DNA of 46,322 nt from Pirellulales bacterium. Its GTDB lineage: Bacteria; Planctomycetota; Planctomycetia; Pirellulales; UBA1268. The position numbers were made by a program, and so were the translations under genes. Under the pieces are notes generated by a model. It made no database searches and was not told where the DNA came from. It saw nothing but the letters and a program-made list of their open reading frames with translations. Below are positions 1 to 46,322 of this stretch, piece after piece. The DNA is taken from the NCBI GenBank assembly GCA_044346905.1, contig JBIIYH010000001.1:1-46322 (forward strand), given 5' to 3'. Numbering within the stretch: the stretch's first letter is position 1; every line of letters begins with the position of its first letter.

Positions 1-1
1 G

Positions 2-51
<50 letters not shown>

Positions 52-133
52 TCACTCCCTGCTCCAATGTCGGTGTCGGCACCGTTGGTCGTAGTATGTT
101 GCGGATGCTCTTACTTTCTCGGGATATAGGGGG

Positions 134-328
134 ATGCGTGATCCTGTCGTGAAAAATCGGCACGTCGTGAAAAACGATGATCGGAGTCAAAGGATCAGTG
201 GTGATCGTGTTGATCAGACCGTGAAAAAACCGTGGCTCGGGAAAGAGCGGCGGGAAGTTCGTGGCGTATCCAGTGCCTTGCCCGACCATGAGGGTCTGGC
301 CCATGCAACACCACGGAGGGAGCGATGA
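134..328 (+). CDS. hypothetical small basic protein (64 aa)
   Basis: ORF in the track. Its TGA overlaps the ATG of the next ORF (ATGA at 325-328), which suggests coupling. The region is visibly AT-richer than the rest of the window. No recognisable motif. Confidence 0.25.
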   Translation: MRDPVVKNRHVVKNDDRSQRISGDRVDQTVKKPWLGKERREVRGVSSALPDHEGLAHATPRRER

Positions 329-504
329 CAAACAAGACCTATGCGACGTTGGCCAAGCGGGCTGTGTTGGTCATGGCGGAGATCAAGGTGGCGACAGATA
401 CCTTTGATCGGGGCGATACGAATGTCTTTGATGCCCTCGACGCCATCAGGGTTGCCGTTGAGGCATACGCCAAGGAAGAAGACAGCGAACGGAAAGCAGC
501 CTGA
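325..504 (+). CDS. hypothetical small protein (59 aa, below the track cutoff)
   Basis: Hand translation: MTNKTYATLAKRAVLVMAEIKVATDTFDRGDTNVFDALDAIRVAVEAYAKEEDSERKAA, stop TGA 502-504. ATGA overlap with ORF 134-328. Confidence 0.3.
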   Translation: MTNKTYATLAKRAVLVMAEIKVATDTFDRGDTNVFDALDAIRVAVEAYAKEEDSERKAA

Positions 505-541
505 GTTGGCGTCTGGCTTCCCGTCAGTCGAGGTTGGCTGC

Positions 542-685
542 CTACACGAACGCCTTCTTGGCCGCCTCGTTGGCCTTTCCCTTCTCGGGCGGTGCCGTGA
601 CCTTGATCTTCAGGGCATCGCCCAGCCAGCCCACGATCTGGTTCCGTGCAGTCCCCGGCACGACCTTCACGTTGAGCCGAGTCAT
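542..685 (-). pseudogene. 3'-truncated DUF167 (YggU/UPF0235-like) gene fragment, 47 codons
   Basis: Hand translation: MTRLNVKVVPGTARNQIVGWLGDALKIKVTAPPEKGKANEAAKKAFV*. It matches the N-terminal half of DUF167 (K-V-x-V-x-P, ..I.V.APP..GKAN). The conserved C-terminal half (..V.I..G..SR.K) is missing. Confidence 0.45.
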
Positions 686-764
686 GGTTCAGTCCGGTCG
701 CCTACCCGTTGGGGCTCGAGTCCTTTTGCCCTGTCGCCACCGCAAGGGTTCGCTTTTGGGGGGT

Positions 765-794
765 GACGTAAAAAGCGACGTAGAAAGCGACGTC
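765..794. repeat. 2.5 tandem copies of a 12-bp unit GACGTARAAAGC
   Basis: Read directly: GACGTAAAAAGC (765-776), GACGTAGAAAGC (777-788), GACGTC (789-794). Intergenic, between the DUF167 fragment start and the tRNA 3' end. Confidence 0.7.
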
Positions 795-847
795 AGGATC
801 GTCGGCAGGAGGTGGCAGGGAGAGGCAGGTCGAAAAACGCCACCTGC

Positions 848-888
848 AAAAACGCCGAGAGGCAGAAGGTTTTGCAACCTCCTGCCTC
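848..888 (-). terminator. candidate hairpin terminator downstream of tRNA-Asn
   Basis: Stem GAGGCAG/CTGCCTC plus inner GGTT/AACC, loop TTGC (859-888). On the minus strand a TTTTT run (848-852) follows 6 nt later, so the T-run is not immediately adjacent to the stem. Confidence 0.35.
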
Positions 889-918
889 TGACTGCCACTC
901 AAGACATGAGTGGCGTAG

Positions 919-990
919 CTCCCCGAGTAGGACTCGAACCTACAACCTACCGGTTAACAGCCGGCCGCTCTACCATTGAGCTATCGGGGA
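919..990 (-). tRNA. tRNA-Asn (anticodon GTT), 72 nt, CCA not encoded
   Basis: Hand-folded cloverleaf on the minus strand. Acceptor TCCCCGA/TCGGGGA. D stem GCTC/GAGC. Anticodon stem GCCGG/CCGGT with loop CTGTTAA. T arm GTAGG-TTCGAGT-CCTAC. Discriminator G. Confidence 0.93.
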
Positions 991-1072
991 TCGACGGAGA
1001 AGCGAGCCACCTAGAATAGCGATCCCCGCGGGCGAAAGCGAGGGTTTCCGGCGGGCTCGTTGGTTCGCCGGT

Positions 1073-1516
1073 TCAGGCTTCCGCCGGCTGATCGCCCCGC
1101 CGCTTCTCCAGCACCACGCTGTTGCCCTTGGCGTTGTAGGCGATCCGCGTCATGAACGACCGCATCAGCATCACGCCCCGGCCGCCAGGCGCCTCGAGCC
1201 GCTCCTCGAGCGTGCAATCGGGCACGCTCGTGGGATCGAATCCCTCCCCTTCGTCGGTCACCTCCAGACGGACGAACTCAGGCGACACGTGGCACTCCAC
1301 GTGCACCGTCTTCTTCGGGTCGAGTCGGTTGCCATGGACGACCGCGTTGACGAGCGCCTCCTCGGCCGCGAGGTGAATCGCGAAGATCTCGTCGGGCTGC
1401 CAGCCGTGCTGGCCGAGCTGCTCGAGCAGCTCGTCGGTCACCAGCCGGCTCGAGCCCCGCTCGCTGGGCAGCGTGACCGACCGCCGCCATGCCGCTGTCG
1501 AGGGTTGCTCTGCCAT
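1073..1516 (-). CDS. anti-sigma factor serine kinase, RsbW/SpoIIAB-like (GHKL ATPase fold)
   Basis: 147 aa. Contains EEALVNAVVHGN (N-box-like), TDEGEGFD and GGRGVMLM (G-boxes), typical of HATPase_c_2 anti-sigma kinases. Sits directly downstream of a STAS gene. Confidence 0.8.
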   Translation of the reverse strand: MAEQPSTAAWRRSVTLPSERGSSRLVTDELLEQLGQHGWQPDEIFAIHLAAEEALVNAVVHGNRLDPKKTVHVECHVSPEFVRLEVTDEGEGFDPTSVPDCTLEERLEAPGGRGVMLMRSFMTRIAYNAKGNSVVLEKRRGDQPAEA

Positions 1517-1562
1517 CGTGTCGCTCCGAAATCCGCCCTCCGCCCGGCTGTCGCCGCCGCCG

Positions 1563-1913
1563 TCAGAAGGCCGCCAGGGCCTCGGCCGAGTCCGGCCGAA
1601 TATCGAACACCTTGTTCAGTTTCGTGACCTCGAACACCTCGAGGATGCCCGGCGTGAGGCCGCAGATTTTTAGCCGGCCTTTCGCAGTCTTCACCTTGCG
1701 GTCGAACGTGATCAGTTTGCCGAGGGCCGCGCTCGAAAGAAACTCCACCCCGTCGAAATCCAGGAGGATGGTCTTGCGATTATCGACCTCGACCAGGCCG
1801 AACAGCTCGGCGCCAAGCTCCTGGATCGCGGCCTCGTCGAGAATCTTGCGGTCGCGAAACTTCACGACCGAGACGTCGCCGGTCTTTGTCACGTCGATCC
1901 GCTGGGTCGCCAT
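1563..1913 (-). CDS. STAS-domain anti-sigma-factor antagonist (RsbV/SpoIIAA-like)
   Basis: 116 aa from the internal ATG (cat at 1911-1913): MATQRIDVTKTGDVSVVKFRDRKILDEAAIQELG...LLDFDGVEFLSSAALGKLI. The DF..V.F.SSAALG motif holds the phosphorylatable serine context. The track ORF start at 2036 looks like an upstream extension. Confidence 0.85.
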   Translation of the reverse strand: MATQRIDVTKTGDVSVVKFRDRKILDEAAIQELGAELFGLVEVDNRKTILLDFDGVEFLSSAALGKLITFDRKVKTAKGRLKICGLTPGILEVFEVTKLNKVFDIRPDSAEALAAF

Positions 1914-2317
1914 CCTCTGTTCCTCGCTCGGGAAGCACTGCCGCACCGCAAAAGCCCGCACCTTAGCGGTTTGGACGCCCCTTCGCCATCTAGGCCGGGC
2001 CCTGCTGGGCCGCCGGGAGTCCAGATCGTTCCTCAATGGCCCGCTGCCAATCTGGCAGCGGCGGCAGGGTGCCGGAGGGCCTCAATGGGTTCCCTGCCGG
2101 CAGCGGAATTTCGGCGTCAAAACGGCTGATTCTGCGGGTTGATTCACTCGGCGGTGCATCCGGCGCGCGACTTGCTTACATGGGTGGGGCCGGTCGGGTT
2201 CAGGCCGGCGACGGCAGGCGGCCGTCGGCGGCTCCCGGCCTCCGGGCAGGGGGGCTGCATCCGCCCCCGGCCGATCGAACCCCATTTCCGTCTCCCTTCC
2301 GAGAGGTTCACGCACGC

Positions 2318-2641
2318 ATGTCAGCCACCGCCACCAAGCCAGCCCGTAAGAAGTCCACGTTGATTCCGCTCGGCGACCGAGTCGTCGTGGAGCGTGAAGA
2401 GGGCGAGCAGAGGACGTCCGGCGGCATCCTCCTCCCCGACTCCGCCAAGGACAAGCCGGCCCGTGGCACGGTCGTGAGCGTCGGTGAGGGCAAGTGCGAC
2501 TCCAAGGGGATCCGCCACCCGCTCCAGGTCAAGCCCGGAGATCGAGTCGTGTTCACGAGCTACGCCGGCGAGGCCTTCAAGGTCGGTGACGACGAGCTGC
2601 TCTTGATGCGGGAAGACGACATCCTCGCGATCCTCGGCTGA
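2318..2641 (+). CDS. groES: co-chaperonin GroES
   Basis: 107 aa. Contains IPLGDRVVVEREE...SGGILLPDSAKDKP.RGTVVSVGEG...GDRVVF, the canonical Cpn10 pattern. Lies immediately upstream of groEL. Confidence 0.95.
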   Translation: MSATATKPARKKSTLIPLGDRVVVEREEGEQRTSGGILLPDSAKDKPARGTVVSVGEGKCDSKGIRHPLQVKPGDRVVFTSYAGEAFKVGDDELLLMREDDILAILG

Positions 2642-2730
2642 GCGTGGCCGGCGGCCCGCCGGCTACGGAACCCCAAGCCCGATTTCACGAACCACTTTCG
2701 AACTGCAACCCCAGCGACAGGAGAATCTGA

Positions 2731-4362
<1,632 letters not shown>

Positions 4363-4388
4363 TCTCACGGCGGCCGAATCATTCAGCG

Positions 4389-4425
4389 ATCGGGGCGGCC
4401 TGCGGGTCGCCCCGATCCTTTTTTT
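4389..4425 (+). terminator. rho-independent terminator of groESL
   Basis: Stem ATCGGGGCG (4389-4397) / CGCCCCGAT (4408-4416), followed by CC and a 7-T run (4419-4425). Starts 27 nt after the groEL stop. Confidence 0.75.
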
Positions 4426-4449
4426 CATCCGAGAGTGGCGCAACTCGGA

Positions 4450-4524
4450 GGGGTTGCCCGTGCCAATCGAGCGGACGGCAGGATGCCGGTAGCGAGCGTC
4501 CAGCGAGATGGCACGGGCAACCCC
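4450..4524 (+). repeat. palindromic intergenic repeat, copy A (75 bp, one internal module)
   Basis: Perfect 16-bp terminal inverted repeat GGGGTTGCCCGTGCCA / TGGCACGGGCAACCCC. It encloses ATCGAGCGGACGGCAGGATGCCGGTAGCGAGCGTCCAGCGAGA. Homologous to copies at 10856, 40431, 41732, 43580 and 44709. Confidence 0.85.
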
Positions 4525-4531
4525 GGGCCAT

Positions 4532-4729
4532 TCACTGCGACCCGCGGAACATGTGGCCGCGAGTTTTCGCGGCCGAGTCGCCGAGCGCGTCGAGGGGCAC
4601 GAAGCCGTCGCTGCCGGGCGGGCCGGCCGGCGGCGGGCCACAGGTGGGCCGAGTGAGCTGCCGCCAGAGCGTGCGACCTAGCCAGCAGGCCGCGGCGACC
4701 GCGATGGCGATAGCCAGGGCGTCTTGCAT
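4532..4729 (-). CDS. small FeoB-associated membrane protein candidate (65 aa)
   Basis: ATG (cat 4727-4729) lies 2 nt after the feoB stop. Sequence: MQDALAIAIAVAAACWLGRTLWRQLTRPTCGPPPAG.... One N-terminal hydrophobic helix with Cys residues. Position and size resemble the small Cys-containing membrane ORFs often found after feoB. Confidence 0.45.
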   Translation of the reverse strand: MQDALAIAIAVAAACWLGRTLWRQLTRPTCGPPPAGPPGSDGFVPLDALGDSAAKTRGHMFRGSQ

Positions 4730-4731
4730 CG

Positions 4732-6723
4732 CTACCAGCCCATCCAGGTGGCGAGCTGGTAGGTCGCGAAGGCGGCCAGCCAGGCGAGCACCGTCATGTA
4801 GGTGAAGGTGACCACGGGCCAGACCCAGCTCTGCGTCTCGCGGCCGATCACGACGAGCGTGCTCGCGCACTGGGCACACAGCGCGAAGAACACCATGATC
4901 GAGAGGGCCACCGGCAGCGTGAACACCGGCCGGTCGGTGCCGTCCCAGCGGGCCGCCTTCAGACGCCGCTCGAGGGCCGTGCCCTCTGCCTCCTCGGGCG
5001 GCAGGCTGTAGAGCACCGCCAGCGTGCCGAGCACCACCTCGCGGGCCGGAAAGCTCGCGATCGCCGCGCAGCCGAGCCGCCAGTCCCAGCCCAGCGGGCG
5101 GACGACCGGTTCGACGAACCTGCCGGCGCGGCCGAGGACACTGCCCCGCTGGATCGCAGCCCGGCGAGCGGCCTCGACGTCGGCCTCGGGCTCACCGGCC
5201 GCCACGGCCGCCTCGGCATCGGCGGCAAGCGTCGCCTCGTTCCGCGGATAGTTCGACAGGGCCCAGACCAGGACGCTGACCGCGAGGATCAGCGTGCCGG
5301 CGTTTTGCAGGAACGACCACACGGCCTCGCGGGCCCGCTCGAGGACGACCGCCGCCTGCGGCCACCGCCAGCGGGGCAGCTCCATCACGAAGGGCTGCGG
5401 CGGCCCGCGAAAGAACGTCCGGGAGAGCACCCAGGCCACGGCCGCGGCCACCGCGATACCCAGGGCATACATCCCCGCCAGCACCACCGCCGGCAGCCGC
5501 AGCCAGGGGATGCCGACGGCGACGTCGGGCACGAAGGCCCCGGCGAGCAGGAGGTAAACGGGCAGCCGCGCCGAGCAGCTCATCAGGGGTGCCACCAGGA
5601 TCGTGAGCAACCGGTCGCGGCGGTTGTCGATCGTGCGGGCCGCCATGATCCCCGGGATCGCGCAGGCGAAGCTCGAGAGTAGCGGAATGAACGACTTGCC
5701 CGACAGGCCCACGCCCACGAGCAGCCTGTCCATCAAGTACGCCGCCCGGGCCAGATAGCCGCAGCCCTCGAGCGCCGCGATGAACAGGAACAAGACCGCG
5801 ATCTGCGGCACGAACACCACGACCCCGCCGACTCCTGCGAGCACTCCATCGACCACGAGCTCGCGAATCGCCCCCTCCGGCAGCCGCCCGGCGACCCAGG
5901 CCGACAGGCCGTCCATGCCGGCCGAGATCAGGTCCATCAGGGGCGCGGCCAACCAGAAGATCGAGCTGAAGACCGCGAGCATCACCGCCGCGAACACGAG
6001 CGTGCCCCAGAGTCGGTGGGTCAGCAGCCGGTCGATCTGGTCCTCGGGCAGCCGGCCGGCCGGCTGGGTCTGCGACGTGATCCCTGCGAGCAGTCGCTCG
6101 ATCGCGGCATAGCGGGCGATCGCCGCGCGGGCCGCCGTCGGACGGTGGGCGTGGGCCGGATCGGCGGGGAGCGGCAGCGGCCGGGGCGGGCCGTTGGCGG
6201 CGGCAACGAGAATCGCGTCTTTGAGCGCGGCGAGCCCTTCGCCCTGCGGCGTGGCGACGGGGATCACGGGGCAGCCGAGCCGGCGGGCGAGCTCGGGAGA
6301 GTCGATCGAGCGGCCCTGGCGGCGGCCGATGTCGCTGAGCGTCAATGCCACCACCAGCGGCAGCCCGAGCTCGGTGGCCTGCGTGGCGAGGAACAGGTTG
6401 CGCTCGAGGTTCGTCGCGTCGGCGACCATCACGACCGCGTCGGGTCGCGGCACGCCCGGCTGCCGGCCGTGGAGGACGTCGATGGCCACCTGCTCGTCGG
6501 GCCCCTGGGGGGTGAGGCTGTAGGTGCCGGGCAGATCGACCAGCTCGATCTCACGGCCACGATGCACGAACCGGCCGAGCTTCTCCTCGACCGTGACGCC
6601 GGGGTAGTTGCCCACGCGGGTGGGAATGCCGGCCAGCGCCGAGAACAGCGTGCTCTTGCCGGTGTTGGGGTTACCGAGCAGGGCCACGGTCAGCCGCGCC
6701 GGTGCGGGATCGCTCGGGGGCAT
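4732..6723 (-). CDS. feoB: ferrous iron transporter FeoB
   Basis: 663 aa. N-terminal G domain (GNPNTGKST, DLPG) followed by a long polytopic membrane domain. Confidence 0.95.
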   Translation of the reverse strand: MPPSDPAPARLTVALLGNPNTGKSTLFSALAGIPTRVGNYPGVTVEEKLGRFVHRGREIELVDLPGTYSLTPQGPDEQVAIDVLHGRQPGVPRPDAVVMVADATNLERNLFLATQATELGLPLVVALTLSDIGRRQGRSIDSPELARRLGCPVIPVATPQGEGLAALKDAILVAAANGPPRPLPLPADPAHAHRPTAARAAIARYAAIERLLAGITSQTQPAGRLPEDQIDRLLTHRLWGTLVFAAVMLAVFSSIFWLAAPLMDLISAGMDGLSAWVAGRLPEGAIRELVVDGVLAGVGGVVVFVPQIAVLFLFIAALEGCGYLARAAYLMDRLLVGVGLSGKSFIPLLSSFACAIPGIMAARTIDNRRDRLLTILVAPLMSCSARLPVYLLLAGAFVPDVAVGIPWLRLPAVVLAGMYALGIAVAAAVAWVLSRTFFRGPPQPFVMELPRWRWPQAAVVLERAREAVWSFLQNAGTLILAVSVLVWALSNYPRNEATLAADAEAAVAAGEPEADVEAARRAAIQRGSVLGRAGRFVEPVVRPLGWDWRLGCAAIASFPAREVVLGTLAVLYSLPPEEAEGTALERRLKAARWDGTDRPVFTLPVALSIMVFFALCAQCASTLVVIGRETQSWVWPVVTFTYMTVLAWLAAFATYQLATWMGW

Positions 6724-6780
6724 GGTCGGGAGTCGCTCGTGATGCCAGGGAAGGGGGCGACCGCGGCCCGGGACGGTCGT

Positions 6781-7080
6781 TCAGGCTCGCGCGACGGTCA
6801 CGCGGGCCGCCTCGGCCAGACGGATCGAGAGCCGATAGCCGCGGAGCTCGAGCTCGAGCGGATCGCCAAAGGGAGCCCGGCCGAGCACCCTGACGGCGAC
6901 ACCCGGCGTGAGCCCCATCTCCAACAGCCGGATCGCCACCGCATCGTCGCCCTCGACGTCGAGCACGCGGACCGTGTCGCCCACGGCGACGGTGTCGAGG
7001 CTGGTCGAGGGGGCGGGCATCTGGAGATCGGGCGGAGATCGGGAGGCGTTGCGGACAGGCTGACTGAACCTGACAATCAA
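6781..7080 (-). CDS. feoA: FeoA-domain protein
   Basis: Contains GDTVRVLDVEGDDAVAIRLLEMGLTPGVAVRVLGRAPFGDPLELELRGYRLSIR, the FeoA SH3-like pattern. An alternative start at ATG 7020 (79 aa) is equally plausible. Confidence 0.85.
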   Translation of the reverse strand: MIVRFSQPVRNASRSPPDLQMPAPSTSLDTVAVGDTVRVLDVEGDDAVAIRLLEMGLTPGVAVRVLGRAPFGDPLELELRGYRLSIRLAEAARVTVARA

Positions 7081-7086
7081 TCGTCA
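7071..7086. promoter_or_regulatory. imperfect palindrome TGACAATCAATCGTCA upstream of or overlapping the feoA start (weak Fur-box-like candidate)
   Basis: Read directly. The half-sites TGACAATC and AATCGTCA match 6 of 8 as an inverted repeat. AT-rich island in a GC-rich context, 5' of an iron-uptake operon. Poor match to the classical Fur consensus. Confidence 0.2.
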
Positions 7087-7170
7087 GCATAGTCGGGACG
7101 ACCAGGATCGGCCGTATCGGCCCGGTCGCGGCCTGGCCTGCTGTCCGCGGAAACCGCCCCCGAGCCGACC

Positions 7171-7941
7171 ATGACCGACCTGCCCCGCCGCGGCCTGTTC
7201 GTGGTCGGCACCGACACCGATGTCGGCAAGACCGCGGTCGCGGTGGCGATTCTTCGGGGACTCGTCGCGGCAGGCCGGCGGGTGGCGGCCTACAAGCCGG
7301 TGGCCAGCGGGATCGCCGCGGCCGCCGAGCCGGGTGGCGACCCCGAGCGACTCTGGGAGGCAGCCGGCCGGGGCGGAGCGATCACATCCGTCTGCCCCCA
7401 GTGCTTCAGGCCGCCGCTGTCGCCGCCGCGGGCCGCTCGCGCCGCGGGCCGCGTGGTCGACGAGCCTCTGCTCCGCACGGGTCTGGCAGTCTGGCGGCAT
7501 CACGAGCTCGCGGTGGTCGAGGGAGCCGGCGGGCTGTTCTCACCGCTGGCCGCGGCAACGCTCGGCGCGGACCTGGCCCGCGAGTTCGGCTACCCGCTGG
7601 TGGTCGTCGATTCCGCCCGGCTGGGGGCGATCGGGCGGACGCTCGCCACCGTCCGGGCGGCCCGGGCCGCAGGGCTCACGGTCGCGGCCTGCGTGCTCTC
7701 GCAGGTCACGCCGCCGCGGGGCGGGCCCGACGATCCGGAGAGTGACGTCGCGATCGCCGCCGCGAACGTGGCCGACCTCGAGCCACTCCTGGCCGACGTG
7801 CCCGTCACGCTGCTCTCCCACGGGGCGACCGGCTTCGCGCCGCCGCTCGACTGGTGGGCCCTGGCTGGCGGGCCCGCGTCACGCTCGAGCGTCACGCATC
7901 CCGGAGCCGGGCCGCCGCCTCCGCGGCCGGCAGCGGGGTGA
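7171..7941 (+). CDS. bioD: dethiobiotin synthase
   Basis: Contains GLFVVGTDTDVGKTAV (BioD P-loop G-T-D-T-x-V-GKT), AYKPVASG and VVEGAGG. The 3' end overlaps the convergent next gene by 50 nt. Confidence 0.85.
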   Translation: MTDLPRRGLFVVGTDTDVGKTAVAVAILRGLVAAGRRVAAYKPVASGIAAAAEPGGDPERLWEAAGRGGAITSVCPQCFRPPLSPPRAARAAGRVVDEPLLRTGLAVWRHHELAVVEGAGGLFSPLAAATLGADLAREFGYPLVVVDSARLGAIGRTLATVRAARAAGLTVAACVLSQVTPPRGGPDDPESDVAIAAANVADLEPLLADVPVTLLSHGATGFAPPLDWWALAGGPASRSSVTHPGAGPPPPRPAAG

Positions 7942-8893
7942 TGTGGCAGCCGGTGCCGAGCTCGAAGCCCGCCAACTGGTTGACCCGCGGCAGGATCTCG
8001 AGGTGCCAGTGCCAGCGGTCGGTCGCCGCCTGGGCCGCTGTCGGCCGCCAGACCGCCTCGTGCAGCCACCAGTTGAAGTCGGCCCCGGGCAGGATCCGCG
8101 CGAGCCGGCCGACCAAGTCGCGGGTCAGGTCCGCCAGCGTCACTGCCCGGTCCGGCGGCGCGGCATGGAAGTGGGGCTCGCGATCGGTCGGCACGATCCA
8201 GATCTCTCCTGGCTGCCGCGGCGCCGCCGGCACGAGGGCCACGAGCCCGTCGGCTTCGGTGACGATCCGTCGCTCGCCCGCCGCCTCCTCGAGCAGCGTG
8301 GCGAACGGATCGGCCTGCCGCGCGGCCGCCGCGAACTCGGCCGCCACCGCCGGCGGCACGAAATCCACCGCCACGAGCTGGCTGTGGACATGCTCGAGCG
8401 ACGCGCCGGCCCGGGGCCCCGAGTTCTTGAACACCGTGCCCCAGGCGAGGTCGTCCCGGCGGGCGAGGCTCGCCAGCCGGCACTGCACGAGCGCCCACGA
8501 GGCCTGCCAGCCGGCCGGGTCGATCGTGGTCACGTGCGTGTCGTGCCGCGGTGACTCGATCACCACCTCGTGCACGCCGTGGGCCGGCCGGCTCGGGCCC
8601 TGGCCGATCGGATCCGCCGCCGGCGCCACGAAGGGATAGCGGTTGGGGATGATCCGGGCCTGCCAGGCCGCGGTCGCATCGGCTGGGGCCCGCAGCACGG
8701 CGGGCGGCGTGAGCGACTCGTTGCCCGCGCAGAACGGGCACCACCCCGCCGCGTCGGCCCCGCCTGAGCCCGCCGCGAGCTCCGCGTCGGTGGGCCGCTC
8801 GTCGCGACCCGGGGCCACGAACACGGCGCGGCCGGTGCGATCGTCGTGATGCACGAGCGGCGGGCGGGACGCGGCGGCGGAAGGCGGGATCAT
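7892..8893 (-). CDS. galactose-1-phosphate uridylyltransferase / ADP-glucose phosphorylase family (HIT branch III)
   Basis: 333 aa. Contains CPFCAGNE (zinc motif), IPNRYPF and the H-x-H-x-Q active-site pattern (EHVHSQL). Confidence 0.75.
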   Translation of the reverse strand: MIPPSAAASRPPLVHHDDRTGRAVFVAPGRDERPTDAELAAGSGGADAAGWCPFCAGNESLTPPAVLRAPADATAAWQARIIPNRYPFVAPAADPIGQGPSRPAHGVHEVVIESPRHDTHVTTIDPAGWQASWALVQCRLASLARRDDLAWGTVFKNSGPRAGASLEHVHSQLVAVDFVPPAVAAEFAAAARQADPFATLLEEAAGERRIVTEADGLVALVPAAPRQPGEIWIVPTDREPHFHAAPPDRAVTLADLTRDLVGRLARILPGADFNWWLHEAVWRPTAAQAATDRWHWHLEILPRVNQLAGFELGTGCHITPLPAAEAAARLRDA

Positions 8894-9001
8894 CGCATCC
8901 AGTATGCCCGCGCCCGCCAGGGCGGGCTTTCGTGTTGAACCGCCCCTGTCGTGGCCGTAGACTCGGCGACTCCAAGCTCACCGTTTTTCGGAGGAATCCG
9001 C

Positions 9002-9532
9002 ATGCTCACCGTCGGCGACTCGTTTCCCCAGTTCTCCTGCCAGGCCTGTGTCGGCACCGGCAAGGACGACGTGAAACTGCTCTCGAACGCCGATTACGCG
9101 GGCAAGTGGGTGGTCTACTTCTTCTATCCCAAGGACTTCACGTTCGTCTGCCCGACCGAGCTCGCGGAGTTCAACAAGCAGCTGGGAGCCTTTTCCGACC
9201 GCGACACGAGCGTGGTGGGCGGGAGCACCGACAACGAGTATTCCCACCTCGCCTGGCGCCGGAGCCATCCCGACCTCGAGAAGCTCGGCTACCCGCTGAT
9301 CGCGGCCCAGAAGCTGTCCGCTGAACTCGGGATCCTGGAGAAGACCGAGGGCTACTGCCTGCGGGCCACCTTCATCGTCGATCCCCACGGCGTGATCCAG
9401 TGGGTGGACGTCAATCAGGGCCGCGTCGGCCGCAACGTGGCCGAGGTCGTCCGCGTCCTCGACGCCCTCCAGAGCGACGAGCTCTGCCCGTGCAACTGGA
9501 AGAAGGGCGATCCCTACGTGAAGGTCGGCTGA
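9002..9532 (+). CDS. peroxiredoxin (AhpC/Prx1-type)
   Basis: Starts at ATG 9002, preceded by GGAGGA. Contains KWVVYFFYPKDFTFVCPTEL (peroxidatic Cys motif) and a C-terminal Cys pair. Confidence 0.9.
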   Translation: MLTVGDSFPQFSCQACVGTGKDDVKLLSNADYAGKWVVYFFYPKDFTFVCPTELAEFNKQLGAFSDRDTSVVGGSTDNEYSHLAWRRSHPDLEKLGYPLIAAQKLSAELGILEKTEGYCLRATFIVDPHGVIQWVDVNQGRVGRNVAEVVRVLDALQSDELCPCNWKKGDPYVKVG

Positions 9533-9540
9533 CGCCCGGC

Positions 9541-9960
9541 GTGCCGCTTCCCGCCCCCGTCCCTTCCCCGTCCCTTCCCCGTCCCTTGAAACCGCCCCCC
9601 CGCACCTGGATCGGGAAGTTCGCCGACGCGTTCCGTGGGCTCTTTCTTTCGGTCGCCAACGAGTCGAGCTTCGCTGCCCACATCCCGGCGGCCCTCGCCG
9701 CGGTGGCGCTGGCCGCCTGGCTCGGCATCTCGGCGGTCGAGTGGTGCCTGGTGGCGCTGGCCATCGGGCTGGTGATCATGGCCGAGGTGTTCAACACCTC
9801 GATCGAGGCCCTGGCCCGGGCCGTGGGCCGCTATCCAGACGACGGGATCCGCGACGCCCTGGACCATGCCAGCGGCGGCGTGTTCGTGGCGGTGATCACG
9901 GCGGTGGTGATCGGCTGCATCATCCTCGGGCCCCGGCTCTGGCAGCTGGCGTGGCAATAG
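9541..9960 (+). CDS. dgkA: diacylglycerol kinase (DgkA family); start uncertain
   Basis: Three hydrophobic helices and the E-x-x-N-T-x-IE motif (AEVFNTSIEAL). No ATG lies downstream of the ahpC-like stop. In-frame starts are GTG 9541 or TTG 9586 (124 aa, typical size). Confidence 0.7.
   Translation: MPLPAPVPSPSLPRPLKPPPRTWIGKFADAFRGLFLSVANESSFAAHIPAALAAVALAAWLGISAVEWCLVALAIGLVIMAEVFNTSIEALARAVGRYPDDGIRDALDHASGGVFVAVITAVVIGCIILGPRLWQLAWQ
9555..9587. repeat. three perfect tandem copies of the 11-bp unit CCCCGTCCCTT
   Basis: Read directly: 9555-9565, 9566-9576, 9577-9587. Located at or near the 5' end of dgkA. The unit length is not a multiple of 3. Confidence 0.9.
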
Positions 9961-9975
9961 TGTCCGAAATCGTGG

Positions 9976-10005
9976 TTGACGCTCGCCGGCAGGTGCGCCT
10001 ACGGT
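9976..10005 (+). promoter_or_regulatory. sigma70-like promoter candidate for aqpZ (TTGACG-N18-TACGGT)
   Basis: TTGACG at 9976-9981 and TACGGT at 10000-10005, about 90 nt upstream of the aqpZ ATG. Promoter rules for this lineage are uncertain. Confidence 0.25.
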
Positions 10006-10092
10006 AGCGGCCCCCGGGTGGAGCCGGCCGGACCGGGCCCGGCCCGCCGAGAGGCGGCACGCCAACACTTTTCTCAAGAAGGATCCATTTCC

Positions 10093-10809
10093 ATGATGGG
10101 CAAACTGGCAGCGGAAGCGATCGGGACGTTCTGGCTCGTGCTCGGGGGCTGTGGCAGTGCCGTCTTGGCCGCGGGCTATCCCGACTTAGGCATCGGCTTT
10201 GTCGGCGTTTCGCTGGCCTTCGGCCTGACGGTGCTCACGATGGCGGCGGCGATCGGCCACATCTCCGGCTGCCACCTGAATCCCGCCGTCACCGCCGGCC
10301 TCGCCGCCAGCGGCCGGTTTCCGGCCAAGGACGTGGTGCCCTACTGGGTCGCCCAGGTGATCGGCGGCATCGCCGGGGCCGGCATTCTCTATCTCGTGGC
10401 CAAGGGGCTGCCGGGCTTCGACGCCGTGGCCGGCGGCTTCGCCAGCAACGGCTACGGCGAGCACTCGCCCGTCGCGGCCCTGGGCAAGGGGGGCTACCCG
10501 CTGGCGAGCTGCTTCATCATCGAGGCGGTGCTGACGGCCGTGTTCCTGTTCGTGATCCACGGGGCCACCGACAAGCGGGCCCCGGGCCTGATCGCCCCGA
10601 TCGCGATCGGCCTCTGCCTCACGCTCATCCACCTCGTCAGCATCCCCGTCACCAACACCTCGGTGAACCCCGCCCGGAGCACGGCCACGGCGGTGTTCGT
10701 GGGCGGCTGGGCGCTCGAGCAGCTGTGGCTCTTTTGGGTAGCGCCGATCCTGGGCGGGATCGTGGGCGGCCTGGCCTACCGCGGCGTCGCCGAGTGCGCC
10801 GGCGAGTGA
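10093..10809 (+). CDS. aqpZ: aquaporin Z
   Basis: 238 aa from ATG 10093. Two NPA boxes (HLNPAVT, VNPARS), six hydrophobic segments, and [17 protein letters not shown] typical of AqpZ. Confidence 0.93.
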
Positions 10810-10855
10810 CCGGCTAAGCGTTACGGCCAGGATCCTGAACTGCTCGACGCCGGGA

Positions 10856-10986
10856 GGGGTGGCCCGTGCCAATCGAGCCGGCCTTGGCAGCGAGCGCAGG
10901 CAGGATGCCGAAGCGAAGCTGGCATGGAACGAGCGGAGGGCAGGATGCCCGCAGCGAGTGTCCGGCGAGATGGCACGGGCCACCCC
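10856..10986 (+). repeat. palindromic intergenic repeat, copy B (131 bp, two internal modules)
   Basis: Perfect terminal inverted repeat GGGGTGGCCCGTGCCA / TGGCACGGGCCACCCC. Two internal GGCAGGATGCC cores. Confidence 0.85.
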
Positions 10987-11018
10987 GACCTCCGCCGGAG
11001 GTCGCCTCTCCCAGCCGG

Positions 11019-12287
11019 TCACTTCGCGCGGATGTCGTAGCAGAGGATCGCGTCGCCTTCGCGAAGGTAGAGGCGGCCATCCACGATCACCGGGTGGGCC
11101 CAGCTCGGCCGGTCGCCGCTGCCTGGCACCTTGAAGGTGCTCACCTCCTGGTAGGCGGCGGGGTCGGCCTTCACCAGCGCCACGGTCCCGTCGGAAAACT
11201 TGACATACACGTGCCCGTCGCCGGCGGCGACGCAGGCGGAGTTTCGGCCGCTGCCCCGTTCCTTCCATACGATCTTGCCGGTCTCGAGCTCCGCACAGAA
11301 GGGAATCCCCTTGTCGTCGGAGTCGCCGTAGAGATGGTCGCCGAGGAGCACGACCCCGCCGTGCTTATTGGCCAGCTCGGTGTTCAGCGGATAGACCTGC
11401 TCCACCGTGACCGTCCCCCCGGGGCCGGGCACCTGCCGGAGCAGGGCGCCGCCCCGCTTGTAGCCGGCCGAAAAGAAGACGAGGTCGCCCTTCACGATCG
11501 GCGTCGGGATCACGGCCGTGGTCTTGTCGATCGGGTAGGTCCAGAGCAGCGTGCCGGTCTTGGCGTCGACGCCGATCGCGCCACCGGCGGTGGTGGTGAC
11601 GTAGACCCGCCGGCCACCGACCTCCGCGCTCACGATCGAGGCATGGCCGGCACCGGGATCGGCAGGCACCGGGCAGGCCCAGATCAGGCGGCCTGATTTC
11701 TTGTCGAGGGCGACCACGGTCGCCTGCGGCCCGCCGGGGATGCAGACGAGCTTCTGGCCGTCGATCGTCACGCTCTCGCTGTAGCCCCAGGAATCCCCCT
11801 TCGTGCCGCCGAACTGCTCCTTGAGATCGACCCGAAACACCGCGCGGCCGTCCTTGACGAGACAAGCCACGAGCTGGCCGAAGGGCGTCAGCACGTAGAC
11901 CATCGCCCCGTCCACGGTGGGCGTGCTGCGGGAGCTCTGCCACGAGTCCTGGCCGCTCGTCCAGGGCTCGCCGGTCTTCGTCTTCCAGAGCTGTTTGCCC
12001 GTGGCCCGGTCGAAACAGGAGAGATACTCGGCGGCGTCGTCGGCCGTGGAGAGGCCGTCGCCCAGCGTGAAGATTCTCTCGCCGGCGATCGCGGGGCTCG
12101 AGTAGCCGCGGCCGGCACCCTTCGCTTCCCAGACGAGCGGAGGGCCGTCGGCCGGCCAGGCTTCGAGCAGGTCGGTGTCGGGGGCGACGGCCGTGCGGTC
12201 AACGCCGCGAAAGGTGGGCCAGTCGCCCGCGCCGGAGAACCGCGACAGGACCGCCAGCAGGACGACGACCGGGAGCTGGAACCGCAT
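11019..12287 (-). CDS. secreted PQQ-like / BamB-like beta-propeller repeat protein
   Basis: 422 aa. N-terminal signal peptide (MRFQLPVVVLLAVLSRFSGAGDWP). Opens with WPTFRG. Repeated Y-S-S-P and G-x-L-x-A-x-D-x-x-T-G-K-x-x-W blades. Confidence 0.75.
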   Translation of the reverse strand: MRFQLPVVVLLAVLSRFSGAGDWPTFRGVDRTAVAPDTDLLEAWPADGPPLVWEAKGAGRGYSSPAIAGERIFTLGDGLSTADDAAEYLSCFDRATGKQLWKTKTGEPWTSGQDSWQSSRSTPTVDGAMVYVLTPFGQLVACLVKDGRAVFRVDLKEQFGGTKGDSWGYSESVTIDGQKLVCIPGGPQATVVALDKKSGRLIWACPVPADPGAGHASIVSAEVGGRRVYVTTTAGGAIGVDAKTGTLLWTYPIDKTTAVIPTPIVKGDLVFFSAGYKRGGALLRQVPGPGGTVTVEQVYPLNTELANKHGGVVLLGDHLYGDSDDKGIPFCAELETGKIVWKERGSGRNSACVAAGDGHVYVKFSDGTVALVKADPAAYQEVSTFKVPGSGDRPSWAHPVIVDGRLYLREGDAILCYDIRAK

Positions 12288-12436
12288 GGCACGCCTCGTC
12301 GGAGCAGGGAGAAGGAACCCTGTTGAAGGTAGGGCCGCGGTCGGGGGCGGGTCAACCGGCCGTGGCCATTCCGCAGCGGCGAGCCTGCCTGCCCAGGGTA
12401 TGATGGCGGGGGTTCTGTTCTGGCAGGAGGCATCTG

Positions 12437-12931
12437 GTGAGTGCGGCTGTGAACCACGATGAATCGCTCTTTGGCCGGCGGGAGTCCGTCGAGCAGGTGG
12501 AGGAAGGCCAGGATCTGGCCCCCAAGTTCGACGCTTCCGGCTTCATTCCCTGCGTCACCACCGACTACCACTCGGGCGAGGTCCTGATGGTCGCGGTGAT
12601 GAACCGCGAGGCGCTCGCCAAGTCGATCGAAACCGGCGAGGCCCACTACTTCAGCCGCAGCCGTCAGGTGCTCTGGCACAAGGGCGCGACCAGCGGCCTG
12701 GTTCAGAAAATCGTCGAGATGCGGATCGACGACGACCAGGACTGCGTCTGGCTGCGGGTCGCGGTGGCCGGTGGCGCGAGCTGCCACGTGGGCTATCGCT
12801 CCTGCTTCTATCGCAAGGTGCCGGTCGGGGCCGAGCGGCAGGCCGGCACGACGCTCGAGTTTCTCGAGCCGGAGAAGGCCTTCGACCCCAAGGCTGTCTA
12901 CGGCGACGCTCCCAACCCGACGCAGCTGTAG
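12437..12931 (+). CDS. hisI: phosphoribosyl-AMP cyclohydrolase
   Basis: GTG start preceded by GGCAGGAGG. Contains [31 protein letters not shown] and GASCH.GYRSCF, the HisI zinc and active-site pattern. Confidence 0.9.
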
Positions 12932-12937
12932 GCCGGG

Positions 12938-14896
12938 TTAGTCGCCGGGGACCTCCTGCCCGCGGGCGAAGTCGAGCGCCTCCCGCATGCCCTCGGTCCG
13001 GAGCGGCTCCGGCACGTCCTCGATCACGGCGATCGCCTCGGGAAACCGGCCCGCCTCCACCAGCGCCATGACCAGGTTATGGCGGAGCTCGAGGCGGTCG
13101 GGATAGCGGTCGGCGGCGATCGCGAAGATGTCCACGGCATCGTCGAGCCGGCCTGTTTGGGCGTAGGCGGCCCCCAGGTTCTGGAGCACGTAGAGCCGCG
13201 CGGGGTTGGCGGCGACCGCCCGCTCGAAGCAGGCCGTGGCCGCCTCGATGTGGCCGAGTTGCCGCTCGGCCTCCCCCTCGAGGAAGGCGACCGGGACGGC
13301 CAGCGGGTCGAGCGTCCTCCACGGGGTCGCGGCCCGGCGGGCCGCCGCCCGCATCGCCTCCCAGTCGCCGGCATGCTGCGCCCGGCGGGCATCCATCACG
13401 CCGCGTTCCTGCTGGAGCGCCGCGCTGGCGTAGGCGATTCCCAGCGCCGTCGCCGCGGCGATCGGCGGCACCACGAGCCAGCCCGGCAGGCGGATCGGGG
13501 CGGCTGCGGCCGGTGTCGCCCGCGTCGCCTGCTTCAGGAGCACGAGCACCGCCAGGTGCACCGCCAGCACGACCTGATGGCTGACCCGGTCGAGCGGAAA
13601 GTCGAATACCGAGAAGACCAGATGGCCGACGAGGGCCGCCAGCGACGCGACCGCCAGGCGGGCGTCGGTGGTCGTGGGCGAGCCGGCGAGCACCCGCCGC
13701 ACCGCCGCCAGCGCCAGGATGAACACCGCACCGAAGGCCACGATCCCCGGCAGGCCCTTTTCGGCGAACACCCAGAGGAAGTCGTTGTGGGGCTGGATCC
13801 AGTTGTCACTCGACAGGTTCGTGAAGTCGCGCTGGCTACCCAACTCATCCGATCTGAAATAGTCGTGCATCCGGAGCGTGAAGTTGCCCGCCCCGACGCC
13901 CGTCAGCGGATGGTCGGCGATCATCTCGGCTGCGATTCCCCAGACCAGTGAGCGGCCGCCGTCGCTCGGGACTCCGGCCTGGTGCGGCCGCGAGACGACG
14001 AGCCGGTCGATCGTCCGGCCGAGCGGCGTGTCGGTCAGCGCCAGCCCGCCGCCGACCACCGCCGCGATCGGCACCGCTGACAGGCTCGCGATCAAGGCCC
14101 GCCGGCCCCCCTCCGGCAGGCCGAGCAACTGGCGGTGTCGCAGGATCGCGATCCCGCCGGCCACGAGCGCCGCCGCCGCCGCCAGCCAGGCTGCCCGCGA
14201 CTGGAGCACCGCCACCGTGCCGAGCGCGGCAATTCCGGCCGCGGCCGCGACGCCCCGCCAACCGCCGGTGAGCTCCACCGCGGCACACAGGCACCAGGGC
14301 AAGAGCAACAGCAGGAACCCCGCAAACAGGTTGACGTTCGACATCATTCCGTCCAGGAACGCGGTCTCGAGATCCCGCCGGGAGAGCGTGCCGGCGGCCA
14401 CGAGCGGCGTGATCTCCCAGGCAGCGACGGTGACGGCCACCAGCGTCCCAACCACCGCCAGTTCGAGCAAGCGGCGCCGCCAGCCAGGGTCGAGCGGCAG
14501 CACGAGCAGGCAGAGGCAGAGCACCAGAAACGCCCCGAGGGTCCGGAAGCCATCGGTGAACCCGGCGGTCACGTTGGTCGCCACCGAGAGCGAGAGCCAG
14601 CAGACCGCCAGCGAGGCGGCCGCGGCGAGGACGACCGGATCGGCCAGCGGCGACCAGTCGAGCCGCCGGGAGATCGGCGGCACGAGGAGCACCGTGGGCA
14701 CGGCGATCAGGAGCACCGCCATCACCGCCAGCAGCCGCGGTAACTGCGATACGTCGTAGGCGGCCGGATCGACGACGACGTGGAGCCCGACCAGGAGCAC
14801 CGCCAAGAGCAGCGTGGGCAGCAGGCCGGTCGTCGCCGGCTCCGCGTGGCCACTCGTCGACCGGAAGCGTTCCGGATGCCGGCGGCTGTGGCTCAT
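12938..14896 (-). CDS. O-antigen ligase-like (Wzy_C/WaaL family) polytopic membrane protein with C-terminal TPR repeats
   Basis: 652 aa with about 10 or more hydrophobic segments. A large loop carries HNDFLWVFAEKGLPG (Wzy_C-type H-N-x-x-L-x-x-x-x-E-x-G). The last ~150 aa form TPR-like repeats. Confidence 0.75.
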   Translation of the reverse strand: MSHSRRHPERFRSTSGHAEPATTGLLPTLLLAVLLVGLHVVVDPAAYDVSQLPRLLAVMAVLLIAVPTVLLVPPISRRLDWSPLADPVVLAAAASLAVCWLSLSVATNVTAGFTDGFRTLGAFLVLCLCLLVLPLDPGWRRRLLELAVVGTLVAVTVAAWEITPLVAAGTLSRRDLETAFLDGMMSNVNLFAGFLLLLLPWCLCAAVELTGGWRGVAAAAGIAALGTVAVLQSRAAWLAAAAALVAGGIAILRHRQLLGLPEGGRRALIASLSAVPIAAVVGGGLALTDTPLGRTIDRLVVSRPHQAGVPSDGGRSLVWGIAAEMIADHPLTGVGAGNFTLRMHDYFRSDELGSQRDFTNLSSDNWIQPHNDFLWVFAEKGLPGIVAFGAVFILALAAVRRVLAGSPTTTDARLAVASLAALVGHLVFSVFDFPLDRVSHQVVLAVHLAVLVLLKQATRATPAAAAPIRLPGWLVVPPIAAATALGIAYASAALQQERGVMDARRAQHAGDWEAMRAAARRAATPWRTLDPLAVPVAFLEGEAERQLGHIEAATACFERAVAANPARLYVLQNLGAAYAQTGRLDDAVDIFAIAADRYPDRLELRHNLVMALVEAGRFPEAIAVIEDVPEPLRTEGMREALDFARGQEVPGD

Positions 14897-15813
14897 CGCT
14901 CGTCTCGTCTTCCGTCAGCCCGCGGGCCGATCATGCTACCGAGTGGATCGAGTGTACCGCCGCCAGGGGCGAAAGGCCGCGGACGGAAGCCGAGCTCACG
15001 CCGAGCGGCGGCATGGTCGCACGACAGATCCTCATCCATCCGCCGACCCATGGCGACGGTGGCACCGCCGGCCAGGCCGAGCCACCGAGCGATCGTGGCG
15101 GCCAGGTTCCAGGCTGCGGGGGGTAGGCTGACCACCCGCGGCACGAGGCCGTGGGCCCGGCAGGTGCGGATGACCATCTCCCGATACGGCAGGGCTTCGC
15201 CCCCGGAAAGCTCATAGCGGCACCGCGGCGGGTGGCGGTCGAGGGCGGCCAAGCAGGCGGCCGCCACGTCGGCGGCGTGCACCGGCTGCCGCAGGCCGAG
15301 CGCCGGCCCGCACAAGGGGAACCAGCCGTGCCGGCGGACCCAGGCCGCGATGGCCGCCACGTTGCCGTCGGTCAGGCCGTCGTAGATCATCGTCGGCACG
15401 AGCAGCGTGAGGACGATTCCGCGGTCTTCGGCCCAGCCGTGCAGCTGGTCTTCGGCCGCGGCCAGCCGGCCGGCGACCTGGCGCTCGGCCGCGTCGGGCG
15501 ACGACGCCTTGGTGACGACGCTCATCGACGAGAGCGCCACGAGACGCTCGACGCCCGCCTGCTCGAGCCAGTCGAGCTGATCTGGCACCGCCCAGAGCGG
15601 GCAGAGCGCGATCCACTCTGGCAGGGGTCGCATCCCGGGCGGCATCGGGGAGCCGGTCTCGTGCCAGCGGACCTGATCAGCGGTCGCCGGCGCCTGCCGC
15701 TCGCGCCGCCGCGAACAGGCCAGCACGTCGCCGCGGCGGGCCAGCAGCGGCAGGAGTTGCCGCCCGACCAGGCTCCCGCCGCCGATCACTCCGACGCGGG
15801 GAGCCTCGTTCAT
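14893..15813 (-). CDS. NAD(P)-dependent epimerase/dehydratase-family (SDR) protein
   Basis: 306 aa from ATG 15813. Rossmann motif VGVIGGGSLVGRQL. The stop overlaps the downstream ligase start (ATGA at 14893-14896). Confidence 0.7.
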   Translation of the reverse strand: MNEAPRVGVIGGGSLVGRQLLPLLARRGDVLACSRRRERQAPATADQVRWHETGSPMPPGMRPLPEWIALCPLWAVPDQLDWLEQAGVERLVALSSMSVVTKASSPDAAERQVAGRLAAAEDQLHGWAEDRGIVLTLLVPTMIYDGLTDGNVAAIAAWVRRHGWFPLCGPALGLRQPVHAADVAAACLAALDRHPPRCRYELSGGEALPYREMVIRTCRAHGLVPRVVSLPPAAWNLAATIARWLGLAGGATVAMGRRMDEDLSCDHAAARRELGFRPRPFAPGGGTLDPLGSMIGPRADGRRDER

Positions 15814-15832
15814 GACGGCAGGATGACGGTGC

Positions 15833-16891
15833 TCATGAGGGGAGCGTCGTCGGGGTGGCGACTCGCGCATCGAGAACCGTTTCCCGGACATGCCAGGCCG
15901 GGGCCGCATCGCCCGGGACGCGCTCGCGGGGCATCCTGGCCGCGACGACCGCCTGCCGGGTGGCCACGAGCGCGAACCGGAGCCAGACCCCGGCCACCAC
16001 CAGGCCGAACAGGCCGGCCGGATAGGTGCGGCGGAAGTGCTTTGTGTAAAAGCGGATCATGCCCCGATGCTTGTGCCATTCGACTGCCAGGGGGCGAGAC
16101 CGGCCGCACAAGCCGCGGTGATGGATGGCCGGGGCGTCGGGCACGAACAGGATCTTCCAACCGGCCTCGCGGAACCGGAGGCAGAGATCGAGATCCTCGC
16201 AGTGGAGGAAGTAGCCCTCGTCCCACGGGCCCACCGCGGTGAACGCCTCGCGAGACACCATCGTGAGCGCGCCCGAGACGGCCTCGACCTCGATCGGCGC
16301 GGTCGGCAGCGGCTCCTGATGGAGATGGAAGTCGGAGAACCAGCGGGGGGCGAGCCAGGCCAGTCGCCGCAGGCCGAAGCCCCGCACGAACGACCGCCAG
16401 GGCGTCGGAATGCTCCGTCTGGCACCTCCCTGCTCGCGTCCCCCGACGTCGGTGAGCAGCCCGCCGACCATCCCAACCCGGTCTCCTGACCCTAGCGCAG
16501 CGTGCAGCGCGGCCAGCGATCCCGGTCCAAGGATGCAGTCGGGATTCAGGAACAGAAGCGTCGGCTGGTCGGCGCGAGCCGCTCCGAGGTTACAGCCCGC
16601 GGCGAAGCCGGTGTTCACGCGGGAGCGGAGGATCGTGAGCCGAGGATGGGTGGCGAAGCGGGCCGCTACCGCCTCGAAGGGCACCGGCGCTGAGGCGTTG
16701 TCCACCAGGATCACCTGGCAGGCCTGTGCGAGCGCTGCCTCGAGGCAGTTGGCCAAGAGTTGGCCCGCGTTGTGATTGACGATGACGATGCTCGCCGGCA
16801 CGAGGCCACGGCCAGCGTCGGCCCGATCGGCCGGCGGGCTCAGCGACCCCGGCGAACCGGGCCGAACTCGACCATGCTGAGAACTCGCCAT
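15833..16891 (-). CDS. family 2 glycosyltransferase
   Basis: Contains SIVIVNHNAGQLL..CL, VILVDNAS, TGFAAGCN, FLNPD and CEDLDLCLR (the E-D-x-D-L motif of rhamnosyltransferase-like GT2). Start is ATG 16891 (52-nt overlap with the upstream gene) or GTG 16801. Confidence 0.85.
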   Translation of the reverse strand: MASSQHGRVRPGSPGSLSPPADRADAGRGLVPASIVIVNHNAGQLLANCLEAALAQACQVILVDNASAPVPFEAVAARFATHPRLTILRSRVNTGFAAGCNLGAARADQPTLLFLNPDCILGPGSLAALHAALGSGDRVGMVGGLLTDVGGREQGGARRSIPTPWRSFVRGFGLRRLAWLAPRWFSDFHLHQEPLPTAPIEVEAVSGALTMVSREAFTAVGPWDEGYFLHCEDLDLCLRFREAGWKILFVPDAPAIHHRGLCGRSRPLAVEWHKHRGMIRFYTKHFRRTYPAGLFGLVVAGVWLRFALVATRQAVVAARMPRERVPGDAAPAWHVRETVLDARVATPTTLPS

Positions 16892-17841
16892 GTGGAAACC
16901 CGCCGGGCAGCCTGCACGATTCGTCGCTTTTGCCAGCACCGGCCAAGTCCGGCCACGGCATCCCGCTTCGCGCGGAGGAACGCAGATCCCCGGCCCCGGC
17001 AGCCGAGGATCACCATCCCCAGGATAGATTGGGAAAGATGCGCAAGCAAAGCGACCGGTAAAACCGGTCCAGGCGTGTTTTTGACGAGCGTCCAGACCAG
17101 GTTTCGGTGGCCGAAATAGGTGGCGAACTGGCCCGTGGAACTCGCTCCGCCGACGTGCTCCACGACCGCGTCGGGGACGGAGCGGGCCGCGTGGCCGGCC
17201 AGCCTGAGCCGGAACCCGAGGTCGACGTCCTCGCCGTAGCAAAAATAGTCCTCGTCGAAGCCCCCGGCGGCGATCACGGCCTGTCGCCGATAAAGCGCCG
17301 CGGCGGCGCAGGCGGAGAAGATCTCCCGGGCCTCGAGGTCGGCCGGCCGTAGCGGCCGGCCGTGGCCATCCCGCCACGCCAGGCCGCTTGCGTGCCAGCG
17401 GTCACCGATGCCGTCGAGCATCCCCGGCCGGCCGGTGAGCATTTGCCGCGAGCCGAACGCGGCGCACTCGGGGTAGGCGGCGGCGGCGGCGACGAGCGCC
17501 TCGAGCCAGCGCGGTTCCGGAAAGGCGTCGGGATTGAGCAGCGCCACCAGTTCCGTGTCGGCGGCCGCGATCCCGCGATTCGAGCCGGCCGCGAAGCCCA
17601 GATTTTCACTCGTGGCGTCGATCGTGGTCCGCTCGGCAAGCTCCGGCCGGGATGCGACGAACTCGCGGCAGGCCGCGAGCGAGCCGTCGGTGCTGCCATT
17701 GTCAACCAGCACGATCCGCTCGGGCGGCACCGTCTGTGCGGCCAGGCTCTCCAGGCAACGGAGCACGTGGGCTCCGCCGTTGAAGTTGACGATCACGACG
17801 GTCGCGCGGGCCTGGTCACCCGCCGCAAACGAGGCGTTCAT
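16840..17841 (-). CDS. family 2 glycosyltransferase
   Basis: 333 aa. Contains TVVIVNFNGG..L..CL.SL, IVLVDNGSTDGS, LGFAAGSN, LLNPD and GEDVDLGFRL. Confidence 0.88.
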   Translation of the reverse strand: MNASFAAGDQARATVVIVNFNGGAHVLRCLESLAAQTVPPERIVLVDNGSTDGSLAACREFVASRPELAERTTIDATSENLGFAAGSNRGIAAADTELVALLNPDAFPEPRWLEALVAAAAAYPECAAFGSRQMLTGRPGMLDGIGDRWHASGLAWRDGHGRPLRPADLEAREIFSACAAAALYRRQAVIAAGGFDEDYFCYGEDVDLGFRLRLAGHAARSVPDAVVEHVGGASSTGQFATYFGHRNLVWTLVKNTPGPVLPVALLAHLSQSILGMVILGCRGRGSAFLRAKRDAVAGLGRCWQKRRIVQAARRVSTWRVLSMVEFGPVRRGR

Positions 17842-17861
17842 AAACCTCGATTCCTGGTCGC

Positions 17862-18803
17862 TTGACGGTCATTCCGGGTGGACCTAGTGTCGAGGGCTCG
17901 GCCGGCCCACGCACGGCCACTCGCGCCCGCCCGAGCCGCCCGTCCGTGACAGCCCCCACCCAGATCGCCGCAGATTCCGCGCCGCCGGCTGGCGGGCACG
18001 TGCGTCAGGAGCGGCGGCAGCCTGCGGAGACCGCCTGGGGAGACTGGTGGGCCGGCACGCGGCACGCCGATCTCTGGGGCACGCTGGCCTGGTACGACAT
18101 CGTGCTCCGGTATCGTCGCTCGCTCTTGGGCCCCTGGTGGATCACGCTGAGCATGGGGGCGATGCTCCTGGGGATGGGGCCGCTTTATGCGGCGCTGTTC
18201 GGCGTGCCATTGGCCCGGTTTTATCCGCACCTGGCGCTCGGGATCATTTTCTGGAACCTGCTCAGCACCTCGATCAACGATGGCTGCCAGGTGTTCATCA
18301 CGGCCGCGGCGTACCTCAAGCAGGGAGCCGTGCCCCGCAGCGTGTTCGTCTGGCGGAGCCTGGCCCGGCAGTTGTTCTTTCTCGCCCATCATCTGGTGCT
18401 CTACCTGCCGGTGGCCATCTGGGCCGGCCTGACCTGGAGCCCGCAGATGCTGCTGGTGTTTCCGGGCCTGCTGGTCGTGATCATCAATCTTCATGCCCTC
18501 TCGATCACGCTCGGCCTGCTCTCGGCCCGGTTTCGCGACGTGCCCAACATCGTCGCCAGCAGCCTCCAGCTGCTGATGTTTCTGACGCCCGTGTTCTGGT
18601 TTCCGGAGAAGCTGCCGGAGCGATCGCGATTCATCCTCTATAACCCGCTGGCCCAACTGCTCGACGTCTTGCGGCTGCCGTTGCTCGGCGGCTCGCCGGC
18701 GCCCGGGACCATCCGCTTTCTGTTGTACTTCACCGTGCTGAACGTCGCCGTGGCGGCCCTGCTCTACGCCCGACTCCGCCGCCAGGTCGCGTACTGGGTG
18801 TGA
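17862..18803 (+). CDS. wzm: ABC-2 type polysaccharide exporter permease (Wzm/KpsM/TagG-like); true start probably internal
   Basis: Contains DIVLRYRRSLLGPWW followed by six hydrophobic segments. The maximal ORF starts only 20 nt from the divergent GT2 start, so an in-frame GTG at 17946 or 18000 (267 aa) is more realistic. Confidence 0.85.
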   Translation: MTVIPGGPSVEGSAGPRTATRARPSRPSVTAPTQIAADSAPPAGGHVRQERRQPAETAWGDWWAGTRHADLWGTLAWYDIVLRYRRSLLGPWWITLSMGAMLLGMGPLYAALFGVPLARFYPHLALGIIFWNLLSTSINDGCQVFITAAAYLKQGAVPRSVFVWRSLARQLFFLAHHLVLYLPVAIWAGLTWSPQMLLVFPGLLVVIINLHALSITLGLLSARFRDVPNIVASSLQLLMFLTPVFWFPEKLPERSRFILYNPLAQLLDVLRLPLLGGSPAPGTIRFLLYFTVLNVAVAALLYARLRRQVAYWV

Positions 18804-18807
18804 CCCG

Positions 18808-19548
18808 ATGGCCCTGATCACCCTCGACGACGTGGCGGTGGAGTACCCGGTGTTCGGGGCCGACGGGGAGTCGCTGAAGAAAACCCTGACCGCGGCGGCC
18901 ACGGGGGGACGGATCGGCCGCGGCACCGGGATCACCGTCGTCGAGGCCCTCCGCGACATCTCGTTCGAGCTTCGCGACGGCGCCCGGCTCGGGCTGGTGG
19001 GCCACAACGGTTCCGGCAAATCGACGCTCCTGCAGACGCTCGCCGGCGTCTACCCGCCGACCCGGGGCCGGTATTTCCACGAGGGCTCGATCGCCAGCCT
19101 CGTCAATCCGATGCTCGGGATCGAGCGGGAGGCGACGGGCTACGAAAACATCATGATCCGCGGCCTCGTGCTCGGGCTCAACCGCCGCACGATCCGGGGC
19201 CTCACCCCCGAGATCGCCGAGTTCAGCGGGCTGGGCGACTACCTCCACATGCCGGTGCACACCTACTCGACCGGGATGCTGATGCGGCTGGCGTTCGCGA
19301 TCACGACCAGCGTGCGGGCCGACATCCTCCTGATGGACGAGTGGCTCTCCGTCGGCGATGCGGAGTTCCGCCTGCGGGCCGAGGAGCGGATCCGGGAGCT
19401 CGTGGCGCAGAGCGGGATCCTGGTGATCGCCTCCCACTCGGCGGAGTTGATCGCCCGGGAGTGCAATCGCGTGATCGAGCTTTCCCACGGGGCGATCGTG
19501 CGGGACGAGCCGCGCGTGAGCCAAGCGGCGGTTACCTCAGCGGAGTGA
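18808..19548 (+). CDS. wzt: polysaccharide ABC exporter ATP-binding protein (Wzt/KpsT/TagH-like), short form
   Basis: 246 aa. Walker A GHNGSGKST, signature YSTGMLMRL, Walker B ILLMDE. Ends right after the NBD, with no C-terminal carbohydrate-binding extension. Confidence 0.9.
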   Translation: MALITLDDVAVEYPVFGADGESLKKTLTAAATGGRIGRGTGITVVEALRDISFELRDGARLGLVGHNGSGKSTLLQTLAGVYPPTRGRYFHEGSIASLVNPMLGIEREATGYENIMIRGLVLGLNRRTIRGLTPEIAEFSGLGDYLHMPVHTYSTGMLMRLAFAITTSVRADILLMDEWLSVGDAEFRLRAEERIRELVAQSGILVIASHSAELIARECNRVIELSHGAIVRDEPRVSQAAVTSAE

Positions 19549-21039
19549 CCGGCGCCGGCCTGCCGCGGCCGCCTGGATCCGGCCGGTCATGTCCTGTCGC
19601 AGCGACTCGTGGATCCTCCGTTCCGCTTCGAGTTGGGCGGCGAGATCGTCGCGTTCACCCGCCAGCAGATCGGCCTCTCGCTCGTGCCGCTCGGCCAGCG
19701 ACCTGGCCTCGGCGACAGCCGACTCGAGCTGTCGGATGGTCGCCTGGAGTCGTCCGATGGTCGCGTCGCGGTCGGCCGCGGCGTCTTCGAGCCGGCCGCG
19801 GGTCGACTCCGCCGCGGTCAGTCTCCGGCGGGCCTCGGCTTGTTCCCGCTCGTGCCCGGCCCGTGTCTCCGTCGCCTCGGCCTGCATCCGGCTCAGGGCC
19901 GCCGTCGCCTCGGCTGCCTGGGTTGCCAGGGCCTCGCAGCGGGTCGCCAGGCCGCCGTGGGCCGCGTGCAGACGGTCGATTTGCCGCTCCAGTTCCAGAC
20001 AGCGGTCTTCGGCGGCCGTGCGGCCACGCGCTTGTTCGTTGCGGTCGGCTTGGAGCCACGCCAGGTCGGCGGCGAGCGTCGCGGCCCGCGAGAGCGCCTC
20101 AGCCCGCACGGACTGTTCACCGAGGAGCGCCCGCTCGGCCCGCTCGGCCGCCTGGCGGGCGCTGGCCTCGCGGGCGGCGGCGGCGGCCTGGTCCGCCACC
20201 GCACGGCAGCCCGCAGCCCACTCGGCGAGCCCGGCTGCTGCGATCGCCGCCGGCGGCAGCACCCCGCCCGGGAGAGCCGGATCGTCGCCCCCGCCCAGCC
20301 GGAGCAGTTCCCGGTACAGCTCGCAGGCCTCCGGCCGCACCGCCTGCACCAGCCCTGCCCGCCGGGCAGGCGGTCCCCGCCGGAGCCGCCCGGGCTCGTA
20401 ACGCGGCCCGGGCGTGCCCAGAGCCGTGTCCAAAAGGGTCGCTACGTCGGCCACCAGGCCGACCGGATCGGTGACGACTCGCGAGAGATTCACGACGAGC
20501 GACCGCCGCGGCTCGCGCCGAACGAAGTCGAGGATCCGGCTGTGGTAGGCCACCCACACGTCCACGGCATGCCGCGGATCGAAACCGATCGCGGGATCAC
20601 CGCACCGAAAGAGCGAGTCCACGACCTCCTCAGGCGGCCGCACCACGAACAGCCAGCGGGCCTCGGGGACGAGAGTCGCCCAAAAGTCGAGGAACAGGGT
20701 CGTGCGGGGATCCTTCCAGCCCCAGGGCTGGCCGGCGTGCCGGCGGCAGCGGACCAGTTCGGCGGCCTGTTGTCGTGCCGAGACCGGAATCTCGATCGTT
20801 TCCCGGCAGGTAAAACCCTCGCCCGCCAGGCCGTTGGCCGCCAACACCTGCCGGTGCAGGGTCTGGAACTCGGGGTCCTCGAACGGCCCGAGCGAATCAG
20901 GGCGGGCCGCCGGCACCGGGTCGGGGCCGAGGGACACGCCCCCCGCGGCCACGAGTGAAGCCGCCAGCGACATGCCCGAGCGGTGCATGCCCGCGATCAC
21001 GACGGCCGGCGGGAACTCCGGGACCAGCTGGCCTGCCAT
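19537..21039 (-). CDS. sulfotransferase-domain protein with ~200-aa C-terminal coiled coil
   Basis: 500 aa. 5'-PSB-like VIAGMHRSGMSL and 3'-PB-like VVRPPEEVVDSL, plus WGWKDPR. The C-terminal ~215 aa are Ala/Arg/Glu/Leu-rich and heptad-like. Paralogous to the N-terminus of the 28557-34742 ORF. Confidence 0.75.
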   Translation of the reverse strand: MAGQLVPEFPPAVVIAGMHRSGMSLAASLVAAGGVSLGPDPVPAARPDSLGPFEDPEFQTLHRQVLAANGLAGEGFTCRETIEIPVSARQQAAELVRCRRHAGQPWGWKDPRTTLFLDFWATLVPEARWLFVVRPPEEVVDSLFRCGDPAIGFDPRHAVDVWVAYHSRILDFVRREPRRSLVVNLSRVVTDPVGLVADVATLLDTALGTPGPRYEPGRLRRGPPARRAGLVQAVRPEACELYRELLRLGGGDDPALPGGVLPPAAIAAAGLAEWAAGCRAVADQAAAAAREASARQAAERAERALLGEQSVRAEALSRAATLAADLAWLQADRNEQARGRTAAEDRCLELERQIDRLHAAHGGLATRCEALATQAAEATAALSRMQAEATETRAGHEREQAEARRRLTAAESTRGRLEDAAADRDATIGRLQATIRQLESAVAEARSLAERHEREADLLAGERDDLAAQLEAERRIHESLRQDMTGRIQAAAAGRRRSLR

Positions 21040-21295
21040 TGGGTCGCCTCCGCCGCGCGGTCGATCTCGCCGCGATCTTTCCAGCCCGGCGGATGGGCGT
21101 CAACGCCGGCCCGGGCCGCCTCTGGCCCGCACGCATCCCAACCTGTGCCTGCCCCGTGAACAGCCCAGCCTCTGCCCGTTCCATGAACCGCCGGGTTCGG
21201 CGGCGACCTTGACCTCGGTCGCCCGGGCCGTGTACCAGCCCCTGGCAGGCCCGCCCCGTTCAGGGCGACCGTTCTTCCCGCGCGAGTGTCACGGC

Positions 21296-23095
21296 ATGTC
21301 CGGCCCGTCCGAGTCTGACCTGCGGCCCTATTTCGACAGCCGCTGGTATGCCGCCACCTACGGGCCGGGCAGGCGGCGGGTCCGCTGGCGGCCCTGGCGG
21401 TATTACCGCCGCCGCGGCTGGCGAAAGGGGCATGCTCCCTGCCAGCTGTTCGATGCCGCCTGGTACCTCGCCAGCCATGCCGACGTGAGATCGGCGGGCC
21501 TCGAGCCACTGGCGCATTACGTCGAGCACGGCTGGCGGGAGGGTCGCCAGCCGCACCCGCTCTTCGATCCCTCGTGGTACGCCGACCGGTATCCCGACGT
21601 CGTGAGCAGCGGCCTCGAGCCGCTCCTGCACTATCTCACGGCGGGCTGCCGAGAGGGCCGGCAGCCCCATCCGGCCTTCGATGCAGCCAGCTACATCGCG
21701 GCGAATCCCGACGTGGCGGCAGCGGGCCTCGACCCCCTGGCCCATTACCTCGAGTACGGCTGGCGGGAGGGTCGCCGGCCGCACCCGCTCTTCGACATCG
21801 GCTGGTATCTCGACCGCAATCCCGACGTGGCGGTCGCGGGCCTCGAGCCGCTCTCACATTTTCTCAGTCGCGGCCGGGAGGAAGGCCGCGCAGCGGCTCC
21901 CGGCTTTTCGCCGGCCGGTTCACCTGCCGCTCGGCCGCAGCCACCCGCCACTGGCCCCGTCAATCGTGGCCAGGTGCGGGCGATCGCGATGTACCTGCCC
22001 CAGTTCCACCGGATCGCGGAGAACGACGCCTGGTGGGGCGAGGGTTTCACGGAGTGGACCAACGTCCGCCGGGCTCGGCCGATGTTCGCGGGCCACCAGC
22101 AGCCGCACGTGCCGCATCCCGACCTCGGCTACTACGACCTCGATGACGAGACCGTGCTCGAGCGGCAGGCCGAGATGGCCCGCCGCCACGGGATCCACGG
22201 GTTCTGCTTCTACCACTACTGGTTCGCCGGCCGGCGGATCCTCGAGAAGCCGGTCGAGCGGCTCTTGGCGAGCGGCCGGCCCGATATCCCCTTCTGCGTC
22301 TGCTGGGCCAATGAGAACTGGACGCGGTCCTGGGACGGGCTCGACCGCGAGGTGCTGCTCGAGCAGCGGCACTCGGCGGACGGCGACGAGCGGTTCCTGC
22401 GCGACCTCTTGCCGGCGGTGCGCGATCCCCGCTACATCACCGTCGAGGGCCGACCGCTCCTGATCGTCTACAGGCCGGGCCTGCTCGCCGAACCGGCGGC
22501 CACCGCGGAACGGTGGCGGCGGATCGCCGAGCGGGAGGGTCTGCCGGGGCTGCACCTGGCTGCCGTGCACGCCTTCGACCAGGCCGATCCGCGGAGCTAT
22601 GGCTTCGACGCGGCGATCCAGTTTCCGCCCCTGCAGATCCCCGCCGCCAACCTCCGCGACACGGGCCTCGGCGGGCTGGACCGCCGCTTCCGCGGGGGTG
22701 TGCTCGACTACCGCGAGGCGGTCTGCCACTCGCTCGCCCGGCCCGCGGCCGACTACCCGCTCTACCGCGGCGTGATGCCCGGCTGGGACAACACGCCCCG
22801 GCGGATGGAGCGGGCCACCGCCTGGGTCAACTCCTCGCCCGAGCTCTACGGCCGCTGGCTGCGGGGCGCGGTCGAGCAGATGCAGCGGGAGCAGCCCCCC
22901 GAGCGGCAGCTCGTGTTCATCAACGCCTGGAACGAGTGGGCCGAGGGGGCCCACCTCGAGCCCGACGTGCGGCACGGCTACCGGGTGCTGGAGGAGACGG
23001 CGGCGGCGCTCCTGCCGCGGGCCGCGGGGCGGCGGCCCGAGCCGGTGGCCGTGGAGTCGGGTGCCCAGGCGAGCCGGGGGCGCCAAGCGGCCTGA
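21296..23095 (+). CDS. five 38-aa tandem repeats fused to a WbsX-family (PF14307-like) glycan biosynthesis domain
   Basis: 599 aa from ATG 21296. Repeats follow FDxxWYxxxxPDVxxAGLEPLxHYxxxGxxEGRxPHP. The C-terminal part has YLPQFHRI.ENDAWWGEGFTEWTNV and CWANENWTR.WDG, hallmarks of WbsX. Confidence 0.85.
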   Translation: MSGPSESDLRPYFDSRWYAATYGPGRRRVRWRPWRYYRRRGWRKGHAPCQLFDAAWYLASHADVRSAGLEPLAHYVEHGWREGRQPHPLFDPSWYADRYPDVVSSGLEPLLHYLTAGCREGRQPHPAFDAASYIAANPDVAAAGLDPLAHYLEYGWREGRRPHPLFDIGWYLDRNPDVAVAGLEPLSHFLSRGREEGRAAAPGFSPAGSPAARPQPPATGPVNRGQVRAIAMYLPQFHRIAENDAWWGEGFTEWTNVRRARPMFAGHQQPHVPHPDLGYYDLDDETVLERQAEMARRHGIHGFCFYHYWFAGRRILEKPVERLLASGRPDIPFCVCWANENWTRSWDGLDREVLLEQRHSADGDERFLRDLLPAVRDPRYITVEGRPLLIVYRPGLLAEPAATAERWRRIAEREGLPGLHLAAVHAFDQADPRSYGFDAAIQFPPLQIPAANLRDTGLGGLDRRFRGGVLDYREAVCHSLARPAADYPLYRGVMPGWDNTPRRMERATAWVNSSPELYGRWLRGAVEQMQREQPPERQLVFINAWNEWAEGAHLEPDVRHGYRVLEETAAALLPRAAGRRPEPVAVESGAQASRGRQAA

Positions 23096-23122
23096 CGGGA
23101 GTATTCGCTCAGCGGTATCGCC

Positions 23123-23836
23123 ATGGCCGTCCGCATCCATCAGATCTTCTACGCCGACGCCCAGCGCGGGCTTCTCGACCCGGCGTTCATTCCGTACGAC
23201 AACCGGGAAAACCCGCGGCCCGAGTGGCGGGAGTATCACGTGTTCCGCACGGAGTGGCTGGCCGGCCGCTGCGGCTCGGGCGACGTGACGGGCTTCGTCT
23301 CGTGGAAGTTCGGCGCCAAGACCGGTGTCGCCGGTCGGACGTTCAGGGAGTTCATCGAGCAGAATCCAGGCCACGACCTGTATTTCGTCCATCCGCACCG
23401 GGTCGAGCCGCGACCTTTCACCGGCCTCTGGCAGCAGGCCGAGGTCCACCACCCCGGGATCACCGGCCTGGCCCAGCGGATCCTGGATGCCGTCGGGGTC
23501 GCCGTCGATCTGGCAACGCTCGAACAGCCCCGGGAGCAGATCCTGTTCTGCAACTATTGGGCGGGCACGCGGAAGTTCTGGGACGAGTACATGGCCCTCT
23601 GCGAGCCGGTCCACCGCCACATCCTCGAGGGGCTTGGCCCCGCCGACCGGGAGTTTGCCTGGTCCCGGGCTGACCGGGAGATCGACGCCCCCTACGTGCC
23701 CTTCATCATGGAGCGGCTGTGCAGCACGCTGCTCGCCCTCCGACCGGAAATTCGCTTCCTCGGCCTGCCGGCCCCCGTCGGCCGCTCCGCCCGGCGGCCT
23801 TGGTGGCGCCGGATCATCTCGCGCCGGGCCGCCTGA
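23123..23836 (+). CDS. hypothetical protein (237 aa), glycan-locus associated
   Basis: Clean ORF 28 nt after the WbsX gene. MAVRIHQIFYAD...FIPYDN...YWAG. I recognise no family. The 3' end overlaps the convergent membrane gene by 23 nt. Confidence 0.6.
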   Translation: MAVRIHQIFYADAQRGLLDPAFIPYDNRENPRPEWREYHVFRTEWLAGRCGSGDVTGFVSWKFGAKTGVAGRTFREFIEQNPGHDLYFVHPHRVEPRPFTGLWQQAEVHHPGITGLAQRILDAVGVAVDLATLEQPREQILFCNYWAGTRKFWDEYMALCEPVHRHILEGLGPADREFAWSRADREIDAPYVPFIMERLCSTLLALRPEIRFLGLPAPVGRSARRPWWRRIISRRAA

Positions 23837-26084
23837 ACGTCTCCGGTCGGCGGCTCACGACGGGCAGCACGAGCGCGGCTGCCACCACGAGGGCCGAGAC
23901 GTCGATCGTCAGGGCATGCATGAGCGGGTGAATCAGCCACACGATGCCGAAATACAGGAGCTGTGCGGTGAGCAAGACCGTGAGGAGCCGGGGCGATCGC
24001 CGGGCCAGGCAGATGGCCCCGCCGATCGCCAGACCGAACCACGCGGCAGTCGGCAGATGGTGCAGCATCGGCGACGCAAGACAGACGAGCAAATAGGTCA
24101 CCAGACTGACGAGCGACAGCAGGATCAGGATCCGAGCGGCGGAATCCGCCGCCGGCGGTCTGTTTTGGACCAGGGCCAAGGCGGCCAGTGTGCAGACCGT
24201 CACCCAGACAGCGGCGTTTCCATACGTCGGCACATGGAAGTCCCAGGCTCGCAGGAGGCCCATCCTGAATGCGTCACGCCCGGTGACCCGCAGGGCCTGG
24301 GCGGGGGCCGATCGCAGGGGCATGATCGCATCGACGACCATCTCGCGCTTGAGCCACAGCCAGCCCGTCAGGGTCATGCCGGCGTAGCGTTCTCGGACGA
24401 GGTCGCCTACCGACAGCTCCGGGCGATCGAAGCCAAAAGATTCCGTCAGGGCGTATTTGGTGACGGGATCGTTGCTGGGAAGGAGGATTCGCTTGAATGC
24501 CGCCCAGCTGCCGAGGAGCAGGCTGGCAATCAGACAGCCCCCGAGCACCGGCCTCCAGGCTTGGCGGGTGAGCCCGGTCAAGAACAGGAGGGCCAGCGGA
24601 GCGAGAAAAAACGCCGTGCCGGCATGGGCCAAGAGGCTGAGGGCCGCCAGAGCCGCCACGCCGAGAATCCGAGCCGCTGATCCCGGCAGCCGCCGCCATT
24701 CGTCGATGACCAGGCCGAAGCAGGCCAGTGAGAGGGCCGCCCCAAAGGCCTTCGGCCAGCCGTACGACGTGGTGAAAAATGAGTAGGGGACCGTGGCTGC
24801 AAAACAGGTGATCAGCAACGCCTGTCGCTGCGGCAGATCGGGTGCGAGTTTGCGGACAATCCAGTAGGCAACTGGAATCCAGAGTGCGTTGAGCGCGATG
24901 CCGGCGGTGTTATAGAGCACCCCCGTCAGGTAGTTGCCGTCGTTGAACGCCTGTGATGCCGCGACGACATCGCCGATCAGGAGATAGGCGGCCGCCATCA
25001 GCGGCGGCCGGTCGGTCGGTCGCCACTGCCCGCCGAACAGCGTCGCGAGCGGATCACCGTGGCGAATGCCCTCCGCAAACCGCCACGGGAGTTCGTGATC
25101 AGTCGACCATGTCGCCGGCCAGAAGCGATAGTTCGGCTCCCAGTGCCCCGTGCCCGTGTTCGTCGCCCCGCTCACCGCCGCGATGAGCAGCGTGGTGAAG
25201 ACCCACACGGATCCATATGGCCGCAGCAGGCCCCAGGCCCGCTCCCGGGGTTGGCGACCCACCATCCACAGCGTTGCGGCCGCAGCCAGTCCGGCTGCAC
25301 CACAGGCCAGGCGCACCGCCGTGGCCGGGAGGATTCCCCAGATCTGGAGAGTGACCGAGAGATAGAAGACGGCCAAGGCGGTCACAGCCAGGAATACGAG
25401 GGCCAGCGGAAGCGCGAGATCCTCGCGGCCGGCACGGACTGCCACCCCGGCCCCGGTGGACAGCAGGAATCCCCAGATCGCCATCGCGGTGCACAGGACT
25501 GCCAGCCGGCCTGCAAAGCTGCCCTTCAGCCAAGCAAGCCAACTTGCGGCGAACACGCTGCCGGTTCCCGAGTTGCAGTCGCCGGTGCTCTGCAACCGCA
25601 GCCTGGTTTCGGAGCCGACCCACTGCGGAGGCACGGCCACGAGAACGTCGTTGAAACTGGAATGCGTGCTGCCGAAGTACACCGGCTTGCGTTGGCCGCT
25701 GGCGACATGCTCGAGCCAGATGGCGGCCGGACCGCCTGTCCCGCTCGAGCTCCCGGTGACCGGGATCGAGAGCACGGGCGGTGCCCGAAACGGAGGCGAC
25801 GTGAGGGCGAGCGGCAGGTCGCCACTGGACGGGGTCCACACCCGCCAGAATCTCGTGTCGGAGTTCAGCCGGACGGAGTCCCGCAGGAAATGGCCCGCAT
25901 GATGGAGGCCCCCGAGCATCACGCTCTGCTCGGGGTGCCCCTCGACGAACCAATCGGAGGCCGGAGTCAGAAGCCGCGCAGCCGGTTCCGGCCACAGCGC
26001 CACCGCCGCCGCCGCCAGCACGATCCCGGCCAGCCACCGTCCAGATTGCTCTCCGCAGGGACCGGCCATGCTCCCGGCCCCCAT
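23814..26084 (-). CDS. large polytopic membrane protein, GT-C-like (ArnT/PMT_2-type) glycosyltransferase candidate
   Basis: 756 aa. After an N-terminal ~190 aa with one hydrophobic segment come many hydrophobic segments. The loop motif TDRPPLMAAAYLL resembles the D-x-P-P-L loop of ArnT/PMT_2 enzymes. The CDS call is solid and the function is tentative. Confidence 0.6.
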   Translation of the reverse strand: MGAGSMAGPCGEQSGRWLAGIVLAAAAVALWPEPAARLLTPASDWFVEGHPEQSVMLGGLHHAGHFLRDSVRLNSDTRFWRVWTPSSGDLPLALTSPPFRAPPVLSIPVTGSSSGTGGPAAIWLEHVASGQRKPVYFGSTHSSFNDVLVAVPPQWVGSETRLRLQSTGDCNSGTGSVFAASWLAWLKGSFAGRLAVLCTAMAIWGFLLSTGAGVAVRAGREDLALPLALVFLAVTALAVFYLSVTLQIWGILPATAVRLACGAAGLAAAATLWMVGRQPRERAWGLLRPYGSVWVFTTLLIAAVSGATNTGTGHWEPNYRFWPATWSTDHELPWRFAEGIRHGDPLATLFGGQWRPTDRPPLMAAAYLLIGDVVAASQAFNDGNYLTGVLYNTAGIALNALWIPVAYWIVRKLAPDLPQRQALLITCFAATVPYSFFTTSYGWPKAFGAALSLACFGLVIDEWRRLPGSAARILGVAALAALSLLAHAGTAFFLAPLALLFLTGLTRQAWRPVLGGCLIASLLLGSWAAFKRILLPSNDPVTKYALTESFGFDRPELSVGDLVRERYAGMTLTGWLWLKREMVVDAIMPLRSAPAQALRVTGRDAFRMGLLRAWDFHVPTYGNAAVWVTVCTLAALALVQNRPPAADSAARILILLSLVSLVTYLLVCLASPMLHHLPTAAWFGLAIGGAICLARRSPRLLTVLLTAQLLYFGIVWLIHPLMHALTIDVSALVVAAALVLPVVSRRPETFRRPGAR

Positions 26085-27109
26085 CAGGCATCGCGGCGGA
26101 GCCAGAGGCTGCCGCCGACGTTTCGCAGGAGCGTCGGCGCATGCCGCTCGAACCAGCCCCGATCCCGGCGGACCAGGCAGTTGGCGAACAGCATGATCGA
26201 GAAGCAGCGGTTGTATTGGAGGAAGGCCCGCACCGCGTAGGCCTCGTTCCAGGCCCGCCCCTCGTCGAGCCAGGTGGTGGGATACTCGAACGGCCAGAAA
26301 ATGTCGTGGATGTGGATCACCACACCCGGCACCAGGGCCGGCAGCGCCTCGAACAGCAGGCGGCAGACGTCGCTGCCCGCCTTGAGCACGTGGGTCGAAT
26401 CGATGAACAGGATGTCATTGGGCTCGAGCGTCCTGAAGACGCCGAGGTCGGCCTCCTGGACGATCTGCGGACGGATGGCCCAGGTTGGATCGCCCGGCTT
26501 CATCAGGCTCTTGAGCAGGTCCGGGTAGGGTTCCAGGAACGTGAAATCGACGCTCCGGCCCAGGTGGAACTCGTCCACGTCGAGCATCAGCGCTGAACTG
26601 TGGCCGGAGCCCACTTCCACGATCCGCCGCGGTCGCAGGTGCCGCATCAACGCCTGCAGGACGACCGCATCGCCCGGGCCGAAGGAGGGATTGGTGAATC
26701 CGTACCGCCGTCCGCCGGCCGGCTCATCGGCGAGGCCGCCCGATTCGAGCAGTGGTTGGAGTTCCTCCAGCAGGGCCCACTGTCGCTCGATGCCAAGGTC
26801 GATCCCCGGAAGGTCTGACGGCGCGGCCTGGTAGTTGGCCAGGGCCCGAAGCCGATCGTCGGCCGAGGGAAGCGCCGAGTAGAAATGTCCGGCCGGGACG
26901 AACTCGGCCGGCGGCTCGCCCGGAGCAACGGGCTGGGCCACCCCCTGCCGCTGCCGATATTCCGGGCTTTCCAAAAAGTCGAGCATCAACTGCTGCCGCG
27001 ACATAGCCCGGTCGCTGAGGGCGACCAAGTAGTGATGCAGTCCGCGGACGTCGGGCTCGCGGCCCAGGATCCGCTGGTAACAAAAGGCGATGAACTCGCG
27101 GTCGTTCAT
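26084..27109 (-). CDS. DUF4214-like N-terminal domain fused to a class I SAM-dependent methyltransferase
   Basis: 341 aa. N-terminus FIAFCYQRILGREPDVRGLHHYLVAL....SRQQLMLDFLESPEY (DUF4214 pattern). Motif I RIVEVGSGHSS, then FIDSTH. ATGA and TGATG overlaps with both neighbours. Confidence 0.75.
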   Translation of the reverse strand: MNDREFIAFCYQRILGREPDVRGLHHYLVALSDRAMSRQQLMLDFLESPEYRQRQGVAQPVAPGEPPAEFVPAGHFYSALPSADDRLRALANYQAAPSDLPGIDLGIERQWALLEELQPLLESGGLADEPAGGRRYGFTNPSFGPGDAVVLQALMRHLRPRRIVEVGSGHSSALMLDVDEFHLGRSVDFTFLEPYPDLLKSLMKPGDPTWAIRPQIVQEADLGVFRTLEPNDILFIDSTHVLKAGSDVCRLLFEALPALVPGVVIHIHDIFWPFEYPTTWLDEGRAWNEAYAVRAFLQYNRCFSIMLFANCLVRRDRGWFERHAPTLLRNVGGSLWLRRDA

Positions 27110-28527
27110 GGGGAAGGCGGCTCCGGGGAGGCCGGTCGTGCGCAGTAGAGCGGGAACGTGGTTCGGCGCAGCATGCCGACGCAGGCGGCGATCTTGGCTC
27201 GCACGTCGGGCGTGTCGAGGAAATACAGGCTGGCGGCATGCCTTGCGGCGACGTCCTCGGGCGGCAACTCACCCCGCATGTCGGTCGCGATCAGGGCCCA
27301 GGATTCGGCTCCGCTGCCCGAGTTCCGCACGGCCTGCCGGGCATGGACGGTGAAGACGACCAGGGCGGTCAGGCAGAGGATCGCCTGCGCCCCCCGGGCC
27401 GTGATCGTCTGCGGCAGGGCCGCCCAAACGAGGCCCAGGGTCAGAGGGATGGCCAGCGCCAGCGTGGAATAATGGCCGTAGAGATGGGTGAAGTCCCGGG
27501 TGCCGCGGCCGTAGCCGATCGCTACCGCGACCAGGCCCAGGCAGGCGAGGTAGCCCACGAGGATGACAAGGCCGCGCCGGTCCGGCCCGCCGGCGACCGA
27601 CCGGCGGAGGGCCGGCACCGCGGCGGCCAGGGTGCCGGCGATCGCGAGGATCGTCGCCAGCCGCCAGGGCTCCCGCATCCGAGCGACCGGGCTGCCAGGG
27701 TACGAGGAGAGCATATCTACGCTCGCGACCAGAGTCTGCCACGGTCCGGCATAGCCGTCGGCCGGGCCAAGCTTCAGCGTGGCGACGTAGCCGAACGCCA
27801 CCGCGGCCGTGACGACCGCGCCGGCCGCAGCGAGCCCGCGGGCCATCGGGGGCGACTGGCTGCCGGCGGAGGCGGGCCAGACGGCCTCGGCGGCCAGCAG
27901 GAGCGCGGCTCCGACAGAGACCAGCAGACCGCTCGAGCCCGTCAAGGGGAGCAGGCAGGCGAGGATCGCCAGCGCGGCTGCCCGCCAGGGGGCCGCGGGT
28001 GAGCCGGCCACCGCCACGGCGACGAACAGCCCGCCCAGCACCGTCGTGAGGAGGAACTGAGAATGAAACGCCCATACGAGAGCTCCCTGCCCGAGGTGGA
28101 GCAGCACCGCGGGAAACAGGATGTCGGTCCAGGCCGCCCGCCCGCGGAGCCGCGCCGCGGCGACGATCAGGGCCGCCGCCGTGGCCGAGAGGAGCAGGGC
28201 GTTGAACGCGAGGGTCCAGCGATAGTCGGCCCCCGAGAGCCGGCCCAGCCCGAGGAACACGAGCTTCACGAGCGGAATCCGATGCTCGTTGTGCTGCCTC
28301 CAGAGCCAGTTCGCCGTGACCGCCTTGTCGCCGGTCAGGTAGGGCACGATGTCGAAGTCGTCGCTCCACGGGAGCCAGCGGCCGTGGACGGCGGTGGCGA
28401 CCAGTGCCAGGAGCGTGGCCGCGGCCCAGCCGCCCCAGACGATCCGGTGTTGCCACCGCGGGTCGACCGCAGAGCCGAACGGCCGCACGCGGGCGAGGGG
28501 TTCTTCCCTGCTCACAGAACGGTTCAT
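27106..28527 (-). CDS. polytopic integral membrane protein of unknown function (glycan locus)
   Basis: 473 aa with about 10 or more hydrophobic segments. An early loop carries WRQHNEHRIPL. Translationally coupled to the downstream methyltransferase. Family not recognised. Confidence 0.65.
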   Translation of the reverse strand: MNRSVSREEPLARVRPFGSAVDPRWQHRIVWGGWAAATLLALVATAVHGRWLPWSDDFDIVPYLTGDKAVTANWLWRQHNEHRIPLVKLVFLGLGRLSGADYRWTLAFNALLLSATAAALIVAAARLRGRAAWTDILFPAVLLHLGQGALVWAFHSQFLLTTVLGGLFVAVAVAGSPAAPWRAAALAILACLLPLTGSSGLLVSVGAALLLAAEAVWPASAGSQSPPMARGLAAAGAVVTAAVAFGYVATLKLGPADGYAGPWQTLVASVDMLSSYPGSPVARMREPWRLATILAIAGTLAAAVPALRRSVAGGPDRRGLVILVGYLACLGLVAVAIGYGRGTRDFTHLYGHYSTLALAIPLTLGLVWAALPQTITARGAQAILCLTALVVFTVHARQAVRNSGSGAESWALIATDMRGELPPEDVAARHAASLYFLDTPDVRAKIAACVGMLRRTTFPLYCARPASPEPPSP

Positions 28528-28556
28528 CGCGGGCGGAAACTCCTCGGTGGCGGCTG

Positions 28557-31500
28557 TCAGCGGGTGGCGACGCGACGGGTGTCGGAGCCCCGGACGCGTC
28601 CTTCGGCTTTGCGCCGGCGGTCGACGACGATGACGTCGAGGTACGCCGCCACCATGCCCAGCGCCGGAATCTCCACCATGATCCGCCGGGCGTCGTCACC
28701 CGTGCAAGCACGGATTCGCTCGACGATGTCGTAGCCCCAGTCCCAGGTGACGAGCGACCCGTCGGCCGACATCGGATTGCCGTGAAACTCGGGGGGCTCG
28801 AGGTGCCGCACGCCCTCCGCTCCCCGCTCCGCCCGCTGGCGGGAGGCCGCCGCGCCCCGCACCAGGGGCGTGGTCAGCAGATGCGCTCCGCCGGGCCGCA
28901 GCGTTCGCTGCACCTCACGGAAGGCAGCCTCGGGGTCGAAGACATGCTCGAAGACATCCTGGGTGATCACGACGTCGAACGAGCCGGAGTCGAAGGTCTG
29001 CCGCTCGAGATCCTCGGACCGCCAGCGGCCCTGCGGCTCGAGCATGCCGAACGGGGTCGCCGGGTCGTACTGGGAGGGCACGTAGCCGGGGCACTCACGG
29101 GCGAGCTTGCCGCTCAGACCCCGCATCTCCGGCGACGACTCGTGGATCCGCAGCCGGCGCCAGTCGGGAAACCGGATCTGGAGCGCGAGCATCAGGGCCC
29201 GCTCCCGGGGCAAGGAATGACACCGCTCGCAGATGTAGTGGTCCCGGAGCCAGGCCTCGGTGGAGGAGAACGTCGTGGCCTGTTCGCAGATCGGGCACCA
29301 GCCCGCGTGTCGCAGCACGTAGCCGGGAGGGGCGGCCGGCACCGCGGCCGGTGACGGCGGCAGGGGAGCGGGCTTGGCGGGCCGCACGCCGTCGAGCACC
29401 AGCTGCACGAGGTCGGCAAGATCGCCATGTTGCCTGGCGATGATCTCGGCGTGGCGGGCGAGGAGCCGTTCCCGCGGGGGTGGCCCGTGCCAGGCCTGGA
29501 GGATCGCCCCCGCGATCGAGTCGATATCCCGCGGGTCGCAGAACACCGCCGCCTCGCCGCAGATTTCCGGGATCGCCGCCACGGCGGCCACCACCGCGGG
29601 CGTGCCATACCGCATCGCCTCCACCGGCGGGTAGCCGAAGCCCTCGTTGAACGACGCGTAGACGAGCATCCGGGCCCGCTCGAGCAGGTATTCGAGCTGC
29701 CCCGGCGACACCTCGGGAATCGCCGTGAACCGCTCGGGGTGGGCGAGCTCGCCGAGGCCAAGCTCGGCGAGCGACGAGATCCCGACGAACACCACCCGCA
29801 GGTCCGCCAGCCCGAAGGGATCCCCTGCGGCGGCGAACAGGCGGTCGAAGGCGGCTGCCACCGACGGGGCGTTTTTCTCCGGCCGGCCCGCGTGCAGCAC
29901 CAAGGCGAACGGGCGGCCGTCCGAGGCGATTCCGTGACCGCGGTAGGGCGTCGGCTCCGGTCGGTCCTTCTCGGCCGAAGCGAGCACGACGAACCGCCCG
30001 GCCGGCGGAGCGAACTCCGCCTCGATCACCTCCCGGCAATACCGCGAGACGGTCACGAGCGTGTCGACGTGGGGGTCGTGGCAGAGCGTGGAATACATCG
30101 CCGCCAGCGAAGCGGGATCGGGTGCGGAACTCGAGAGGAACGAGCCCGGGCCGGCCGCCTGGGGCCGCCAGCCGGCCCGCACGAGCGCCGCGGTGATCCC
30201 CTCGCGGTCGCGGATCAACTGCAGGTCGCGAATGTCGTGCAGCGTGCCGACGATCCGTGTCCGGCCACCCGTGAACGGCAGCCTGGTGCCGGCCCGCTGC
30301 ATGTACTCGTAGCCCGTGTAGACGACGATCGCCGGACAGAAGAAGGCGTCGAAGCGGCCTGAGTTCACCAGCTCGACGATATCGGCGTAGGACCGGACCG
30401 CGATCACGCGGATTGCCAGCCGCCGGCACTCGGCGAGCACCCAGGGATCGATGTGGAGCGCTGGGTCGAGTGCCGCCCAGACGACGACGTCGCCACGGGC
30501 GGCCGCGGCCCGGGCCAGGCCCCGGAACACCGCCTTGCCGTACTCGCCGCCGCCGTGGTATCCGGGCTGGCAGAAGAACAGGTCGACGAGCACGTGCCGC
30601 TTCGGCCCGGCCACGAGGGTGGGCAGCGACTCGCTGCGGCAGTCGAGCGGCGTGCCGCGGCAGGCGGCCGCGAAGTTGTCGAGTTCGCCGGCGGCCAGCC
30701 CGGCGGCCCGCGCCGCGTTCTCGTAGCCGAGCCGCATCTTGGTGGCGCTCGGCAGCGCGCCGGTGGAGACGCCCTCCTCGTGGAGGATCTTGAGCTCGGG
30801 CGAGTAGGCCAGGAAGTGGCCGGCGAGCAGGGCGTCGACGGCGAACAGGAACTCCTCACCGTAGAGCTTGGTGCGCTCGTCGAACAGGGTCGGCATGCCC
30901 CGGACGAAGACCGGCGAGAGGATGATCGCCGCACCCTGGAGGAGCGGATTGGCAAGGAATGCCGCCTCGGGCGACCGCCGTCCGAGCCGGCGGAACCGCG
31001 GCTGGCCGGTCCGCTCGAAGTCGGCCCGGTCCTCGTGGTACATCGCCTCGAGCCGCCGCCACTCGTCCGGGCCGTAGACCGTGTCGTTCCAGGGGTTCTC
31101 CCGGCGGCCATCGGGCGTGACGATGTCGGGCCCGAGGACGGAACAGGCGGTCTCTTGAAACAGCCGCTCGCAGCGGAGGATGAAGTCGGCCTGCTCGATC
31201 CGGGTGTCGTTGTTGATCACGGCGATGAAGGCGGCGCCGAGCCGGTCGCGGGCGTGGGCGTAGCCCGCGTTATTGCCGCCGGCGAAGCCCAGGTTGGCCC
31301 CCGTCTCCAGGAGCTCGACCGCGGGCATCGTGGCGATCGCCTCCCGGGTCGCCTCGACCACGTCGGCGGGCGAGCCGTTGTCGACCACCACGATCCGTAC
31401 CGGCCGGCGGCTCTCGAGCCGCACGAGCGATTCCAGGCACCGGGCCGTCACGTCGAACCGGCCGAACTGGAGCACGACGAAGCAGAACGGGGCGTCGGGA

Positions 31501-34500
31501 TCGTCTCCCCGGGCGACCGCCCAGGCGGTGGCCAGATCGCGGCGGTTGTCGAGCGGTGTCTCGACGCCTGCCGTTTCGGCCAGGACGCGGCCCGCCACGA
31601 GCCGCAGCCGGCCACCGGCCGAGGTCAACTGCCCGAGGAGGGCGGTATGGTCGGCGAGGAAGCCGGATCGCGCCCGGTCCGGTTCCCCGCCCGCGACCGC
31701 CGTGACCCGCGACCAGGCATGCTGTCGCAGTTCGGCCGGCTCTCGAGGCAGCGAATCGGCCGCCGCAGCGGGGCCCGCTGCGGCGACGGAGCGACGGGCC
31801 GGTGGGCGGACACCGAGCGCTGCGGCCGTCTCTTCGAGGTAGGCGTAGCCGTGCTGGATGTCGGGCTCGAGGTGGGCCCCCTCGGCCCATTCGTTCCAGG
31901 CGTTGACGAACACCAGCCGATGCTCGGGGGGCTGCTCGCGGACCGTGCGGTCGATGGTCGCCCGCAGCCAGGCGGCGTAGCGGGCCGGCGTCGAGCCGAT
32001 CCAGGAAGTGGCCCTTTCCAGCCGCCGGGCCGTGTTGTCCCAGGCCGGCATCAGGCCCCGGTACATGCGATATCCGGCCGCGGCTTCGGCCAGCGAGAAC
32101 GCCGTCGCCTCGGCGTAGTCGTGGATGCTGCCGGAGAACCCCGGGACCGCGGCCAGCCCGGGGTCTCTGGCCATGTTGCGGGCGGGGATTTGGAGCGGTG
32201 GAAACTGGATCGCCGCGTCGAATCCGAACCGGGCCGGGTCATCCTTGGAGAAGCTGCGGACCGCCACCAGGTGAATCTCGCCGATCCCTGCCCGACGGCA
32301 CTCCTCCCGCCAGGTGGCCGCCGCCCGCTTTGGATCGGCGAGCGACTCGGGGCGGTAGATGGCCAGGAGCGGTCGGCCGGCCACGCGGATGTATCGCGGG
32401 TCGCCCAGGAGCGGGATCACGTCCCGGATGAAGTCGCGGTCGGCCGCAGGCTCGTGCGACTGCGCCATCAGGATCTCGGTGTCGTGGCCGTCCCACGTCC
32501 GGGTCCAGTTCTCGTTGGCCCAGCAGATGCAGAAGGGGAACTTCGGCCGCCCCGAGCGGAGCATCTCGTCGAGCGGCTTCTCCAGGAGCCGCCGGCCCCC
32601 GAACCAGTAGTAATAGAAGCAGAAGCCGTGGATCCCGTGGGCTGCGGCCATCGCGGCCTGCCGTTCGAGCACGGCCGGGTCGGAGAGATCGTAATAGCCG
32701 ACGTCCGGGTGCGGCACGTGCGGCTGACCGTGGCCCGCGTACATCGGCCGACCGCGGCGGACGTTGGTCCACTCCGTGAAACCCTCGCCCCACCAGGCGT
32801 CGTTTTCCGGGATTCGGTGGAACTGGGGCAGATGCATGGCGATCAGCCGCACGCCCGCATCAGGCGTGACCATCGCGGGCCGCCGCGCCGCGGCCATCGG
32901 AGCCGGCGGGGCCATCGGGGCTGGCCGCTGCGCTGGCTGCTGGCCGCTCGTCAGGGCCGCGGGAGCCGGCGGGGCCGGCAGTCGGCCGGCCTGCCACTCG
33001 CGGTACGAGTCGCTCCAGCGGAACAGGGGCGCGAGCCTCGTGAACAGCCGGTGCCTCAGCCGCTGCTTGGCCGGGATCGAGAGCGGCAGCTTCCGCCACC
33101 AGCGGCGGCCCGTCGCCGAGATGGTGCGCCTCAGCCAGTCGGCCGGCCGGGAGACGGCCCGGCGGCGAATGGACCGCAGCGGCCTGGTGAGCTTCCAGGA
33201 TTTGCTGCCCTGAAGTTGGGCGAGCTCGTCGGCGAGCTCGTGCACGGCCTGTTCGCTGTCGCTGCCGCGGCGCTCGGCGGCAGACAGCCGCGAGCAGAGC
33301 TCCGCGACTTCGGCCTCCCGCTCGGAGCGGCCGCGGAGGGCCGCTGCCGCCGACTCCGCGGCCTGCCGCTGCACGGATTCCAGTCGCGATTCGAGGTCCC
33401 GGCTGTGTTCCGCGGCGGCCTGCAGGCCGCGCTCGAGCCGGGCCAAGTGGGCATCCCGCTCCGCGATGGCCGCACGGTGGTCGGCCAGTTGCCGCTCTCG
33501 CTCGGCCAGCGAGCGGTCGTGCTCGGCAAGCCGCTCGTGCAGTTCGGCCGCCTGCCCCTCGAGGTCGGCGATCCGCCCCTGCCGCGCGGCCAGTTCGTCC
33601 GCCAGATCGGCCGCCGCTGCATCCCGACCGGCGAGCTCCTGAGCCCGGCTGGCGATCTGCTCTTCAAGTCCGGCGATCCGGGACCGGTCCGCGGCGACAT
33701 CCTGGTCGCGTTCGAGGAGCCGGCCCCGGGTCGCTGCCAACTCCTGCTGCACGCCCTCGAGCCTGGCGGTGAGGGTCGCCGTCTGGGCCGCTTCCTCCTT
33801 GACCGCCTGCTCCCGACTCGCCTGGGACGCCGCCAGGTCGGCGGCCAGCCGTTCATTGGCCTGATCGGACTCGTCGACCGCTGACTCCAGCAACCGCGTC
33901 CGGGCCACGAGGCCACAGTTGCGGCTCCACTCCTCGAAACCGTGGACCGCGATCGCCTGACTCCCGGTCGCCAGCGGCTGCGGGACCGCCGCACCGGCCC
34001 TGGCAGCCAGCTCCGCATAGAGTTCGAGGGCTTCCGGGCAGGCGGCGGCCAGGAAGTCGCTCCGCGCGGCTTCGACGGTCGAGGAGAGCAGCTCCGGCTG
34101 ATAGCGATCCGGCGGCGGCTCGAGTGGCACCCGTAGGGTCCGCCGCACCGCCTGGAACACCTTGTCCGGCGCGGCGACGAGCTGCGACAGATCGCAGACG
34201 AGCGACCGCTCCGGGTGCCCGGCGGCAAAGTCGCGGATCAGGCGGTTGTAGTGCAGCCACACCTGGATCGCGAACGGCGGATTCGTGCGAAACGCCTCGT
34301 CGCCGCGGCGGTAGAGCGAGTCGACGACCTCCCAGGGCCGGCGGATCACGAACAGGAACCGCGCTTCGGGCAGCAGGTCGGCCCAGAACTCGAGGTGCAG
34401 GGTGGTGCGGGGATCCTTCCAGCCCCAAGGCATGTTCCGCTCGCGCCGCGCGGCCACGAGCTTCTCGGCTTCCTGACGGAGCCGGTCGGGCACCTGGGGC

Positions 34501-34742
34501 GTGGCCACCGTGACGAAGCCCTCCGGCATCAGCCCGTTGGTCCGGAGCACGAGCTGGTGCCACTCCACGAACTGGAGGTCCTCGAAGTGCCCCGCCTCGT
34601 TGCCCCGGTATGAGCCCAGCAGCTGGTCGCCCACTTGCAGGCCCGCTGCCTGGCAGAGCGACGCCAGGAGCGAGGTGCCCGAGCGGTGCATGCCCGCGAT
34701 CACGAGGGCCGGCGGGCGGTCCGTATTGGCTGGTCGGTTCAT
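28557..34742 (-). CDS. 2,061-aa multidomain glycan assembly protein: sulfotransferase, coiled coil, WbsX, GT2, GT4, Zn-ribbon/SAM methyltransferase
   Basis: Uninterrupted ORF. Start taken at ATG 34742 (MNRPANTDRPPALVIAGMHRSGTSLL), because the track start at 35183 overlaps rfbC.
- ~34085-34742: sulfotransferase (GMHRSGTS, IRRPWEVVDS).
- ~33210-33870: coiled coil of ~219 aa ending in SKSWKLTRPLR.
- ~31815-32850: WbsX (LPQFHRIPENDAWWGEGFTEWTNV, CWANENWTR).
- ~30770-31490: GT2 (VVVDNGS, LGFAGGNN, NNDT).
- ~29470-30600: GT4 (SFNEGFGYPPVEAMRYGTPAV).
- ~28600-29330: CxxC..CxxC ribbon plus methyltransferase (DVVITQDVFEHVFDP..L.PGG). Confidence 0.85.
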   Translation of the reverse strand: MNRPANTDRPPALVIAGMHRSGTSLLASLCQAAGLQVGDQLLGSYRGNEAGHFEDLQFVEWHQLVLRTNGLMPEGFVTVATPQVPDRLRQEAEKLVAARRERNMPWGWKDPRTTLHLEFWADLLPEARFLFVIRRPWEVVDSLYRRGDEAFRTNPPFAIQVWLHYNRLIRDFAAGHPERSLVCDLSQLVAAPDKVFQAVRRTLRVPLEPPPDRYQPELLSSTVEAARSDFLAAACPEALELYAELAARAGAAVPQPLATGSQAIAVHGFEEWSRNCGLVARTRLLESAVDESDQANERLAADLAASQASREQAVKEEAAQTATLTARLEGVQQELAATRGRLLERDQDVAADRSRIAGLEEQIASRAQELAGRDAAAADLADELAARQGRIADLEGQAAELHERLAEHDRSLAERERQLADHRAAIAERDAHLARLERGLQAAAEHSRDLESRLESVQRQAAESAAAALRGRSEREAEVAELCSRLSAAERRGSDSEQAVHELADELAQLQGSKSWKLTRPLRSIRRRAVSRPADWLRRTISATGRRWWRKLPLSIPAKQRLRHRLFTRLAPLFRWSDSYREWQAGRLPAPPAPAALTSGQQPAQRPAPMAPPAPMAAARRPAMVTPDAGVRLIAMHLPQFHRIPENDAWWGEGFTEWTNVRRGRPMYAGHGQPHVPHPDVGYYDLSDPAVLERQAAMAAAHGIHGFCFYYYWFGGRRLLEKPLDEMLRSGRPKFPFCICWANENWTRTWDGHDTEILMAQSHEPAADRDFIRDVIPLLGDPRYIRVAGRPLLAIYRPESLADPKRAAATWREECRRAGIGEIHLVAVRSFSKDDPARFGFDAAIQFPPLQIPARNMARDPGLAAVPGFSGSIHDYAEATAFSLAEAAAGYRMYRGLMPAWDNTARRLERATSWIGSTPARYAAWLRATIDRTVREQPPEHRLVFVNAWNEWAEGAHLEPDIQHGYAYLEETAAALGVRPPARRSVAAAGPAAAADSLPREPAELRQHAWSRVTAVAGGEPDRARSGFLADHTALLGQLTSAGGRLRLVAGRVLAETAGVETPLDNRRDLATAWAVARGDDPDAPFCFVVLQFGRFDVTARCLESLVRLESRRPVRIVVVDNGSPADVVEATREAIATMPAVELLETGANLGFAGGNNAGYAHARDRLGAAFIAVINNDTRIEQADFILRCERLFQETACSVLGPDIVTPDGRRENPWNDTVYGPDEWRRLEAMYHEDRADFERTGQPRFRRLGRRSPEAAFLANPLLQGAAIILSPVFVRGMPTLFDERTKLYGEEFLFAVDALLAGHFLAYSPELKILHEEGVSTGALPSATKMRLGYENAARAAGLAAGELDNFAAACRGTPLDCRSESLPTLVAGPKRHVLVDLFFCQPGYHGGGEYGKAVFRGLARAAAARGDVVVWAALDPALHIDPWVLAECRRLAIRVIAVRSYADIVELVNSGRFDAFFCPAIVVYTGYEYMQRAGTRLPFTGGRTRIVGTLHDIRDLQLIRDREGITAALVRAGWRPQAAGPGSFLSSSAPDPASLAAMYSTLCHDPHVDTLVTVSRYCREVIEAEFAPPAGRFVVLASAEKDRPEPTPYRGHGIASDGRPFALVLHAGRPEKNAPSVAAAFDRLFAAAGDPFGLADLRVVFVGISSLAELGLGELAHPERFTAIPEVSPGQLEYLLERARMLVYASFNEGFGYPPVEAMRYGTPAVVAAVAAIPEICGEAAVFCDPRDIDSIAGAILQAWHGPPPRERLLARHAEIIARQHGDLADLVQLVLDGVRPAKPAPLPPSPAAVPAAPPGYVLRHAGWCPICEQATTFSSTEAWLRDHYICERCHSLPRERALMLALQIRFPDWRRLRIHESSPEMRGLSGKLARECPGYVPSQYDPATPFGMLEPQGRWRSEDLERQTFDSGSFDVVITQDVFEHVFDPEAAFREVQRTLRPGGAHLLTTPLVRGAAASRQRAERGAEGVRHLEPPEFHGNPMSADGSLVTWDWGYDIVERIRACTGDDARRIMVEIPALGMVAAYLDVIVVDRRRKAEGRVRGSDTRRVATR

Positions 34743-34884
34743 GGCTCGCGGAATGGTTCCGGCCCGGCTGTGGCCGCCCCGGGGCTCGGCACCGGAGTCG
34801 CCGTCAAGCCTACCTTCAAAAACTGCCAGTGCCCGGCCCGCCGGGGCGGGTGAGCACCGCGGGAACCGGGACCGCCGGCCGGGG

Positions 34885-35415
34885 TCAGCCGACCAGGAGC
34901 GGGGCCGCGGCGTCCCGCGGGGAGAGCACGGGCGGGGCGGCCAGCGGCCACTGGATCGCCAGGGTCGGGTCGTCCCACCGGAGGCACTTTTCACAGCCCG
35001 GGGCGTAGAAGTCGGTGGTCTTGTAGAGGACGTCGGCCGATTCGGAGAGCACGAGAAATCCGTGAGCCAGACCCTCGGGCACCCAGAGTTGGCGGCGGTT
35101 TTCCGCCGAGAGCTCCACCCCCACCCAGTGGCCGAAGGTCGGGGAGCCGGGCCGGATGTCGGCGGCCACGTCGAAGATCGCACCGGCCAACGCGCGGACG
35201 AGTTTCCCCTGCGGATGAGGCTCCTGGTAATGCAGCCCGCGGAGCACGTGGCGACGGCTGGTGCTCTGGTTGTCCTGGACGAAGGCCACCTCCCACCCGA
35301 CCGCCGCGGCGAAGGCCCGGGCGTTGAAGCTCTCGAAGAACGAGCCGCGGTCGTCGGCGAACACCCGCGGCTCGAGCACGAGCACGCCGGGGATCTCGGT
35401 GGGCGTCACCTGCAT
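34885..35415 (-). CDS. rfbC: dTDP-4-dehydrorhamnose 3,5-epimerase
   Basis: 176 aa. Contains F.D.RG.F.E.F, LRGLHYQ, KLV and WVPEG.AHGF, the canonical RmlC cupin. Confidence 0.95.
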
Positions 35416-36299
35416 GGCGCGAGCCCTTCCTCGGCGAGTTGGAGCAGGTATTCGCCGTAGCCGCTCTTCACGAGCGGCCCGGCCAAATCTCTCAGGGCCG
35501 CGTCGTCGATCCAGCCCTGCCGCCAGACGATCTCCTCCGGGCAGCAGATCTTCAGACCCTGCCGCTTTTCGAGCGACTGGATGAACTGCCCCGCCTCGAT
35601 CAAGCTGTCGTGGGTGCCGGTGTCGAGCCAGGCGTCGCCTCGGCCCAGGAGCTCGACGGCCAGGTCACCCCGTTCGAGATAGACCCGGTTCAAGTCGGTG
35701 ATCTCGAGCTCGCCGCGGGCCGAGGGTGTGATGCCGCGGGCGATTTCGCCGACCTGGGAGTCGTAGAAATAGAGGCCGGTCACGGCGTAGCGGCTGCGGG
35801 GCGCCTGGGGCTTCTCCTCGATCGACACCGCCCTGCCGGAAGCGTCGAACTCGACCACGCCGTACCGTTCCGGATCGGCCACGGGATAGGCGAACACGGT
35901 CGCGCCGCCCGGCCGCGCGGCCGCCGTTTGGAGTCGTTCGGCGAGGCCGTGCCCATAGAAGATGTTGTCGCCGAGCACGAGCACCGACGGCCCGCCGGCG
36001 AGGAAGTCGGCGCCGATCAGGAAGGCCTGGGCGAGGCCTTCCGGCTTGGGCTGCACGGCGTACTCGAGCCGGATGCCCCACTGGCTGCCGTCGCCGAGCA
36101 GGTCCCGAAACCGGGGCGTGTCGTGCGGGGTCGAGATCACCAGGATCTCCCGCACCCCGGCGAGCAAGAGCACGCTCAGCGGGTAGTAGACCATCGGCTT
36201 GTCGTAGACCGGCAGGAGCTGCTTCGAGACGGCGAGCGTGGCCGGATGAAGCCGCGTGCCGCTGCCGCCGGCGAGAATGATGCCCTTGCGTGTGGTCAT
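35406..36299 (-). CDS. rfbA: glucose-1-phosphate thymidylyltransferase
   Basis: 297 aa. Contains [16 protein letters not shown]...[17 protein letters not shown], canonical RmlA. Confidence 0.96.
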
Positions 36300-36332
36300 G
36301 CGGCGGGTCAGGACGAGGAGGGCGGGGTCGAG

Positions 36333-37232
36333 TCAGCGGCCGGTGGCCCCGGCCAGGGTGGCCACCGTCTCCCGGACCGCATCTTCCCACCTCGGCAGCT
36401 CCTGTGCGAGGGCGGCCTCGAGTTTCGCGGTAGAGAGGAGCGAGTTGGCGGGCCGCCGGGCGGCCGTCGGATATTCAGCTGTCGTGAGCGGGCGAATGGT
36501 GCCGGGCTGGGCCCGCAGCGGCAGGCCCAGCGCTGCGGCTTCGGCCAGCACCAGCTCGGCGTAGTCGTGCCAGGTGGTCGCGCCCCGGGGCACAAGGTGA
36601 TACAGGCCCGGGGCCACGGCCCTGGCCGGGTCGCGGGAGCGGCGCAGGACCTCGGCTGTGACCTCCGCGATCAGGGCCGCGGCGGTGGGCACGCCCCGCT
36701 GGTCGGCCACCACGGCGAGTTCGTCCCGTTCTCCGGCCAGCCGGAGGATCGTCCGCAGGAAGTTCGTGCCGTGCGGGGCGTAGACCCAACTCGTGCGAAA
36801 GATGAAGTGGCGGCCGCCGGCCGCGGCGATCGCCCGTTCACCCGCCAGCTTCGTCGCCCCGTAGACCGAGAGTGGCCGTGGCTCGTCGGTCTCGCGGTAG
36901 CAGTCCGGGGGGGTGCCGTCGAAGACGTAGTCGGTCGAGTAGTGGACGAACAGGGCGTCTTGCCGGGCGGCTTCGGCGGCGATCGCGGCCACGGCCGTGG
37001 CGTTGACCAACTCCGCCTGCTCGCGATCCTGCTCGGCCCGGTCCACGGCCGTGTAGGCGGCCGCGTTGACGATGGCCGCGGGCCGCTCGCGGGCGAGCAG
37101 GGCCACCACGTCGTCCGGCCGTTCCAAATCGGCCGCGGCCCGGTCGCAGGCGACGACGTCGCCGAGCGCCGGCAAGACGCGGGCCAGCTCCCGGCCCACC
37201 TGGCCGTTCGCGCCGAGCAGGACGATCTTCAT
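36333..37232 (-). CDS. rfbD: dTDP-4-dehydrorhamnose reductase
   Basis: 299 aa. Contains MKIVLLGANGQVGREL, NAAAYTAVD, YSTDYVFDG and YG.TKL.GE, the RmlD pattern. Confidence 0.93.
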   Translation of the reverse strand: MKIVLLGANGQVGRELARVLPALGDVVACDRAAADLERPDDVVALLARERPAAIVNAAAYTAVDRAEQDREQAELVNATAVAAIAAEAARQDALFVHYSTDYVFDGTPPDCYRETDEPRPLSVYGATKLAGERAIAAAGGRHFIFRTSWVYAPHGTNFLRTILRLAGERDELAVVADQRGVPTAAALIAEVTAEVLRRSRDPARAVAPGLYHLVPRGATTWHDYAELVLAEAAALGLPLRAQPGTIRPLTTAEYPTAARRPANSLLSTAKLEAALAQELPRWEDAVRETVATLAGATGR

Positions 37233-38104
37233 GCGGCGGCGTCCGGTCGGGGCGGGGGGTCAGGCCGGCGGTAGTCGCCGCGGCTGAAATACTTCTCCAG
37301 CCAGACATAGGCCACGATGAAGAAGTAGCGGCTGCCCATCTCGCGGATCTTGAGCTTGGCGATCCCGGTGCGGCGGTTCCGCCAGGTGATCGGGATCACC
37401 GTCCAGGTATAGCCGCGGACGATCGCCTTGAGGGGTAGTTCGACCGTGATGTTGAAGTGTGGCGAGAGGATCGGCAAGCAGCCTTCGATCACCTCGCGGC
37501 GGTAGGCCTTGAAGGCGTTGGTCGTGTCGTTGAGCCGGATCCGAAACAGCACCTTCACGAACCAGTTGGCCATCCGGTTCAGGAACAGCTTCACGCGGGG
37601 GTAGTCGATCACGCCGCCCCCCTTCATGAAGCGGCTGCCGAACACGCAGTCCCAGCCCTGCTCCAGCTTCTGCCAATAGCGGACGACGTCGCGGGCGTCG
37701 TCGCTCTCGTCGGCCATCATGATCACGACCGCGTCGCCAGTGAACGCGGCCAGGCCCCGCTGGATCGCCCGCCCGAACCCGTGGGGTCCGGGGTTCTTCA
37801 CTGGGGCAAGCTCCGGGATCCGCTCGGCCGTCTCGCTGAGCAGCCGCCAGGTCGAGTCGGTCGAGCCGTCGTCCACCACCACGATCTCGTGCGGCACCCC
37901 CTGCATTCGCAACTCGAGATGGAGGTGCTCGACCGTGGAGACGATGCAGCCCTCCTCGTCGCGGGCCGGGATCACGACCGAGAGTTTGTGGAGCTGGCGG
38001 AACGGCGGAGTGGCAGCCTGCTCCGGCAGCGCAGCCGCCGGCCCACCGGTCGCCGCCTGCTCAGCCGCCGCAGCGGTCGAGCCAGCCGGGGTGTCGTTCG
38101 GCAT
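37229..38104 (-). CDS. GT2 polyprenyl-phosphate glycosyltransferase (GtrB/ArnC/DPM1-like)
   Basis: Contains LSVVIPARDEE, VVVDDGSTDST, IMMADESDD and a C-terminal hydrophobic helix after KLKIREMGSRYFFIV. Start taken at ATG 38104 (44-nt overlap with the upstream gene). ATGA overlap with rfbD. Confidence 0.8.
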   Translation of the reverse strand: MPNDTPAGSTAAAAEQAATGGPAAALPEQAATPPFRQLHKLSVVIPARDEEGCIVSTVEHLHLELRMQGVPHEIVVVDDGSTDSTWRLLSETAERIPELAPVKNPGPHGFGRAIQRGLAAFTGDAVVIMMADESDDARDVVRYWQKLEQGWDCVFGSRFMKGGGVIDYPRVKLFLNRMANWFVKVLFRIRLNDTTNAFKAYRREVIEGCLPILSPHFNITVELPLKAIVRGYTWTVIPITWRNRRTGIAKLKIREMGSRYFFIVAYVWLEKYFSRGDYRRPDPPPRPDAAA

Positions 38105-39149
38105 GGTCGGCGATCTCCTCGAAAATCCGCTCGGGCGGGCGGGCGGGTTGCCAGCCATACCGCTCGGTCGCGGCCGCATGATCGAGCACGACCCAGGGGA
38201 GGTCGTAGGGCCGAGTCGCAGGGCTGGCTCCCACATCATGGGGTCCCAGTCGCGTGCGGCACCAGACCGACAGCTCGGCCAGGCTCGTGCCGCTCGGCGC
38301 ACCGCCGGAGGCGTGGACGAGCTCCGGCTGGCCGCCCCGGGCCGCGGCCACCTGCAGCAGCAACAACTCGGCCAGGTCGTCGGGGTGGAGGCAGTCGCGG
38401 ACCTGCAGGCCCCGGCCGCCGAAGCCGATGAAGGAGAGCGGCTGGCGGGCCGCCCAGCGGTGGATCCACCAGGAGAAAATCCCCTGATCGGCCCGGCCGA
38501 ACTGGCCCGCGCCAGCCATCACTCCGCAGCGGTCGATCACCAGCGGCGTGCCGGCGGCGTGGGCGTATTCGAGGGCCAGCGTCTCGCCGGCGAGCTTCGT
38601 CGCGCCGTACAGCGAGACAGGCGCGGCCGTGGAAAAGCCCGCGGCGATCCCGGCGGCCGAGAGGCCCGCTGGCAGCGGCCGCGTGTCGTCGAGCCTGAAG
38701 GCCGGGCCGCCGTCGCGACCGGCTCGCTCCACGAGCGGCAGTTCGCAGAGCGCCGGAATCGAATACACGCGGCTGGTGCTCAGGAGCACGACCCCCGCCT
38801 GCCAGGCCGCCGCGGCCTCGAGCAGGTTCACGGTGCCGGTGAGGTTGTGATCCACGAGCTGGCGGCGACCCGTATGCCCGCCGGCAGCGGTGCCCGCCAA
38901 CACGCTCGGCTCGGCCGCCGCGTCGATCACCCAGTCGAACGGCCCCAGGGCCTCGAGGTCGGCCGCCAGGCGGACGTCGCCGTGGACCACGCGGACGCCG
39001 CGAGCCTCGAGATCGGCCACGTTGGTCTCGCTGCCGCGGCGGCGGAGGCTGTCGAGCACGGTGACCGCGAGGCCGGTACGGGCCTGGAGAAACCGCCGGC
39101 AGATCGCCGCCCCCACGAACCCGCAGCCGCCGGTGACGAGGATCTTCAT
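38061..39149 (-). CDS. NAD-dependent epimerase/dehydratase (extended SDR)
   Basis: 362 aa. Contains MKILVTGGCGFVG and a YGATKLAGE catalytic Y-x-x-x-K. Substrate unknown. Confidence 0.85.
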   Translation of the reverse strand: MKILVTGGCGFVGAAICRRFLQARTGLAVTVLDSLRRRGSETNVADLEARGVRVVHGDVRLAADLEALGPFDWVIDAAAEPSVLAGTAAGGHTGRRQLVDHNLTGTVNLLEAAAAWQAGVVLLSTSRVYSIPALCELPLVERAGRDGGPAFRLDDTRPLPAGLSAAGIAAGFSTAAPVSLYGATKLAGETLALEYAHAAGTPLVIDRCGVMAGAGQFGRADQGIFSWWIHRWAARQPLSFIGFGGRGLQVRDCLHPDDLAELLLLQVAAARGGQPELVHASGGAPSGTSLAELSVWCRTRLGPHDVGASPATRPYDLPWVVLDHAAATERYGWQPARPPERIFEEIADHAERHPGWLDRCGG

Positions 39150-39158
39150 GGCAGGCCG

Positions 39159-40226
39159 TCAGGTGGCGTGGGCCCGGCGGCCGTGGGCCTCGACGATCTG
39201 GTCGAAGGTCTCGCCGAGCGAGATCTCCGGCCGCCAGCCGGGGTAGTCGGCCTGCATCCGCCGGAGGTCCGAGTAGTAGCAGATGTGGTCGCCGGCCCGC
39301 GACTGCTCATCGTAGACATAGTCCATCGGCTTGCCCGTGCGGGCGGCCGCCAGTTCGAAGGCCTCGAGGATCGAGCACGAGTTTTCCTTGCCGCCGCCGA
39401 TGTTGTAGACGGCCGCGGGCCGCGGGGCGGCGATGAACCGGGCGATGAATGCGGCCACGTCGGCGGCGTGGATGTTGTCGCGGACCTGCTTGCCCTTGTA
39501 GCCGAACACGGTGTACCGGCGGCCTTCGAGGTTGCACTTCACGAGGTAGCTCAAAAAGCCGTGCAGCTCCACGCCCGAGTGGGCCGGGCCCGTCAGGCAG
39601 CCCCCCCGCAGGCAGCAGGTGGGCATCCCGAAGTAGCGGCCGTACTCCTGCACCATCACGTCGGCCGCCACCTTCGAAGCCCCGAATAGCGAGTGCTTGC
39701 TCTGGTCGATGCGGAACGACTCCGGGATCCCGTGGGCAAAAGTCTCGTCGGCGTAGTCCCAGCGGGTGGCGAGCTCGACCAGCGGGATCTCGTTGGGGGC
39801 ATCGCCGTAGACCTTGTTGGTACTCATGTGCACGAAGGGGCTCTCGGGGCAGGCCCGGCGGGCGGCCTCCAGGAGATTGAGCGTGCCGACGGCGTTGGTG
39901 TCGAAGTCGTCGAAGGGGATCGCCGCCGCGCGGTCGTGGGAAGGCTGGGCGGCCGTGTGGACGATCGCCGCGGGCTGCACCTCGGCGACGAGCGCCAGCA
40001 CCCCGGAACGGTCGCGGATGTCGAGCTCGTGGTGGCGAAAGCTCGTGAGCGAGGCCGCCAGCCGCTCCTGGTTCCACCGCGTGTCGCCGGCGGGCCCGAA
40101 GAACACCGCCCGTTGGTTGTTGTCGACGCCATGCACCTCCCAGCCGAGGCCGTCGAAGTGGCTCGCCACCTCGCTGCCGATCAGGCCCGAGGATCCGGTC
40201 ACGAGGATTTTTTGTCGTGTCGTCAC
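39159..40226 (-). CDS. NAD-dependent epimerase/dehydratase (extended SDR, CDP-paratose-2-epimerase-like)
   Basis: GTG start at 40226 ([18 protein letters not shown]). Contains STNKVYGD and [11 protein letters not shown] (S...Y/K catalytic context). The track ORF start at 40343 is an upstream extension. Confidence 0.85.
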
Positions 40227-40294
40227 GGTGTCACTCTCTGCGATCCCGAGTGGAACCTCAACAAGCCAAAACCGCCGGACGGGGGCACGTGCTC

Positions 40295-40370
40295 GCCGCC
40301 GGCGGATTTTGACATTGCACACTCCGCTCGCATGGTAAGCCAACTCTTCCAGTCAAAATGCACCGGCGGC
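40295..40370. promoter_or_regulatory. 19-bp imperfect inverted repeat with a 38-nt spacer in the 5' region of the SDR gene
   Basis: GCCGCCGGCGGATTTTGAC (40295-40313) versus GTCAAAATGCACCGGCGGC (40352-40370), 17 of 19 complementary. Each arm carries a TTGAC hexamer-like sequence facing outward. Confidence 0.4.
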
Positions 40371-40430
40371 TGCGCGCGACCCCCTGCCCGGCTGTCCGTT
40401 TTGGATCTTCCGGAGCCTGCCTGGGGAGGA

Positions 40431-40561
40431 GGGGTCGCCCCTGCCCCGGAGCCGGCCTAGCCAACAAGCGTAGCCAGGGATGGCGAAGCGCAGTTGGCTC
40501 GGAGTGAGCGAAGGGCAGGATGCCCGCAGCGAACGTCCGGCGATGGGGCAGGGGCGACCCC
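40431..40561 (+). repeat. palindromic intergenic repeat, copy C (131 bp, two modules)
   Basis: Perfect 17-bp terminal inverted repeat GGGGTCGCCCCTGCCCC / GGGGCAGGGGCGACCCC. The internal sequence is collinear with copy B (GAGCCGGCCT...GGGCAGGATGCCCGCAGCGA.CGTCCGGCGA). Confidence 0.85.
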
Positions 40562-40613
40562 GACCGGCCAGTTGACGTCGCTTCGGTCACGCTCCAGCGA
40601 TTTCCGCGATCCA

Positions 40614-41684
40614 TCACGATGGGGACTCCGCGGCGTAGTGCTTGCCGACCCACTCCCGATACCCGCCGCTCGTCACGTCGGCCACCCAGGCGGCGTGGTC
40701 GAGGTACCAGCGGACGGTCTTCCTGAGGCCGGTCTCGAAGGATTCGCTCGGCCGCCAGCCGAGCTCGGCGGTGATCTTGGCGTGGTCGATCGCGTAGCGG
40801 CGGTCGTGGCCCGGCCGGTCGGTCACGAACGTGATCTGGGTGGCGTAGGGCTGGCCATCGGCCCGGGGATGCTCCTCGTCGAGGATCCGGCAGAGAGCCC
40901 TGACCACGTCGATGTTGGCCAGCTCGCTCGAGCCGCCGATGTTGTAGACCTCGCCCGGCCGGCCCGCCTCCAAGACCCGCCGGATGGCGGTGCAGTGGTC
41001 GGCCACGTAAAGCCAGTCGCGGACCTGTCGGCCGTCGCCGTAGATCGGCAGCGGCTCGCTGGCCACGGCCCGATGGATGCACAGCGGGATCAGCTTCTCG
41101 GGGAACTGCCAGGGGCCGTAGTTGTTGGAGCAGTTGGTGGTCACGACCGGCAGGCCGAAGGTGTGGTGATGGCCGCGGACCAAGTGGTCGCTGGCCGCCT
41201 TGGTGGCGGCGTAGGGGCTGTTGGGCCGGTACTGGGTCGTCTCGGAGAAGGGCGGGTCATCCGGGGCGAGCGTGCCATAGACCTCGTCGGTCGAGACGTG
41301 CAGAAACCGGAAGGCCGTGCGGTCGGCCGCCGGGAGGCTCGTCCAGTGGGCTCGGGCCGCCTCCAAGAGCCGAAACGTCCCCACCACATTGGTCTCGACA
41401 AAGTCCTCGGGCCCGTGGATCGAGCGATCGACGTGGCTCTCGGCGGCGAAGTGGACGATCGCCCGGATACCGTGCTCGGCCAGGAGCCGCTCGACGAGTT
41501 CCCGGTCACTGATGTCGCCCCGCACGAAGGTGTGCCGCGGGTCGCCTGCCAAGCTCGCGAGGTTCGCCAGGTTGCCGGCGTAGGTGAGCTTGTCGAGATT
41601 CACCACCGGCTCGTCGGAGGCGGCGAGCCAGTCGAGCACGAAGTTTGAGCCGATGAAGCCGGCGCCGCCGGTGACGAGGATCAT
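40614..41684 (-). CDS. rfbB: dTDP-glucose 4,6-dehydratase
   Basis: 356 aa. Contains MILVTGGAGFIGSNFV, DKLTYAGN, HFAAESHVDRSI and YAATKAASDHL, canonical RmlB. Confidence 0.96.
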   Translation of the reverse strand: MILVTGGAGFIGSNFVLDWLAASDEPVVNLDKLTYAGNLANLASLAGDPRHTFVRGDISDRELVERLLAEHGIRAIVHFAAESHVDRSIHGPEDFVETNVVGTFRLLEAARAHWTSLPAADRTAFRFLHVSTDEVYGTLAPDDPPFSETTQYRPNSPYAATKAASDHLVRGHHHTFGLPVVTTNCSNNYGPWQFPEKLIPLCIHRAVASEPLPIYGDGRQVRDWLYVADHCTAIRRVLEAGRPGEVYNIGGSSELANIDVVRALCRILDEEHPRADGQPYATQITFVTDRPGHDRRYAIDHAKITAELGWRPSESFETGLRKTVRWYLDHAAWVADVTSGGYREWVGKHYAAESPS

Positions 41685-41731
41685 GGGTGCCGATGGATCG
41701 GAGGTTTGTTCTGGGCTACGCGAGGTGGGCC

Positions 41732-41890
41732 GGGGTTGACCATGCCATCTCGCCGGACGCTCGCTTCAGGCATCCTGCCTTTCGCTCGCTCGATGCTACC
41801 CTCGCTTTCGCCACGGGCACCGATCCGCCGTAGGCGGATTGGTCGGCTTCGCTCGGCCAGCAACGCCGCTCGATTGGCATGGGCAACCCC
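41732..41890 (-). repeat. palindromic intergenic repeat, copy D (159 bp, three modules, inverted orientation)
   Basis: Termini GGGGTTGACCATGCCA / TGGCATGGGCAACCCC (1 mismatch). The reverse complement of the interior is collinear with copy F (ATCGAGCGGCGTTGCT...TAGCATCGAGCGA...GGCAGGATGCC...AGCGTCCGGCGAGA). Confidence 0.85.
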
Positions 41891-42013
41891 TCCCGTCGAT
41901 GGAACTCCAGAAAGGATCAACGCAGAATACCTGCCCGGAAGCCGCTTCGCACCGGGGAATCGCGGGGTATGCTTGGGAGCGGTTCCTTCGCTGCCCAGGC
42001 TCGTTTTCCCGCC

Positions 42014-42532
42014 ATGTCAGAGCCCCTCGCCACGCGGCTGTCGCTCGTCCGCAGCCTTCGGTTCTGTGCTGGCCACCGCCTGCTCGGCCACGAGGGGCGG
42101 TGCGCCTTTCTCCATGGCCATAACTACCGGGTGGAGGTCGAGGTCGAGGCCCGCGGGGGGGGCAGCGAGGTGGACGCCGTCGGCCGGGTCGTGGACTTCT
42201 CGCTGATCAAGCGGCGGCTGTTGGGCTGGCTCGACGAGCACTGGGACCACACCTTCATCCTCTGGGACGAGGACACGACGGCCCTGGCCGCCGTCAAGCA
42301 GGCCGACCCCACGAAATACTTCCTCCTGCCCTGGAACCCGACGGCCGAGAACATGGCCCGCTATCTGCTCGAGGTCGTGGCCCCGCACGTGCTCCAGGAT
42401 CTCGGCGTGGTCGCCCGGCGGGTGGCCGTGTGGGAGACCGACGAGTCGTGTGCGATCGCCACGCTCGCGGGCCCCGGCGGCGAGCCCCTGCTCGACCTCA
42501 CCTCCGCGATCACCGTGGACTCGCGCTCATGA
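42014..42532 (+). CDS. queD: 6-carboxytetrahydropterin synthase / 6-pyruvoyl-tetrahydropterin synthase family
   Basis: 172 aa from ATG 42014. Contains FCAGHRL, C...HGHNY.VEV and E.W, the PTPS/QueD zinc and catalytic pattern. ATGA overlap with hemB. Confidence 0.8.
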   Translation: MSEPLATRLSLVRSLRFCAGHRLLGHEGRCAFLHGHNYRVEVEVEARGGGSEVDAVGRVVDFSLIKRRLLGWLDEHWDHTFILWDEDTTALAAVKQADPTKYFLLPWNPTAENMARYLLEVVAPHVLQDLGVVARRVAVWETDESCAIATLAGPGGEPLLDLTSAITVDSRS

Positions 42533-43557
42533 GCGACGCCTGGCACTCCGGCATGTTTCCGGCGACCCGACTGCGAAGGCTGCGGCGGCACGAGTGGCTC
42601 AGGCGGGCCGTCGCCGAGACGGTGCTCACCCCCGCCGACCTCGTCTGGCCGATCTTCGTCCACGACCACGAGGCGGCCTTCCCGGTGCCGAGCATGCCGG
42701 GCGTCGAGCGGCTTCCGGTGGAGGGCGTGCTCGTGGCAGCCGAGGAGGCCCTGCGGCTCGGCATCCCGGCGATCGCGGTGTTTCCCGTGGTCGATCCCGC
42801 CCGCAAGACCGACGACGGGGGCCATGCCCTCGATGCCGATAACCTCGCCTGCCGCACCGTGCGGGCGATCCGGGCGCGGTTCGGCGACGCGCTGGGGCTG
42901 ATCTGCGACGTGGCCCTCGATCCCTACACGACCCACGGCCACGACGGACTCCTGCGGGATGGCCAGATCGTGAATGACGAGACGGTGGCCGTGCTTTGCC
43001 GGCAGGCGGTCGTGCTTGCCGAGGCCGGCTGCTCCGTGGTGGCCCCATCCGACATGATGGACGGCCGGGTGGGGGCGATCCGCGAGGCGCTCGACGAAGC
43101 AGGGCGGGAGGACGTGTGCATCCTCTCCTACGCCGCGAAGTATGCCTCGGCCTTCTACGGGCCGTTTCGGGACGCGGTCGGCAGCGCGGCGGCCCTGGGC
43201 ACGGCGGCTCAGCAGGGCGTGGCCGACAAGAAGACCTACCAGATGGATCCGGCCAACGCCGCCGAGGCGATCCGCGAGGTGGCCCTCGACATCGCCGAGG
43301 GGGCCGACATGGTGATGGTCAAGCCCGCTGGGACGGCGCTCGACGTGATCCACCGCGTCAAGGCGGCCTTCGGCCTGCCGACCTTCGCCTACCAGGTGAG
43401 CGGCGAGTACGCCATGATCAAGGCGGCGGCCGACAACGGCTGGCTCGACGGGGAAAAGGCGGCCCTCGAGAGCCTGCTCGTGATCAAGCGGGCCGGGGCC
43501 GATTGCGTGCTGACGTACTTCGCGCCCCAAATCGCCCGGCGGTTGGCCGGCGGCTAA
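42529..43557 (+). CDS. hemB: porphobilinogen synthase (delta-aminolevulinate dehydratase)
   Basis: 342 aa. Contains RLRRLR, DL..P.FV, SDMMDGRV, SYAAKYAS.FYGPFR, MVKPA, YQVSGEYAM and DC.LTYFA. Confidence 0.95.
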   Translation: MSDAWHSGMFPATRLRRLRRHEWLRRAVAETVLTPADLVWPIFVHDHEAAFPVPSMPGVERLPVEGVLVAAEEALRLGIPAIAVFPVVDPARKTDDGGHALDADNLACRTVRAIRARFGDALGLICDVALDPYTTHGHDGLLRDGQIVNDETVAVLCRQAVVLAEAGCSVVAPSDMMDGRVGAIREALDEAGREDVCILSYAAKYASAFYGPFRDAVGSAAALGTAAQQGVADKKTYQMDPANAAEAIREVALDIAEGADMVMVKPAGTALDVIHRVKAAFGLPTFAYQVSGEYAMIKAAADNGWLDGEKAALESLLVIKRAGADCVLTYFAPQIARRLAGG

Positions 43558-43579
43558 GACCGGTCGTCGGGCGTGGGCC

Positions 43580-43669
43580 GGGGTTGCCTGTGCCGTGTCA
43601 CCGGACGTTCGCTACGGGCATCCTGCCTGCGCTCGCTATCAAGGCCGGCTCCACGGCAGAGGCAACCCC
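43580..43669 (-). repeat. palindromic intergenic repeat, copy E (90 bp, one module, inverted orientation)
   Basis: Termini GGGGTTGCCTGTGCCG / CGGCAGAGGCAACCCC (1 mismatch). Interior reverse complement: GAGCCGGCCTTGATAGCGAGCGCAGGCAGGATGCCCGTAGCGAACGTCCGGTGACA. Confidence 0.85.
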
Positions 43670-43689
43670 TCGCGTCTGAAATATTCCTG

Positions 43690-44232
43690 TCACCCCTTCG
43701 GCCGAAAGGCGACGAGTCGCTTTGGGTTTGTGTCCAGCCGTGGCGGGTCGGCCGCTCCGGTGTGGATCAGATCCACGCAGTAGGGGATCGCCGGAAAGAC
43801 GGCATCGAGGCATTCGCGAATGCTCTTGGGCCGGCCAGGGAGATTGACGACCAGCGCCCGTCCGCAGACGCCCGCGGTCTGACGCGAGAGGATCGCCGTG
43901 GGCACGGACTCGAGCGAGACCTTCCGCATCAGCTCGCCGAAGCCGGGCAAGAGCTTCGTGCAGGCCCGCTCGGTGGCCTCGGGCGTGACGTCCCGTGGGG
44001 CAGGGCCGGTGCCACCGGTGGTCACGATGAGGCAGCAGCCGGAGGCGGCCAGCTCACGGATCGCCGCGGTGATCGTGTCGAGGTCGTCGGGCACGATCCG
44101 CTCGCGGGCCTCCCACGGGCTCGAGAGCACCTCGGCGAGATAGTCGCGGATCGCGGGCCCACCCTCGTCGGCATACTCGCCGCGGCTCGCGCGGTCAGAC
44201 ACCGTCAGGATTCCGATCAGGGCTGGTCGCAC
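43690..44232 (-). CDS. mog: molybdopterin adenylyltransferase (MogA/MoaB family)
   Basis: 180 aa from GTG 44232 (VRPALIGILTVSDRASRGEYADEGGP). Contains TTGGTGPAPRD.TPEA and NLPG.P. The track ORF start at 44640 is an antisense-overlap extension. Confidence 0.88.
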   Translation of the reverse strand: MRPALIGILTVSDRASRGEYADEGGPAIRDYLAEVLSSPWEARERIVPDDLDTITAAIRELAASGCCLIVTTGGTGPAPRDVTPEATERACTKLLPGFGELMRKVSLESVPTAILSRQTAGVCGRALVVNLPGRPKSIRECLDAVFPAIPYCVDLIHTGAADPPRLDTNPKRLVAFRPKG

Positions 44233-44239
44233 GACGGTG

Positions 44240-44695
44240 TCACTCCTGGGAACGGTCGTGGGTCCAGGCGAAGAGCCTGATCCGGTTGCCGTCGGGGTCG
44301 GTGGCCACGAACTCCCGAAACCCCTCGGGGTTGGCGGCCGGCTCGGGCGCGGCGCATCCCGCCGCCGCCAGCCGCTCTCGCGCCGCCTCCAGATCCGTAA
44401 CCTCGAAGGCCAGGCTCCACCGCCGGCTCTCGGGAGGAGCCTCGTCGCGGCCCAGGATCGCCAGCCGCGCGGAGCCGGCCGCCAGCAGGGCATAGCGGTC
44501 GTCGACCACCCGGAGGAGCACCTCGAGGCCGAGCGCGTCGCGGTACCAGGCCACGAGCGCCTCCCACCGCGCCGAGCGAATCTCGACGGCAAACAGCGTC
44601 GGCCGATCCGCGTCGCGGTTTGACAAAAGAGGCTCCTCACAGCCAGCGAAGCAAAGAAGCGTCACCAACGCCAGGCAGCGTTCTACCCTGCGCAC
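44240..44695 (-). CDS. glyoxalase/bleomycin-resistance/dioxygenase (VOC) family protein, possibly a lipoprotein
   Basis: The core LFAVEI....W...V.WY.DALGL....DPDGN.I.L is VOC-like. GTG 44695 gives VRRVERCLALVTLLCFAGC, a signal peptide with lipobox-like FAGC. The alternative TTG 44626 is preceded by GAGGAG and gives a 128-aa cytoplasmic form. Confidence 0.7.
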   Translation of the reverse strand: MRRVERCLALVTLLCFAGCEEPLLSNRDADRPTLFAVEIRSARWEALVAWYRDALGLEVLLRVVDDRYALLAAGSARLAILGRDEAPPESRRWSLAFEVTDLEAARERLAAAGCAAPEPAANPEGFREFVATDPDGNRIRLFAWTHDRSQE

Positions 44696-44708
44696 CAGAG
44701 GACTGCGA

Positions 44709-44910
44709 GGGGTTGCCCAGGCCAATCGAGCGGCGTTGCTAGCGAGCGCAGGCAGGATGCCGAAGCGGATGCGGGATACCGGCGAGCTAGCATCGAGCGA
44801 CCGGAGGGCAGGACGCCCATAGGGAGCGTCCAGCGAGATGGCATGGGCAACCTCGAGCCCGCGCGCGAGAGGCCCCACCGAGCGTCCGGCGAGATGGCAA
44901 GGGCGACCCC
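44709..44910 (+). repeat. palindromic intergenic repeat, copy F (three modules, 44709-44854) plus an orphan right half-element (44879-44910)
   Basis: Termini GGGGTTGCCCAGGCCA / TGGCATGGGCAACCTC (2 mismatches). This is followed by CGAGCGTCCGGCGAGATGGCAAGGGCGACCCC, which has no left partner. Confidence 0.8.
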
Positions 44911-44981
44911 GAGCCTGCGCGTCGATTCAGAGAACCATTCGCGCCCATGCCTGCGTCCGGGTACGCTGTGGCCCAAACACG

Positions 44982-46322
44982 ATGACCCATCCCGAACCCC
45001 GCGACCCCACCATGCCCGACCCGCAGCCCGAGCCCCACGATCCGACGACTCCCCCCGAGGCCAGCGGCGGCACCGCCGCGCAACTGGAGAAGGCCCGCCG
45101 CGACAAGCTCGCCAAGCTCGCGGCGCTGGGCATCGATCCCTGGGGGCAGCGGTTCGACCACGTCGTGGCGATCGCGCAGGTCCGGGCGACGGGCGAGGGT
45201 GTGGCGAAGGAGGCCGAGGACGGGCCGACGGTGCGGGTGGCGGGCCGGATCATGCTCCAGCGGAGCGCCGGGAGCCTCGTGTTCCTGTCGCTGGCTGACC
45301 GGACCGGCCGGATCCAGATCATGCTCGGCAAGAAGCAGGTGGGGCCCGAGGCTTGGAACGTCGTGAATTGCCTCGACCTCGGCGACCTCGTGGGCATCGA
45401 CGGCCGGCTCGGCTGGTCGAAGACCGGTGAGCTGACGGTGTTCGCCACGGGCGTCACGTTCCTGGCCAAGAGCATCGAGACGCCGCCCGACAAGTTCCAC
45501 GGCCTGGTCGACACCGAGCTCCGCCAGCGGATGCGGTACCTCGACCTGATCCACGGCGAGGGCGTGCGCGAGCGGTTCGTGGCCCGCAGCCGGATCATCG
45601 AGGCGGTGCGGCGGGTGCTGGCCGATCGCGGCTATCTGGAGATCGAGGGGCCGACGCTCCAAGACAGCGCCGGCGGTGCCGCGGCCCGGCCGTTCAAGAC
45701 CCACCACAACGCCCTCGACATGCCGCTGGTGCTCCGAATCGCGCTCGAGCTGCACTTGAAGCGGCTCCTGGTCGGGGGCCTCGAGCGGGTGTTCGAGCTC
45801 GGTCGGGTCTACCGGAACGAGGGCGTGAGCCCGCGGCACAATCCCGAGTTCACGATGCTCGAGGCCTACGAGGCCTACGGCGACTATTCCTCCATGATGG
45901 ATCTCACCGAGGCGATCATCGTGGAGGCGGCGAAGGTCGCGGGCACGCCTACCCGGTTCGAGTGGATGGGTCACGCGGTCGATCTCACGCCGCCGTTTCG
46001 CCGGGCGAAATACGACGACTTGCTTCGTGAGGTGACCGGCTGCGATCCCGCCGATCCGGCGAGCGTCGCGGCCGCCGCGGCCAAGGCCGGCATCGAGACG
46101 GCCGGCCGACATCCGGACGTGATCAAGAGCGACCTCTTCGAGGCCACGGTCGAGGACACACTCGCCGGGCCGGTGTTCGTGATCGACTATCCGGCGGCCA
46201 TCTGTCCGCTCACCAAGCGAAAGGCCGGAGCGCCGCACATTGCCGAGCGGTTCGAGCTCTACGTGGCGGGCATGGAACTGGCCAACGCCTACACCGAACT
46301 CAACGATCCGGATCTCCAGGAG
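44982..46322 (+). CDS. lysS: lysine--tRNA ligase (class II), 3' end beyond the window
   Basis: Open frame from ATG 44982 to the window end (447 codons), absent from the track because it has no stop. Contains RV.GRIM..R, FL.L.D..G.IQ, RYLDLI, LEIEGP and FELGRVYRNEG.S.RHNPEFTMLE (motif 2), and ends in ELANAYTELNDP. Confidence 0.93.
   Translation, partial: MTHPEPRDPTMPDPQPEPHDPTTPPEASGGTAAQLEKARRDKLAKLAALGIDPWGQRFDHVVAIAQVRATGEGVAKEAEDGPTVRVAGRIMLQRSAGSLVFLSLADRTGRIQIMLGKKQVGPEAWNVVNCLDLGDLVGIDGRLGWSKTGELTVFATGVTFLAKSIETPPDKFHGLVDTELRQRMRYLDLIHGEGVRERFVARSRIIEAVRRVLADRGYLEIEGPTLQDSAGGAAARPFKTHHNALDMPLVLRIALELHLKRLLVGGLERVFELGRVYRNEGVSPRHNPEFTMLEAYEAYGDYSSMMDLTEAIIVEAAKVAGTPTRFEWMGHAVDLTPPFRRAKYDDLLREVTGCDPADPASVAAAAAKAGIETAGRHPDVIKSDLFEATVEDTLAGPVFVIDYPAAICPLTKRKAGAPHIAERFELYVAGMELANAYTELNDPDLQE

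Follow-up and report, generated by a model that had tools for sequence, protein, structure and literature searches.

Six stretches of spacer DNA in the window (the whole 46,322-nucleotide stretch analysed here, from the 3.1-Mb MAG of a Pirellulales bacterium, a freshwater planctomycete) resemble one another and have complementary ends. The question that they raise is what kind of element they represent, whether their pairing is maintained by selection and, if so, on which strand and in which molecule, DNA or RNA. The six stretches are genus-specific, short, non-coding interspersed repeats of the REP/REPIN/MITE kind, with a unit of about 139 nt.

Copies in the window and extent of the family

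A sequence-only reading had located six copies; the six sequences were all verified, and all six were recovered by a covariance model (CM). The canonical two-module unit is found in copies B and C. Copy B (10852..10990, + strand; core 10856-10986; 147 bits), for which the fold was computed, lies between convergent genes for aquaporin Z and a PQQ-type beta-propeller protein, and its stem extends for 4 nt beyond the core (GGGA...GACC). Copy C (40427..40565, +; core 40431-40561) lies between two minus-strand genes, encoding GDP-mannose dehydratase and epimerase, and is antisense to both. Copy A (4450..4524, +; 75 nt; CM E-value 2.6e-7) is a one-module deletion form, reduced to the closing stem and the second hairpin arm, in the spacer of the convergent genes groEL (2731-4362, +) and feoB (4732-6780, −). 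Copy E (43580..43669, −; 90 nt), between the convergent hemB and MoCF-domain genes, is a one-module fusion of the 5' half of module 1 with the 3' half of module 2, and its length equals 131 minus the 41-nt module spacing.

The two longest forms lie in divergent spacers. Copy D (41732..41890, −; 159 nt), between gmd and PTPS, is a two-module copy with a 27-nt extra hairpin (ACCAATCCGCC TAC GGCGGATCGGT) in place of its first GGA loop, while in copy F (44705..44858, +; core of 146 nt at 44709-44854, with canonical flanks GCGA...GAGC) the 3' strand of arm 1 contains an insert of 16 nt (GATGCGGGATACCGGC). At 25 nt after copy F its right end is reiterated as a seventh, partial copy (44880-44911; with its tail 44880..44916, +), which reads GAGCGTCCGGCGAGATGGCAAGGGCGACCCC + GAGCC; elsewhere in the genome, many copies are followed by tandem repeats of this right-end-plus-tail unit.

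These structures modify in part what had been read from the sequence. The common start GGGGT.G.C..TGCC is not present in copy F, which reads ...CCCAGGCC; the count of three perfect stems is right (copies A, B and C), each of the copies D, E and F having mismatches. Interiors of one module (75 and 90 nt, both deletion derivatives) and of two modules (131 nt) were confirmed, but the proposed three-module form was not recognized among the six: the 146- and 159-nt copies are two-module units with the unrelated 16-nt insert or 27-nt extra hairpin, and contain no third GGCAGGATGCC module. Thus, the length variants reflect loss of sequence between internal direct repeats and the nesting of small inserts, rather than a modular expansion by added modules.

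A CM search of the genome, in answer to the question of how many copies there are, returned 110 matches, so that at least 110 copies are present; all 110 are intergenic. Copies are spread over approximately 95 contigs and in both orientations (62 on the + and 60 on the − strand). When mapped relative to gene ends, copies are found mostly at the 3' ends of genes, with 60 in convergent versus 13 in divergent spacers. All 24 sampled congeners carry the repeat, with 8 to more than 83 CM matches each. The same search did not find it in 16 other families of the order, and among 300 genomes of the phylum beyond the genus only one gave a match, single and weak.

A branched fold is under selection

On one strand, which we call the top strand, the unit folds into a three-way junction. 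The closing stem comprises 20 bp (5'-GC(GA/TC)GGGGTTGCCCGTGCCA ... TGGCACGGGCAACCCCGAGC-3') and is followed inward by an internal loop and by a 5-bp helix, GCCGG/CCGGC. The junction carries two arms that repeat each other directly. In each of them an irregular helix, which contains G·A mismatches, ends in a 4-5-bp hairpin, CAGGATG, whose GGA loop is invariant; the conserved unpaired bases of the fold are GAG/AG/GGA. The three terminal-stem positions at which covariation had been noticed covary exactly as described. The stem, however, does not start at GGGG, as had been thought, but four positions further out (GC(GA|TC)GGGG...CCCCGAGC), with covariation also at position +3, and covariation is not limited to it, as it involves all six helices of the junction.

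For the 65 canonical copies of this genome 96.3% of the pair cells are paired, as compared to 84.5% in shuffles, and both-sided changes are seen in 29 of 46 pairs, a value reached by none of 500 shuffles; in slid controls only 30-43% of the cells are paired. In 121 further copies, taken independently from other MAGs, 95.5% of the cells are paired, with double changes in 37 of the 46 pairs (737 cells). The column pairs with the highest mutual information are all Watson-Crick pairs of the helices. Stems are therefore not mostly mismatched, and the fold is under selection: the earlier suggestion that pairing, rather than sequence, is preserved is strongly supported by the shuffles and by the independent copies, and applies to the whole branched structure. 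As RNA the top strand is predicted to form the three-way junction at −91.8 kcal/mol (z = −6.4), and as DNA the same junction at −49 kcal/mol (z = −5.4). The bottom strand folds worse (z = −4.2), with an ill-defined interior.

The complementary ends, of 16+4 bp in nearly all copies, are terminal inverted repeats. Together with a length of 75-160 nt, a high copy number, the location in spacers, and presence or absence between species, they are consistent with an ordinary MITE, i.e. a deletion derivative of a DDE-transposase insertion sequence moved via inverted repeats of 16-20 bp, in which internal pairing would arise incidentally, for example when the palindrome is repaired. The parent of such a MITE could be missing, since insertion sequences present in many copies are often lost from MAG assemblies. 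This explanation appears unlikely in view of the covariation and of the invariant unpaired bases in internal helices, which a DDE enzyme would not read, and of the strong strand asymmetry described below. Furthermore, target-site duplication is absent at every offset and length: no direct repeat of 2-8 nt at offsets 0-8 was found beyond the palindromic consensus in 189 copies, and the flank consensus GC(GA/TC) may be either an insertion target or part of the stem. A longer element with the same ends was not found either, in the genome or at approximately 190 loci of relatives, with the caveat that fragmented MAGs may lack multi-copy insertion sequences.

Among classical bacterial repeats, ERIC, Correia (CREE), BOX, RUP and bcr1 are likewise imperfect spacer palindromes of about 100-160 nt with size variants due to internal indels, and BOX is also modular in build. 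Such repeats either show target duplications or known DDE parents, as do Correia and RUP, or function as transcribed hairpins. None of them is known to have six covarying helices, two GGA-loop arms, and a strand-specific tolerance of G·T pairs.

Strand, orientation and the molecule that folds

Constraint acts on one strand, whatever the direction of the neighboring genes. In other genomes G·T/T·G pairs outnumber A·C/C·A pairs by 149 to 21; in the genome of the window the excess is weak (33:20). In the closing stem the ratio of G·T to A·C is 19:3 in copies that are sense to tandem flanking genes, and 23:3 in antisense copies. Because the excess is equal in the two groups, the folded strand is set by the element and not by host read-through transcripts, so that these are not what selection acts on. 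Orientation relative to flanking genes is random (41 same versus 38 opposite), while a bias is recognized with respect to local GC skew (60:29, and independently 66:34). The naive expectation from IS608 would be a GC-skew bias of the opposite sign, in a comparison in which the genome studied here is unclosed. The choice originally offered between a DNA hairpin of the REP/RAYT type and an RNA hairpin can thus be narrowed: the evidence leans to a single-stranded DNA (or element-autonomous) substrate over a hairpin in host transcripts, while the link to RAYT fails, as discussed below.

A less probable but live alternative is that the element is, or has become, an RNA module, its top-strand transcript forming a rigid stem from which two CAGGAUG hairpins project at a distance of about 40 nt. 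A dimer of the CsrA family would bind both hairpins, the more than 100 copies would be dispersed CsrA-binding or titrating sites or transcript tags, and mobility would merely be the means of their spread. Several observations point this way: GGA is invariant within CAGGATG in both loops, on stems of 4-5 bp; 3-5 csrA paralogues are present in each genome of the genus; the constraint acts on one strand and tolerates G·U; old copies are intact and copy C is almost invariant; and CAGGATG occurs 177 times in 14 kb of elements as compared to 105 times in 594 kb of other non-coding DNA. CAGGAUG is also a repeated motif of E. coli CsrB. The spacing of the GGA hairpins, 39-41 nt, is within the range bridged by one CsrA dimer (sites 10-63 nt apart), for which SELEX gave the consensus RUACARGGAUGU, the GGA lying in a short-hairpin loop (PMC7652899).

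Against a CsrA module stand the random orientation relative to flanking genes and the equal G·T excess in sense and antisense copies already mentioned, and also the fact that the best-conserved copy, C, is antisense to its own operon. No conserved promoter was found, the flanks of different copies diverging beyond 4 nt, and the loop lacks one base as compared to the A(N)GGA or AYGGAY type. Close parallels are the TwoAYGGAY RNA motif (Weinberg et al. 2010, PMC2864571) and the CsrB/RsmZ sponges, which share two GGA-loop hairpins closed by a stem, multiple copies in some genomes, CsrA-like loops, and a spacing fit for one CsrA dimer. However, the TwoAYGGAY loop is AYGGAY as opposed to AGGAU within CAGGAUG here, it comes from a different phylum, and TwoAYGGAY and CsrB are RNAs, whereas our repeat is oriented independently of transcription and is known from DNA alone. 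The comparison with Rfam that had been proposed matched no known RNA family on either strand, at the gathering threshold, at E≤1 (four copies) or at E≤10 (one copy); even at E≤10 there was no match to a TwoAYGGAY, Rsm or Csr family.

Folding of a single DNA strand is also the basis of integron attC sites, imperfect palindromes (60-140 nt) that are conserved in structure and not in sequence. Yet attC sites form same-orientation arrays between cassettes near intI, whereas the repeat is dispersed on both strands, and their RYYYAAC/GTTRRRY cores correspond to stem positions 5-6, the most variable ones here. On these two grounds an attC identity was rejected.

The repeat also has affinities with IS200/IS605 single-stranded DNA transposons and the non-autonomous PATEs derived from them, which share a dependence of activity on hairpins of one strand, two similar subterminal hairpins on that strand, the lack of target duplication, and an orientation bias tied to a strand-asymmetric property of the genome. 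They differ in having no long terminal inverted repeat and in inserting beside a fixed tetra- or pentanucleotide; IS200/IS605 elements also have a same-ended TnpA (often TnpB) gene, and none was found here among the Y1/HUH genes and in the search for longer elements with these ends. The affinity with REP/REPIN/BIME sequences and their RAYTs (Pseudomonas, Enterobacteria; PMC3116915, PMC3733652) rests on the extragenic, high-copy, overall palindromic hairpin, on compensatory changes that keep it (common in REPIN hairpins; PMC3116915), on the absence of target duplication, on lineage-specific occurrence at gene ends, often clustered with other repeat families, and on the presence of a RAYT gene in the genome. 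Still, a REP is a 20-40-bp hairpin or a doublet of inverted REPs, as opposed to a 139-nt three-way junction; the inner units of REPINs are inverted, while the inner modules here are direct repeats; and the unpaired GTAG/CGTC head of REPs has no counterpart in a stem paired out to GC(GA/TC)...GAGC.

The RAYT gene itself also sets the two systems apart. The absence of a transposase from the window holds for the ten genes next to the copies, and the suggested search of the genome revealed one Y1/RAYT gene outside the window (G000:C167:~3040-3640(−)). Cognate REPs flank their RAYT; this gene has doublets of AAAAAGGGGACATCCCCC(G/T)TTTC, a different REPIN family, on either side. No copy of the repeat lies within 1.5 kb of the 14 HUH genes of the genus, and RAYT is missing from many repeat-carrying genomes: half of the genomes of the genus have no Y1 match though rich in copies, and the same is true of several that are 95-97% complete and have more than 83 copies. 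A link to RAYT is therefore not supported, and searches of the genome and of the HUH/Y1 genes of the genus found no mobilizing enzyme for the repeat.

Turnover and maintenance of the copies

Species differ by gain, loss, inversion and truncation of copies. Copy B, fixed in 10 of 10 contigs of the same species, is missing in the closest species (G011), and at its site sister lineages carry the element in the opposite orientation. Copy E is reduced in G011 to a 12-nt remnant (GGGGTTGCCAAC); the orthologue of copy F is present in G010 and there is none in G011; copy D corresponds in G011 and G018 to unmodified 131-nt orthologues whose arms differ in sequence. Between orthologues one arm variant may replace another as a whole. 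There was no clean empty site among the loci of the relatives compared, those of copies B and E included, and the ends given for the element are accordingly putative. Copy C is 98.5-100% identical in three species in which its flanks are 87-90% identical, and old orthologous copies have 0-1 mismatches in 16 bp, with flanks that differ by 6-27%. The integrity of old copies and the near-invariance of copy C fit maintenance at each locus, by host function or conversion, better than the simple decay of selfish DNA.

Taken further, these observations could suggest that the repeat is a host-encoded signal, either structural in the DNA or acting at transcript ends, which cannot move by itself and owes its spread to recombination alone. 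It would then be, for example, a terminator, a protector of mRNA 3' ends or, as has been proposed for REP/BIME in E. coli, the binding site of a nucleoid- or gyrase-type protein. The strong preference for gene 3' ends (60:13), the very stable 20-bp GC stem, the intact old copies and the fixation of copy B speak for such a signal. We regard it as very unlikely, because copies D and F occupy divergent promoter spacers, the same spacer can be empty, filled or oppositely filled in close relatives, the number of copies varies among congeners between 8 and more than 83, and a terminator or stabilizer needs neither two conserved inner arms nor a strand-specific fold independent of gene direction.

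The reading that we favor, and hold to be somewhat probable, is that of a novel mobile repeat, non-autonomous and of uncommonly elaborate structure, whose propagation or maintenance depends on the folding of one strand, probably as single-stranded DNA. Such an element would spread, or would have spread, with the folded top strand as substrate, most likely in DNA that replication leaves single-stranded. By analogy with IS200/IS605 and RAYT systems, a trans-acting enzyme would recognize both of the identical hairpins as well as the unpaired bases that are conserved (GAG/AG/GGA). The stems would be kept paired by lineage selection for transposable or convertible copies and by exchange between copies.

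Repeat copies and their branched fold

The six intergenic palindromic repeats claimed by the sequence-only reading were all recovered, at 4450-4524, 10856-10986, 40431-40561, 41732-41890, 43580-43669 and 44709-44854 (copies A to F), together with a seventh, partial copy consisting of the right end alone (44880-44911). The paired substitutions listed for the terminal stem are present at position 6 (T:A, G:C, C:G), position 11 (G:C, C:G, A:T) and the last position (A:T, G:C, C:G), and three stems are perfect as claimed (copies A, B and C), with mismatches in each of copies D, E and F; the start pattern given for all six has to be relaxed for copy F, which deviates from it. The genome-wide covariance model (CM) search proposed in the same reading finds 110 copies in the MAG from which the window derives (G000; 3.14 Mb, 70.5% G+C, 395 contigs, of which the window is C38), and pairing of left and right ends across this genome yields 66 copies of 129-133 nt as well as forms that are shorter or longer.

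The aligned copies share a branched fold of one strand that extends beyond the terminal stem. On this strand, hereafter the top strand, a closing stem (16 bp in the core alignment) leads through an internal loop (AATCGA / GAGAT) and a 5-bp inner helix (GCCGG/CCGGC) to two arms, which are direct repeats of each other with CAGGATG at both tips. Arm 1 contains a variable 9-bp helix (for example TGCTGGCC/GGCCAGCA, TGGAAACC/GGTTTCCA or TGATAGC/GCTAGCA), a conserved pyrimidine-pyrimidine mismatch, a short AGCG/AGCG segment between G·A, and the apical hairpin G(G/C)CA-GGA-TG(C/G)C; in arm 2 the helix is irregular, A·G/G·A being scattered along it, and the tip GGGCA-GGA-TGCCC has the variants GGCCA..TGGCC and GCACA..TGTGC. 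In the flanks of 189 copies the closing stem continues outward for 4 positions (GC(GA/TC)GGGG...CCCCGAGC): positions +1/+2 are either C-G/T-A or else tandem A·G/G·A, position +3 shows covariation (C-G in 111, G-C in 24 and T-A in 18 copies; paired in 156/189 vs 107 expected), and pairing ends at position +5. With this extension the unit measures about 139 nt.

Statistical support for the pairing, a check also suggested from the sequence, was obtained with an alignment of 65 copies from G000 and a second one of 121 copies from about 70 other MAGs. Standard pairs occupy 96.3% of the pair cells in the former (84.5% after shuffling) and 95.5% in the latter, which was fitted to the model and whose copies are related by descent, as are those of the first set. 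Both sides change in 29/46 pairs in G000 and in 37/46 in the other MAGs, with 311 (81 expected) and 737 double-change cells respectively; none of 500 shuffles of either alignment reached any of the pairing measures, and when partners are slid by 1-3 columns only 30-43% and 34-43% of the cells remain paired. The top-ranking column pairs by mutual information all correspond to Watson-Crick pairs within the proposed helices. The junction is the computed fold of the top strand under RNA parameters (-91.8 kcal/mol, z -6.4) as well as under DNA ones (-49.0, z -5.4), while the bottom strand folds worse (-44.3, z -4.2) and its interior is undefined.

The differences in length had been attributed to interiors of up to three modules; no copy has three GGA modules, and the longer forms carry inserts instead. 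Forms of 146-147 nt have a 16-nt insert within arm 1, and those of 155-159 nt a 27-nt extra hairpin (CACCGATCCGCC NNN GGCGGATTGGTC) in place of a GGA loop, usually in arm 2 and, in copy D, in arm 1 and in the opposite orientation; both inserts occur together in one 174-nt copy. In the 90-93-nt forms both modules are fused into one (131 minus the module spacing of 40±1 nt), and the 75-nt form results from deletion between CGAGCG repeats inside the unit. After many full copies there are 1-3 tandem units made of a right end and a tail (GAGCGTCCGGCGAGATGGCAcGGGCaACCCC + GAGCCTGCGTCACCCAC), and the partial copy after copy F is such a unit. The tail GAGCCTGCGTCACCCAC was rejected as an independent target sequence, as it occurs solely after right ends of the element.

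At least three other repeat families adjoin copies in a mosaic, BIME-like fashion (for example at about 3400-3527 of contig C299, 7256-7440 of C159 and 9900-10020 of C142 in G000): one of the form GGGCCTCCGCCCGGCGGCCGCACCTCCGGGCGGCCGTG...GTTCAGACGAATC, one consisting of GCGAAATCTCCAGGCTCCTCCGGCTTCCACCCCCGGCT and its inverted partner, and the palindrome CAGGGGCATCCATGCCCCCTG. Elsewhere in the window there are three tandem 114-nt units (21449-21866) and, about 10 kb apart, inverted repeats of about 280 nt that are 71-86% complementary (21974-23011 vs 31815-32852); these probably represent segments of paralogous genes in the glycan locus.

Distribution and turnover within the genus

Each of the 24 other sampled congeneric species carries the element, with 8 to more than 83 copies among the matches listed, and the CM search of 16 other families of the order gave none. 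Outside the genus there is one weak single match among 300 genomes of the phylum (238 genera). This diverged copy (G055:C72:43122-43254), from another family of the phylum, has the same ends (GCGA|GGG...CCC|GAGCC) and loops CGA and AGGAG; old relatedness, transfer or a binning error may account for it. No copy occurs in the viral contig collection. Those carriers whose records are named are Planctomycetota/Pirellulales MAGs of freshwater lakes (Lake Mendota, Swiss and Czech lakes, Lac Pavin and ELA); several public ones (loci L018, L029, L042, L013 etc.) wrongly bear the names 'Candidatus Kuenenia stuttgartiensis', 'Planctomicrobium piriforme' or 'Chitinophagaceae', and clearly either are members of the freshwater Pirellulales genus or include some of its contigs.

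Individual sites turn over between species. Copy B is fixed in 10/10 same-species contigs from different samples and absent from the closest species (G011), where flanks 90-94% identical enclose a spacer of only 23 nt that is not alignable and hence does not provide a clean empty site; the same spacer measures 0-10 nt in several other relatives and holds ordinary hairpins in still others. In two further relatives (G020 and G024) and three sister lineages the element is inverted, with the left junction GGGA| in common, which is either an in-situ inversion between the inverted ends or a re-insertion. Copies C and D are common to G011 and two other relatives, G010 and G018, while copy F is absent from G011 and present in G010. 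Of copy E only GGGGTTGCCAAC is left in G011, a deletion remnant that was discarded as a pre-insertion site. No clean empty site was obtained in the closest species, the ten same-species contigs or the sister lineages, nor was a target-site duplication found at any offset in the flanks of 189 copies.

The identity of 15 orthologous pairs ranges from 61.5 to 100%, vs 73.5-94.6% in their mainly coding flanks, the element being less conserved than the flanks in 9/15 pairs, by up to 21 points. Orthologues swap whole arm variants (e.g., GCCAGC/GCTGGC vs GGAAACC/GGTTTCC), an exchange that points to copy-to-copy conversion or replacement and not to stepwise compensation. The 16-bp stem has 0-1 mismatches in 25/25 orthologous copies. 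In overall identity copy C is an exception, as it far outdoes the other orthologous copies with 98.5-100% in three species over flanks of 87-90%.

Orientation of the folded strand

All copies are intergenic. With a crude GC3-based ORF caller applied to G000 and to related loci, so that context counts are approximate, convergent spacers outnumber divergent ones (60 vs 13, p 2e-8), and in tandem spacers the element lies along the genes in 41 cases and against them in 38. In the window, copies A, B and E are between convergent genes, copies D and F are in divergent spacers, and copy C lies within the minus-strand gmd-epimerase pair of the glycan locus, antisense to both genes. The top strand is found on the C-rich strand, as judged from local GC skew, in 60/89 copies in G000 (29 opposite, p 0.0013) and, independently, in 66/100 at the loci of relatives (34 opposite, p 0.0013). 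About 30% of copies are at contig ends.

Since every G·T becomes an A·C when the complementary strand is read, the mismatches reveal which strand is constrained. At paired positions the ratio of G·T/T·G to A·C/C·A is 149:21 in the other MAGs (p 6e-25) and 33:20 in G000, which identifies the top strand as the constrained one; purine-purine mismatches are also more frequent than pyrimidine-pyrimidine ones. If a hairpin in host read-through transcripts were selected, this asymmetry should be reversed in antisense copies. No reversal is seen: the closing-stem G·T:A·C ratio is 19:3 where the top strand runs in the direction of both flanking genes and 23:3 where it is antisense, so that the folded strand is set by the element itself. 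A transcript driven by the element may provide such a strand, but the flanks beyond 4 nt vary among copies and no promoter-like sequence is conserved; for these reasons we infer that the selected form is single-stranded DNA. Readings as a simple terminator or an integron attC were ruled out on arrangement and orientation.

A reading as an RNA target of CsrA is kept alive by the arm tips and by the csrA genes of the genus. Both tips present CAGGATG; the invariant GGA sits on stems of 4-5 bp, and the two are 39-41 nt apart. The SELEX consensus for CsrA is RUACARGGAUGU, in a short hairpin whose loop holds GGA, and a single dimer spans sites 10-63 nt apart (PMC7652899). The csrA gene is present in 31/31 genus genomes, most with 3-5 paralogues (in G000, for example, at C217:10040-10195, C353:4350-4496, C319:9010-9183 and C112:4776-4901), a large number for genomes of 3-4 Mb. 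Against recognition as RNA are the orientation of the element, unrelated to genes, the similar G·T excess in sense and antisense copies, and the position of the best-conserved copy, C, antisense to its operon. The TwoAYGGAY, Rsm and Csr models are also without a match. The comparison with Rfam, likewise proposed beforehand, left the element unmatched at the gathering threshold, at E<=1 (four copies) and at E<=10 (one copy); the sole gathering-level match in the window is a tRNA gene (919-990, minus strand).

Candidate enzymes and meaning of the element

The RAYT gene that the sequence-only reading proposed to look for exists, as a single PF01797 (Y1 transposase) gene of G000 with HUH and Y motifs (contig C167, about 3040-3640, minus strand), but it does not qualify as the mobiliser, being flanked by another REPIN family and near no copy of the element. 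On both sides (C167:2881-2975 and 3692-3795) it has doublets of a different palindrome, AAAAAGGGGACATCCCCC(G/T)TTTC, which are inverted, 60-80 nt apart and number about 15 in G000: the classic RAYT-REPIN arrangement, for that family. PF01797 is above the family cut-off in 13/31 genus genomes and without a match in several copy-rich ones that are 95-97% complete. None of 14 HUH loci of the genus has a copy within 1.5 kb, and a second HUH family known in relatives is not in G000. A search of G000 and about 190 loci of relatives for a parent element, with matching ends 0.3-6 kb apart, gave only separate copies and no longer element.

In its behaviour the element resembles REP/REPIN/BIME repeats and structured repeats of the MITE type. 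REPIN hairpins are reported to undergo compensatory changes (PMC3116915), and the literature also describes RAYT genes whose flanking repeats are of another kind and REP classes that have no dedicated transposase (PMC3733652). Membership of the RAYT-REPIN, DDE MITE, attC or Rfam GGA-hairpin families was rejected on the defining tests of each. We regard the element as a genus-specific, three-armed, strand-specifically folded interspersed repeat. Its propagation or homogenisation most likely proceeds on a folded single strand of DNA, which would be read by a putative trans-acting protein.

We also entertain, as an unlikely extension, that the host maintains the junction and its two CAGGAUG hairpins as a functional unit, in contrast to decaying selfish DNA: a mobile dispersed platform for the 3-5 CsrA paralogues (a "CsrA regulon on a transposon"), or a single-stranded DNA substrate of a novel enzyme that reads hairpins and differs from both the resident RAYT and the known IS transposases. 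Both versions would account for the perfect pairing of orthologues over 6-27% flank divergence, the near-invariant copy across species and a constraint that follows the strand of the element itself.

Interspersed palindromic repeats are common among bacteria; to our knowledge, conservation of a multi-helix fold has been shown for few of them, and for most it has not been settled whether selection acts on DNA or on RNA. The element is an unusually clear example from a freshwater lineage that is uncultured and ecologically abundant, with a fold defined by hundreds of natural variants per genome, and the comparison of the G·T excess in sense and antisense copies is a simple test to distinguish folding of host transcripts from folding of the element's own strand. 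In practical terms, the element breaks MAG assemblies and is a ready marker of the genus. If an enzyme or a CsrA paralogue reads both GGA hairpins, the element would represent a link between mobile DNA and post-transcriptional control, or a new route of hairpin-dependent mobilisation.

What the first reader, a model, noticed from the sequence alone, without database searches (positions are those of the whole stretch)
12938..41684. ~29-kb surface-glycan locus with the full parts list of an ABC-transporter-dependent pathway, predicted to make a sulfated, methylated, rhamnose-containing polymer
**Seen: contiguous genes**
- WaaL-like ligase-TPR.
- Three SDR enzymes.
- Three stand-alone GT2s, one of them GtrB/ArnC-like.
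- wzm-wzt.
- Two sulfotransferase modules and two WbsX modules.
- One GT2 and one GT4 module inside the giant ORF.
- Two methyltransferase modules.
- Two large polytopic membrane proteins.
- rfbB, rfbD, rfbA and rfbC.

**Organisation**
- Genes from 41684 down to 23814 are all on the minus strand.
- Several ATGA/TGATG overlaps occur (37229-37232, 27106-27109, 26084), consistent with long co-transcribed units.

**Not seen**
- No initiating polyprenyl-phosphate hexose-1-phosphate transferase (WecA/WbaP-type), Wzx, Wzy or Wzz.

**Inference**
- Polymerisation occurs on the cytoplasmic face, export by Wzm/Wzt and ligation by the WaaL-like protein.
- Biosynthesis of sulfated glycans is rarely described in bacteria. 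In a planctomycete-like genome the product could be an O-antigen, a capsule-like layer or a holdfast or fibre polysaccharide.
Basis: partly seen in the sequence, partly recalled or inferred. Interest (0 to 1): 0.7.

Follow-up and report, generated by a model that had tools for sequence, protein, structure and literature searches.

The report
Planctomycete sulfated surface-glycan gene cluster
This is a real 29-kb gene cluster from an uncultured planctomycete (Pirellulales) that builds a rhamnose-based cell-surface sugar polymer inside the cell and pumps it out; it is mostly ordinary, except that its giant polymerase carries a sulfate-adding enzyme at the far end of a long coiled-coil 'ruler', the position where known systems place the enzyme that stops chain growth.

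Summary
**Observation: confirmed.** Every listed module is present between hisI (12437-12931) and a PTPS gene (41879-42532).
- RmlA/B/C/D all pass NCBIfam equivalog cut-offs.
- Wzm and a short Wzt (246 aa, no carbohydrate-binding module, CBM) are present.
- No Wzx, Wzy, Wzz or initiating transferase was found in the window.

**Interpretation: supported, but it missed the anatomy.**
- The giant protein (corrected to 28557-34742, 2061 aa) reads sulfotransferase, ~264-aa coiled coil, WbsX, GT2, GT4, methyltransferase. This is the terminator-ruler-polymerase layout of Klebsiella WbbB and O7 ORF6.
- A paralogous stand-alone sulfotransferase-coiled-coil protein (19537-21039) mirrors the split WbdD format.
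- Both sulfotransferase modules keep the PAPS-binding motifs.
- In Pseudomonas, Vibrio and Rhizobiales, homologous giants sit directly after a CBM-bearing Wzt. The planctomycete Wzt has no CBM.
- Both polytopic proteins model as GT-C-like enzymes (weak Foldseek support), one with a CBM-like domain. With the polyprenyl-phosphate-sugar-synthase-like GT2, this suggests periplasmic side-chain addition.
- The 'WbsX' modules are distantly GH99-like.

**Context.** The locus is syntenic in Pirellulales MAGs, with conserved arms and a variable centre.

**Verdict.** A new variant of a known kind. No chemistry was tested, and a 2019 bioinformatic census I could not read may already list such terminators.

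The parts
12938..14896 (-). Wzy_C-family (WaaL/O-antigen-ligase-like) polytopic protein with a C-terminal TPR domain, 652 aa. Candidate ligase; acceptor unknown.
   Evidence: Pfam Wzy_C at residues 221-388, 70 bits; TPR at 530-630. About 13 hydrophobic segments. PDB sequence hits fall only on the TPR part. Conserved next to hisI in Pirellulales MAGs L026 (80% identity) and L012 (59%).
14893..15909 (-). Weak SDR / NAD-binding protein, 338 aa, function unassigned.
   Evidence: Pfam Epimerase E 3.5e-6, covering residues 112-225 only. Homologues lie beside the GT2a/GT2b homologues in L012, L026 and a Pseudomonas MAG, L019 (44%).
15833..16891 (-). Stand-alone GT2 ('GT2a'). The start is uncertain: GTG 16801 or ATG 16891. 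Candidate adaptor-forming transferase.
   Evidence: Pfam Glycos_transf_2. Weak NCBIfam hit to the WbbL-type rhamnosyltransferase subfamily TIGR01556, E 3.6e-10, below cut-off. Start candidates are listed.
16840..17841 (-). Stand-alone GT2 ('GT2b'), 333 aa.
   Evidence: Pfam Glycos_transf_2, 85 bits. NCBIfam hits are all below cut-off.
17862..18803 (+). Wzm, the ABC-2 permease of the glycan exporter. The true start is probably downstream of 17862.
   Evidence: Pfam ABC2_membrane. Best NCBIfam hit is the galactan-export Wzm model, E 1.9e-64, below cut-off, matching from residue 55.
18808..19548 (+). Wzt, the nucleotide-binding subunit, 246 aa, with no C-terminal carbohydrate-binding module.
   Evidence: Pfam ABC_tran only. 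Best NCBIfam hit is the galactan-export Wzt model, E 1.6e-74. The Wzt proteins of planctomycete relatives are 242-247 aa.
19537..21039 (-). Stand-alone sulfotransferase plus coiled-coil protein, 500 aa. The sulfotransferase module is 20428-21009 and the coiled coil 19540-20250. Paralogue of the giant's N-terminus.
   Evidence: Sulfotransfer_3, 29.4 bits against a cut-off of 27. It is 40% identical to the giant over 463 aa, E 1e-66. PAPS-binding motifs are conserved. A proline-free stretch spans residues 264-500, and its 3.5-residue hydrophobic periodicity was matched by 0 of 2000 shuffles (LIVMF set).
21293..23095 (+). A 600-aa protein with about five N-terminal 'NPDV...HY..GW.EGR.P' repeats followed by a WbsX (GH99-like) domain at 21983-22996.
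   Evidence: Pfam Glyco_tran_WbsX E 2.5e-133. The WbsX domain is 64% identical to the giant's. The start was inferred from third-position GC and sequence. In relatives L001 and L003 this position holds a 1439-1442-aa WbsX-GT2-GT4 protein.
23123..23836 (+). Conserved 237-aa protein of an uncharacterised domain family, always found next to the WbsX gene.
   Evidence: No Pfam, NCBIfam or PDB match. The family has 1075 representative clusters. Elsewhere it is fused to GT2/GT4 or RgpF rhamnan-synthesis modules. Present in L001, L003-L006, L009, L015 and L083.
23814..26084 (-). A 756-aa membrane protein: TM1, a periplasmic CBM-like beta-sandwich (~residues 36-175), then a GT-C-like multi-helix domain. 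Candidate periplasmic glycosyltransferase. Belongs to the variable part of the locus.
   Evidence: AF2 model with pLDDT 89.7 and pTM 0.91. Foldseek against PDB gives no hit at E<1e-3. The membrane part best matches GT-C enzymes: AglB 3wak, ArnT 5f15, DPY19 7zlg and PglB 5ogl, probability 0.99-1.0. The beta-sandwich matches CBM4, CBM35 and CBM32. Present in L004 and L005 but absent from L001, L003 and L083.
26084..27109 (-). DUF4214 plus class-I methyltransferase (Methyltransf_24), 341 aa.
   Evidence: Pfam. About 84-85% identical in L001, L004, L005 and L008.
27106..28527 (-). A 473-aa polytopic membrane protein restricted to this clade. Candidate GT-C-like enzyme, with an invariant Asp in a 'WSDDFD' loop after TM1.
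   Evidence: Only 32 homologues were found and none has a Pfam domain. AF2 model with pLDDT 85.8 and pTM 0.87. The only high-probability Foldseek matches are GT-C enzymes (EmbA/B 7bvf at 0.98, AglB 3wak at 0.98, DPY19 at 0.75), but E is 0.012 or worse and TM-scores are 0.34-0.45. D56 is invariant.
28557..34742 (-). Giant 2061-aa multi-module protein. Modules in order: sulfotransferase (34119-34712), coiled coil (33183-33974), WbsX/GH99-like (31830-32846), GT2 (30975-31469), GT4 C-terminal half (29463-29921), methyltransferase (28764-29027).
   Evidence: Pfam hits. Corrected start. A proline-free stretch of 264 aa has its periodicity peak at exactly 3.5 residues, matched by 0 of 2000 shuffles. 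Homologues at 43-99% identity keep the same module order.
34885..35415 (-). rmlC, dTDP-4-dehydrorhamnose 3,5-epimerase.
   Evidence: TIGR01221, 251 bits against a cut-off of 155.75.
35406..36299 (-). rmlA, glucose-1-phosphate thymidylyltransferase.
   Evidence: TIGR01207, 500.7 bits against a cut-off of 360.65.
36333..37232 (-). rmlD, dTDP-4-dehydrorhamnose reductase.
   Evidence: TIGR01214, 326.7 bits against a cut-off of 224.05.
37229..38104 (-). GT2 of the polyprenyl-phosphate-sugar-synthase type (GtrB/ArnC/DPM1-like), ~291 aa, with no TM segment.
   Evidence: Best NCBIfam hits are AglJ, Dol-P-hexose transferase, PgfS and ArnC, E 1e-13 to 3e-17, all below cut-off. No TM segment was predicted. 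Embedded in the rml operon in all relatives.
38061..39149 (-). Extended SDR, 362 aa. Its closest solved relative is CDP-tyvelose 2-epimerase.
   Evidence: PDB 9rl0 E 3.3e-21 and 1orr E 2.7e-18. Pfam Epimerase.
39159..40343 (-). Extended SDR, 394-aa ORF (domain from residue 45). Its closest solved relative is CDP-tyvelose 2-epimerase.
   Evidence: PDB 9rl0 E 5.4e-37 and 1orr E 3.1e-32. Pfam Epimerase E 3.4e-42.
40614..41684 (-). rmlB, dTDP-glucose 4,6-dehydratase.
   Evidence: TIGR01181, 487 bits against a cut-off of 365.1.

Best explanation
**What it is.** The region between hisI and PTPS is the surface-glycan (O-antigen-type) locus of an uncultured Pirellulales planctomycete. It works by the ABC-transporter-dependent route.

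**Proposed steps.**
1. *Shown by family membership:* RmlABCD make dTDP-L-rhamnose.
2. *Inferred:* A phosphoglycosyltransferase encoded elsewhere primes undecaprenyl phosphate, and the two small GT2s next to wzm-wzt build an adaptor.
3. *Inferred from architecture:* The 2061-aa giant polymerises the chain in the cytoplasm with its GT2 and GT4 modules, possibly also with its WbsX module. Its N-terminal PAPS-type sulfotransferase is held about 260 residues of coiled coil away from them. As in WbbB, Klebsiella O7 ORF6 and WbdD, it modifies only chains that have grown long enough, most likely capping the non-reducing end with sulfate. O-methylation would come from the C-terminal methyltransferase and/or the DUF4214-methyltransferase protein.
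4. *Inferred:* The stand-alone sulfotransferase-coiled-coil paralogue, the WbsX protein and the 237-aa protein form a second, split copy of the same device.
5. *Shown by family, and the missing CBM is shown directly:* Wzm and a CBM-less Wzt export the lipid-linked polymer. Export is therefore not gated by recognition of the cap.
6. *Inferred, weakest step:* In the periplasm, the two GT-C-like membrane proteins add side residues from a polyprenyl-phosphate sugar. The GtrB/DPM1-like GT2 would make that donor from a nucleotide sugar tailored by the two tyvelose-epimerase-like SDRs.
7. *Inferred:* The Wzy_C-TPR protein transfers the finished glycan to its acceptor, which is lipid A-core or a protein.
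For: **Parts list and boundaries.**. All four Rml proteins are above equivalog cut-offs.

**Sulfotransferase modules.**
- Both score above the Pfam cut-off.
- Invariant GMHRSGTS, K-D-P-R and R-x-P-x5-S motifs are present.
- The profile hits only PAPS sulfotransferases in the PDB; CurM/OLS ST scores E 5e-9.

**Coiled coils.**
- The proline-free runs are 264 and 237 aa.
- The hydrophobic periodicity of 3.5 residues beats all 2000 shuffles (for the stand-alone protein, with the LIVMF residue set), while a GT2 control region shows none.
- A long proline-free stretch recurs at the same position in most listed homologues: 219-350 aa in the nearest relatives (P0001-P0011) and up to 463 aa in more distant ones.

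**Fit to published systems.**
- PMC11231755 states that in all characterised systems the terminator sits at the distal end of a coiled-coil ruler, in either fused (WbbB, O7 ORF6) or split (WbdD, O4) formats. This locus contains both formats.
- In Pseudomonas PH1b, a Pseudomonas MAG, a Vibrio and a Rhizobiales genome, a Wzt carrying Wzt_C lies immediately upstream of the homologous giant. The distantly related ST-GT2-GT4-MT giant of Lyngbya PCC 8106 likewise lies in a cluster with wzm and a CBM-bearing wzt, separated from wzt by two methyltransferase genes.

**Modular reuse.** The sulfotransferase-coiled-coil module is combined with different polymerase modules in different organisms: WbsX, GT2, GT4, RgpF and WsaF.

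**Synteny.** Several Pirellulales and Planctomycetota contigs share the flanks and arms but differ in the centre.

**GT-C-like models.**. GT-C plus CBM is the pattern of the three-component systems described in PMC11127046.
Against: - **No CBM on Wzt.** PMC11231755 says every terminated O-polysaccharide studied so far has a CBM-bearing Wzt. This Wzt and those of its planctomycete relatives lack one. That weakens the 'cap' reading for this particular locus.
- **No chemistry.** Nothing distinguishes terminal from per-repeat sulfation.
- **Two candidate cappers.** The methyltransferases could be the cappers instead of the sulfotransferases.
- **Missing genes.** No PAPS-synthesis genes, no initiating transferase and no lipid-sugar flippase lie in the window. 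The Vibrio KMM 8419 authors regard co-located PAPS genes as a hallmark of sulfated-glycan clusters.
- **Weak GT-C evidence.** All Foldseek E-values are above 1e-3 and TM-scores are 0.23-0.45.
- **GtrB-like assignment.** It rests on sub-threshold best hits, and the protein has no TM helices.
- **Unknown WbsX role.** Its nearest solved relatives are GH99 hydrolases, not transferases.
- **Possible decay of the second device.** It lacks the GT2-GT4 modules that its counterpart has in relatives.
Confidence: 0.6

Rival explanations
1. The pathway is the same, but the sulfotransferases decorate residues all along the chain, giving a polyanionic sulfated rhamnan like the Vibrio KMM 8419 capsule. On this reading the coiled coil is only an oligomerisation or scaffold element, and chain length is set by the balance of polymerase and exporter, as in CBM-less systems.
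For: - Wzt has no CBM. Published capped systems always have one.
- A per-repeat Rha3S polymer made with rml genes, an ABC transporter and sulfotransferases is documented in Vibrio sp. KMM 8419.
- Two sulfotransferases and two methyltransferases in one locus look more like decoration than a single cap.
Against: - The sulfotransferase sits N-terminal to a ~260-aa coiled coil, at the far end from the GT modules. This position is kept in most of the listed ST-bearing homologues.
- The proteobacterial homologues have a directly adjacent CBM-bearing Wzt, and the Lyngbya giant shares its cluster with one.
- A decorating enzyme has no obvious need to be held 30 nm or more away from the polymerase.
Confidence: 0.3
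2. The glycan is not an LPS O-antigen but is attached to protein, as an S-layer-type or other envelope glycoprotein. On this reading the Wzy_C-TPR protein acts as an O-oligosaccharyltransferase, as WsaB does in the Geobacillus stearothermophilus poly-rhamnan S-layer glycan pathway. This changes only the last step of the best explanation.
For: - Wzy_C is shared by WaaL, Wzy and O-oligosaccharyltransferases. Nothing beyond the Pfam domain assigns this protein to WaaL.
- The TPR part resembles the protein-binding TPRs of O-GlcNAc transferase.
- From my own knowledge, the Geobacillus slg cluster also combines rml genes, wzm-wzt, a methyltransferase-rhamnosyltransferase fusion and a Wzy_C transferase.
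Against: - No acceptor protein gene is evident in the locus.
- Homologous giants in Vibrio sit in the usual O-antigen position next to rml-wzm-wzt.
- A WbsX-type giant in Burkholderia gladioli is genetically tied to LPS O-antigen.
Confidence: 0.3
3. The locus makes two different glycans, or a block co-polymer. One product would come from the fused giant. The other would come from the split set (sulfotransferase-coiled coil, WbsX protein and 237-aa protein, perhaps with GT2a and GT2b). Both would share one exporter.
For: - The sulfotransferase-coiled coil and WbsX modules are duplicated at 40% and 64% identity.
- Relatives have a full second polymerase, WbsX-GT2-GT4 of 1439-1442 aa, at that position.
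Against: - In this window the second WbsX protein has no Leloir GT module.
- There is only one exporter and one ligase candidate.
- L083 lacks the second sulfotransferase-coiled-coil protein altogether.
Confidence: 0.2
4. One or both of the unassigned polytopic proteins is a divergent Wzy polymerase or Wzx flippase. In that case part of the assembly is Wzy-dependent rather than ABC-transporter-dependent.
For: - Wzy and Wzx proteins are notoriously divergent and often lack Pfam hits.
- Both proteins have 10 or more TM segments.
Against: - The confident AF2 models match GT-C enzymes rather than MOP flippases. MFS and other transporter matches have probability of about 0.2 or less.
- One protein carries a CBM-like periplasmic domain.
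- Wzm-Wzt and processive multi-module GTs are present.
Confidence: 0.05

Closest known systems
WbbB of Klebsiella pneumoniae O12 / Raoultella terrigena, and ORF6 of K. pneumoniae O7 (single-protein terminator, coiled-coil ruler and polymerase; PMC11231755)
   Same: - An N-terminal chain-modifying enzyme, a long coiled coil and C-terminal GT modules sit in one polypeptide.
- The product is rhamnose-containing.
- The gene lies beside wzm-wzt in an ABC-transporter-dependent cluster.
   Different: - The distal enzyme here is a PAPS-type sulfotransferase, not a Kdo transferase or a methyltransferase-kinase.
- Extra WbsX (GH99-like) and C-terminal methyltransferase modules are present.
- The partner Wzt has no CBM.
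- Nothing has been tested biochemically.
WbdD/WbdA of E. coli O9a / K. pneumoniae O3 (split terminator-ruler and polymerase; PMC3482155, PMC11231755)
   Same: The stand-alone sulfotransferase-coiled-coil protein (19537-21039) has the WbdD format: a catalytic head followed by a coiled coil, encoded next to separate polymerase-type genes.
   Different: - The head is a sulfotransferase, not a kinase-methyltransferase.
- No C-terminal amphipathic helix or polymerase-recruitment site could be identified.
- The neighbouring WbsX protein lacks Leloir GT modules in this strain.
Sulfated capsule cluster of Vibrio sp. KMM 8419, product ->2)-a-L-Rhap3S4Ac-(1->6)-a-D-Glcp-(1-> (PMC11641403)
   Same: It combines rml genes, glycosyltransferases (including RgpF), an ABC transporter and sulfotransferases. 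It is documented evidence that bacteria make sulfated rhamnose polymers.
   Different: - It uses a Kps-type capsule exporter.
- cysNDC (PAPS) genes lie inside the cluster.
- The sulfotransferases are stand-alone, and no coiled-coil fusion is described.
- Sulfate is on every repeat.
Three-component periplasmic glycosylation systems (Gtr of Shigella/Salmonella; Citrobacter youngae ORF12-15, GT136; PMC11127046)
   Same: - A polyprenyl-phosphate-sugar-synthase-like GT2 is paired with GT-C-like membrane proteins.
- One of those proteins has an extracytoplasmic CBM-like domain.
- Auxiliary epimerase-type genes lie nearby.
   Different: - No flippase gene is in the locus.
- The GT-C assignment rests on weak structural matches.
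- Neither membrane protein has sequence similarity to a described GT-C family.
- The donor sugar is unknown.
S-layer glycan (slg) cluster of Geobacillus stearothermophilus NRS 2004/3a (from my own knowledge, not checked here)
   Same: An ABC-transporter-dependent poly-L-rhamnan with an O-methyl cap. It has a multi-module methyltransferase-rhamnosyltransferase (WsaE), rml genes and a Wzy_C-family transferase (WsaB).
   Different: - It is Gram-positive and the acceptor is an S-layer protein.
- It has no sulfotransferase, no WbsX and no GT-C candidates.
Aeromonas salmonicida wbsalmo O-antigen cluster (PMC4483657)
   Same: A sulfotransferase-domain ORF lies between a 438-aa Wzt and a WbbB-like multi-module polymerase, with an ArnT-like membrane protein nearby.
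   Different: - The sulfotransferase is a short 216-aa stand-alone protein with no coiled coil reported.
- No sulfate was found in the published O-antigen structure.

Membership tests
ABC-transporter-dependent glycan (O-antigen-type) assembly locus | ABC-2 permease (Wzm) and cognate ATPase (Wzt) encoded together | tested here: met
   ABC2_membrane and ABC_tran hits. Best NCBIfam models are the galactan-export Wzm and Wzt (E 1.9e-64 and 1.6e-74), though both are below the equivalog cut-offs.
ABC-transporter-dependent glycan (O-antigen-type) assembly locus | No Wzx flippase, Wzy polymerase or Wzz co-polymerase | tested here: met
   No such Pfam family appears anywhere in the window. The two unassigned membrane proteins model as GT-C-like, not MOP or Wzy. 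The Wzy_C-TPR protein could formally be a Wzy.
ABC-transporter-dependent glycan (O-antigen-type) assembly locus | Cytoplasmic, often multi-module, polymerising glycosyltransferases | tested here: met
   The giant carries WbsX, GT2 and GT4 modules and no convincing TM domain.
ABC-transporter-dependent glycan (O-antigen-type) assembly locus | Initiating polyprenyl-phosphate phosphoglycosyltransferase (WecA/WbaP type) | tested here: not met
   None is present in the 46-kb window. In enterobacterial prototypes wecA also lies outside the cluster, so absence is not disqualifying. The rest of the genome could not be searched.
Capped-glycan systems (terminator + coiled-coil ruler + CBM-Wzt; Mann et al. 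2019, PMC11231755) | [quoted passage not shown] | tested here: met
   Proline-free runs of 264 and 237 aa with 3.5-residue periodicity, matched by 0 of 2000 shuffles (for the stand-alone protein, with the LIVMF residue set). Weak Pfam and NCBIfam crescentin, filament and SMC hits support this.
Capped-glycan systems (terminator + coiled-coil ruler + CBM-Wzt; Mann et al. 2019, PMC11231755) | A chain-terminating enzyme at the end of the coiled coil distal to the polymerase modules | tested here: inconclusive
   A sulfotransferase occupies exactly that position in both proteins. Whether it terminates chains cannot be tested in silico.
Capped-glycan systems (terminator + coiled-coil ruler + CBM-Wzt; Mann et al. 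2019, PMC11231755) | Carbohydrate-binding module (Wzt_C) on the transporter ATPase | tested here: not met
   Wzt is 246 aa and consists of ABC_tran only. Planctomycete relatives have 242-247-aa Wzt proteins. The CBM is present beside homologous giants in Pseudomonas, Vibrio and Rhizobiales, and in the cluster of the related Lyngbya giant.
PAPS-dependent sulfotransferase (Pfam PF13469, Sulfotransfer_3; the NodH family) | Score above the Pfam gathering threshold | tested here: met
   37.3 and 29.4 bits against a threshold of 27. The family profile hits only sulfotransferases in the PDB.
PAPS-dependent sulfotransferase (Pfam PF13469, Sulfotransfer_3; the NodH family) | 5'-phosphosulfate-binding loop and 3'-phosphate-binding R...S motif | tested here: met
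   Invariant G-M-H-R-S-G-T/M-S and R134-x-P136-x5-S142 across 21 sequences, including both window modules. The RxG-type PSB is as described for NodH in PMC11625862.
PAPS-dependent sulfotransferase (Pfam PF13469, Sulfotransfer_3; the NodH family) | A cellular source of PAPS (cysDN/cysC or equivalent) | not testable with these tools
   These genes are not in the window, and the rest of the genome is unavailable.
dTDP-L-rhamnose pathway (RmlABCD) | All four enzymes present and above curated equivalog cut-offs | tested here: met
   RmlA 500.7 against 360.65; RmlB 487 against 365.1; RmlC 251.3 against 155.75; RmlD 326.7 against 224.05.
Three-component periplasmic glycosylation (synthase + flippase + GT-C) | Polyprenyl-phosphate sugar synthase (GtrB/ArnC/DPM1-type GT2) | tested here: inconclusive
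   The best NCBIfam hits are of this type (E 3e-17 to 3e-13) but are far below cut-offs, and there are no TM helices.
Three-component periplasmic glycosylation (synthase + flippase + GT-C) | Small flippase (GtrA, SMR or MATE type) in the locus | tested here: not met
   No such Pfam hit was found, and no intergenic space is large enough for an extra gene.
Three-component periplasmic glycosylation (synthase + flippase + GT-C) | GT-C-fold membrane glycosyltransferase with an acidic residue in the first periplasmic loop | tested here: inconclusive
   The AF2 models are confident (pTM 0.87 and 0.91). The only high-probability Foldseek hits are GT-C enzymes, but E is above 1e-3 and TM-scores are 0.23-0.45. 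D56 is invariant in 'WSDDFD' after TM1 of the 473-aa protein.
WaaL O-antigen ligase | Wzy_C domain in a protein with 10 or more TM segments | tested here: met
   Wzy_C at 70 bits and ~13 hydrophobic segments. This feature is shared with Wzy and O-oligosaccharyltransferases.
WaaL O-antigen ligase | Transfer to lipid A-core (acceptor specificity) | not testable with these tools
   No solved WaaL or PglL matched by sequence. The C-terminal TPR domain is not a feature of characterised WaaL proteins, as far as I know.
Glycoside hydrolase family 99 (considered for the 'WbsX' modules) | Sequence-profile similarity and the catalytic Glu pair of the N-E-W-x-E-G motif | tested here: inconclusive
   The WbsX profile hits only GH99 structures, and weakly (5ngw E 3.7e-4; 5lyr and 4ad1 E 4e-3 to 9e-3). 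The alignment runs through the invariant NAWNEWAEG motif. Activity is untested, so these modules are not filed as GH99 members.

The most novel reading that the evidence does not exclude
**Sulfate as a chain-terminating cap.**
- Sulfation would be a chain-terminating cap in ABC-transporter-dependent glycan assembly.
- A PAPS sulfotransferase mounted at the distal end of a coiled-coil ruler would be a terminator chemistry that has not been demonstrated experimentally.
- It is spread across Planctomycetota, Pseudomonas, Vibrio, Rhizobiales, Chloroflexi and cyanobacteria.
- In proteobacteria and cyanobacteria a CBM-bearing Wzt would read the cap. The planctomycete version has dropped the CBM checkpoint, so length control and export are uncoupled.

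**Corollary for WbsX.** The ubiquitous 'WbsX' module of these polymerases would be a GH99-like TIM-barrel enzyme acting on manno-configured (rhamnose) residues, not a Leloir glycosyltransferase.
Probability: 0.35. Interest if true: 0.7.

Novelty: new variant of a known kind. Interest (0 to 1): 0.5.

Why it matters
**If the architecture means what it means in Klebsiella and E. coli:**
- Sulfate joins methyl, methyl-phosphate and Kdo as a signal that ends glycan chains.
- The family is broad enough to test in tractable organisms such as cultured Pseudomonas and Vibrio isolates.
- It would explain 'orphan' sulfotransferase genes in O-antigen clusters whose published structures show no sulfate. 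A single terminal sulfate per chain is easy to miss; Aeromonas salmonicida is an example.

**For planctomycetes:**
- The composition of their surface polymers is largely unknown.
- This locus gives a concrete, testable prediction of a rhamnose-based, sulfated and methylated surface glycan.
- The variable centre of the locus suggests strain-level antigenic diversity.

**It also flags uncharacterised components of bacterial glycan machinery:**
- Two clade-specific GT-C-like proteins.
- A 237-aa domain family with about a thousand sequence clusters.
- The GH99-like WbsX module.

**If none of this holds,** the locus is an ordinary, well-formed polysaccharide gene cluster.

Tried and rejected
- **Organism lookup.** The listing of cluster members for five window proteins timed out. 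The organism was identified from the genome scan instead.
- **Literature on 'WbsX'.** The hits were mostly filarial antigens. Searches for PF14307 and 'GH99-like' gave nothing functional. Only a Burkholderia gladioli phage-resistance paper links a WbsX-type giant to O-antigen.
- **Literature on sulfotransferase terminators.** No paper in the library combines sulfotransferase, coiled coil and chain termination.
  - The two most relevant papers are not held: the Whitfield 2020 review and the Mann, Kimber & Whitfield 2019 census in Glycobiology.
  - I therefore cannot exclude that sulfotransferase terminators were already predicted there.
- **Unassigned proteins.** Sequence searches of the PDB, and Pfam at E up to 10, for the two membrane proteins and the 237-aa protein found nothing. 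A 52-sequence profile of the 237-aa family also found nothing in the PDB.
- **WaaL candidate.** A PDB search returned only TPR matches.
- **Antisense ORFs.** ORF 19609-20958(+) has coding-like third-position GC but no family hit, while its opposite strand carries the sulfotransferase. It was rejected as spurious. The N-terminal 197 residues of ORF 20702-23095 and 147 residues of ORF 28557-35183 were rejected as read-through of non-coding or overlapping sequence.
- **PAPS genes in a homologous cluster.** The Vibrio cluster L030 was checked and has none. Only a housekeeping cysE lies in its flank.
- **Wzy-dependent reading.** Rejected; see the rival explanations.

Full report
**Gene calling.** The window is about 70% GC, so mechanical ORF lists are full of spurious frames. 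I picked frames by third-position GC and scanned them against Pfam and NCBIfam.

**Boundaries.**
- The glycan locus is bounded by housekeeping genes.
- On the left is hisI (PRA-CH, 12437-12931, +), preceded by a BamB-like gene, an aquaporin, a peroxiredoxin, bioD, feoAB and groEL.
- On the right are a PTPS-family gene (41879-42532, +), hemB, a MoCF gene and a class II aminoacyl-tRNA synthetase.

**Check of the observation.**
- *Ligase candidate and SDRs:* a Wzy_C + TPR protein with about 13 hydrophobic segments (12938-14896) and three SDRs (14893-15909 weak; 38061-39149; 39159-40343).
- *Stand-alone GT2s:* there are three. The one at 37229-38104 has its best NCBIfam hits to AglJ, Dol-P-hexose transferase, PgfS and ArnC.
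- *Exporter:* wzm-wzt at 17862-19548.
- *Modification and GT modules:* two Sulfotransfer_3 and two WbsX modules; GT2, GT4 and methyltransferase modules in the giant ORF; and a DUF4214-Methyltransf_24 protein.
- *Membrane proteins:* two ~10-TM proteins without any family hit.
- *Rhamnose genes:* rmlB, rmlD, rmlA and rmlC, all above NCBIfam equivalog cut-offs.
- *Organisation:* the strand statement and the ATGA/TGATG overlaps are correct, and there is another overlap at 14893-14896.
- *Absences:* no WecA/WbaP, Wzx, Wzy or Wzz family hit occurs in the whole window.

**Corrections.**
- The giant most likely starts at the ATG at 34742, giving 2061 aa. The longer ORF runs across rmlC.
- The second WbsX gene most likely starts at 21293, giving 600 aa, and is divergent from the second sulfotransferase gene.
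- The GtrB-like GT2 is about 291 aa, as its orthologues are called.

**Organism and conservation.**
- The giant has a 99%-identical counterpart in a JGI metagenome and relatives of 43-76% identity with the same module order.
- In species-representative genomes the nearest hits are Pirellulales/Planctomycetota MAGs at 60-88% identity. 'Planctomycete-like' is therefore correct.
- Contigs from this clade share the right flank (tRNA synthetase, MoCF, hemB, PTPS).
- They also share the right arm: rmlB, SDR, SDR, GT2, rmlD, rmlA, rmlC, giant.
- Others share the left flank (hisI) and the left arm: Wzy_C-TPR, weak SDR, GT2, GT2, wzm, wzt, sulfotransferase-coiled coil, WbsX.
- The centre differs between contigs.
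  - L001 and L003 have a 1439-1442-aa WbsX-GT2-GT4 protein where the window has only a 600-aa WbsX protein.
  - They also carry extra methyltransferases and a PhyH gene.
  - L083 has a 1022-aa acyltransferase and no second sulfotransferase.
  - The 756-aa membrane protein is present only in the window, L004 and L005.
- Conserved arms (precursor genes and exporter) around a variable centre between housekeeping genes is the classic layout of an O-antigen-type serotype locus. GC is a few points lower over 23-27 kb.

**The giant protein.**
- In 2061-aa numbering, the modules are: sulfotransferase (11-208), proline-free stretch (257-520), WbsX (633-971), GT2 (1092-1256), GT4 (C-terminal half, 1608-1760) and methyltransferase (1906-1993).
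- The proline-free stretch is rich in A, E, R and L. Its hydrophobic periodicity peaks at exactly 3.5 residues and exceeds all 2000 shuffles. A GT2 control region shows no such signal.
- It also draws weak crescentin, filament and SMC hits. I read it as a coiled coil of roughly 260 residues.
- The stand-alone 500-aa protein at 19537-21039 is a paralogue. It is 40% identical over 463 aa, with the same sulfotransferase head and a 237-residue proline-free tail with heptad periodicity.
- The two WbsX domains are 64% identical.

**Are the sulfotransferases real?**
- Both score above the Pfam threshold.
- An alignment of 21 family members, including both window modules, shows invariant GMHRSG(T/M)S (5'-phosphosulfate loop), K-D-P-R and R-x-P-x5-S. 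The last has the Arg-Ser spacing of the classical 3'-phosphate motif.
- The profile finds only PAPS-dependent sulfotransferases in the PDB: the OLS and CurM sulfotransferases at E 5e-9 to 9e-9, tyrosylprotein sulfotransferases at about 2e-8, and mycobacterial Stf-type proteins.
- PF13469 is also the family of NodH (PMC11625862).
- The sequence features needed to bind PAPS are therefore conserved in both modules. Activity and PAPS supply remain untested.

**What the architecture resembles.**
- Kelly et al. 2024 (PMC11231755) summarise the characterised ABC-transporter-dependent O-antigen systems.
  - The polymerase modules are either in the same polypeptide (WbbB of O12, ORF6 of O7) or in separate proteins (WbdD/WbdA of O3/O9a, O4).
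  - In every terminated example Wzt carries a CBM that recognises the cap.
- The window contains both formats with a sulfotransferase in the terminator position.
- The sulfotransferase-coiled-coil module is combined with different polymerase modules in other organisms: WbsX, GT2, GT4, RgpF and WsaF-type GT4. A long proline-free stretch recurs at the same position in most listed homologues, 219-350 aa in the nearest relatives and up to 463 aa in more distant ones.
- Most tellingly, four genomes have a Wzt with a Wzt_C CBM (452-494 aa) immediately upstream of the homologous giant, overlapping it. These are Pseudomonas sp. PH1b, a Pseudomonas MAG, Vibrio sp. 10N.261.45.E2 and a Rhizobiales genome.
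- The Vibrio cluster reads rmlBADC-wzm-wzt-giant.
- The distantly related ST-GT2-GT4-MT giant of Lyngbya sp. PCC 8106 lies in a cluster with wzm and a CBM-bearing wzt, with two methyltransferase genes between wzt and the giant.
- Of ten non-planctomycete loci with a sulfotransferase-type giant and a detectable Wzt, seven have a long Wzt.
- This is the signature of capped-glycan systems.

**The main caveat.** The window's Wzt is 246 aa with no CBM, and so are the Wzt proteins of its planctomycete relatives at 242-247 aa. Either the cap is not proof-read at export in this clade, or the sulfotransferases here decorate the chain rather than cap it. I cannot separate these readings in silico. I give the cap reading moderate weight and keep per-repeat sulfation as the main rival. 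A per-repeat Rha3S polymer is documented in Vibrio sp. KMM 8419, where PAPS genes are inside the cluster (PMC11641403). They are not inside this one.

**The two membrane proteins.**
- Neither has a Pfam, NCBIfam or PDB sequence match.
- The 473-aa protein (27106-28527):
  - It belongs to a small clade-restricted family of 32 hits.
  - Its AF2 model is confident, with pLDDT 85.8 and pTM 0.87.
  - The only high-probability Foldseek matches are GT-C enzymes: EmbA/B, AglB and DPY19. However, E is 0.012 or worse and TM-scores are 0.34-0.45.
  - An invariant Asp sits in a 'WSDDFD' loop just after TM1, where GT-C enzymes carry their catalytic acid.
- The 756-aa protein (23814-26084):
  - It belongs to a wider family of 83 hits that includes Pseudoduganella, Methylococcales and Chlorobium. 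One member is named 'Glycosyltransferase Rgt...' by UniRef.
  - Its model has pLDDT 89.7 and pTM 0.91.
  - The model shows TM1, a beta-sandwich that matches CBM4, CBM35 and CBM32, and a helical bundle that best matches AglB, ArnT, DPY19 and PglB at probability 0.99-1.0 with E 0.008-0.04.
- GT-C plus CBM is the pattern of the periplasmic side-chain transferase of the three-component systems (PMC11127046).
- A polyprenyl-phosphate-sugar-synthase-like GT2 lies in the rml operon. It is preceded by two SDRs whose closest solved relative is CDP-tyvelose 2-epimerase (E 5e-37 and 3e-21). Together these suggest post-export glycosylation from a lipid-linked donor.
- This is the weakest step of the model. 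No flippase is in the locus, the GT2 has no TM helices and only sub-threshold hits, and the fold matches are not statistically strong.

**WbsX.**
- No solved structure matches the WbsX domain by single-sequence search.
- A 41-sequence profile hits only GH99 endo-alpha-mannosidase-type structures, and weakly (5ngw E 3.7e-4; 5lyr and 4ad1 E 4e-3 to 9e-3). The alignment runs through the invariant NAWNEWAEG motif, which corresponds to the GH99 FNEWHEG motif.
- From my own knowledge, the two Glu residues in that GH99 motif are the catalytic pair, and the mechanism uses the axial 2-OH of manno-configured sugars. L-rhamnose is 6-deoxy-L-mannose.
- The annotation 'glycosyltransferase' therefore appears untested; I found no functional study of the domain. 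The only functional link I found is genetic: phage-resistant Burkholderia gladioli mutants map to a >1454-aa 'WbsX' protein in a wzm-wzt O-antigen cluster (PMC13391952).

**The 237-aa protein (23123-23836).**
- It always accompanies the WbsX gene in the relatives.
- It has no Pfam or PDB match.
- It belongs to a family of about 1075 sequence clusters.
- Elsewhere it is fused to GT2/GT4 or RgpF (rhamnan synthesis) modules.
- It is probably another catalytic or accessory part of rhamnan-type polymerases.

**The ligase candidate.**
- Assignment rests on the Wzy_C domain, which is shared by WaaL, Wzy and O-oligosaccharyltransferases.
- PDB matches fall only on the TPR part, which resembles the TPRs of O-GlcNAc transferase.
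- The acceptor, lipid A-core or a protein, is open.

**Verdict.**
- The locus is a well-formed ABC-transporter-dependent surface-glycan cluster, which is a known kind.
- Several features make it a new variant rather than just another member:
  - sulfotransferases mounted on coiled-coil rulers in both fused and split formats;
  - the missing CBM on Wzt;
  - two unclassified GT-C-like proteins;
  - the GH99-like modules.
- Novelty is limited by two things. Nothing is shown chemically, and a 2019 bioinformatic census of terminator chemistries that I could not access may already list sulfotransferase terminators.

Noticed in passing
window 23123-23836 (+); homologues P0236-P0385: This 237-aa protein belongs to a large family of about 1075 clusters at 50% identity, with no Pfam model and no PDB relative. 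In other bacteria the domain is fused to GT2/GT4 polymerase-type proteins or to RgpF rhamnan-synthesis modules. It looks like an undescribed domain of rhamnan-type glycan polymerases.
   Followed up: partly
window 31830-32846 (-) and 21983-22996 (+): The 'WbsX glycosyltransferase' domain (PF14307) has GH99 endo-mannosidase-type structures as its only detectable solved relatives. The similarity is weak. The motif NAWNEWAEG is invariant and aligns with the GH99 FNEWHEG motif. The transferase annotation appears untested.
   Followed up: partly
window 21293-21980 (+): The N-terminus of the 600-aa WbsX protein carries about five tandem ~35-residue repeats of the pattern 'F/Y D..WY...NPDV...G..PL.HY...GW.EGR.P'. 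They have no Pfam hit. The DUF4214 domain of the neighbouring methyltransferase may be a related short module.
   Followed up: no
L017, L019, L025, L030 (Pseudomonas, Rhizobiales, Vibrio); L082 (Lyngbya PCC 8106): Cultured or named bacteria carry homologous sulfotransferase-coiled-coil-polymerase giants. In the four proteobacterial loci the giant lies directly after a CBM-bearing wzt; in Lyngbya the related giant shares a cluster with one, separated by two methyltransferase genes. These organisms are tractable for testing whether sulfate is a chain-terminating cap.
   Followed up: partly
literature: PMC4483657 (Aeromonas salmonicida wbsalmo cluster): A 216-aa sulfotransferase-domain ORF lies between Wzt (438 aa) and a WbbB-like polymerase, yet the published O-antigen structure contains no sulfate. 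A single terminal sulfate per chain would be easy to miss.
   Followed up: no
window 23000-27000: GC content dips to 0.67-0.68, against 0.70-0.73 on either side. The dip covers the part of the locus that differs between relatives (the 756-aa GT-C-like gene and the DUF4214-methyltransferase). This is compatible with exchange of the variable centre.
   Followed up: no
window 19609-20958 (+): A 449-aa antisense ORF on the opposite strand to the sulfotransferase-coiled-coil gene has coding-like GC at codon positions 1 and 3 but no family hit. It is an artefact of high GC and the Ala/Arg/Glu-rich coiled coil, and a trap for gene callers.
   Followed up: yes
window 38061-40343 (-): Two adjacent paralogous SDRs both have CDP-tyvelose 2-epimerase as their closest solved relative. 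They sit between rmlB and the GtrB-like GT2 in every relative. They may make a C2-epimeric 6-deoxy-hexose donor, but the substrate is unknown.
   Followed up: partly
window 19537-19548 and 23814-23836: Two convergent gene pairs overlap at their 3' ends: wzt with the sulfotransferase-coiled-coil gene, and the 237-aa gene with the 756-aa gene. This leaves no room for intrinsic terminators between them.
   Followed up: no

Follow-up and report, generated by a model that had tools for sequence, protein, structure and literature searches.

Organization of the locus

Within the 46,322-nucleotide stretch of DNA analysed here (the window), a protein of 500 aa is encoded on the reverse strand, next to the genes of an ABC exporter (wzm and wzt) and a divergent gene of the WbsX family (Table 1). 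The ORF has a GC3 of 0.84, which is normal for coding frames of this window (70% G+C), and its start, MAGQLVPEFPPAVVIAGMHRSG, is kept in orthologs. The protein is composed of a head with a PAPS-sulfotransferase fold, a heptad helix of 236 aa and a conserved C-terminal motif. The convergent overlap with wzt, reported in an earlier note on this DNA, is indeed 12 nt (19537-19548), and an overlap of 4 or 12 nt is kept in relatives. The divergent orientation relative to the WbsX-repeat gene, described in the same note, is also correct: gene callers on near-identical contigs start that gene at 21296, with a product of 599 aa. Given this start, a 256-bp intergenic region separates it from the 500-aa ORF. 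A scan for promoter and terminator consensus sequences between 19300 and 21500 yielded nothing above chance, and no PAPS-synthesis gene was found within the window.

Table 1. Position of the features discussed in the text
Feature	Position	Strand	Product, basis or remark
wzm	17862..18803	+	ABC-2 permease; Pfam ABC2_membrane; 267-285 aa on sister contigs
wzt	18808..19548	+	ABC exporter ATPase, 246 aa; Pfam match ABC_tran only
Stand-alone sulfotransferase-coiled-coil gene	19537..21039	-	ATG-started ORF, 500 aa
Coiled coil, aa 263-498	19546..20253	-	Single predicted helix, 236 aa, ~35 nm; AF2, true numbering
C-terminal motif GERDDLAAQLEAERRIHESLRQDMTGRIQAAA, aa 461-492	19564..19659	-	Family-specific, candidate docking site; family alignment
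Sulfotransferase head, aa 1-250	20290..21039	-	AF2 alpha/beta fold, pLDDT mostly >90
3'-phosphate-binding motif FVVRPPEEVVDSL, aa 131-143	20611..20649	-	Intact; R134...S142
Degenerate N..GHFED motif, DSLGPFED, aa 48-55	20875..20898	-	Comparison with alignment A2
5'-phosphosulfate-binding loop GMHRSGMSL, aa 17-25	20965..20991	-	M23 atypical
Divergent partner	21296..23095	+	599 aa; ~38-aa N-terminal repeats and WbsX (Pfam, aa 230-567)
Giant protein	28557..34742	-	2061 aa from M148; ST head, coil, WbsX, GT2, GT4, methyltransferase (Pfam)
Giant coil, aa 262-512	33207..33959	-	251 aa; AF2 helices 262-374 and 385-512

Regarding the exporter, the top NCBIfam match of the window Wzt is a galactan-export Wzt/RfbE model. 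No carbohydrate-binding module (CBM) was detected in its 246 aa by Pfam or NCBIfam, and the Wzt proteins of close relatives are likewise without one. Because the local Wzt has no CBM, cap-gated export is not evident at the window locus. Two ORFs considered as a detached CBM (orf473 and orf756) were rejected, as both are polytopic membrane proteins with no Pfam, NCBIfam or PDB sequence matches.

A giant ORF 7.5 kb from the 500-aa gene encodes the only multi-glycosyltransferase (multi-GT) polymerase-like protein of the window. Translation of this ORF most likely begins at M148 of the listed frame (nt 34742), which yields 2061 aa as on sister contigs, and a basic amphipathic segment (SWKLTRPLR...) follows the coil of the product. 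The earlier note had limited the paralogy between the two proteins to the N-terminal ~210 aa of the shorter one. The paralogy stands and is wider than that, with 40% identity over 463 aa (BLASTP, E=1e-66) in an alignment spanning the head, the linker and part of the coil. Two of the motifs said to be shared, VIAGMHRSG.SL and WGWKDPRTTL, are exact, but the third is only partial (VVRPPEEVVDSL vs VIRRPWEVVDSL in the giant). The relative L086 has the stand-alone protein, and the gene call for its giant-equivalent comprises 1438 aa without a sulfotransferase match. P0165, considered as a guide to the giant-type head organization in L086-like genomes, was discarded since it belongs to a different locus.

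The sulfotransferase head

Pfam Sulfotransfer_3 (PF13469) matches aa 11-204 of the 500-aa protein with 29.4 bits (cutoff 27), and no kinase or methyltransferase Pfam match was found in it. A search of PDB sequences with this protein as single query gave no match. Foldseek, applied to the predicted head, retrieved TPST2 (3ap3), the CurM sulfotransferase (4gbm), Stf1 (2zq5) and heparan sulfate (HS) 3-OSTs with E values down to 5e-6 and a probability of 1.00 for the first three, at an identity to the solved structures of only 12-18%. A family-profile search matched the CurM sulfotransferase with E=6e-5 over a region that spans the 3'-phosphate motif. The fold search and the family profile were thus informative where the single-protein search gave nothing.

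The residues H19-R20-S21-G22 of the phosphosulfate loop are present, and the 3'-phosphate motif FVVRPPEEVVDSL aligns to YLVRHPYSVIES of the CurM sulfotransferase; in an alignment of orthologs (A1), R134 does not vary and S142 is near-invariant. Overall, the core PAPS-site residues R20, S21, K109, R134 and S142 are kept, together with E54/D55. The protein shares with the TPST/CurM-ST/Stf/HS 3-OST class the fold, the 5'-phosphosulfate loop (HRSG) and the 3'-phosphate motif (R134...S142), and differs from that class by an additional 236-aa coil and by the lack of T23, N48 and H52.

The coiled coil

The heptad coil proposed from the sequence was confirmed by its periodicity, by a check of the coiled-coil register and by the continuous helix of the AF2 model. 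The power of the 3.5-residue periodicity is 60 for the 500-aa protein, vs 9±9 in shuffles (p≈0.002), and 92 for the giant coil, vs 10±9 (p<0.0005). Unbroken heptad runs cover 110 and 84 aa in the former (aa 293-402 and 403-486) and 162 aa in the latter, whose AF2 model has a low-confidence break at 375-384. There is no proline in aa 264-500 of the 500-aa protein. A reading of this region as low-complexity or disordered sequence is ruled out by the periodicity and the model.

Regarding the lengths, the hand counts in the earlier note (215 and 219 aa) were too low. By the AF2 criterion the coils have 236 aa in the 500-aa protein and 251 aa in the giant, and are therefore similar, at about 6% apart, rather than matched. 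Their cores also differ, with 40% large hydrophobic residues and 31% Ala in the 500-aa protein vs 58% and 12% in the giant, and the heptad discontinuities sit at different positions. In a sister genome (MAG) the giant coil is 21 aa shorter and the stand-alone coil 7 aa longer; because these changes are opposite, the two lengths do not co-vary.

A family of stand-alone proteins and its genomic context

Sequence comparison places the 500-aa protein in a family of stand-alone sulfotransferase-coil proteins from Planctomycetota, with about 50 full-length ortholog clusters, among which no characterised member was found. Alignment A1, composed of 49 full-length orthologs, shows a conserved head and a conserved C-terminal motif, with a spacer of 155 to 267 aa between the conserved anchors. 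The difference in spacer length from the 500-aa protein is 0 mod 7 in 21 of the 49 orthologs and 3 mod 7 in 13.

The motif at the end of the coil, with the family form LVAQLEAERAIHE(A/S)LRQDMTGRIEAA, is present in the 500-aa protein, and its Q, E, R, E, R, D and R residues are invariant across the family. A search for it in 1.84 billion proteins recovered 18 matching representatives only. In those longer than ~300 aa the motif lies at the C-terminal end, and the five inspected are family members or fragments. With the 41-aa C-terminal motif as query, a word-index search was uninformative, yielding four tiny fragments only. No hydrophobic amphipathic or TM-like segment was found at the C-terminus of the 500-aa protein. 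A second lineage with a degenerate head (P0235/P0083) has also retained the motif.

The gene order is shared as well. In the relatives L081, L086, L087 and L089 the gene is divergent from a gene for a WbsX-GT2-GT4 protein of 1438-1447 aa, and the same order was identified in L001 by tblastn. Convergent wzt/wzm genes are found in L081-L087 and, by tblastn, in L001. The window keeps this arrangement, with a divergent WbsX-family GT gene and a convergent wzt.

Beyond these relatives, a Wzt of the Wzt_C type lies within 10 kb at 33 of the best 80 genome loci with the head. In cyanobacterial and Phycisphaerae relatives the head is encoded beside a Wzt with the Wzt_C carbohydrate-binding module. For instance, the order in Microcoleus (L080) is wzm, wzt (470 aa, Wzt_C E=3e-26), a methyltransferase gene and a gene for an ST-coil-GT2-GT2-GT4 protein of 1784 aa. 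Many clusters contain the sulfotransferase plus coil cassette fused with WbsX, GT2 or RmlD-like modules. Superfamily heads with little or no coil also exist, for example a 477-aa protein beside wzt in Phycisphaerae (L036) and forms of 345-430 aa. Since the L036 head lies beside a CBM-Wzt and is without a long coil, not all superfamily heads are rulers.

Atypical state of the copy in the window

Three replacements in the window head are unique among ~200 homologs: T23M in the phosphosulfate loop, N48D, and H52P within GHFED. HRSG is followed by T in 190 of 200 homologs and by M or L only in the window species' own 90% cluster, and D48 and P52 are likewise confined to that cluster. T23, N48, G51, H52, E54 and D55 are invariant in alignment A2, and H52 is replaced by Tyr in a few relatives. 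The window sequence DSLGPFED does not match the family motif N..GHFED. Sequencing error is ruled out as the origin of M23, D48 and P52, which recur in nine variant sequences from many samples. All three canonical residues are kept in the head of the giant, which is more likely than the stand-alone head to be the working sulfotransferase of the locus.

The divergence is not restricted to these positions. The 500-aa protein deviates at 19 conserved columns, vs a family median of 2. Between the window and L081, identity is 57% for the head, 85% for the partner and 88% for Wzt, vs 82%, 89% and 88% between L081 and L086; on these figures the window head has diverged much faster than the neighbouring genes. 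The 599-aa partner matches the first ~630 aa of the 1442-1447-aa partners with 77-78% identity and ends there. It has no GT2-GT4 modules, which every relative examined keeps, and no GT2/GT4 remnant was found near it.

Even so, by its variation the 500-aa gene is intact and under purifying selection. At least eight population variants, on dozens of contigs, all encode 500 aa with no frameshift or stop, and dN/dS is 0.22-0.43, near that of the neighbouring genes, as calculated from 8-10 nonsynonymous and 9-14 synonymous differences only.

Comparison with known chain terminators

WbdD of Escherichia coli O9a and Klebsiella pneumoniae O3 and O5 is a chain terminator of the stand-alone type whose coiled coil serves as molecular ruler (PMC11231755, PMC3482155). 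In the prototypes the terminator lies at the ruler's distal end and the polymerase is recruited by the C-terminal region (PMC11231755). The pairing with a carbohydrate-binding module on Wzt is the hallmark of capped-glycan systems (PMC9445017; PMC11231755).

The resemblance to WbdD put forward in the earlier note holds at the level of the family, which combines a modifying non-GT head, a long coil, a conserved C-terminal module, a Wzm/Wzt locus and a multi-GT neighbour. Like WbdD, these proteins are stand-alone and are encoded at a locus for a Wzm/Wzt-dependent glycan, with a separate multi-GT polymerase encoded alongside in the family; in the 500-aa protein the extended coil between the head and the putative docking end is the 236-aa helix. 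Unlike WbdD, to which there is no sequence homology, the head is of the PAPS-type sulfotransferase and not a kinase/methyltransferase, and the 500-aa protein is without the hydrophobic amphipathic C-terminal helix that serves WbdD as membrane anchor. For the window copy the resemblance weakens further: T23, N48 and H52 are replaced, the head diverges fast, Wzt has no C-terminal CBM, which recognises the cap in WbdD-type systems, and the truncated divergent partner (599 aa, WbsX only) leaves no adjoining multi-GT polymerase.

A second type of prototype unites the terminator, the coil and the polymerase GTs as a single polypeptide, as in WbbB of K. pneumoniae O12 and Raoultella terrigena and in the K. 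pneumoniae O4/O7 proteins (PMC11231755). This layout is shared by the giant ORF (ST-coil-WbsX-GT2-GT4-MT) and by the cyanobacterial ST-coil-GT2-GT2-GT4 proteins. The 500-aa protein, which has no GT module, would represent the split-off terminator and coil half of the same design. The putative cap is sulfate, vs beta-Kdo or methyl-phosphate in WbbB and the O4/O7 proteins.

In the open literature we found no paper describing a sulfotransferase-type chain terminator with a coil for O-antigens or other ABC-transporter-dependent glycans. Mann, Kimber & Whitfield (Glycobiology, 2019) reportedly foresee "new chemistries" in terminators, and sulfotransferases may already be among those that they list. 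As a separate observation, a paper on A. salmonicida contains an unexplained 216-aa ORF with a sulfotransferase domain beside wzt and wbbB.

Possible function of the stand-alone protein

By analogy with WbdD and WbbB, a role as terminator and ruler is plausible for the stand-alone family. The C-terminal motif would dock the protein on a membrane-associated polymerase complex, which would consist of the divergently encoded WbsX-GT2-GT4 protein and Wzm/Wzt. The coil of ~35 nm would then set a fixed distance between this polymerase and the head, a PAPS-dependent sulfotransferase. On growing long enough to meet the head, the undecaprenol-linked glycan would be sulfated at the non-reducing end and its extension would stop. 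This scheme follows the logic of WbdD with sulfate as the cap, and the giant ORF may be its fused, WbbB-like version.

The proposal that the 500-aa protein acts as a second terminator in the window locus is doubtful. The replaced residues of the head and the loss of GT2-GT4 from the partner suggest for the window copy, as the most likely state, weakened catalysis, a non-catalytic role as scaffold or regulator, or an altered acceptor. The copy has retained the coil and the putative docking motif and may have lost activity. We therefore favour, with a probability of about one half, a reading in which the 500-aa protein is a member of the sulfotransferase-coil family, the family works by the capping and ruler mechanism outlined above, and the window copy is a divergent, weakened or non-catalytic derivative.

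Because the PAPS-site residues and E54/D55 are kept, and H52 is Tyr in some relatives, the enzyme may still be active. A fully active second terminator and ruler, which would sulfate-cap a second glycan or the same one together with the WbsX protein at a modal length near that of the giant, would agree with the intact ORF and its purifying selection, with the core PAPS-binding residues, with the lengths of the two coils (236 and 251 aa) and with the family-level synteny with polymerase and exporter. We consider it rather unlikely, however, given the unique loss of T23, N48 and H52, the accelerated divergence of the head, a Wzt without CBM and coil lengths that fail to co-vary in the sister genome; moreover, with a partner reduced to one WbsX domain, no second multi-GT polymerase adjoins. 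The opposite possibility, that the gene is an evolutionary relic heading for loss with no function left, could account for the truncated partner, for the apparent loss of active-site-proximal invariants and for a head that is the fastest-evolving among close relatives. It is nevertheless very improbable for a gene free of frameshifts and stops in at least eight population variants on dozens of contigs, with a dN/dS like that of its neighbours and a well conserved C-terminal motif.

Sulfation by the family could also be internal and not terminal. Such a decorating enzyme would sulfate internal residues of the glycan, and its coil would only oligomerise and tether it to the assembly complex, as might be expected from the superfamily heads with little or no coil (L036, 477 aa; forms of 345-430 aa) and from the absence of CBM-Wzt in this clade. 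We regard this as quite unlikely, since a long coil with conserved ends, whose length often shifts by whole heptads, behaves as a spacer, the fused relatives place the head distal to the GT modules like WbbB-type terminators (PMC11231755), and cyanobacteria often have an adjoining CBM-Wzt. Hetero-oligomerisation of the stand-alone coil with the giant coil, by which a second, possibly regulatory, head would be added to the same machine, was another suggestion drawn from the coil lengths. The two coils do begin at aa 263 and 262 and are 15 aa apart in length, and the paralogy reaches into the coil; but the composition of the cores and the positions of the heptad breaks differ, the sister MAG shows opposite changes of length (giant -21, stand-alone +7), the stand-alone proteins form a family with a C-terminal motif and a divergent partner of their own, and the 1438-aa giant-equivalent of L086 is without a sulfotransferase match. 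This arrangement thus has very little likelihood.

A bolder version of the favoured reading, which is speculative and on balance unlikely, extends to both phyla: sulfate would cap ABC-transporter-dependent glycans in Planctomycetota and Cyanobacteria through a modular sulfotransferase-coil ruler cassette that can be fused to the polymerase or split from it, and the split copy in the window would be a non-catalytic "pseudo-terminator". Retained for its coil and docking motif, it would then adjust chain length or the assembly of the complex, for instance by competition with the WbsX protein for docking sites or by scaffolding of that protein.

Implications

Automatic labels such as "hypothetical protein", "chromosome segregation ATPase" and "sulfotransferase" obscure an apparently coherent family with its own C-terminal motif. 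At this locus the cassette occurs side by side in fused and in split form, and the head of the split form is naturally degenerate, so that a ruler or scaffold role could be tested separately from catalysis. Planctomycetota and Cyanobacteria are abundant in the environment, and sulfated polysaccharides are well known from them. Should the family act as proposed here, sulfation would join methyl, phosphomethyl and beta-Kdo among the known terminating chemistries of ABC-transporter-dependent glycans, and the coiled-coil ruler principle would reach these two phyla.

The stand-alone gene and its relation to the giant gene

The GC content of the window is 70%, and the reading-frame pattern of GC3 marks the stand-alone ORF as a real gene. 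A Pfam search placed Sulfotransfer_3 on residues 11-204 of its product (29.4 bits, cutoff 27). BLASTP aligned the protein with the giant ORF over 463 aa at 40% identity (E=1e-66), taking in the head, the linker and some of the coil, so that the paralogy suggested by the earlier note for the N-terminal ~210 aa holds and reaches well beyond them. Of the three motifs considered common to both proteins, VIAGMHRSG.SL and WGWKDPRTTL are indeed found in each, whereas the third differs, being VVRPPEEVVDSL in the stand-alone protein and VIRRPWEVVDSL in the giant. On sister contigs, the start of the giant is placed by gene callers at M148 of the listed 2,208-aa ORF (nt 34742), giving 2,061 aa; the gene call in a population variant (L084) is 2,044 aa.

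The expected gene arrangement was also confirmed: the coordinates give a 12-nt convergent overlap with wzt, and the WbsX-repeat partner, called at 599 aa in near-identical contigs, is divergent. The overlap, of 12 or 4 nt, is kept among relatives (loci L081-L087). Because the 3' ends overlap convergently, the two transcripts must overlap or collide.

Features of the glycan locus in the window
Feature	Position	Strand	Remarks
Wzy_C protein	12938-14896	-	O-antigen-ligase-like, C-terminal TPR repeats; edge of glycan cluster; synteny kept in relatives
wzt	18808-19548	+	Tail to tail with stand-alone gene
3'-end overlap	19537-19548		Stand-alone gene and wzt
Stand-alone gene	19537-21039	-	500 aa, sulfotransferase head and coil
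WbsX-repeat partner	21296-23095	+	
Partner repeats	21296-21900	+	Partner aa 1-200
756-aa protein	23814-26084	-	About 9 TM-like segments; syntenically conserved; 464 aa as called in variant L084
341-aa protein	26084-27109	-	N-terminal DUF4214, Methyltransf_24; adjoins giant gene; kept in relatives
473-aa protein	27106-28527	-	About 10 TM-like segments; syntenically conserved
Giant ORF	28557-35183	-	Sulfotransferase-coil-WbsX-GT2-GT4-methyltransferase
Segment after giant coil	33108-33200	-	Giant aa 515-545; basic, amphipathic
N-terminal extension of giant ORF	34743-35183	-	147 aa, Arg/Pro/Ser-rich

The coiled coils

The power at a period of 3.5 residues is 60 in the stand-alone protein against 9±9 in shuffles (p≈0.002), and 92 against 10±9 in the giant (p<0.0005). 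The longest heptad runs are 110 and 84 aa in the former and 162 aa in the latter. An AF2 model of the stand-alone protein, built from a 49-sequence alignment (mean pLDDT 80.5), has one helix of 236 aa, at residues 263-498; the giant has helices at 262-374 and 385-512, a 251-aa span with a low-confidence 10-residue break. Positions from alignment A1 and from the first AF2 model, both of which lacked Met1, were raised by 1 throughout. The family profile over this region also matches myosin rods. Heptad periodicity and the AF2 helix show that the target coil is a genuine coiled coil, as the register check proposed earlier had asked. The two coils are similar in length, as had been counted by hand, but unequal, and the counts of 215 and 219 aa were too low for both.

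The proposal of matched coils was compared with the sister MAG (GCA_046075145.1). There the giant W-to-SWK spacer measures 221 aa, compared with 242 aa in the window (-21, three heptads), and the stand-alone W-to-L spacer 198 aa, compared with 191 aa (+7), so that from one genome to the other the length difference between the two coils changes sign. In the stand-alone coil, large hydrophobic residues occupy 40% of core positions and Ala 31%, versus 58% and 12% in the giant, and heptad discontinuities are located differently. Length coupling or an in-register heteromer would thus appear to be neither supported nor, at n=2 genomes, refuted. Right after its coil the giant carries the segment SWKLTRPLRSIRRRAVSRPADWLRRTISATG, also kept in the sister MAG and lacking an equivalent in the stand-alone protein; it is likely a membrane-association element.

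The stand-alone family

Among 5.8 billion proteins searched, the family has about 50 clusters of full length (459-577 aa, 41-60% identical); those with names come from Planctomycetota MAGs. Conservation in the 49-sequence alignment covers the head, continues through the linker as far as E273-W274, and returns in a C-terminal motif (GERxDLVAQLEAERAIHEALRQDMTGRIEAA). Between W274 and L466 the spacer varies from 155 to 267 aa, and close relatives are 28 or 42 aa apart. Relative to the target, its length differs by 0 mod 7 in 21 of the 49 sequences and by 3 mod 7 in 13; owing to shared phylogeny these counts are not independent. By exhaustive HMM search, the C-terminal motif occurs in just 18 of 1.84 billion representatives; where the protein is longer than ~300 aa it occupies the C-terminus, and the five inspected are family members or fragments. 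This anatomy would suit a spacer between two functional ends.

Using Foldseek, the head was found to resemble TPST2 (3ap3, E=5e-6), as well as the CurM and Ols sulfotransferase domains, Stf1 and heparan-sulfate 3-OSTs. The family profile aligns FVVRPPEEVVDSL of the target with YLVRHPYSVIES of CurM. The target retains H19-R20-S21-G22, in sulfotransferases the 5'-phosphosulfate loop, and R134...S142, the 3'-phosphate motif.

Genomic context

The locus is an ABC-transporter-dependent glycan cluster with wzm/wzt, rmlA/rmlD, several GT2 genes, epimerases and a GDP-mannose-dehydratase-like gene. The Wzy_C protein suggests a ligation step that joins the product to a lipid or core acceptor. The 473-aa and 756-aa proteins have no match in Pfam, NCBIfam or PDB sequences; they could be membrane enzymes, of GT-C-like or another type, that modify glycans outside the cytoplasm. 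The 341-aa protein and the C-terminal methyltransferase of the giant are further candidates for a glycan-modifying or terminating activity.

Four related loci (L081, L086, L087 and L089) all have the stand-alone gene divergent from a WbsX-GT2-GT4 protein of 1,438-1,447 aa, and usually a wzt of 244-246 aa convergent with it; tblastn gave the same gene order in L001. The giant architecture is present in the window and the sister MAG (L070, L081), and a fused form occurs in L005; the counterpart of the giant in L086, 1,438 aa as called, has no sulfotransferase match. Since fused and split arrangements both occur among relatives, the sulfotransferase-coil cassette is modular, mirroring the description of the Klebsiella O4/O7/O12 coiled-coil proteins by Kelly et al. 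(PMC11231755).

Head-motif loci number at least 552 in GTDB species genomes, mostly in Planctomycetota, Cyanobacteria and Obscuribacterales. Among the best 80 of these, 43 have a Wzt ATPase within 10 kb, and 33 have within that distance a Wzt of the Wzt_C type, with a carbohydrate-binding module (CBM). Superfamily architectures include ST-coil-WbsX, ST-coil-GT2, GT2-ST-coil and RmlD-like-ST-coil (ST, sulfotransferase), and the fusions have proline-free helical stretches of 100-318 aa. Glycans that are capped and controlled by a ruler are recognised by a coiled-coil protein bearing a non-GT enzyme, accompanied by a CBM-Wzt (PMC11231755; PMC9445017). Cyanobacteria encode, in this order, wzm, a Wzt_C-type wzt and giant ST-coil-GT proteins; in a Microcoleus vaginatus locus (L080, 5981-15334) wzm is followed by wzt (470 aa, Wzt_C E=3e-26), a methyltransferase gene and an ST-coil-GT2-GT2-GT4 protein of 1,784 aa. 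This locus and 32 others look like the canonical signature with a sulfotransferase head.

The window copy is atypical

In a superfamily alignment of 32 sequences, excluding the target, T23, N48, G51, H52, E54 and D55 are invariant. Among ~200 homologs, HRSG is followed by T in 190, F/W-E-D is preceded by H in about 184 and by Y in 5, and N48 is kept in 177; M or L at 23, D at 48 and P at 52 are confined to the 90% cluster of the window copy, which has nine sequences. At conserved columns the target shows 19 deviations, the median for the family being 2, and the giant head retains T23, N48 and H52. Identity between the window and L081 is 57% for the head, 85% for the partner and 88% for Wzt; between L081 and L086 the values are 82%, 89% and 88%. 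By these identities the target head has evolved faster than its two neighbours.

The partner is reduced as well. It is 77-78% identical to the 1,440-aa proteins over its first ~630 aa and then ends in a clean truncation, common to all population variants, and no GT2/GT4 remnant was found beside it in the window. Every relative examined has the full WbsX-GT2-GT4 partner (~1,440 aa); this species lacks the methyltransferase genes that flank it there, and the window Wzt has no CBM. The partner begins with four to five tandem ~38-aa repeats without a Pfam match (FD..WY....PDV..AGL.PL.HY...G..EGR.PHPLFD), kept in the 1,440-aa partners, which could be a docking surface for the stand-alone C-terminal motif.

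At least 8 variants of the target gene, from dozens of contigs, have it intact. Its dN/dS is 0.22-0.43 against two variant groups, similar to the 0.08-0.33 of its neighbours, all from small counts, and the gene is still maintained. A second lineage with a degenerate head comprises P0235 (385 aa) and P0083 (407 aa), which have HRSGVS, no GHFED motif and a short coil; P0235 has its 3'-phosphate motif deleted and still ends in the family C-terminal motif.

Interpretation

The likeness to WbdD, a stand-alone terminator with a coiled-coil ruler, is plausible as a way of working for the family, but the target is not a member of the WbdD protein family because the catalytic domains differ. The reading we favour for the family is a split terminator-ruler like WbdD, in which sulfate is predicted to be the cap, and for the giant its fused form, like WbbB, in which terminator, coil and polymerase share one polypeptide. 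In the open papers searched we found no description of a sulfotransferase terminator; the 2019 Whitfield-lab census may have predicted one. In the window copy the coil and docking module are conserved, and the evidence suggests that the catalytic head they carry has shifted or weakened. This copy is judged somewhat likelier to act mainly as a structural or regulatory protein, or on an altered acceptor, than to be a second terminator with full activity.
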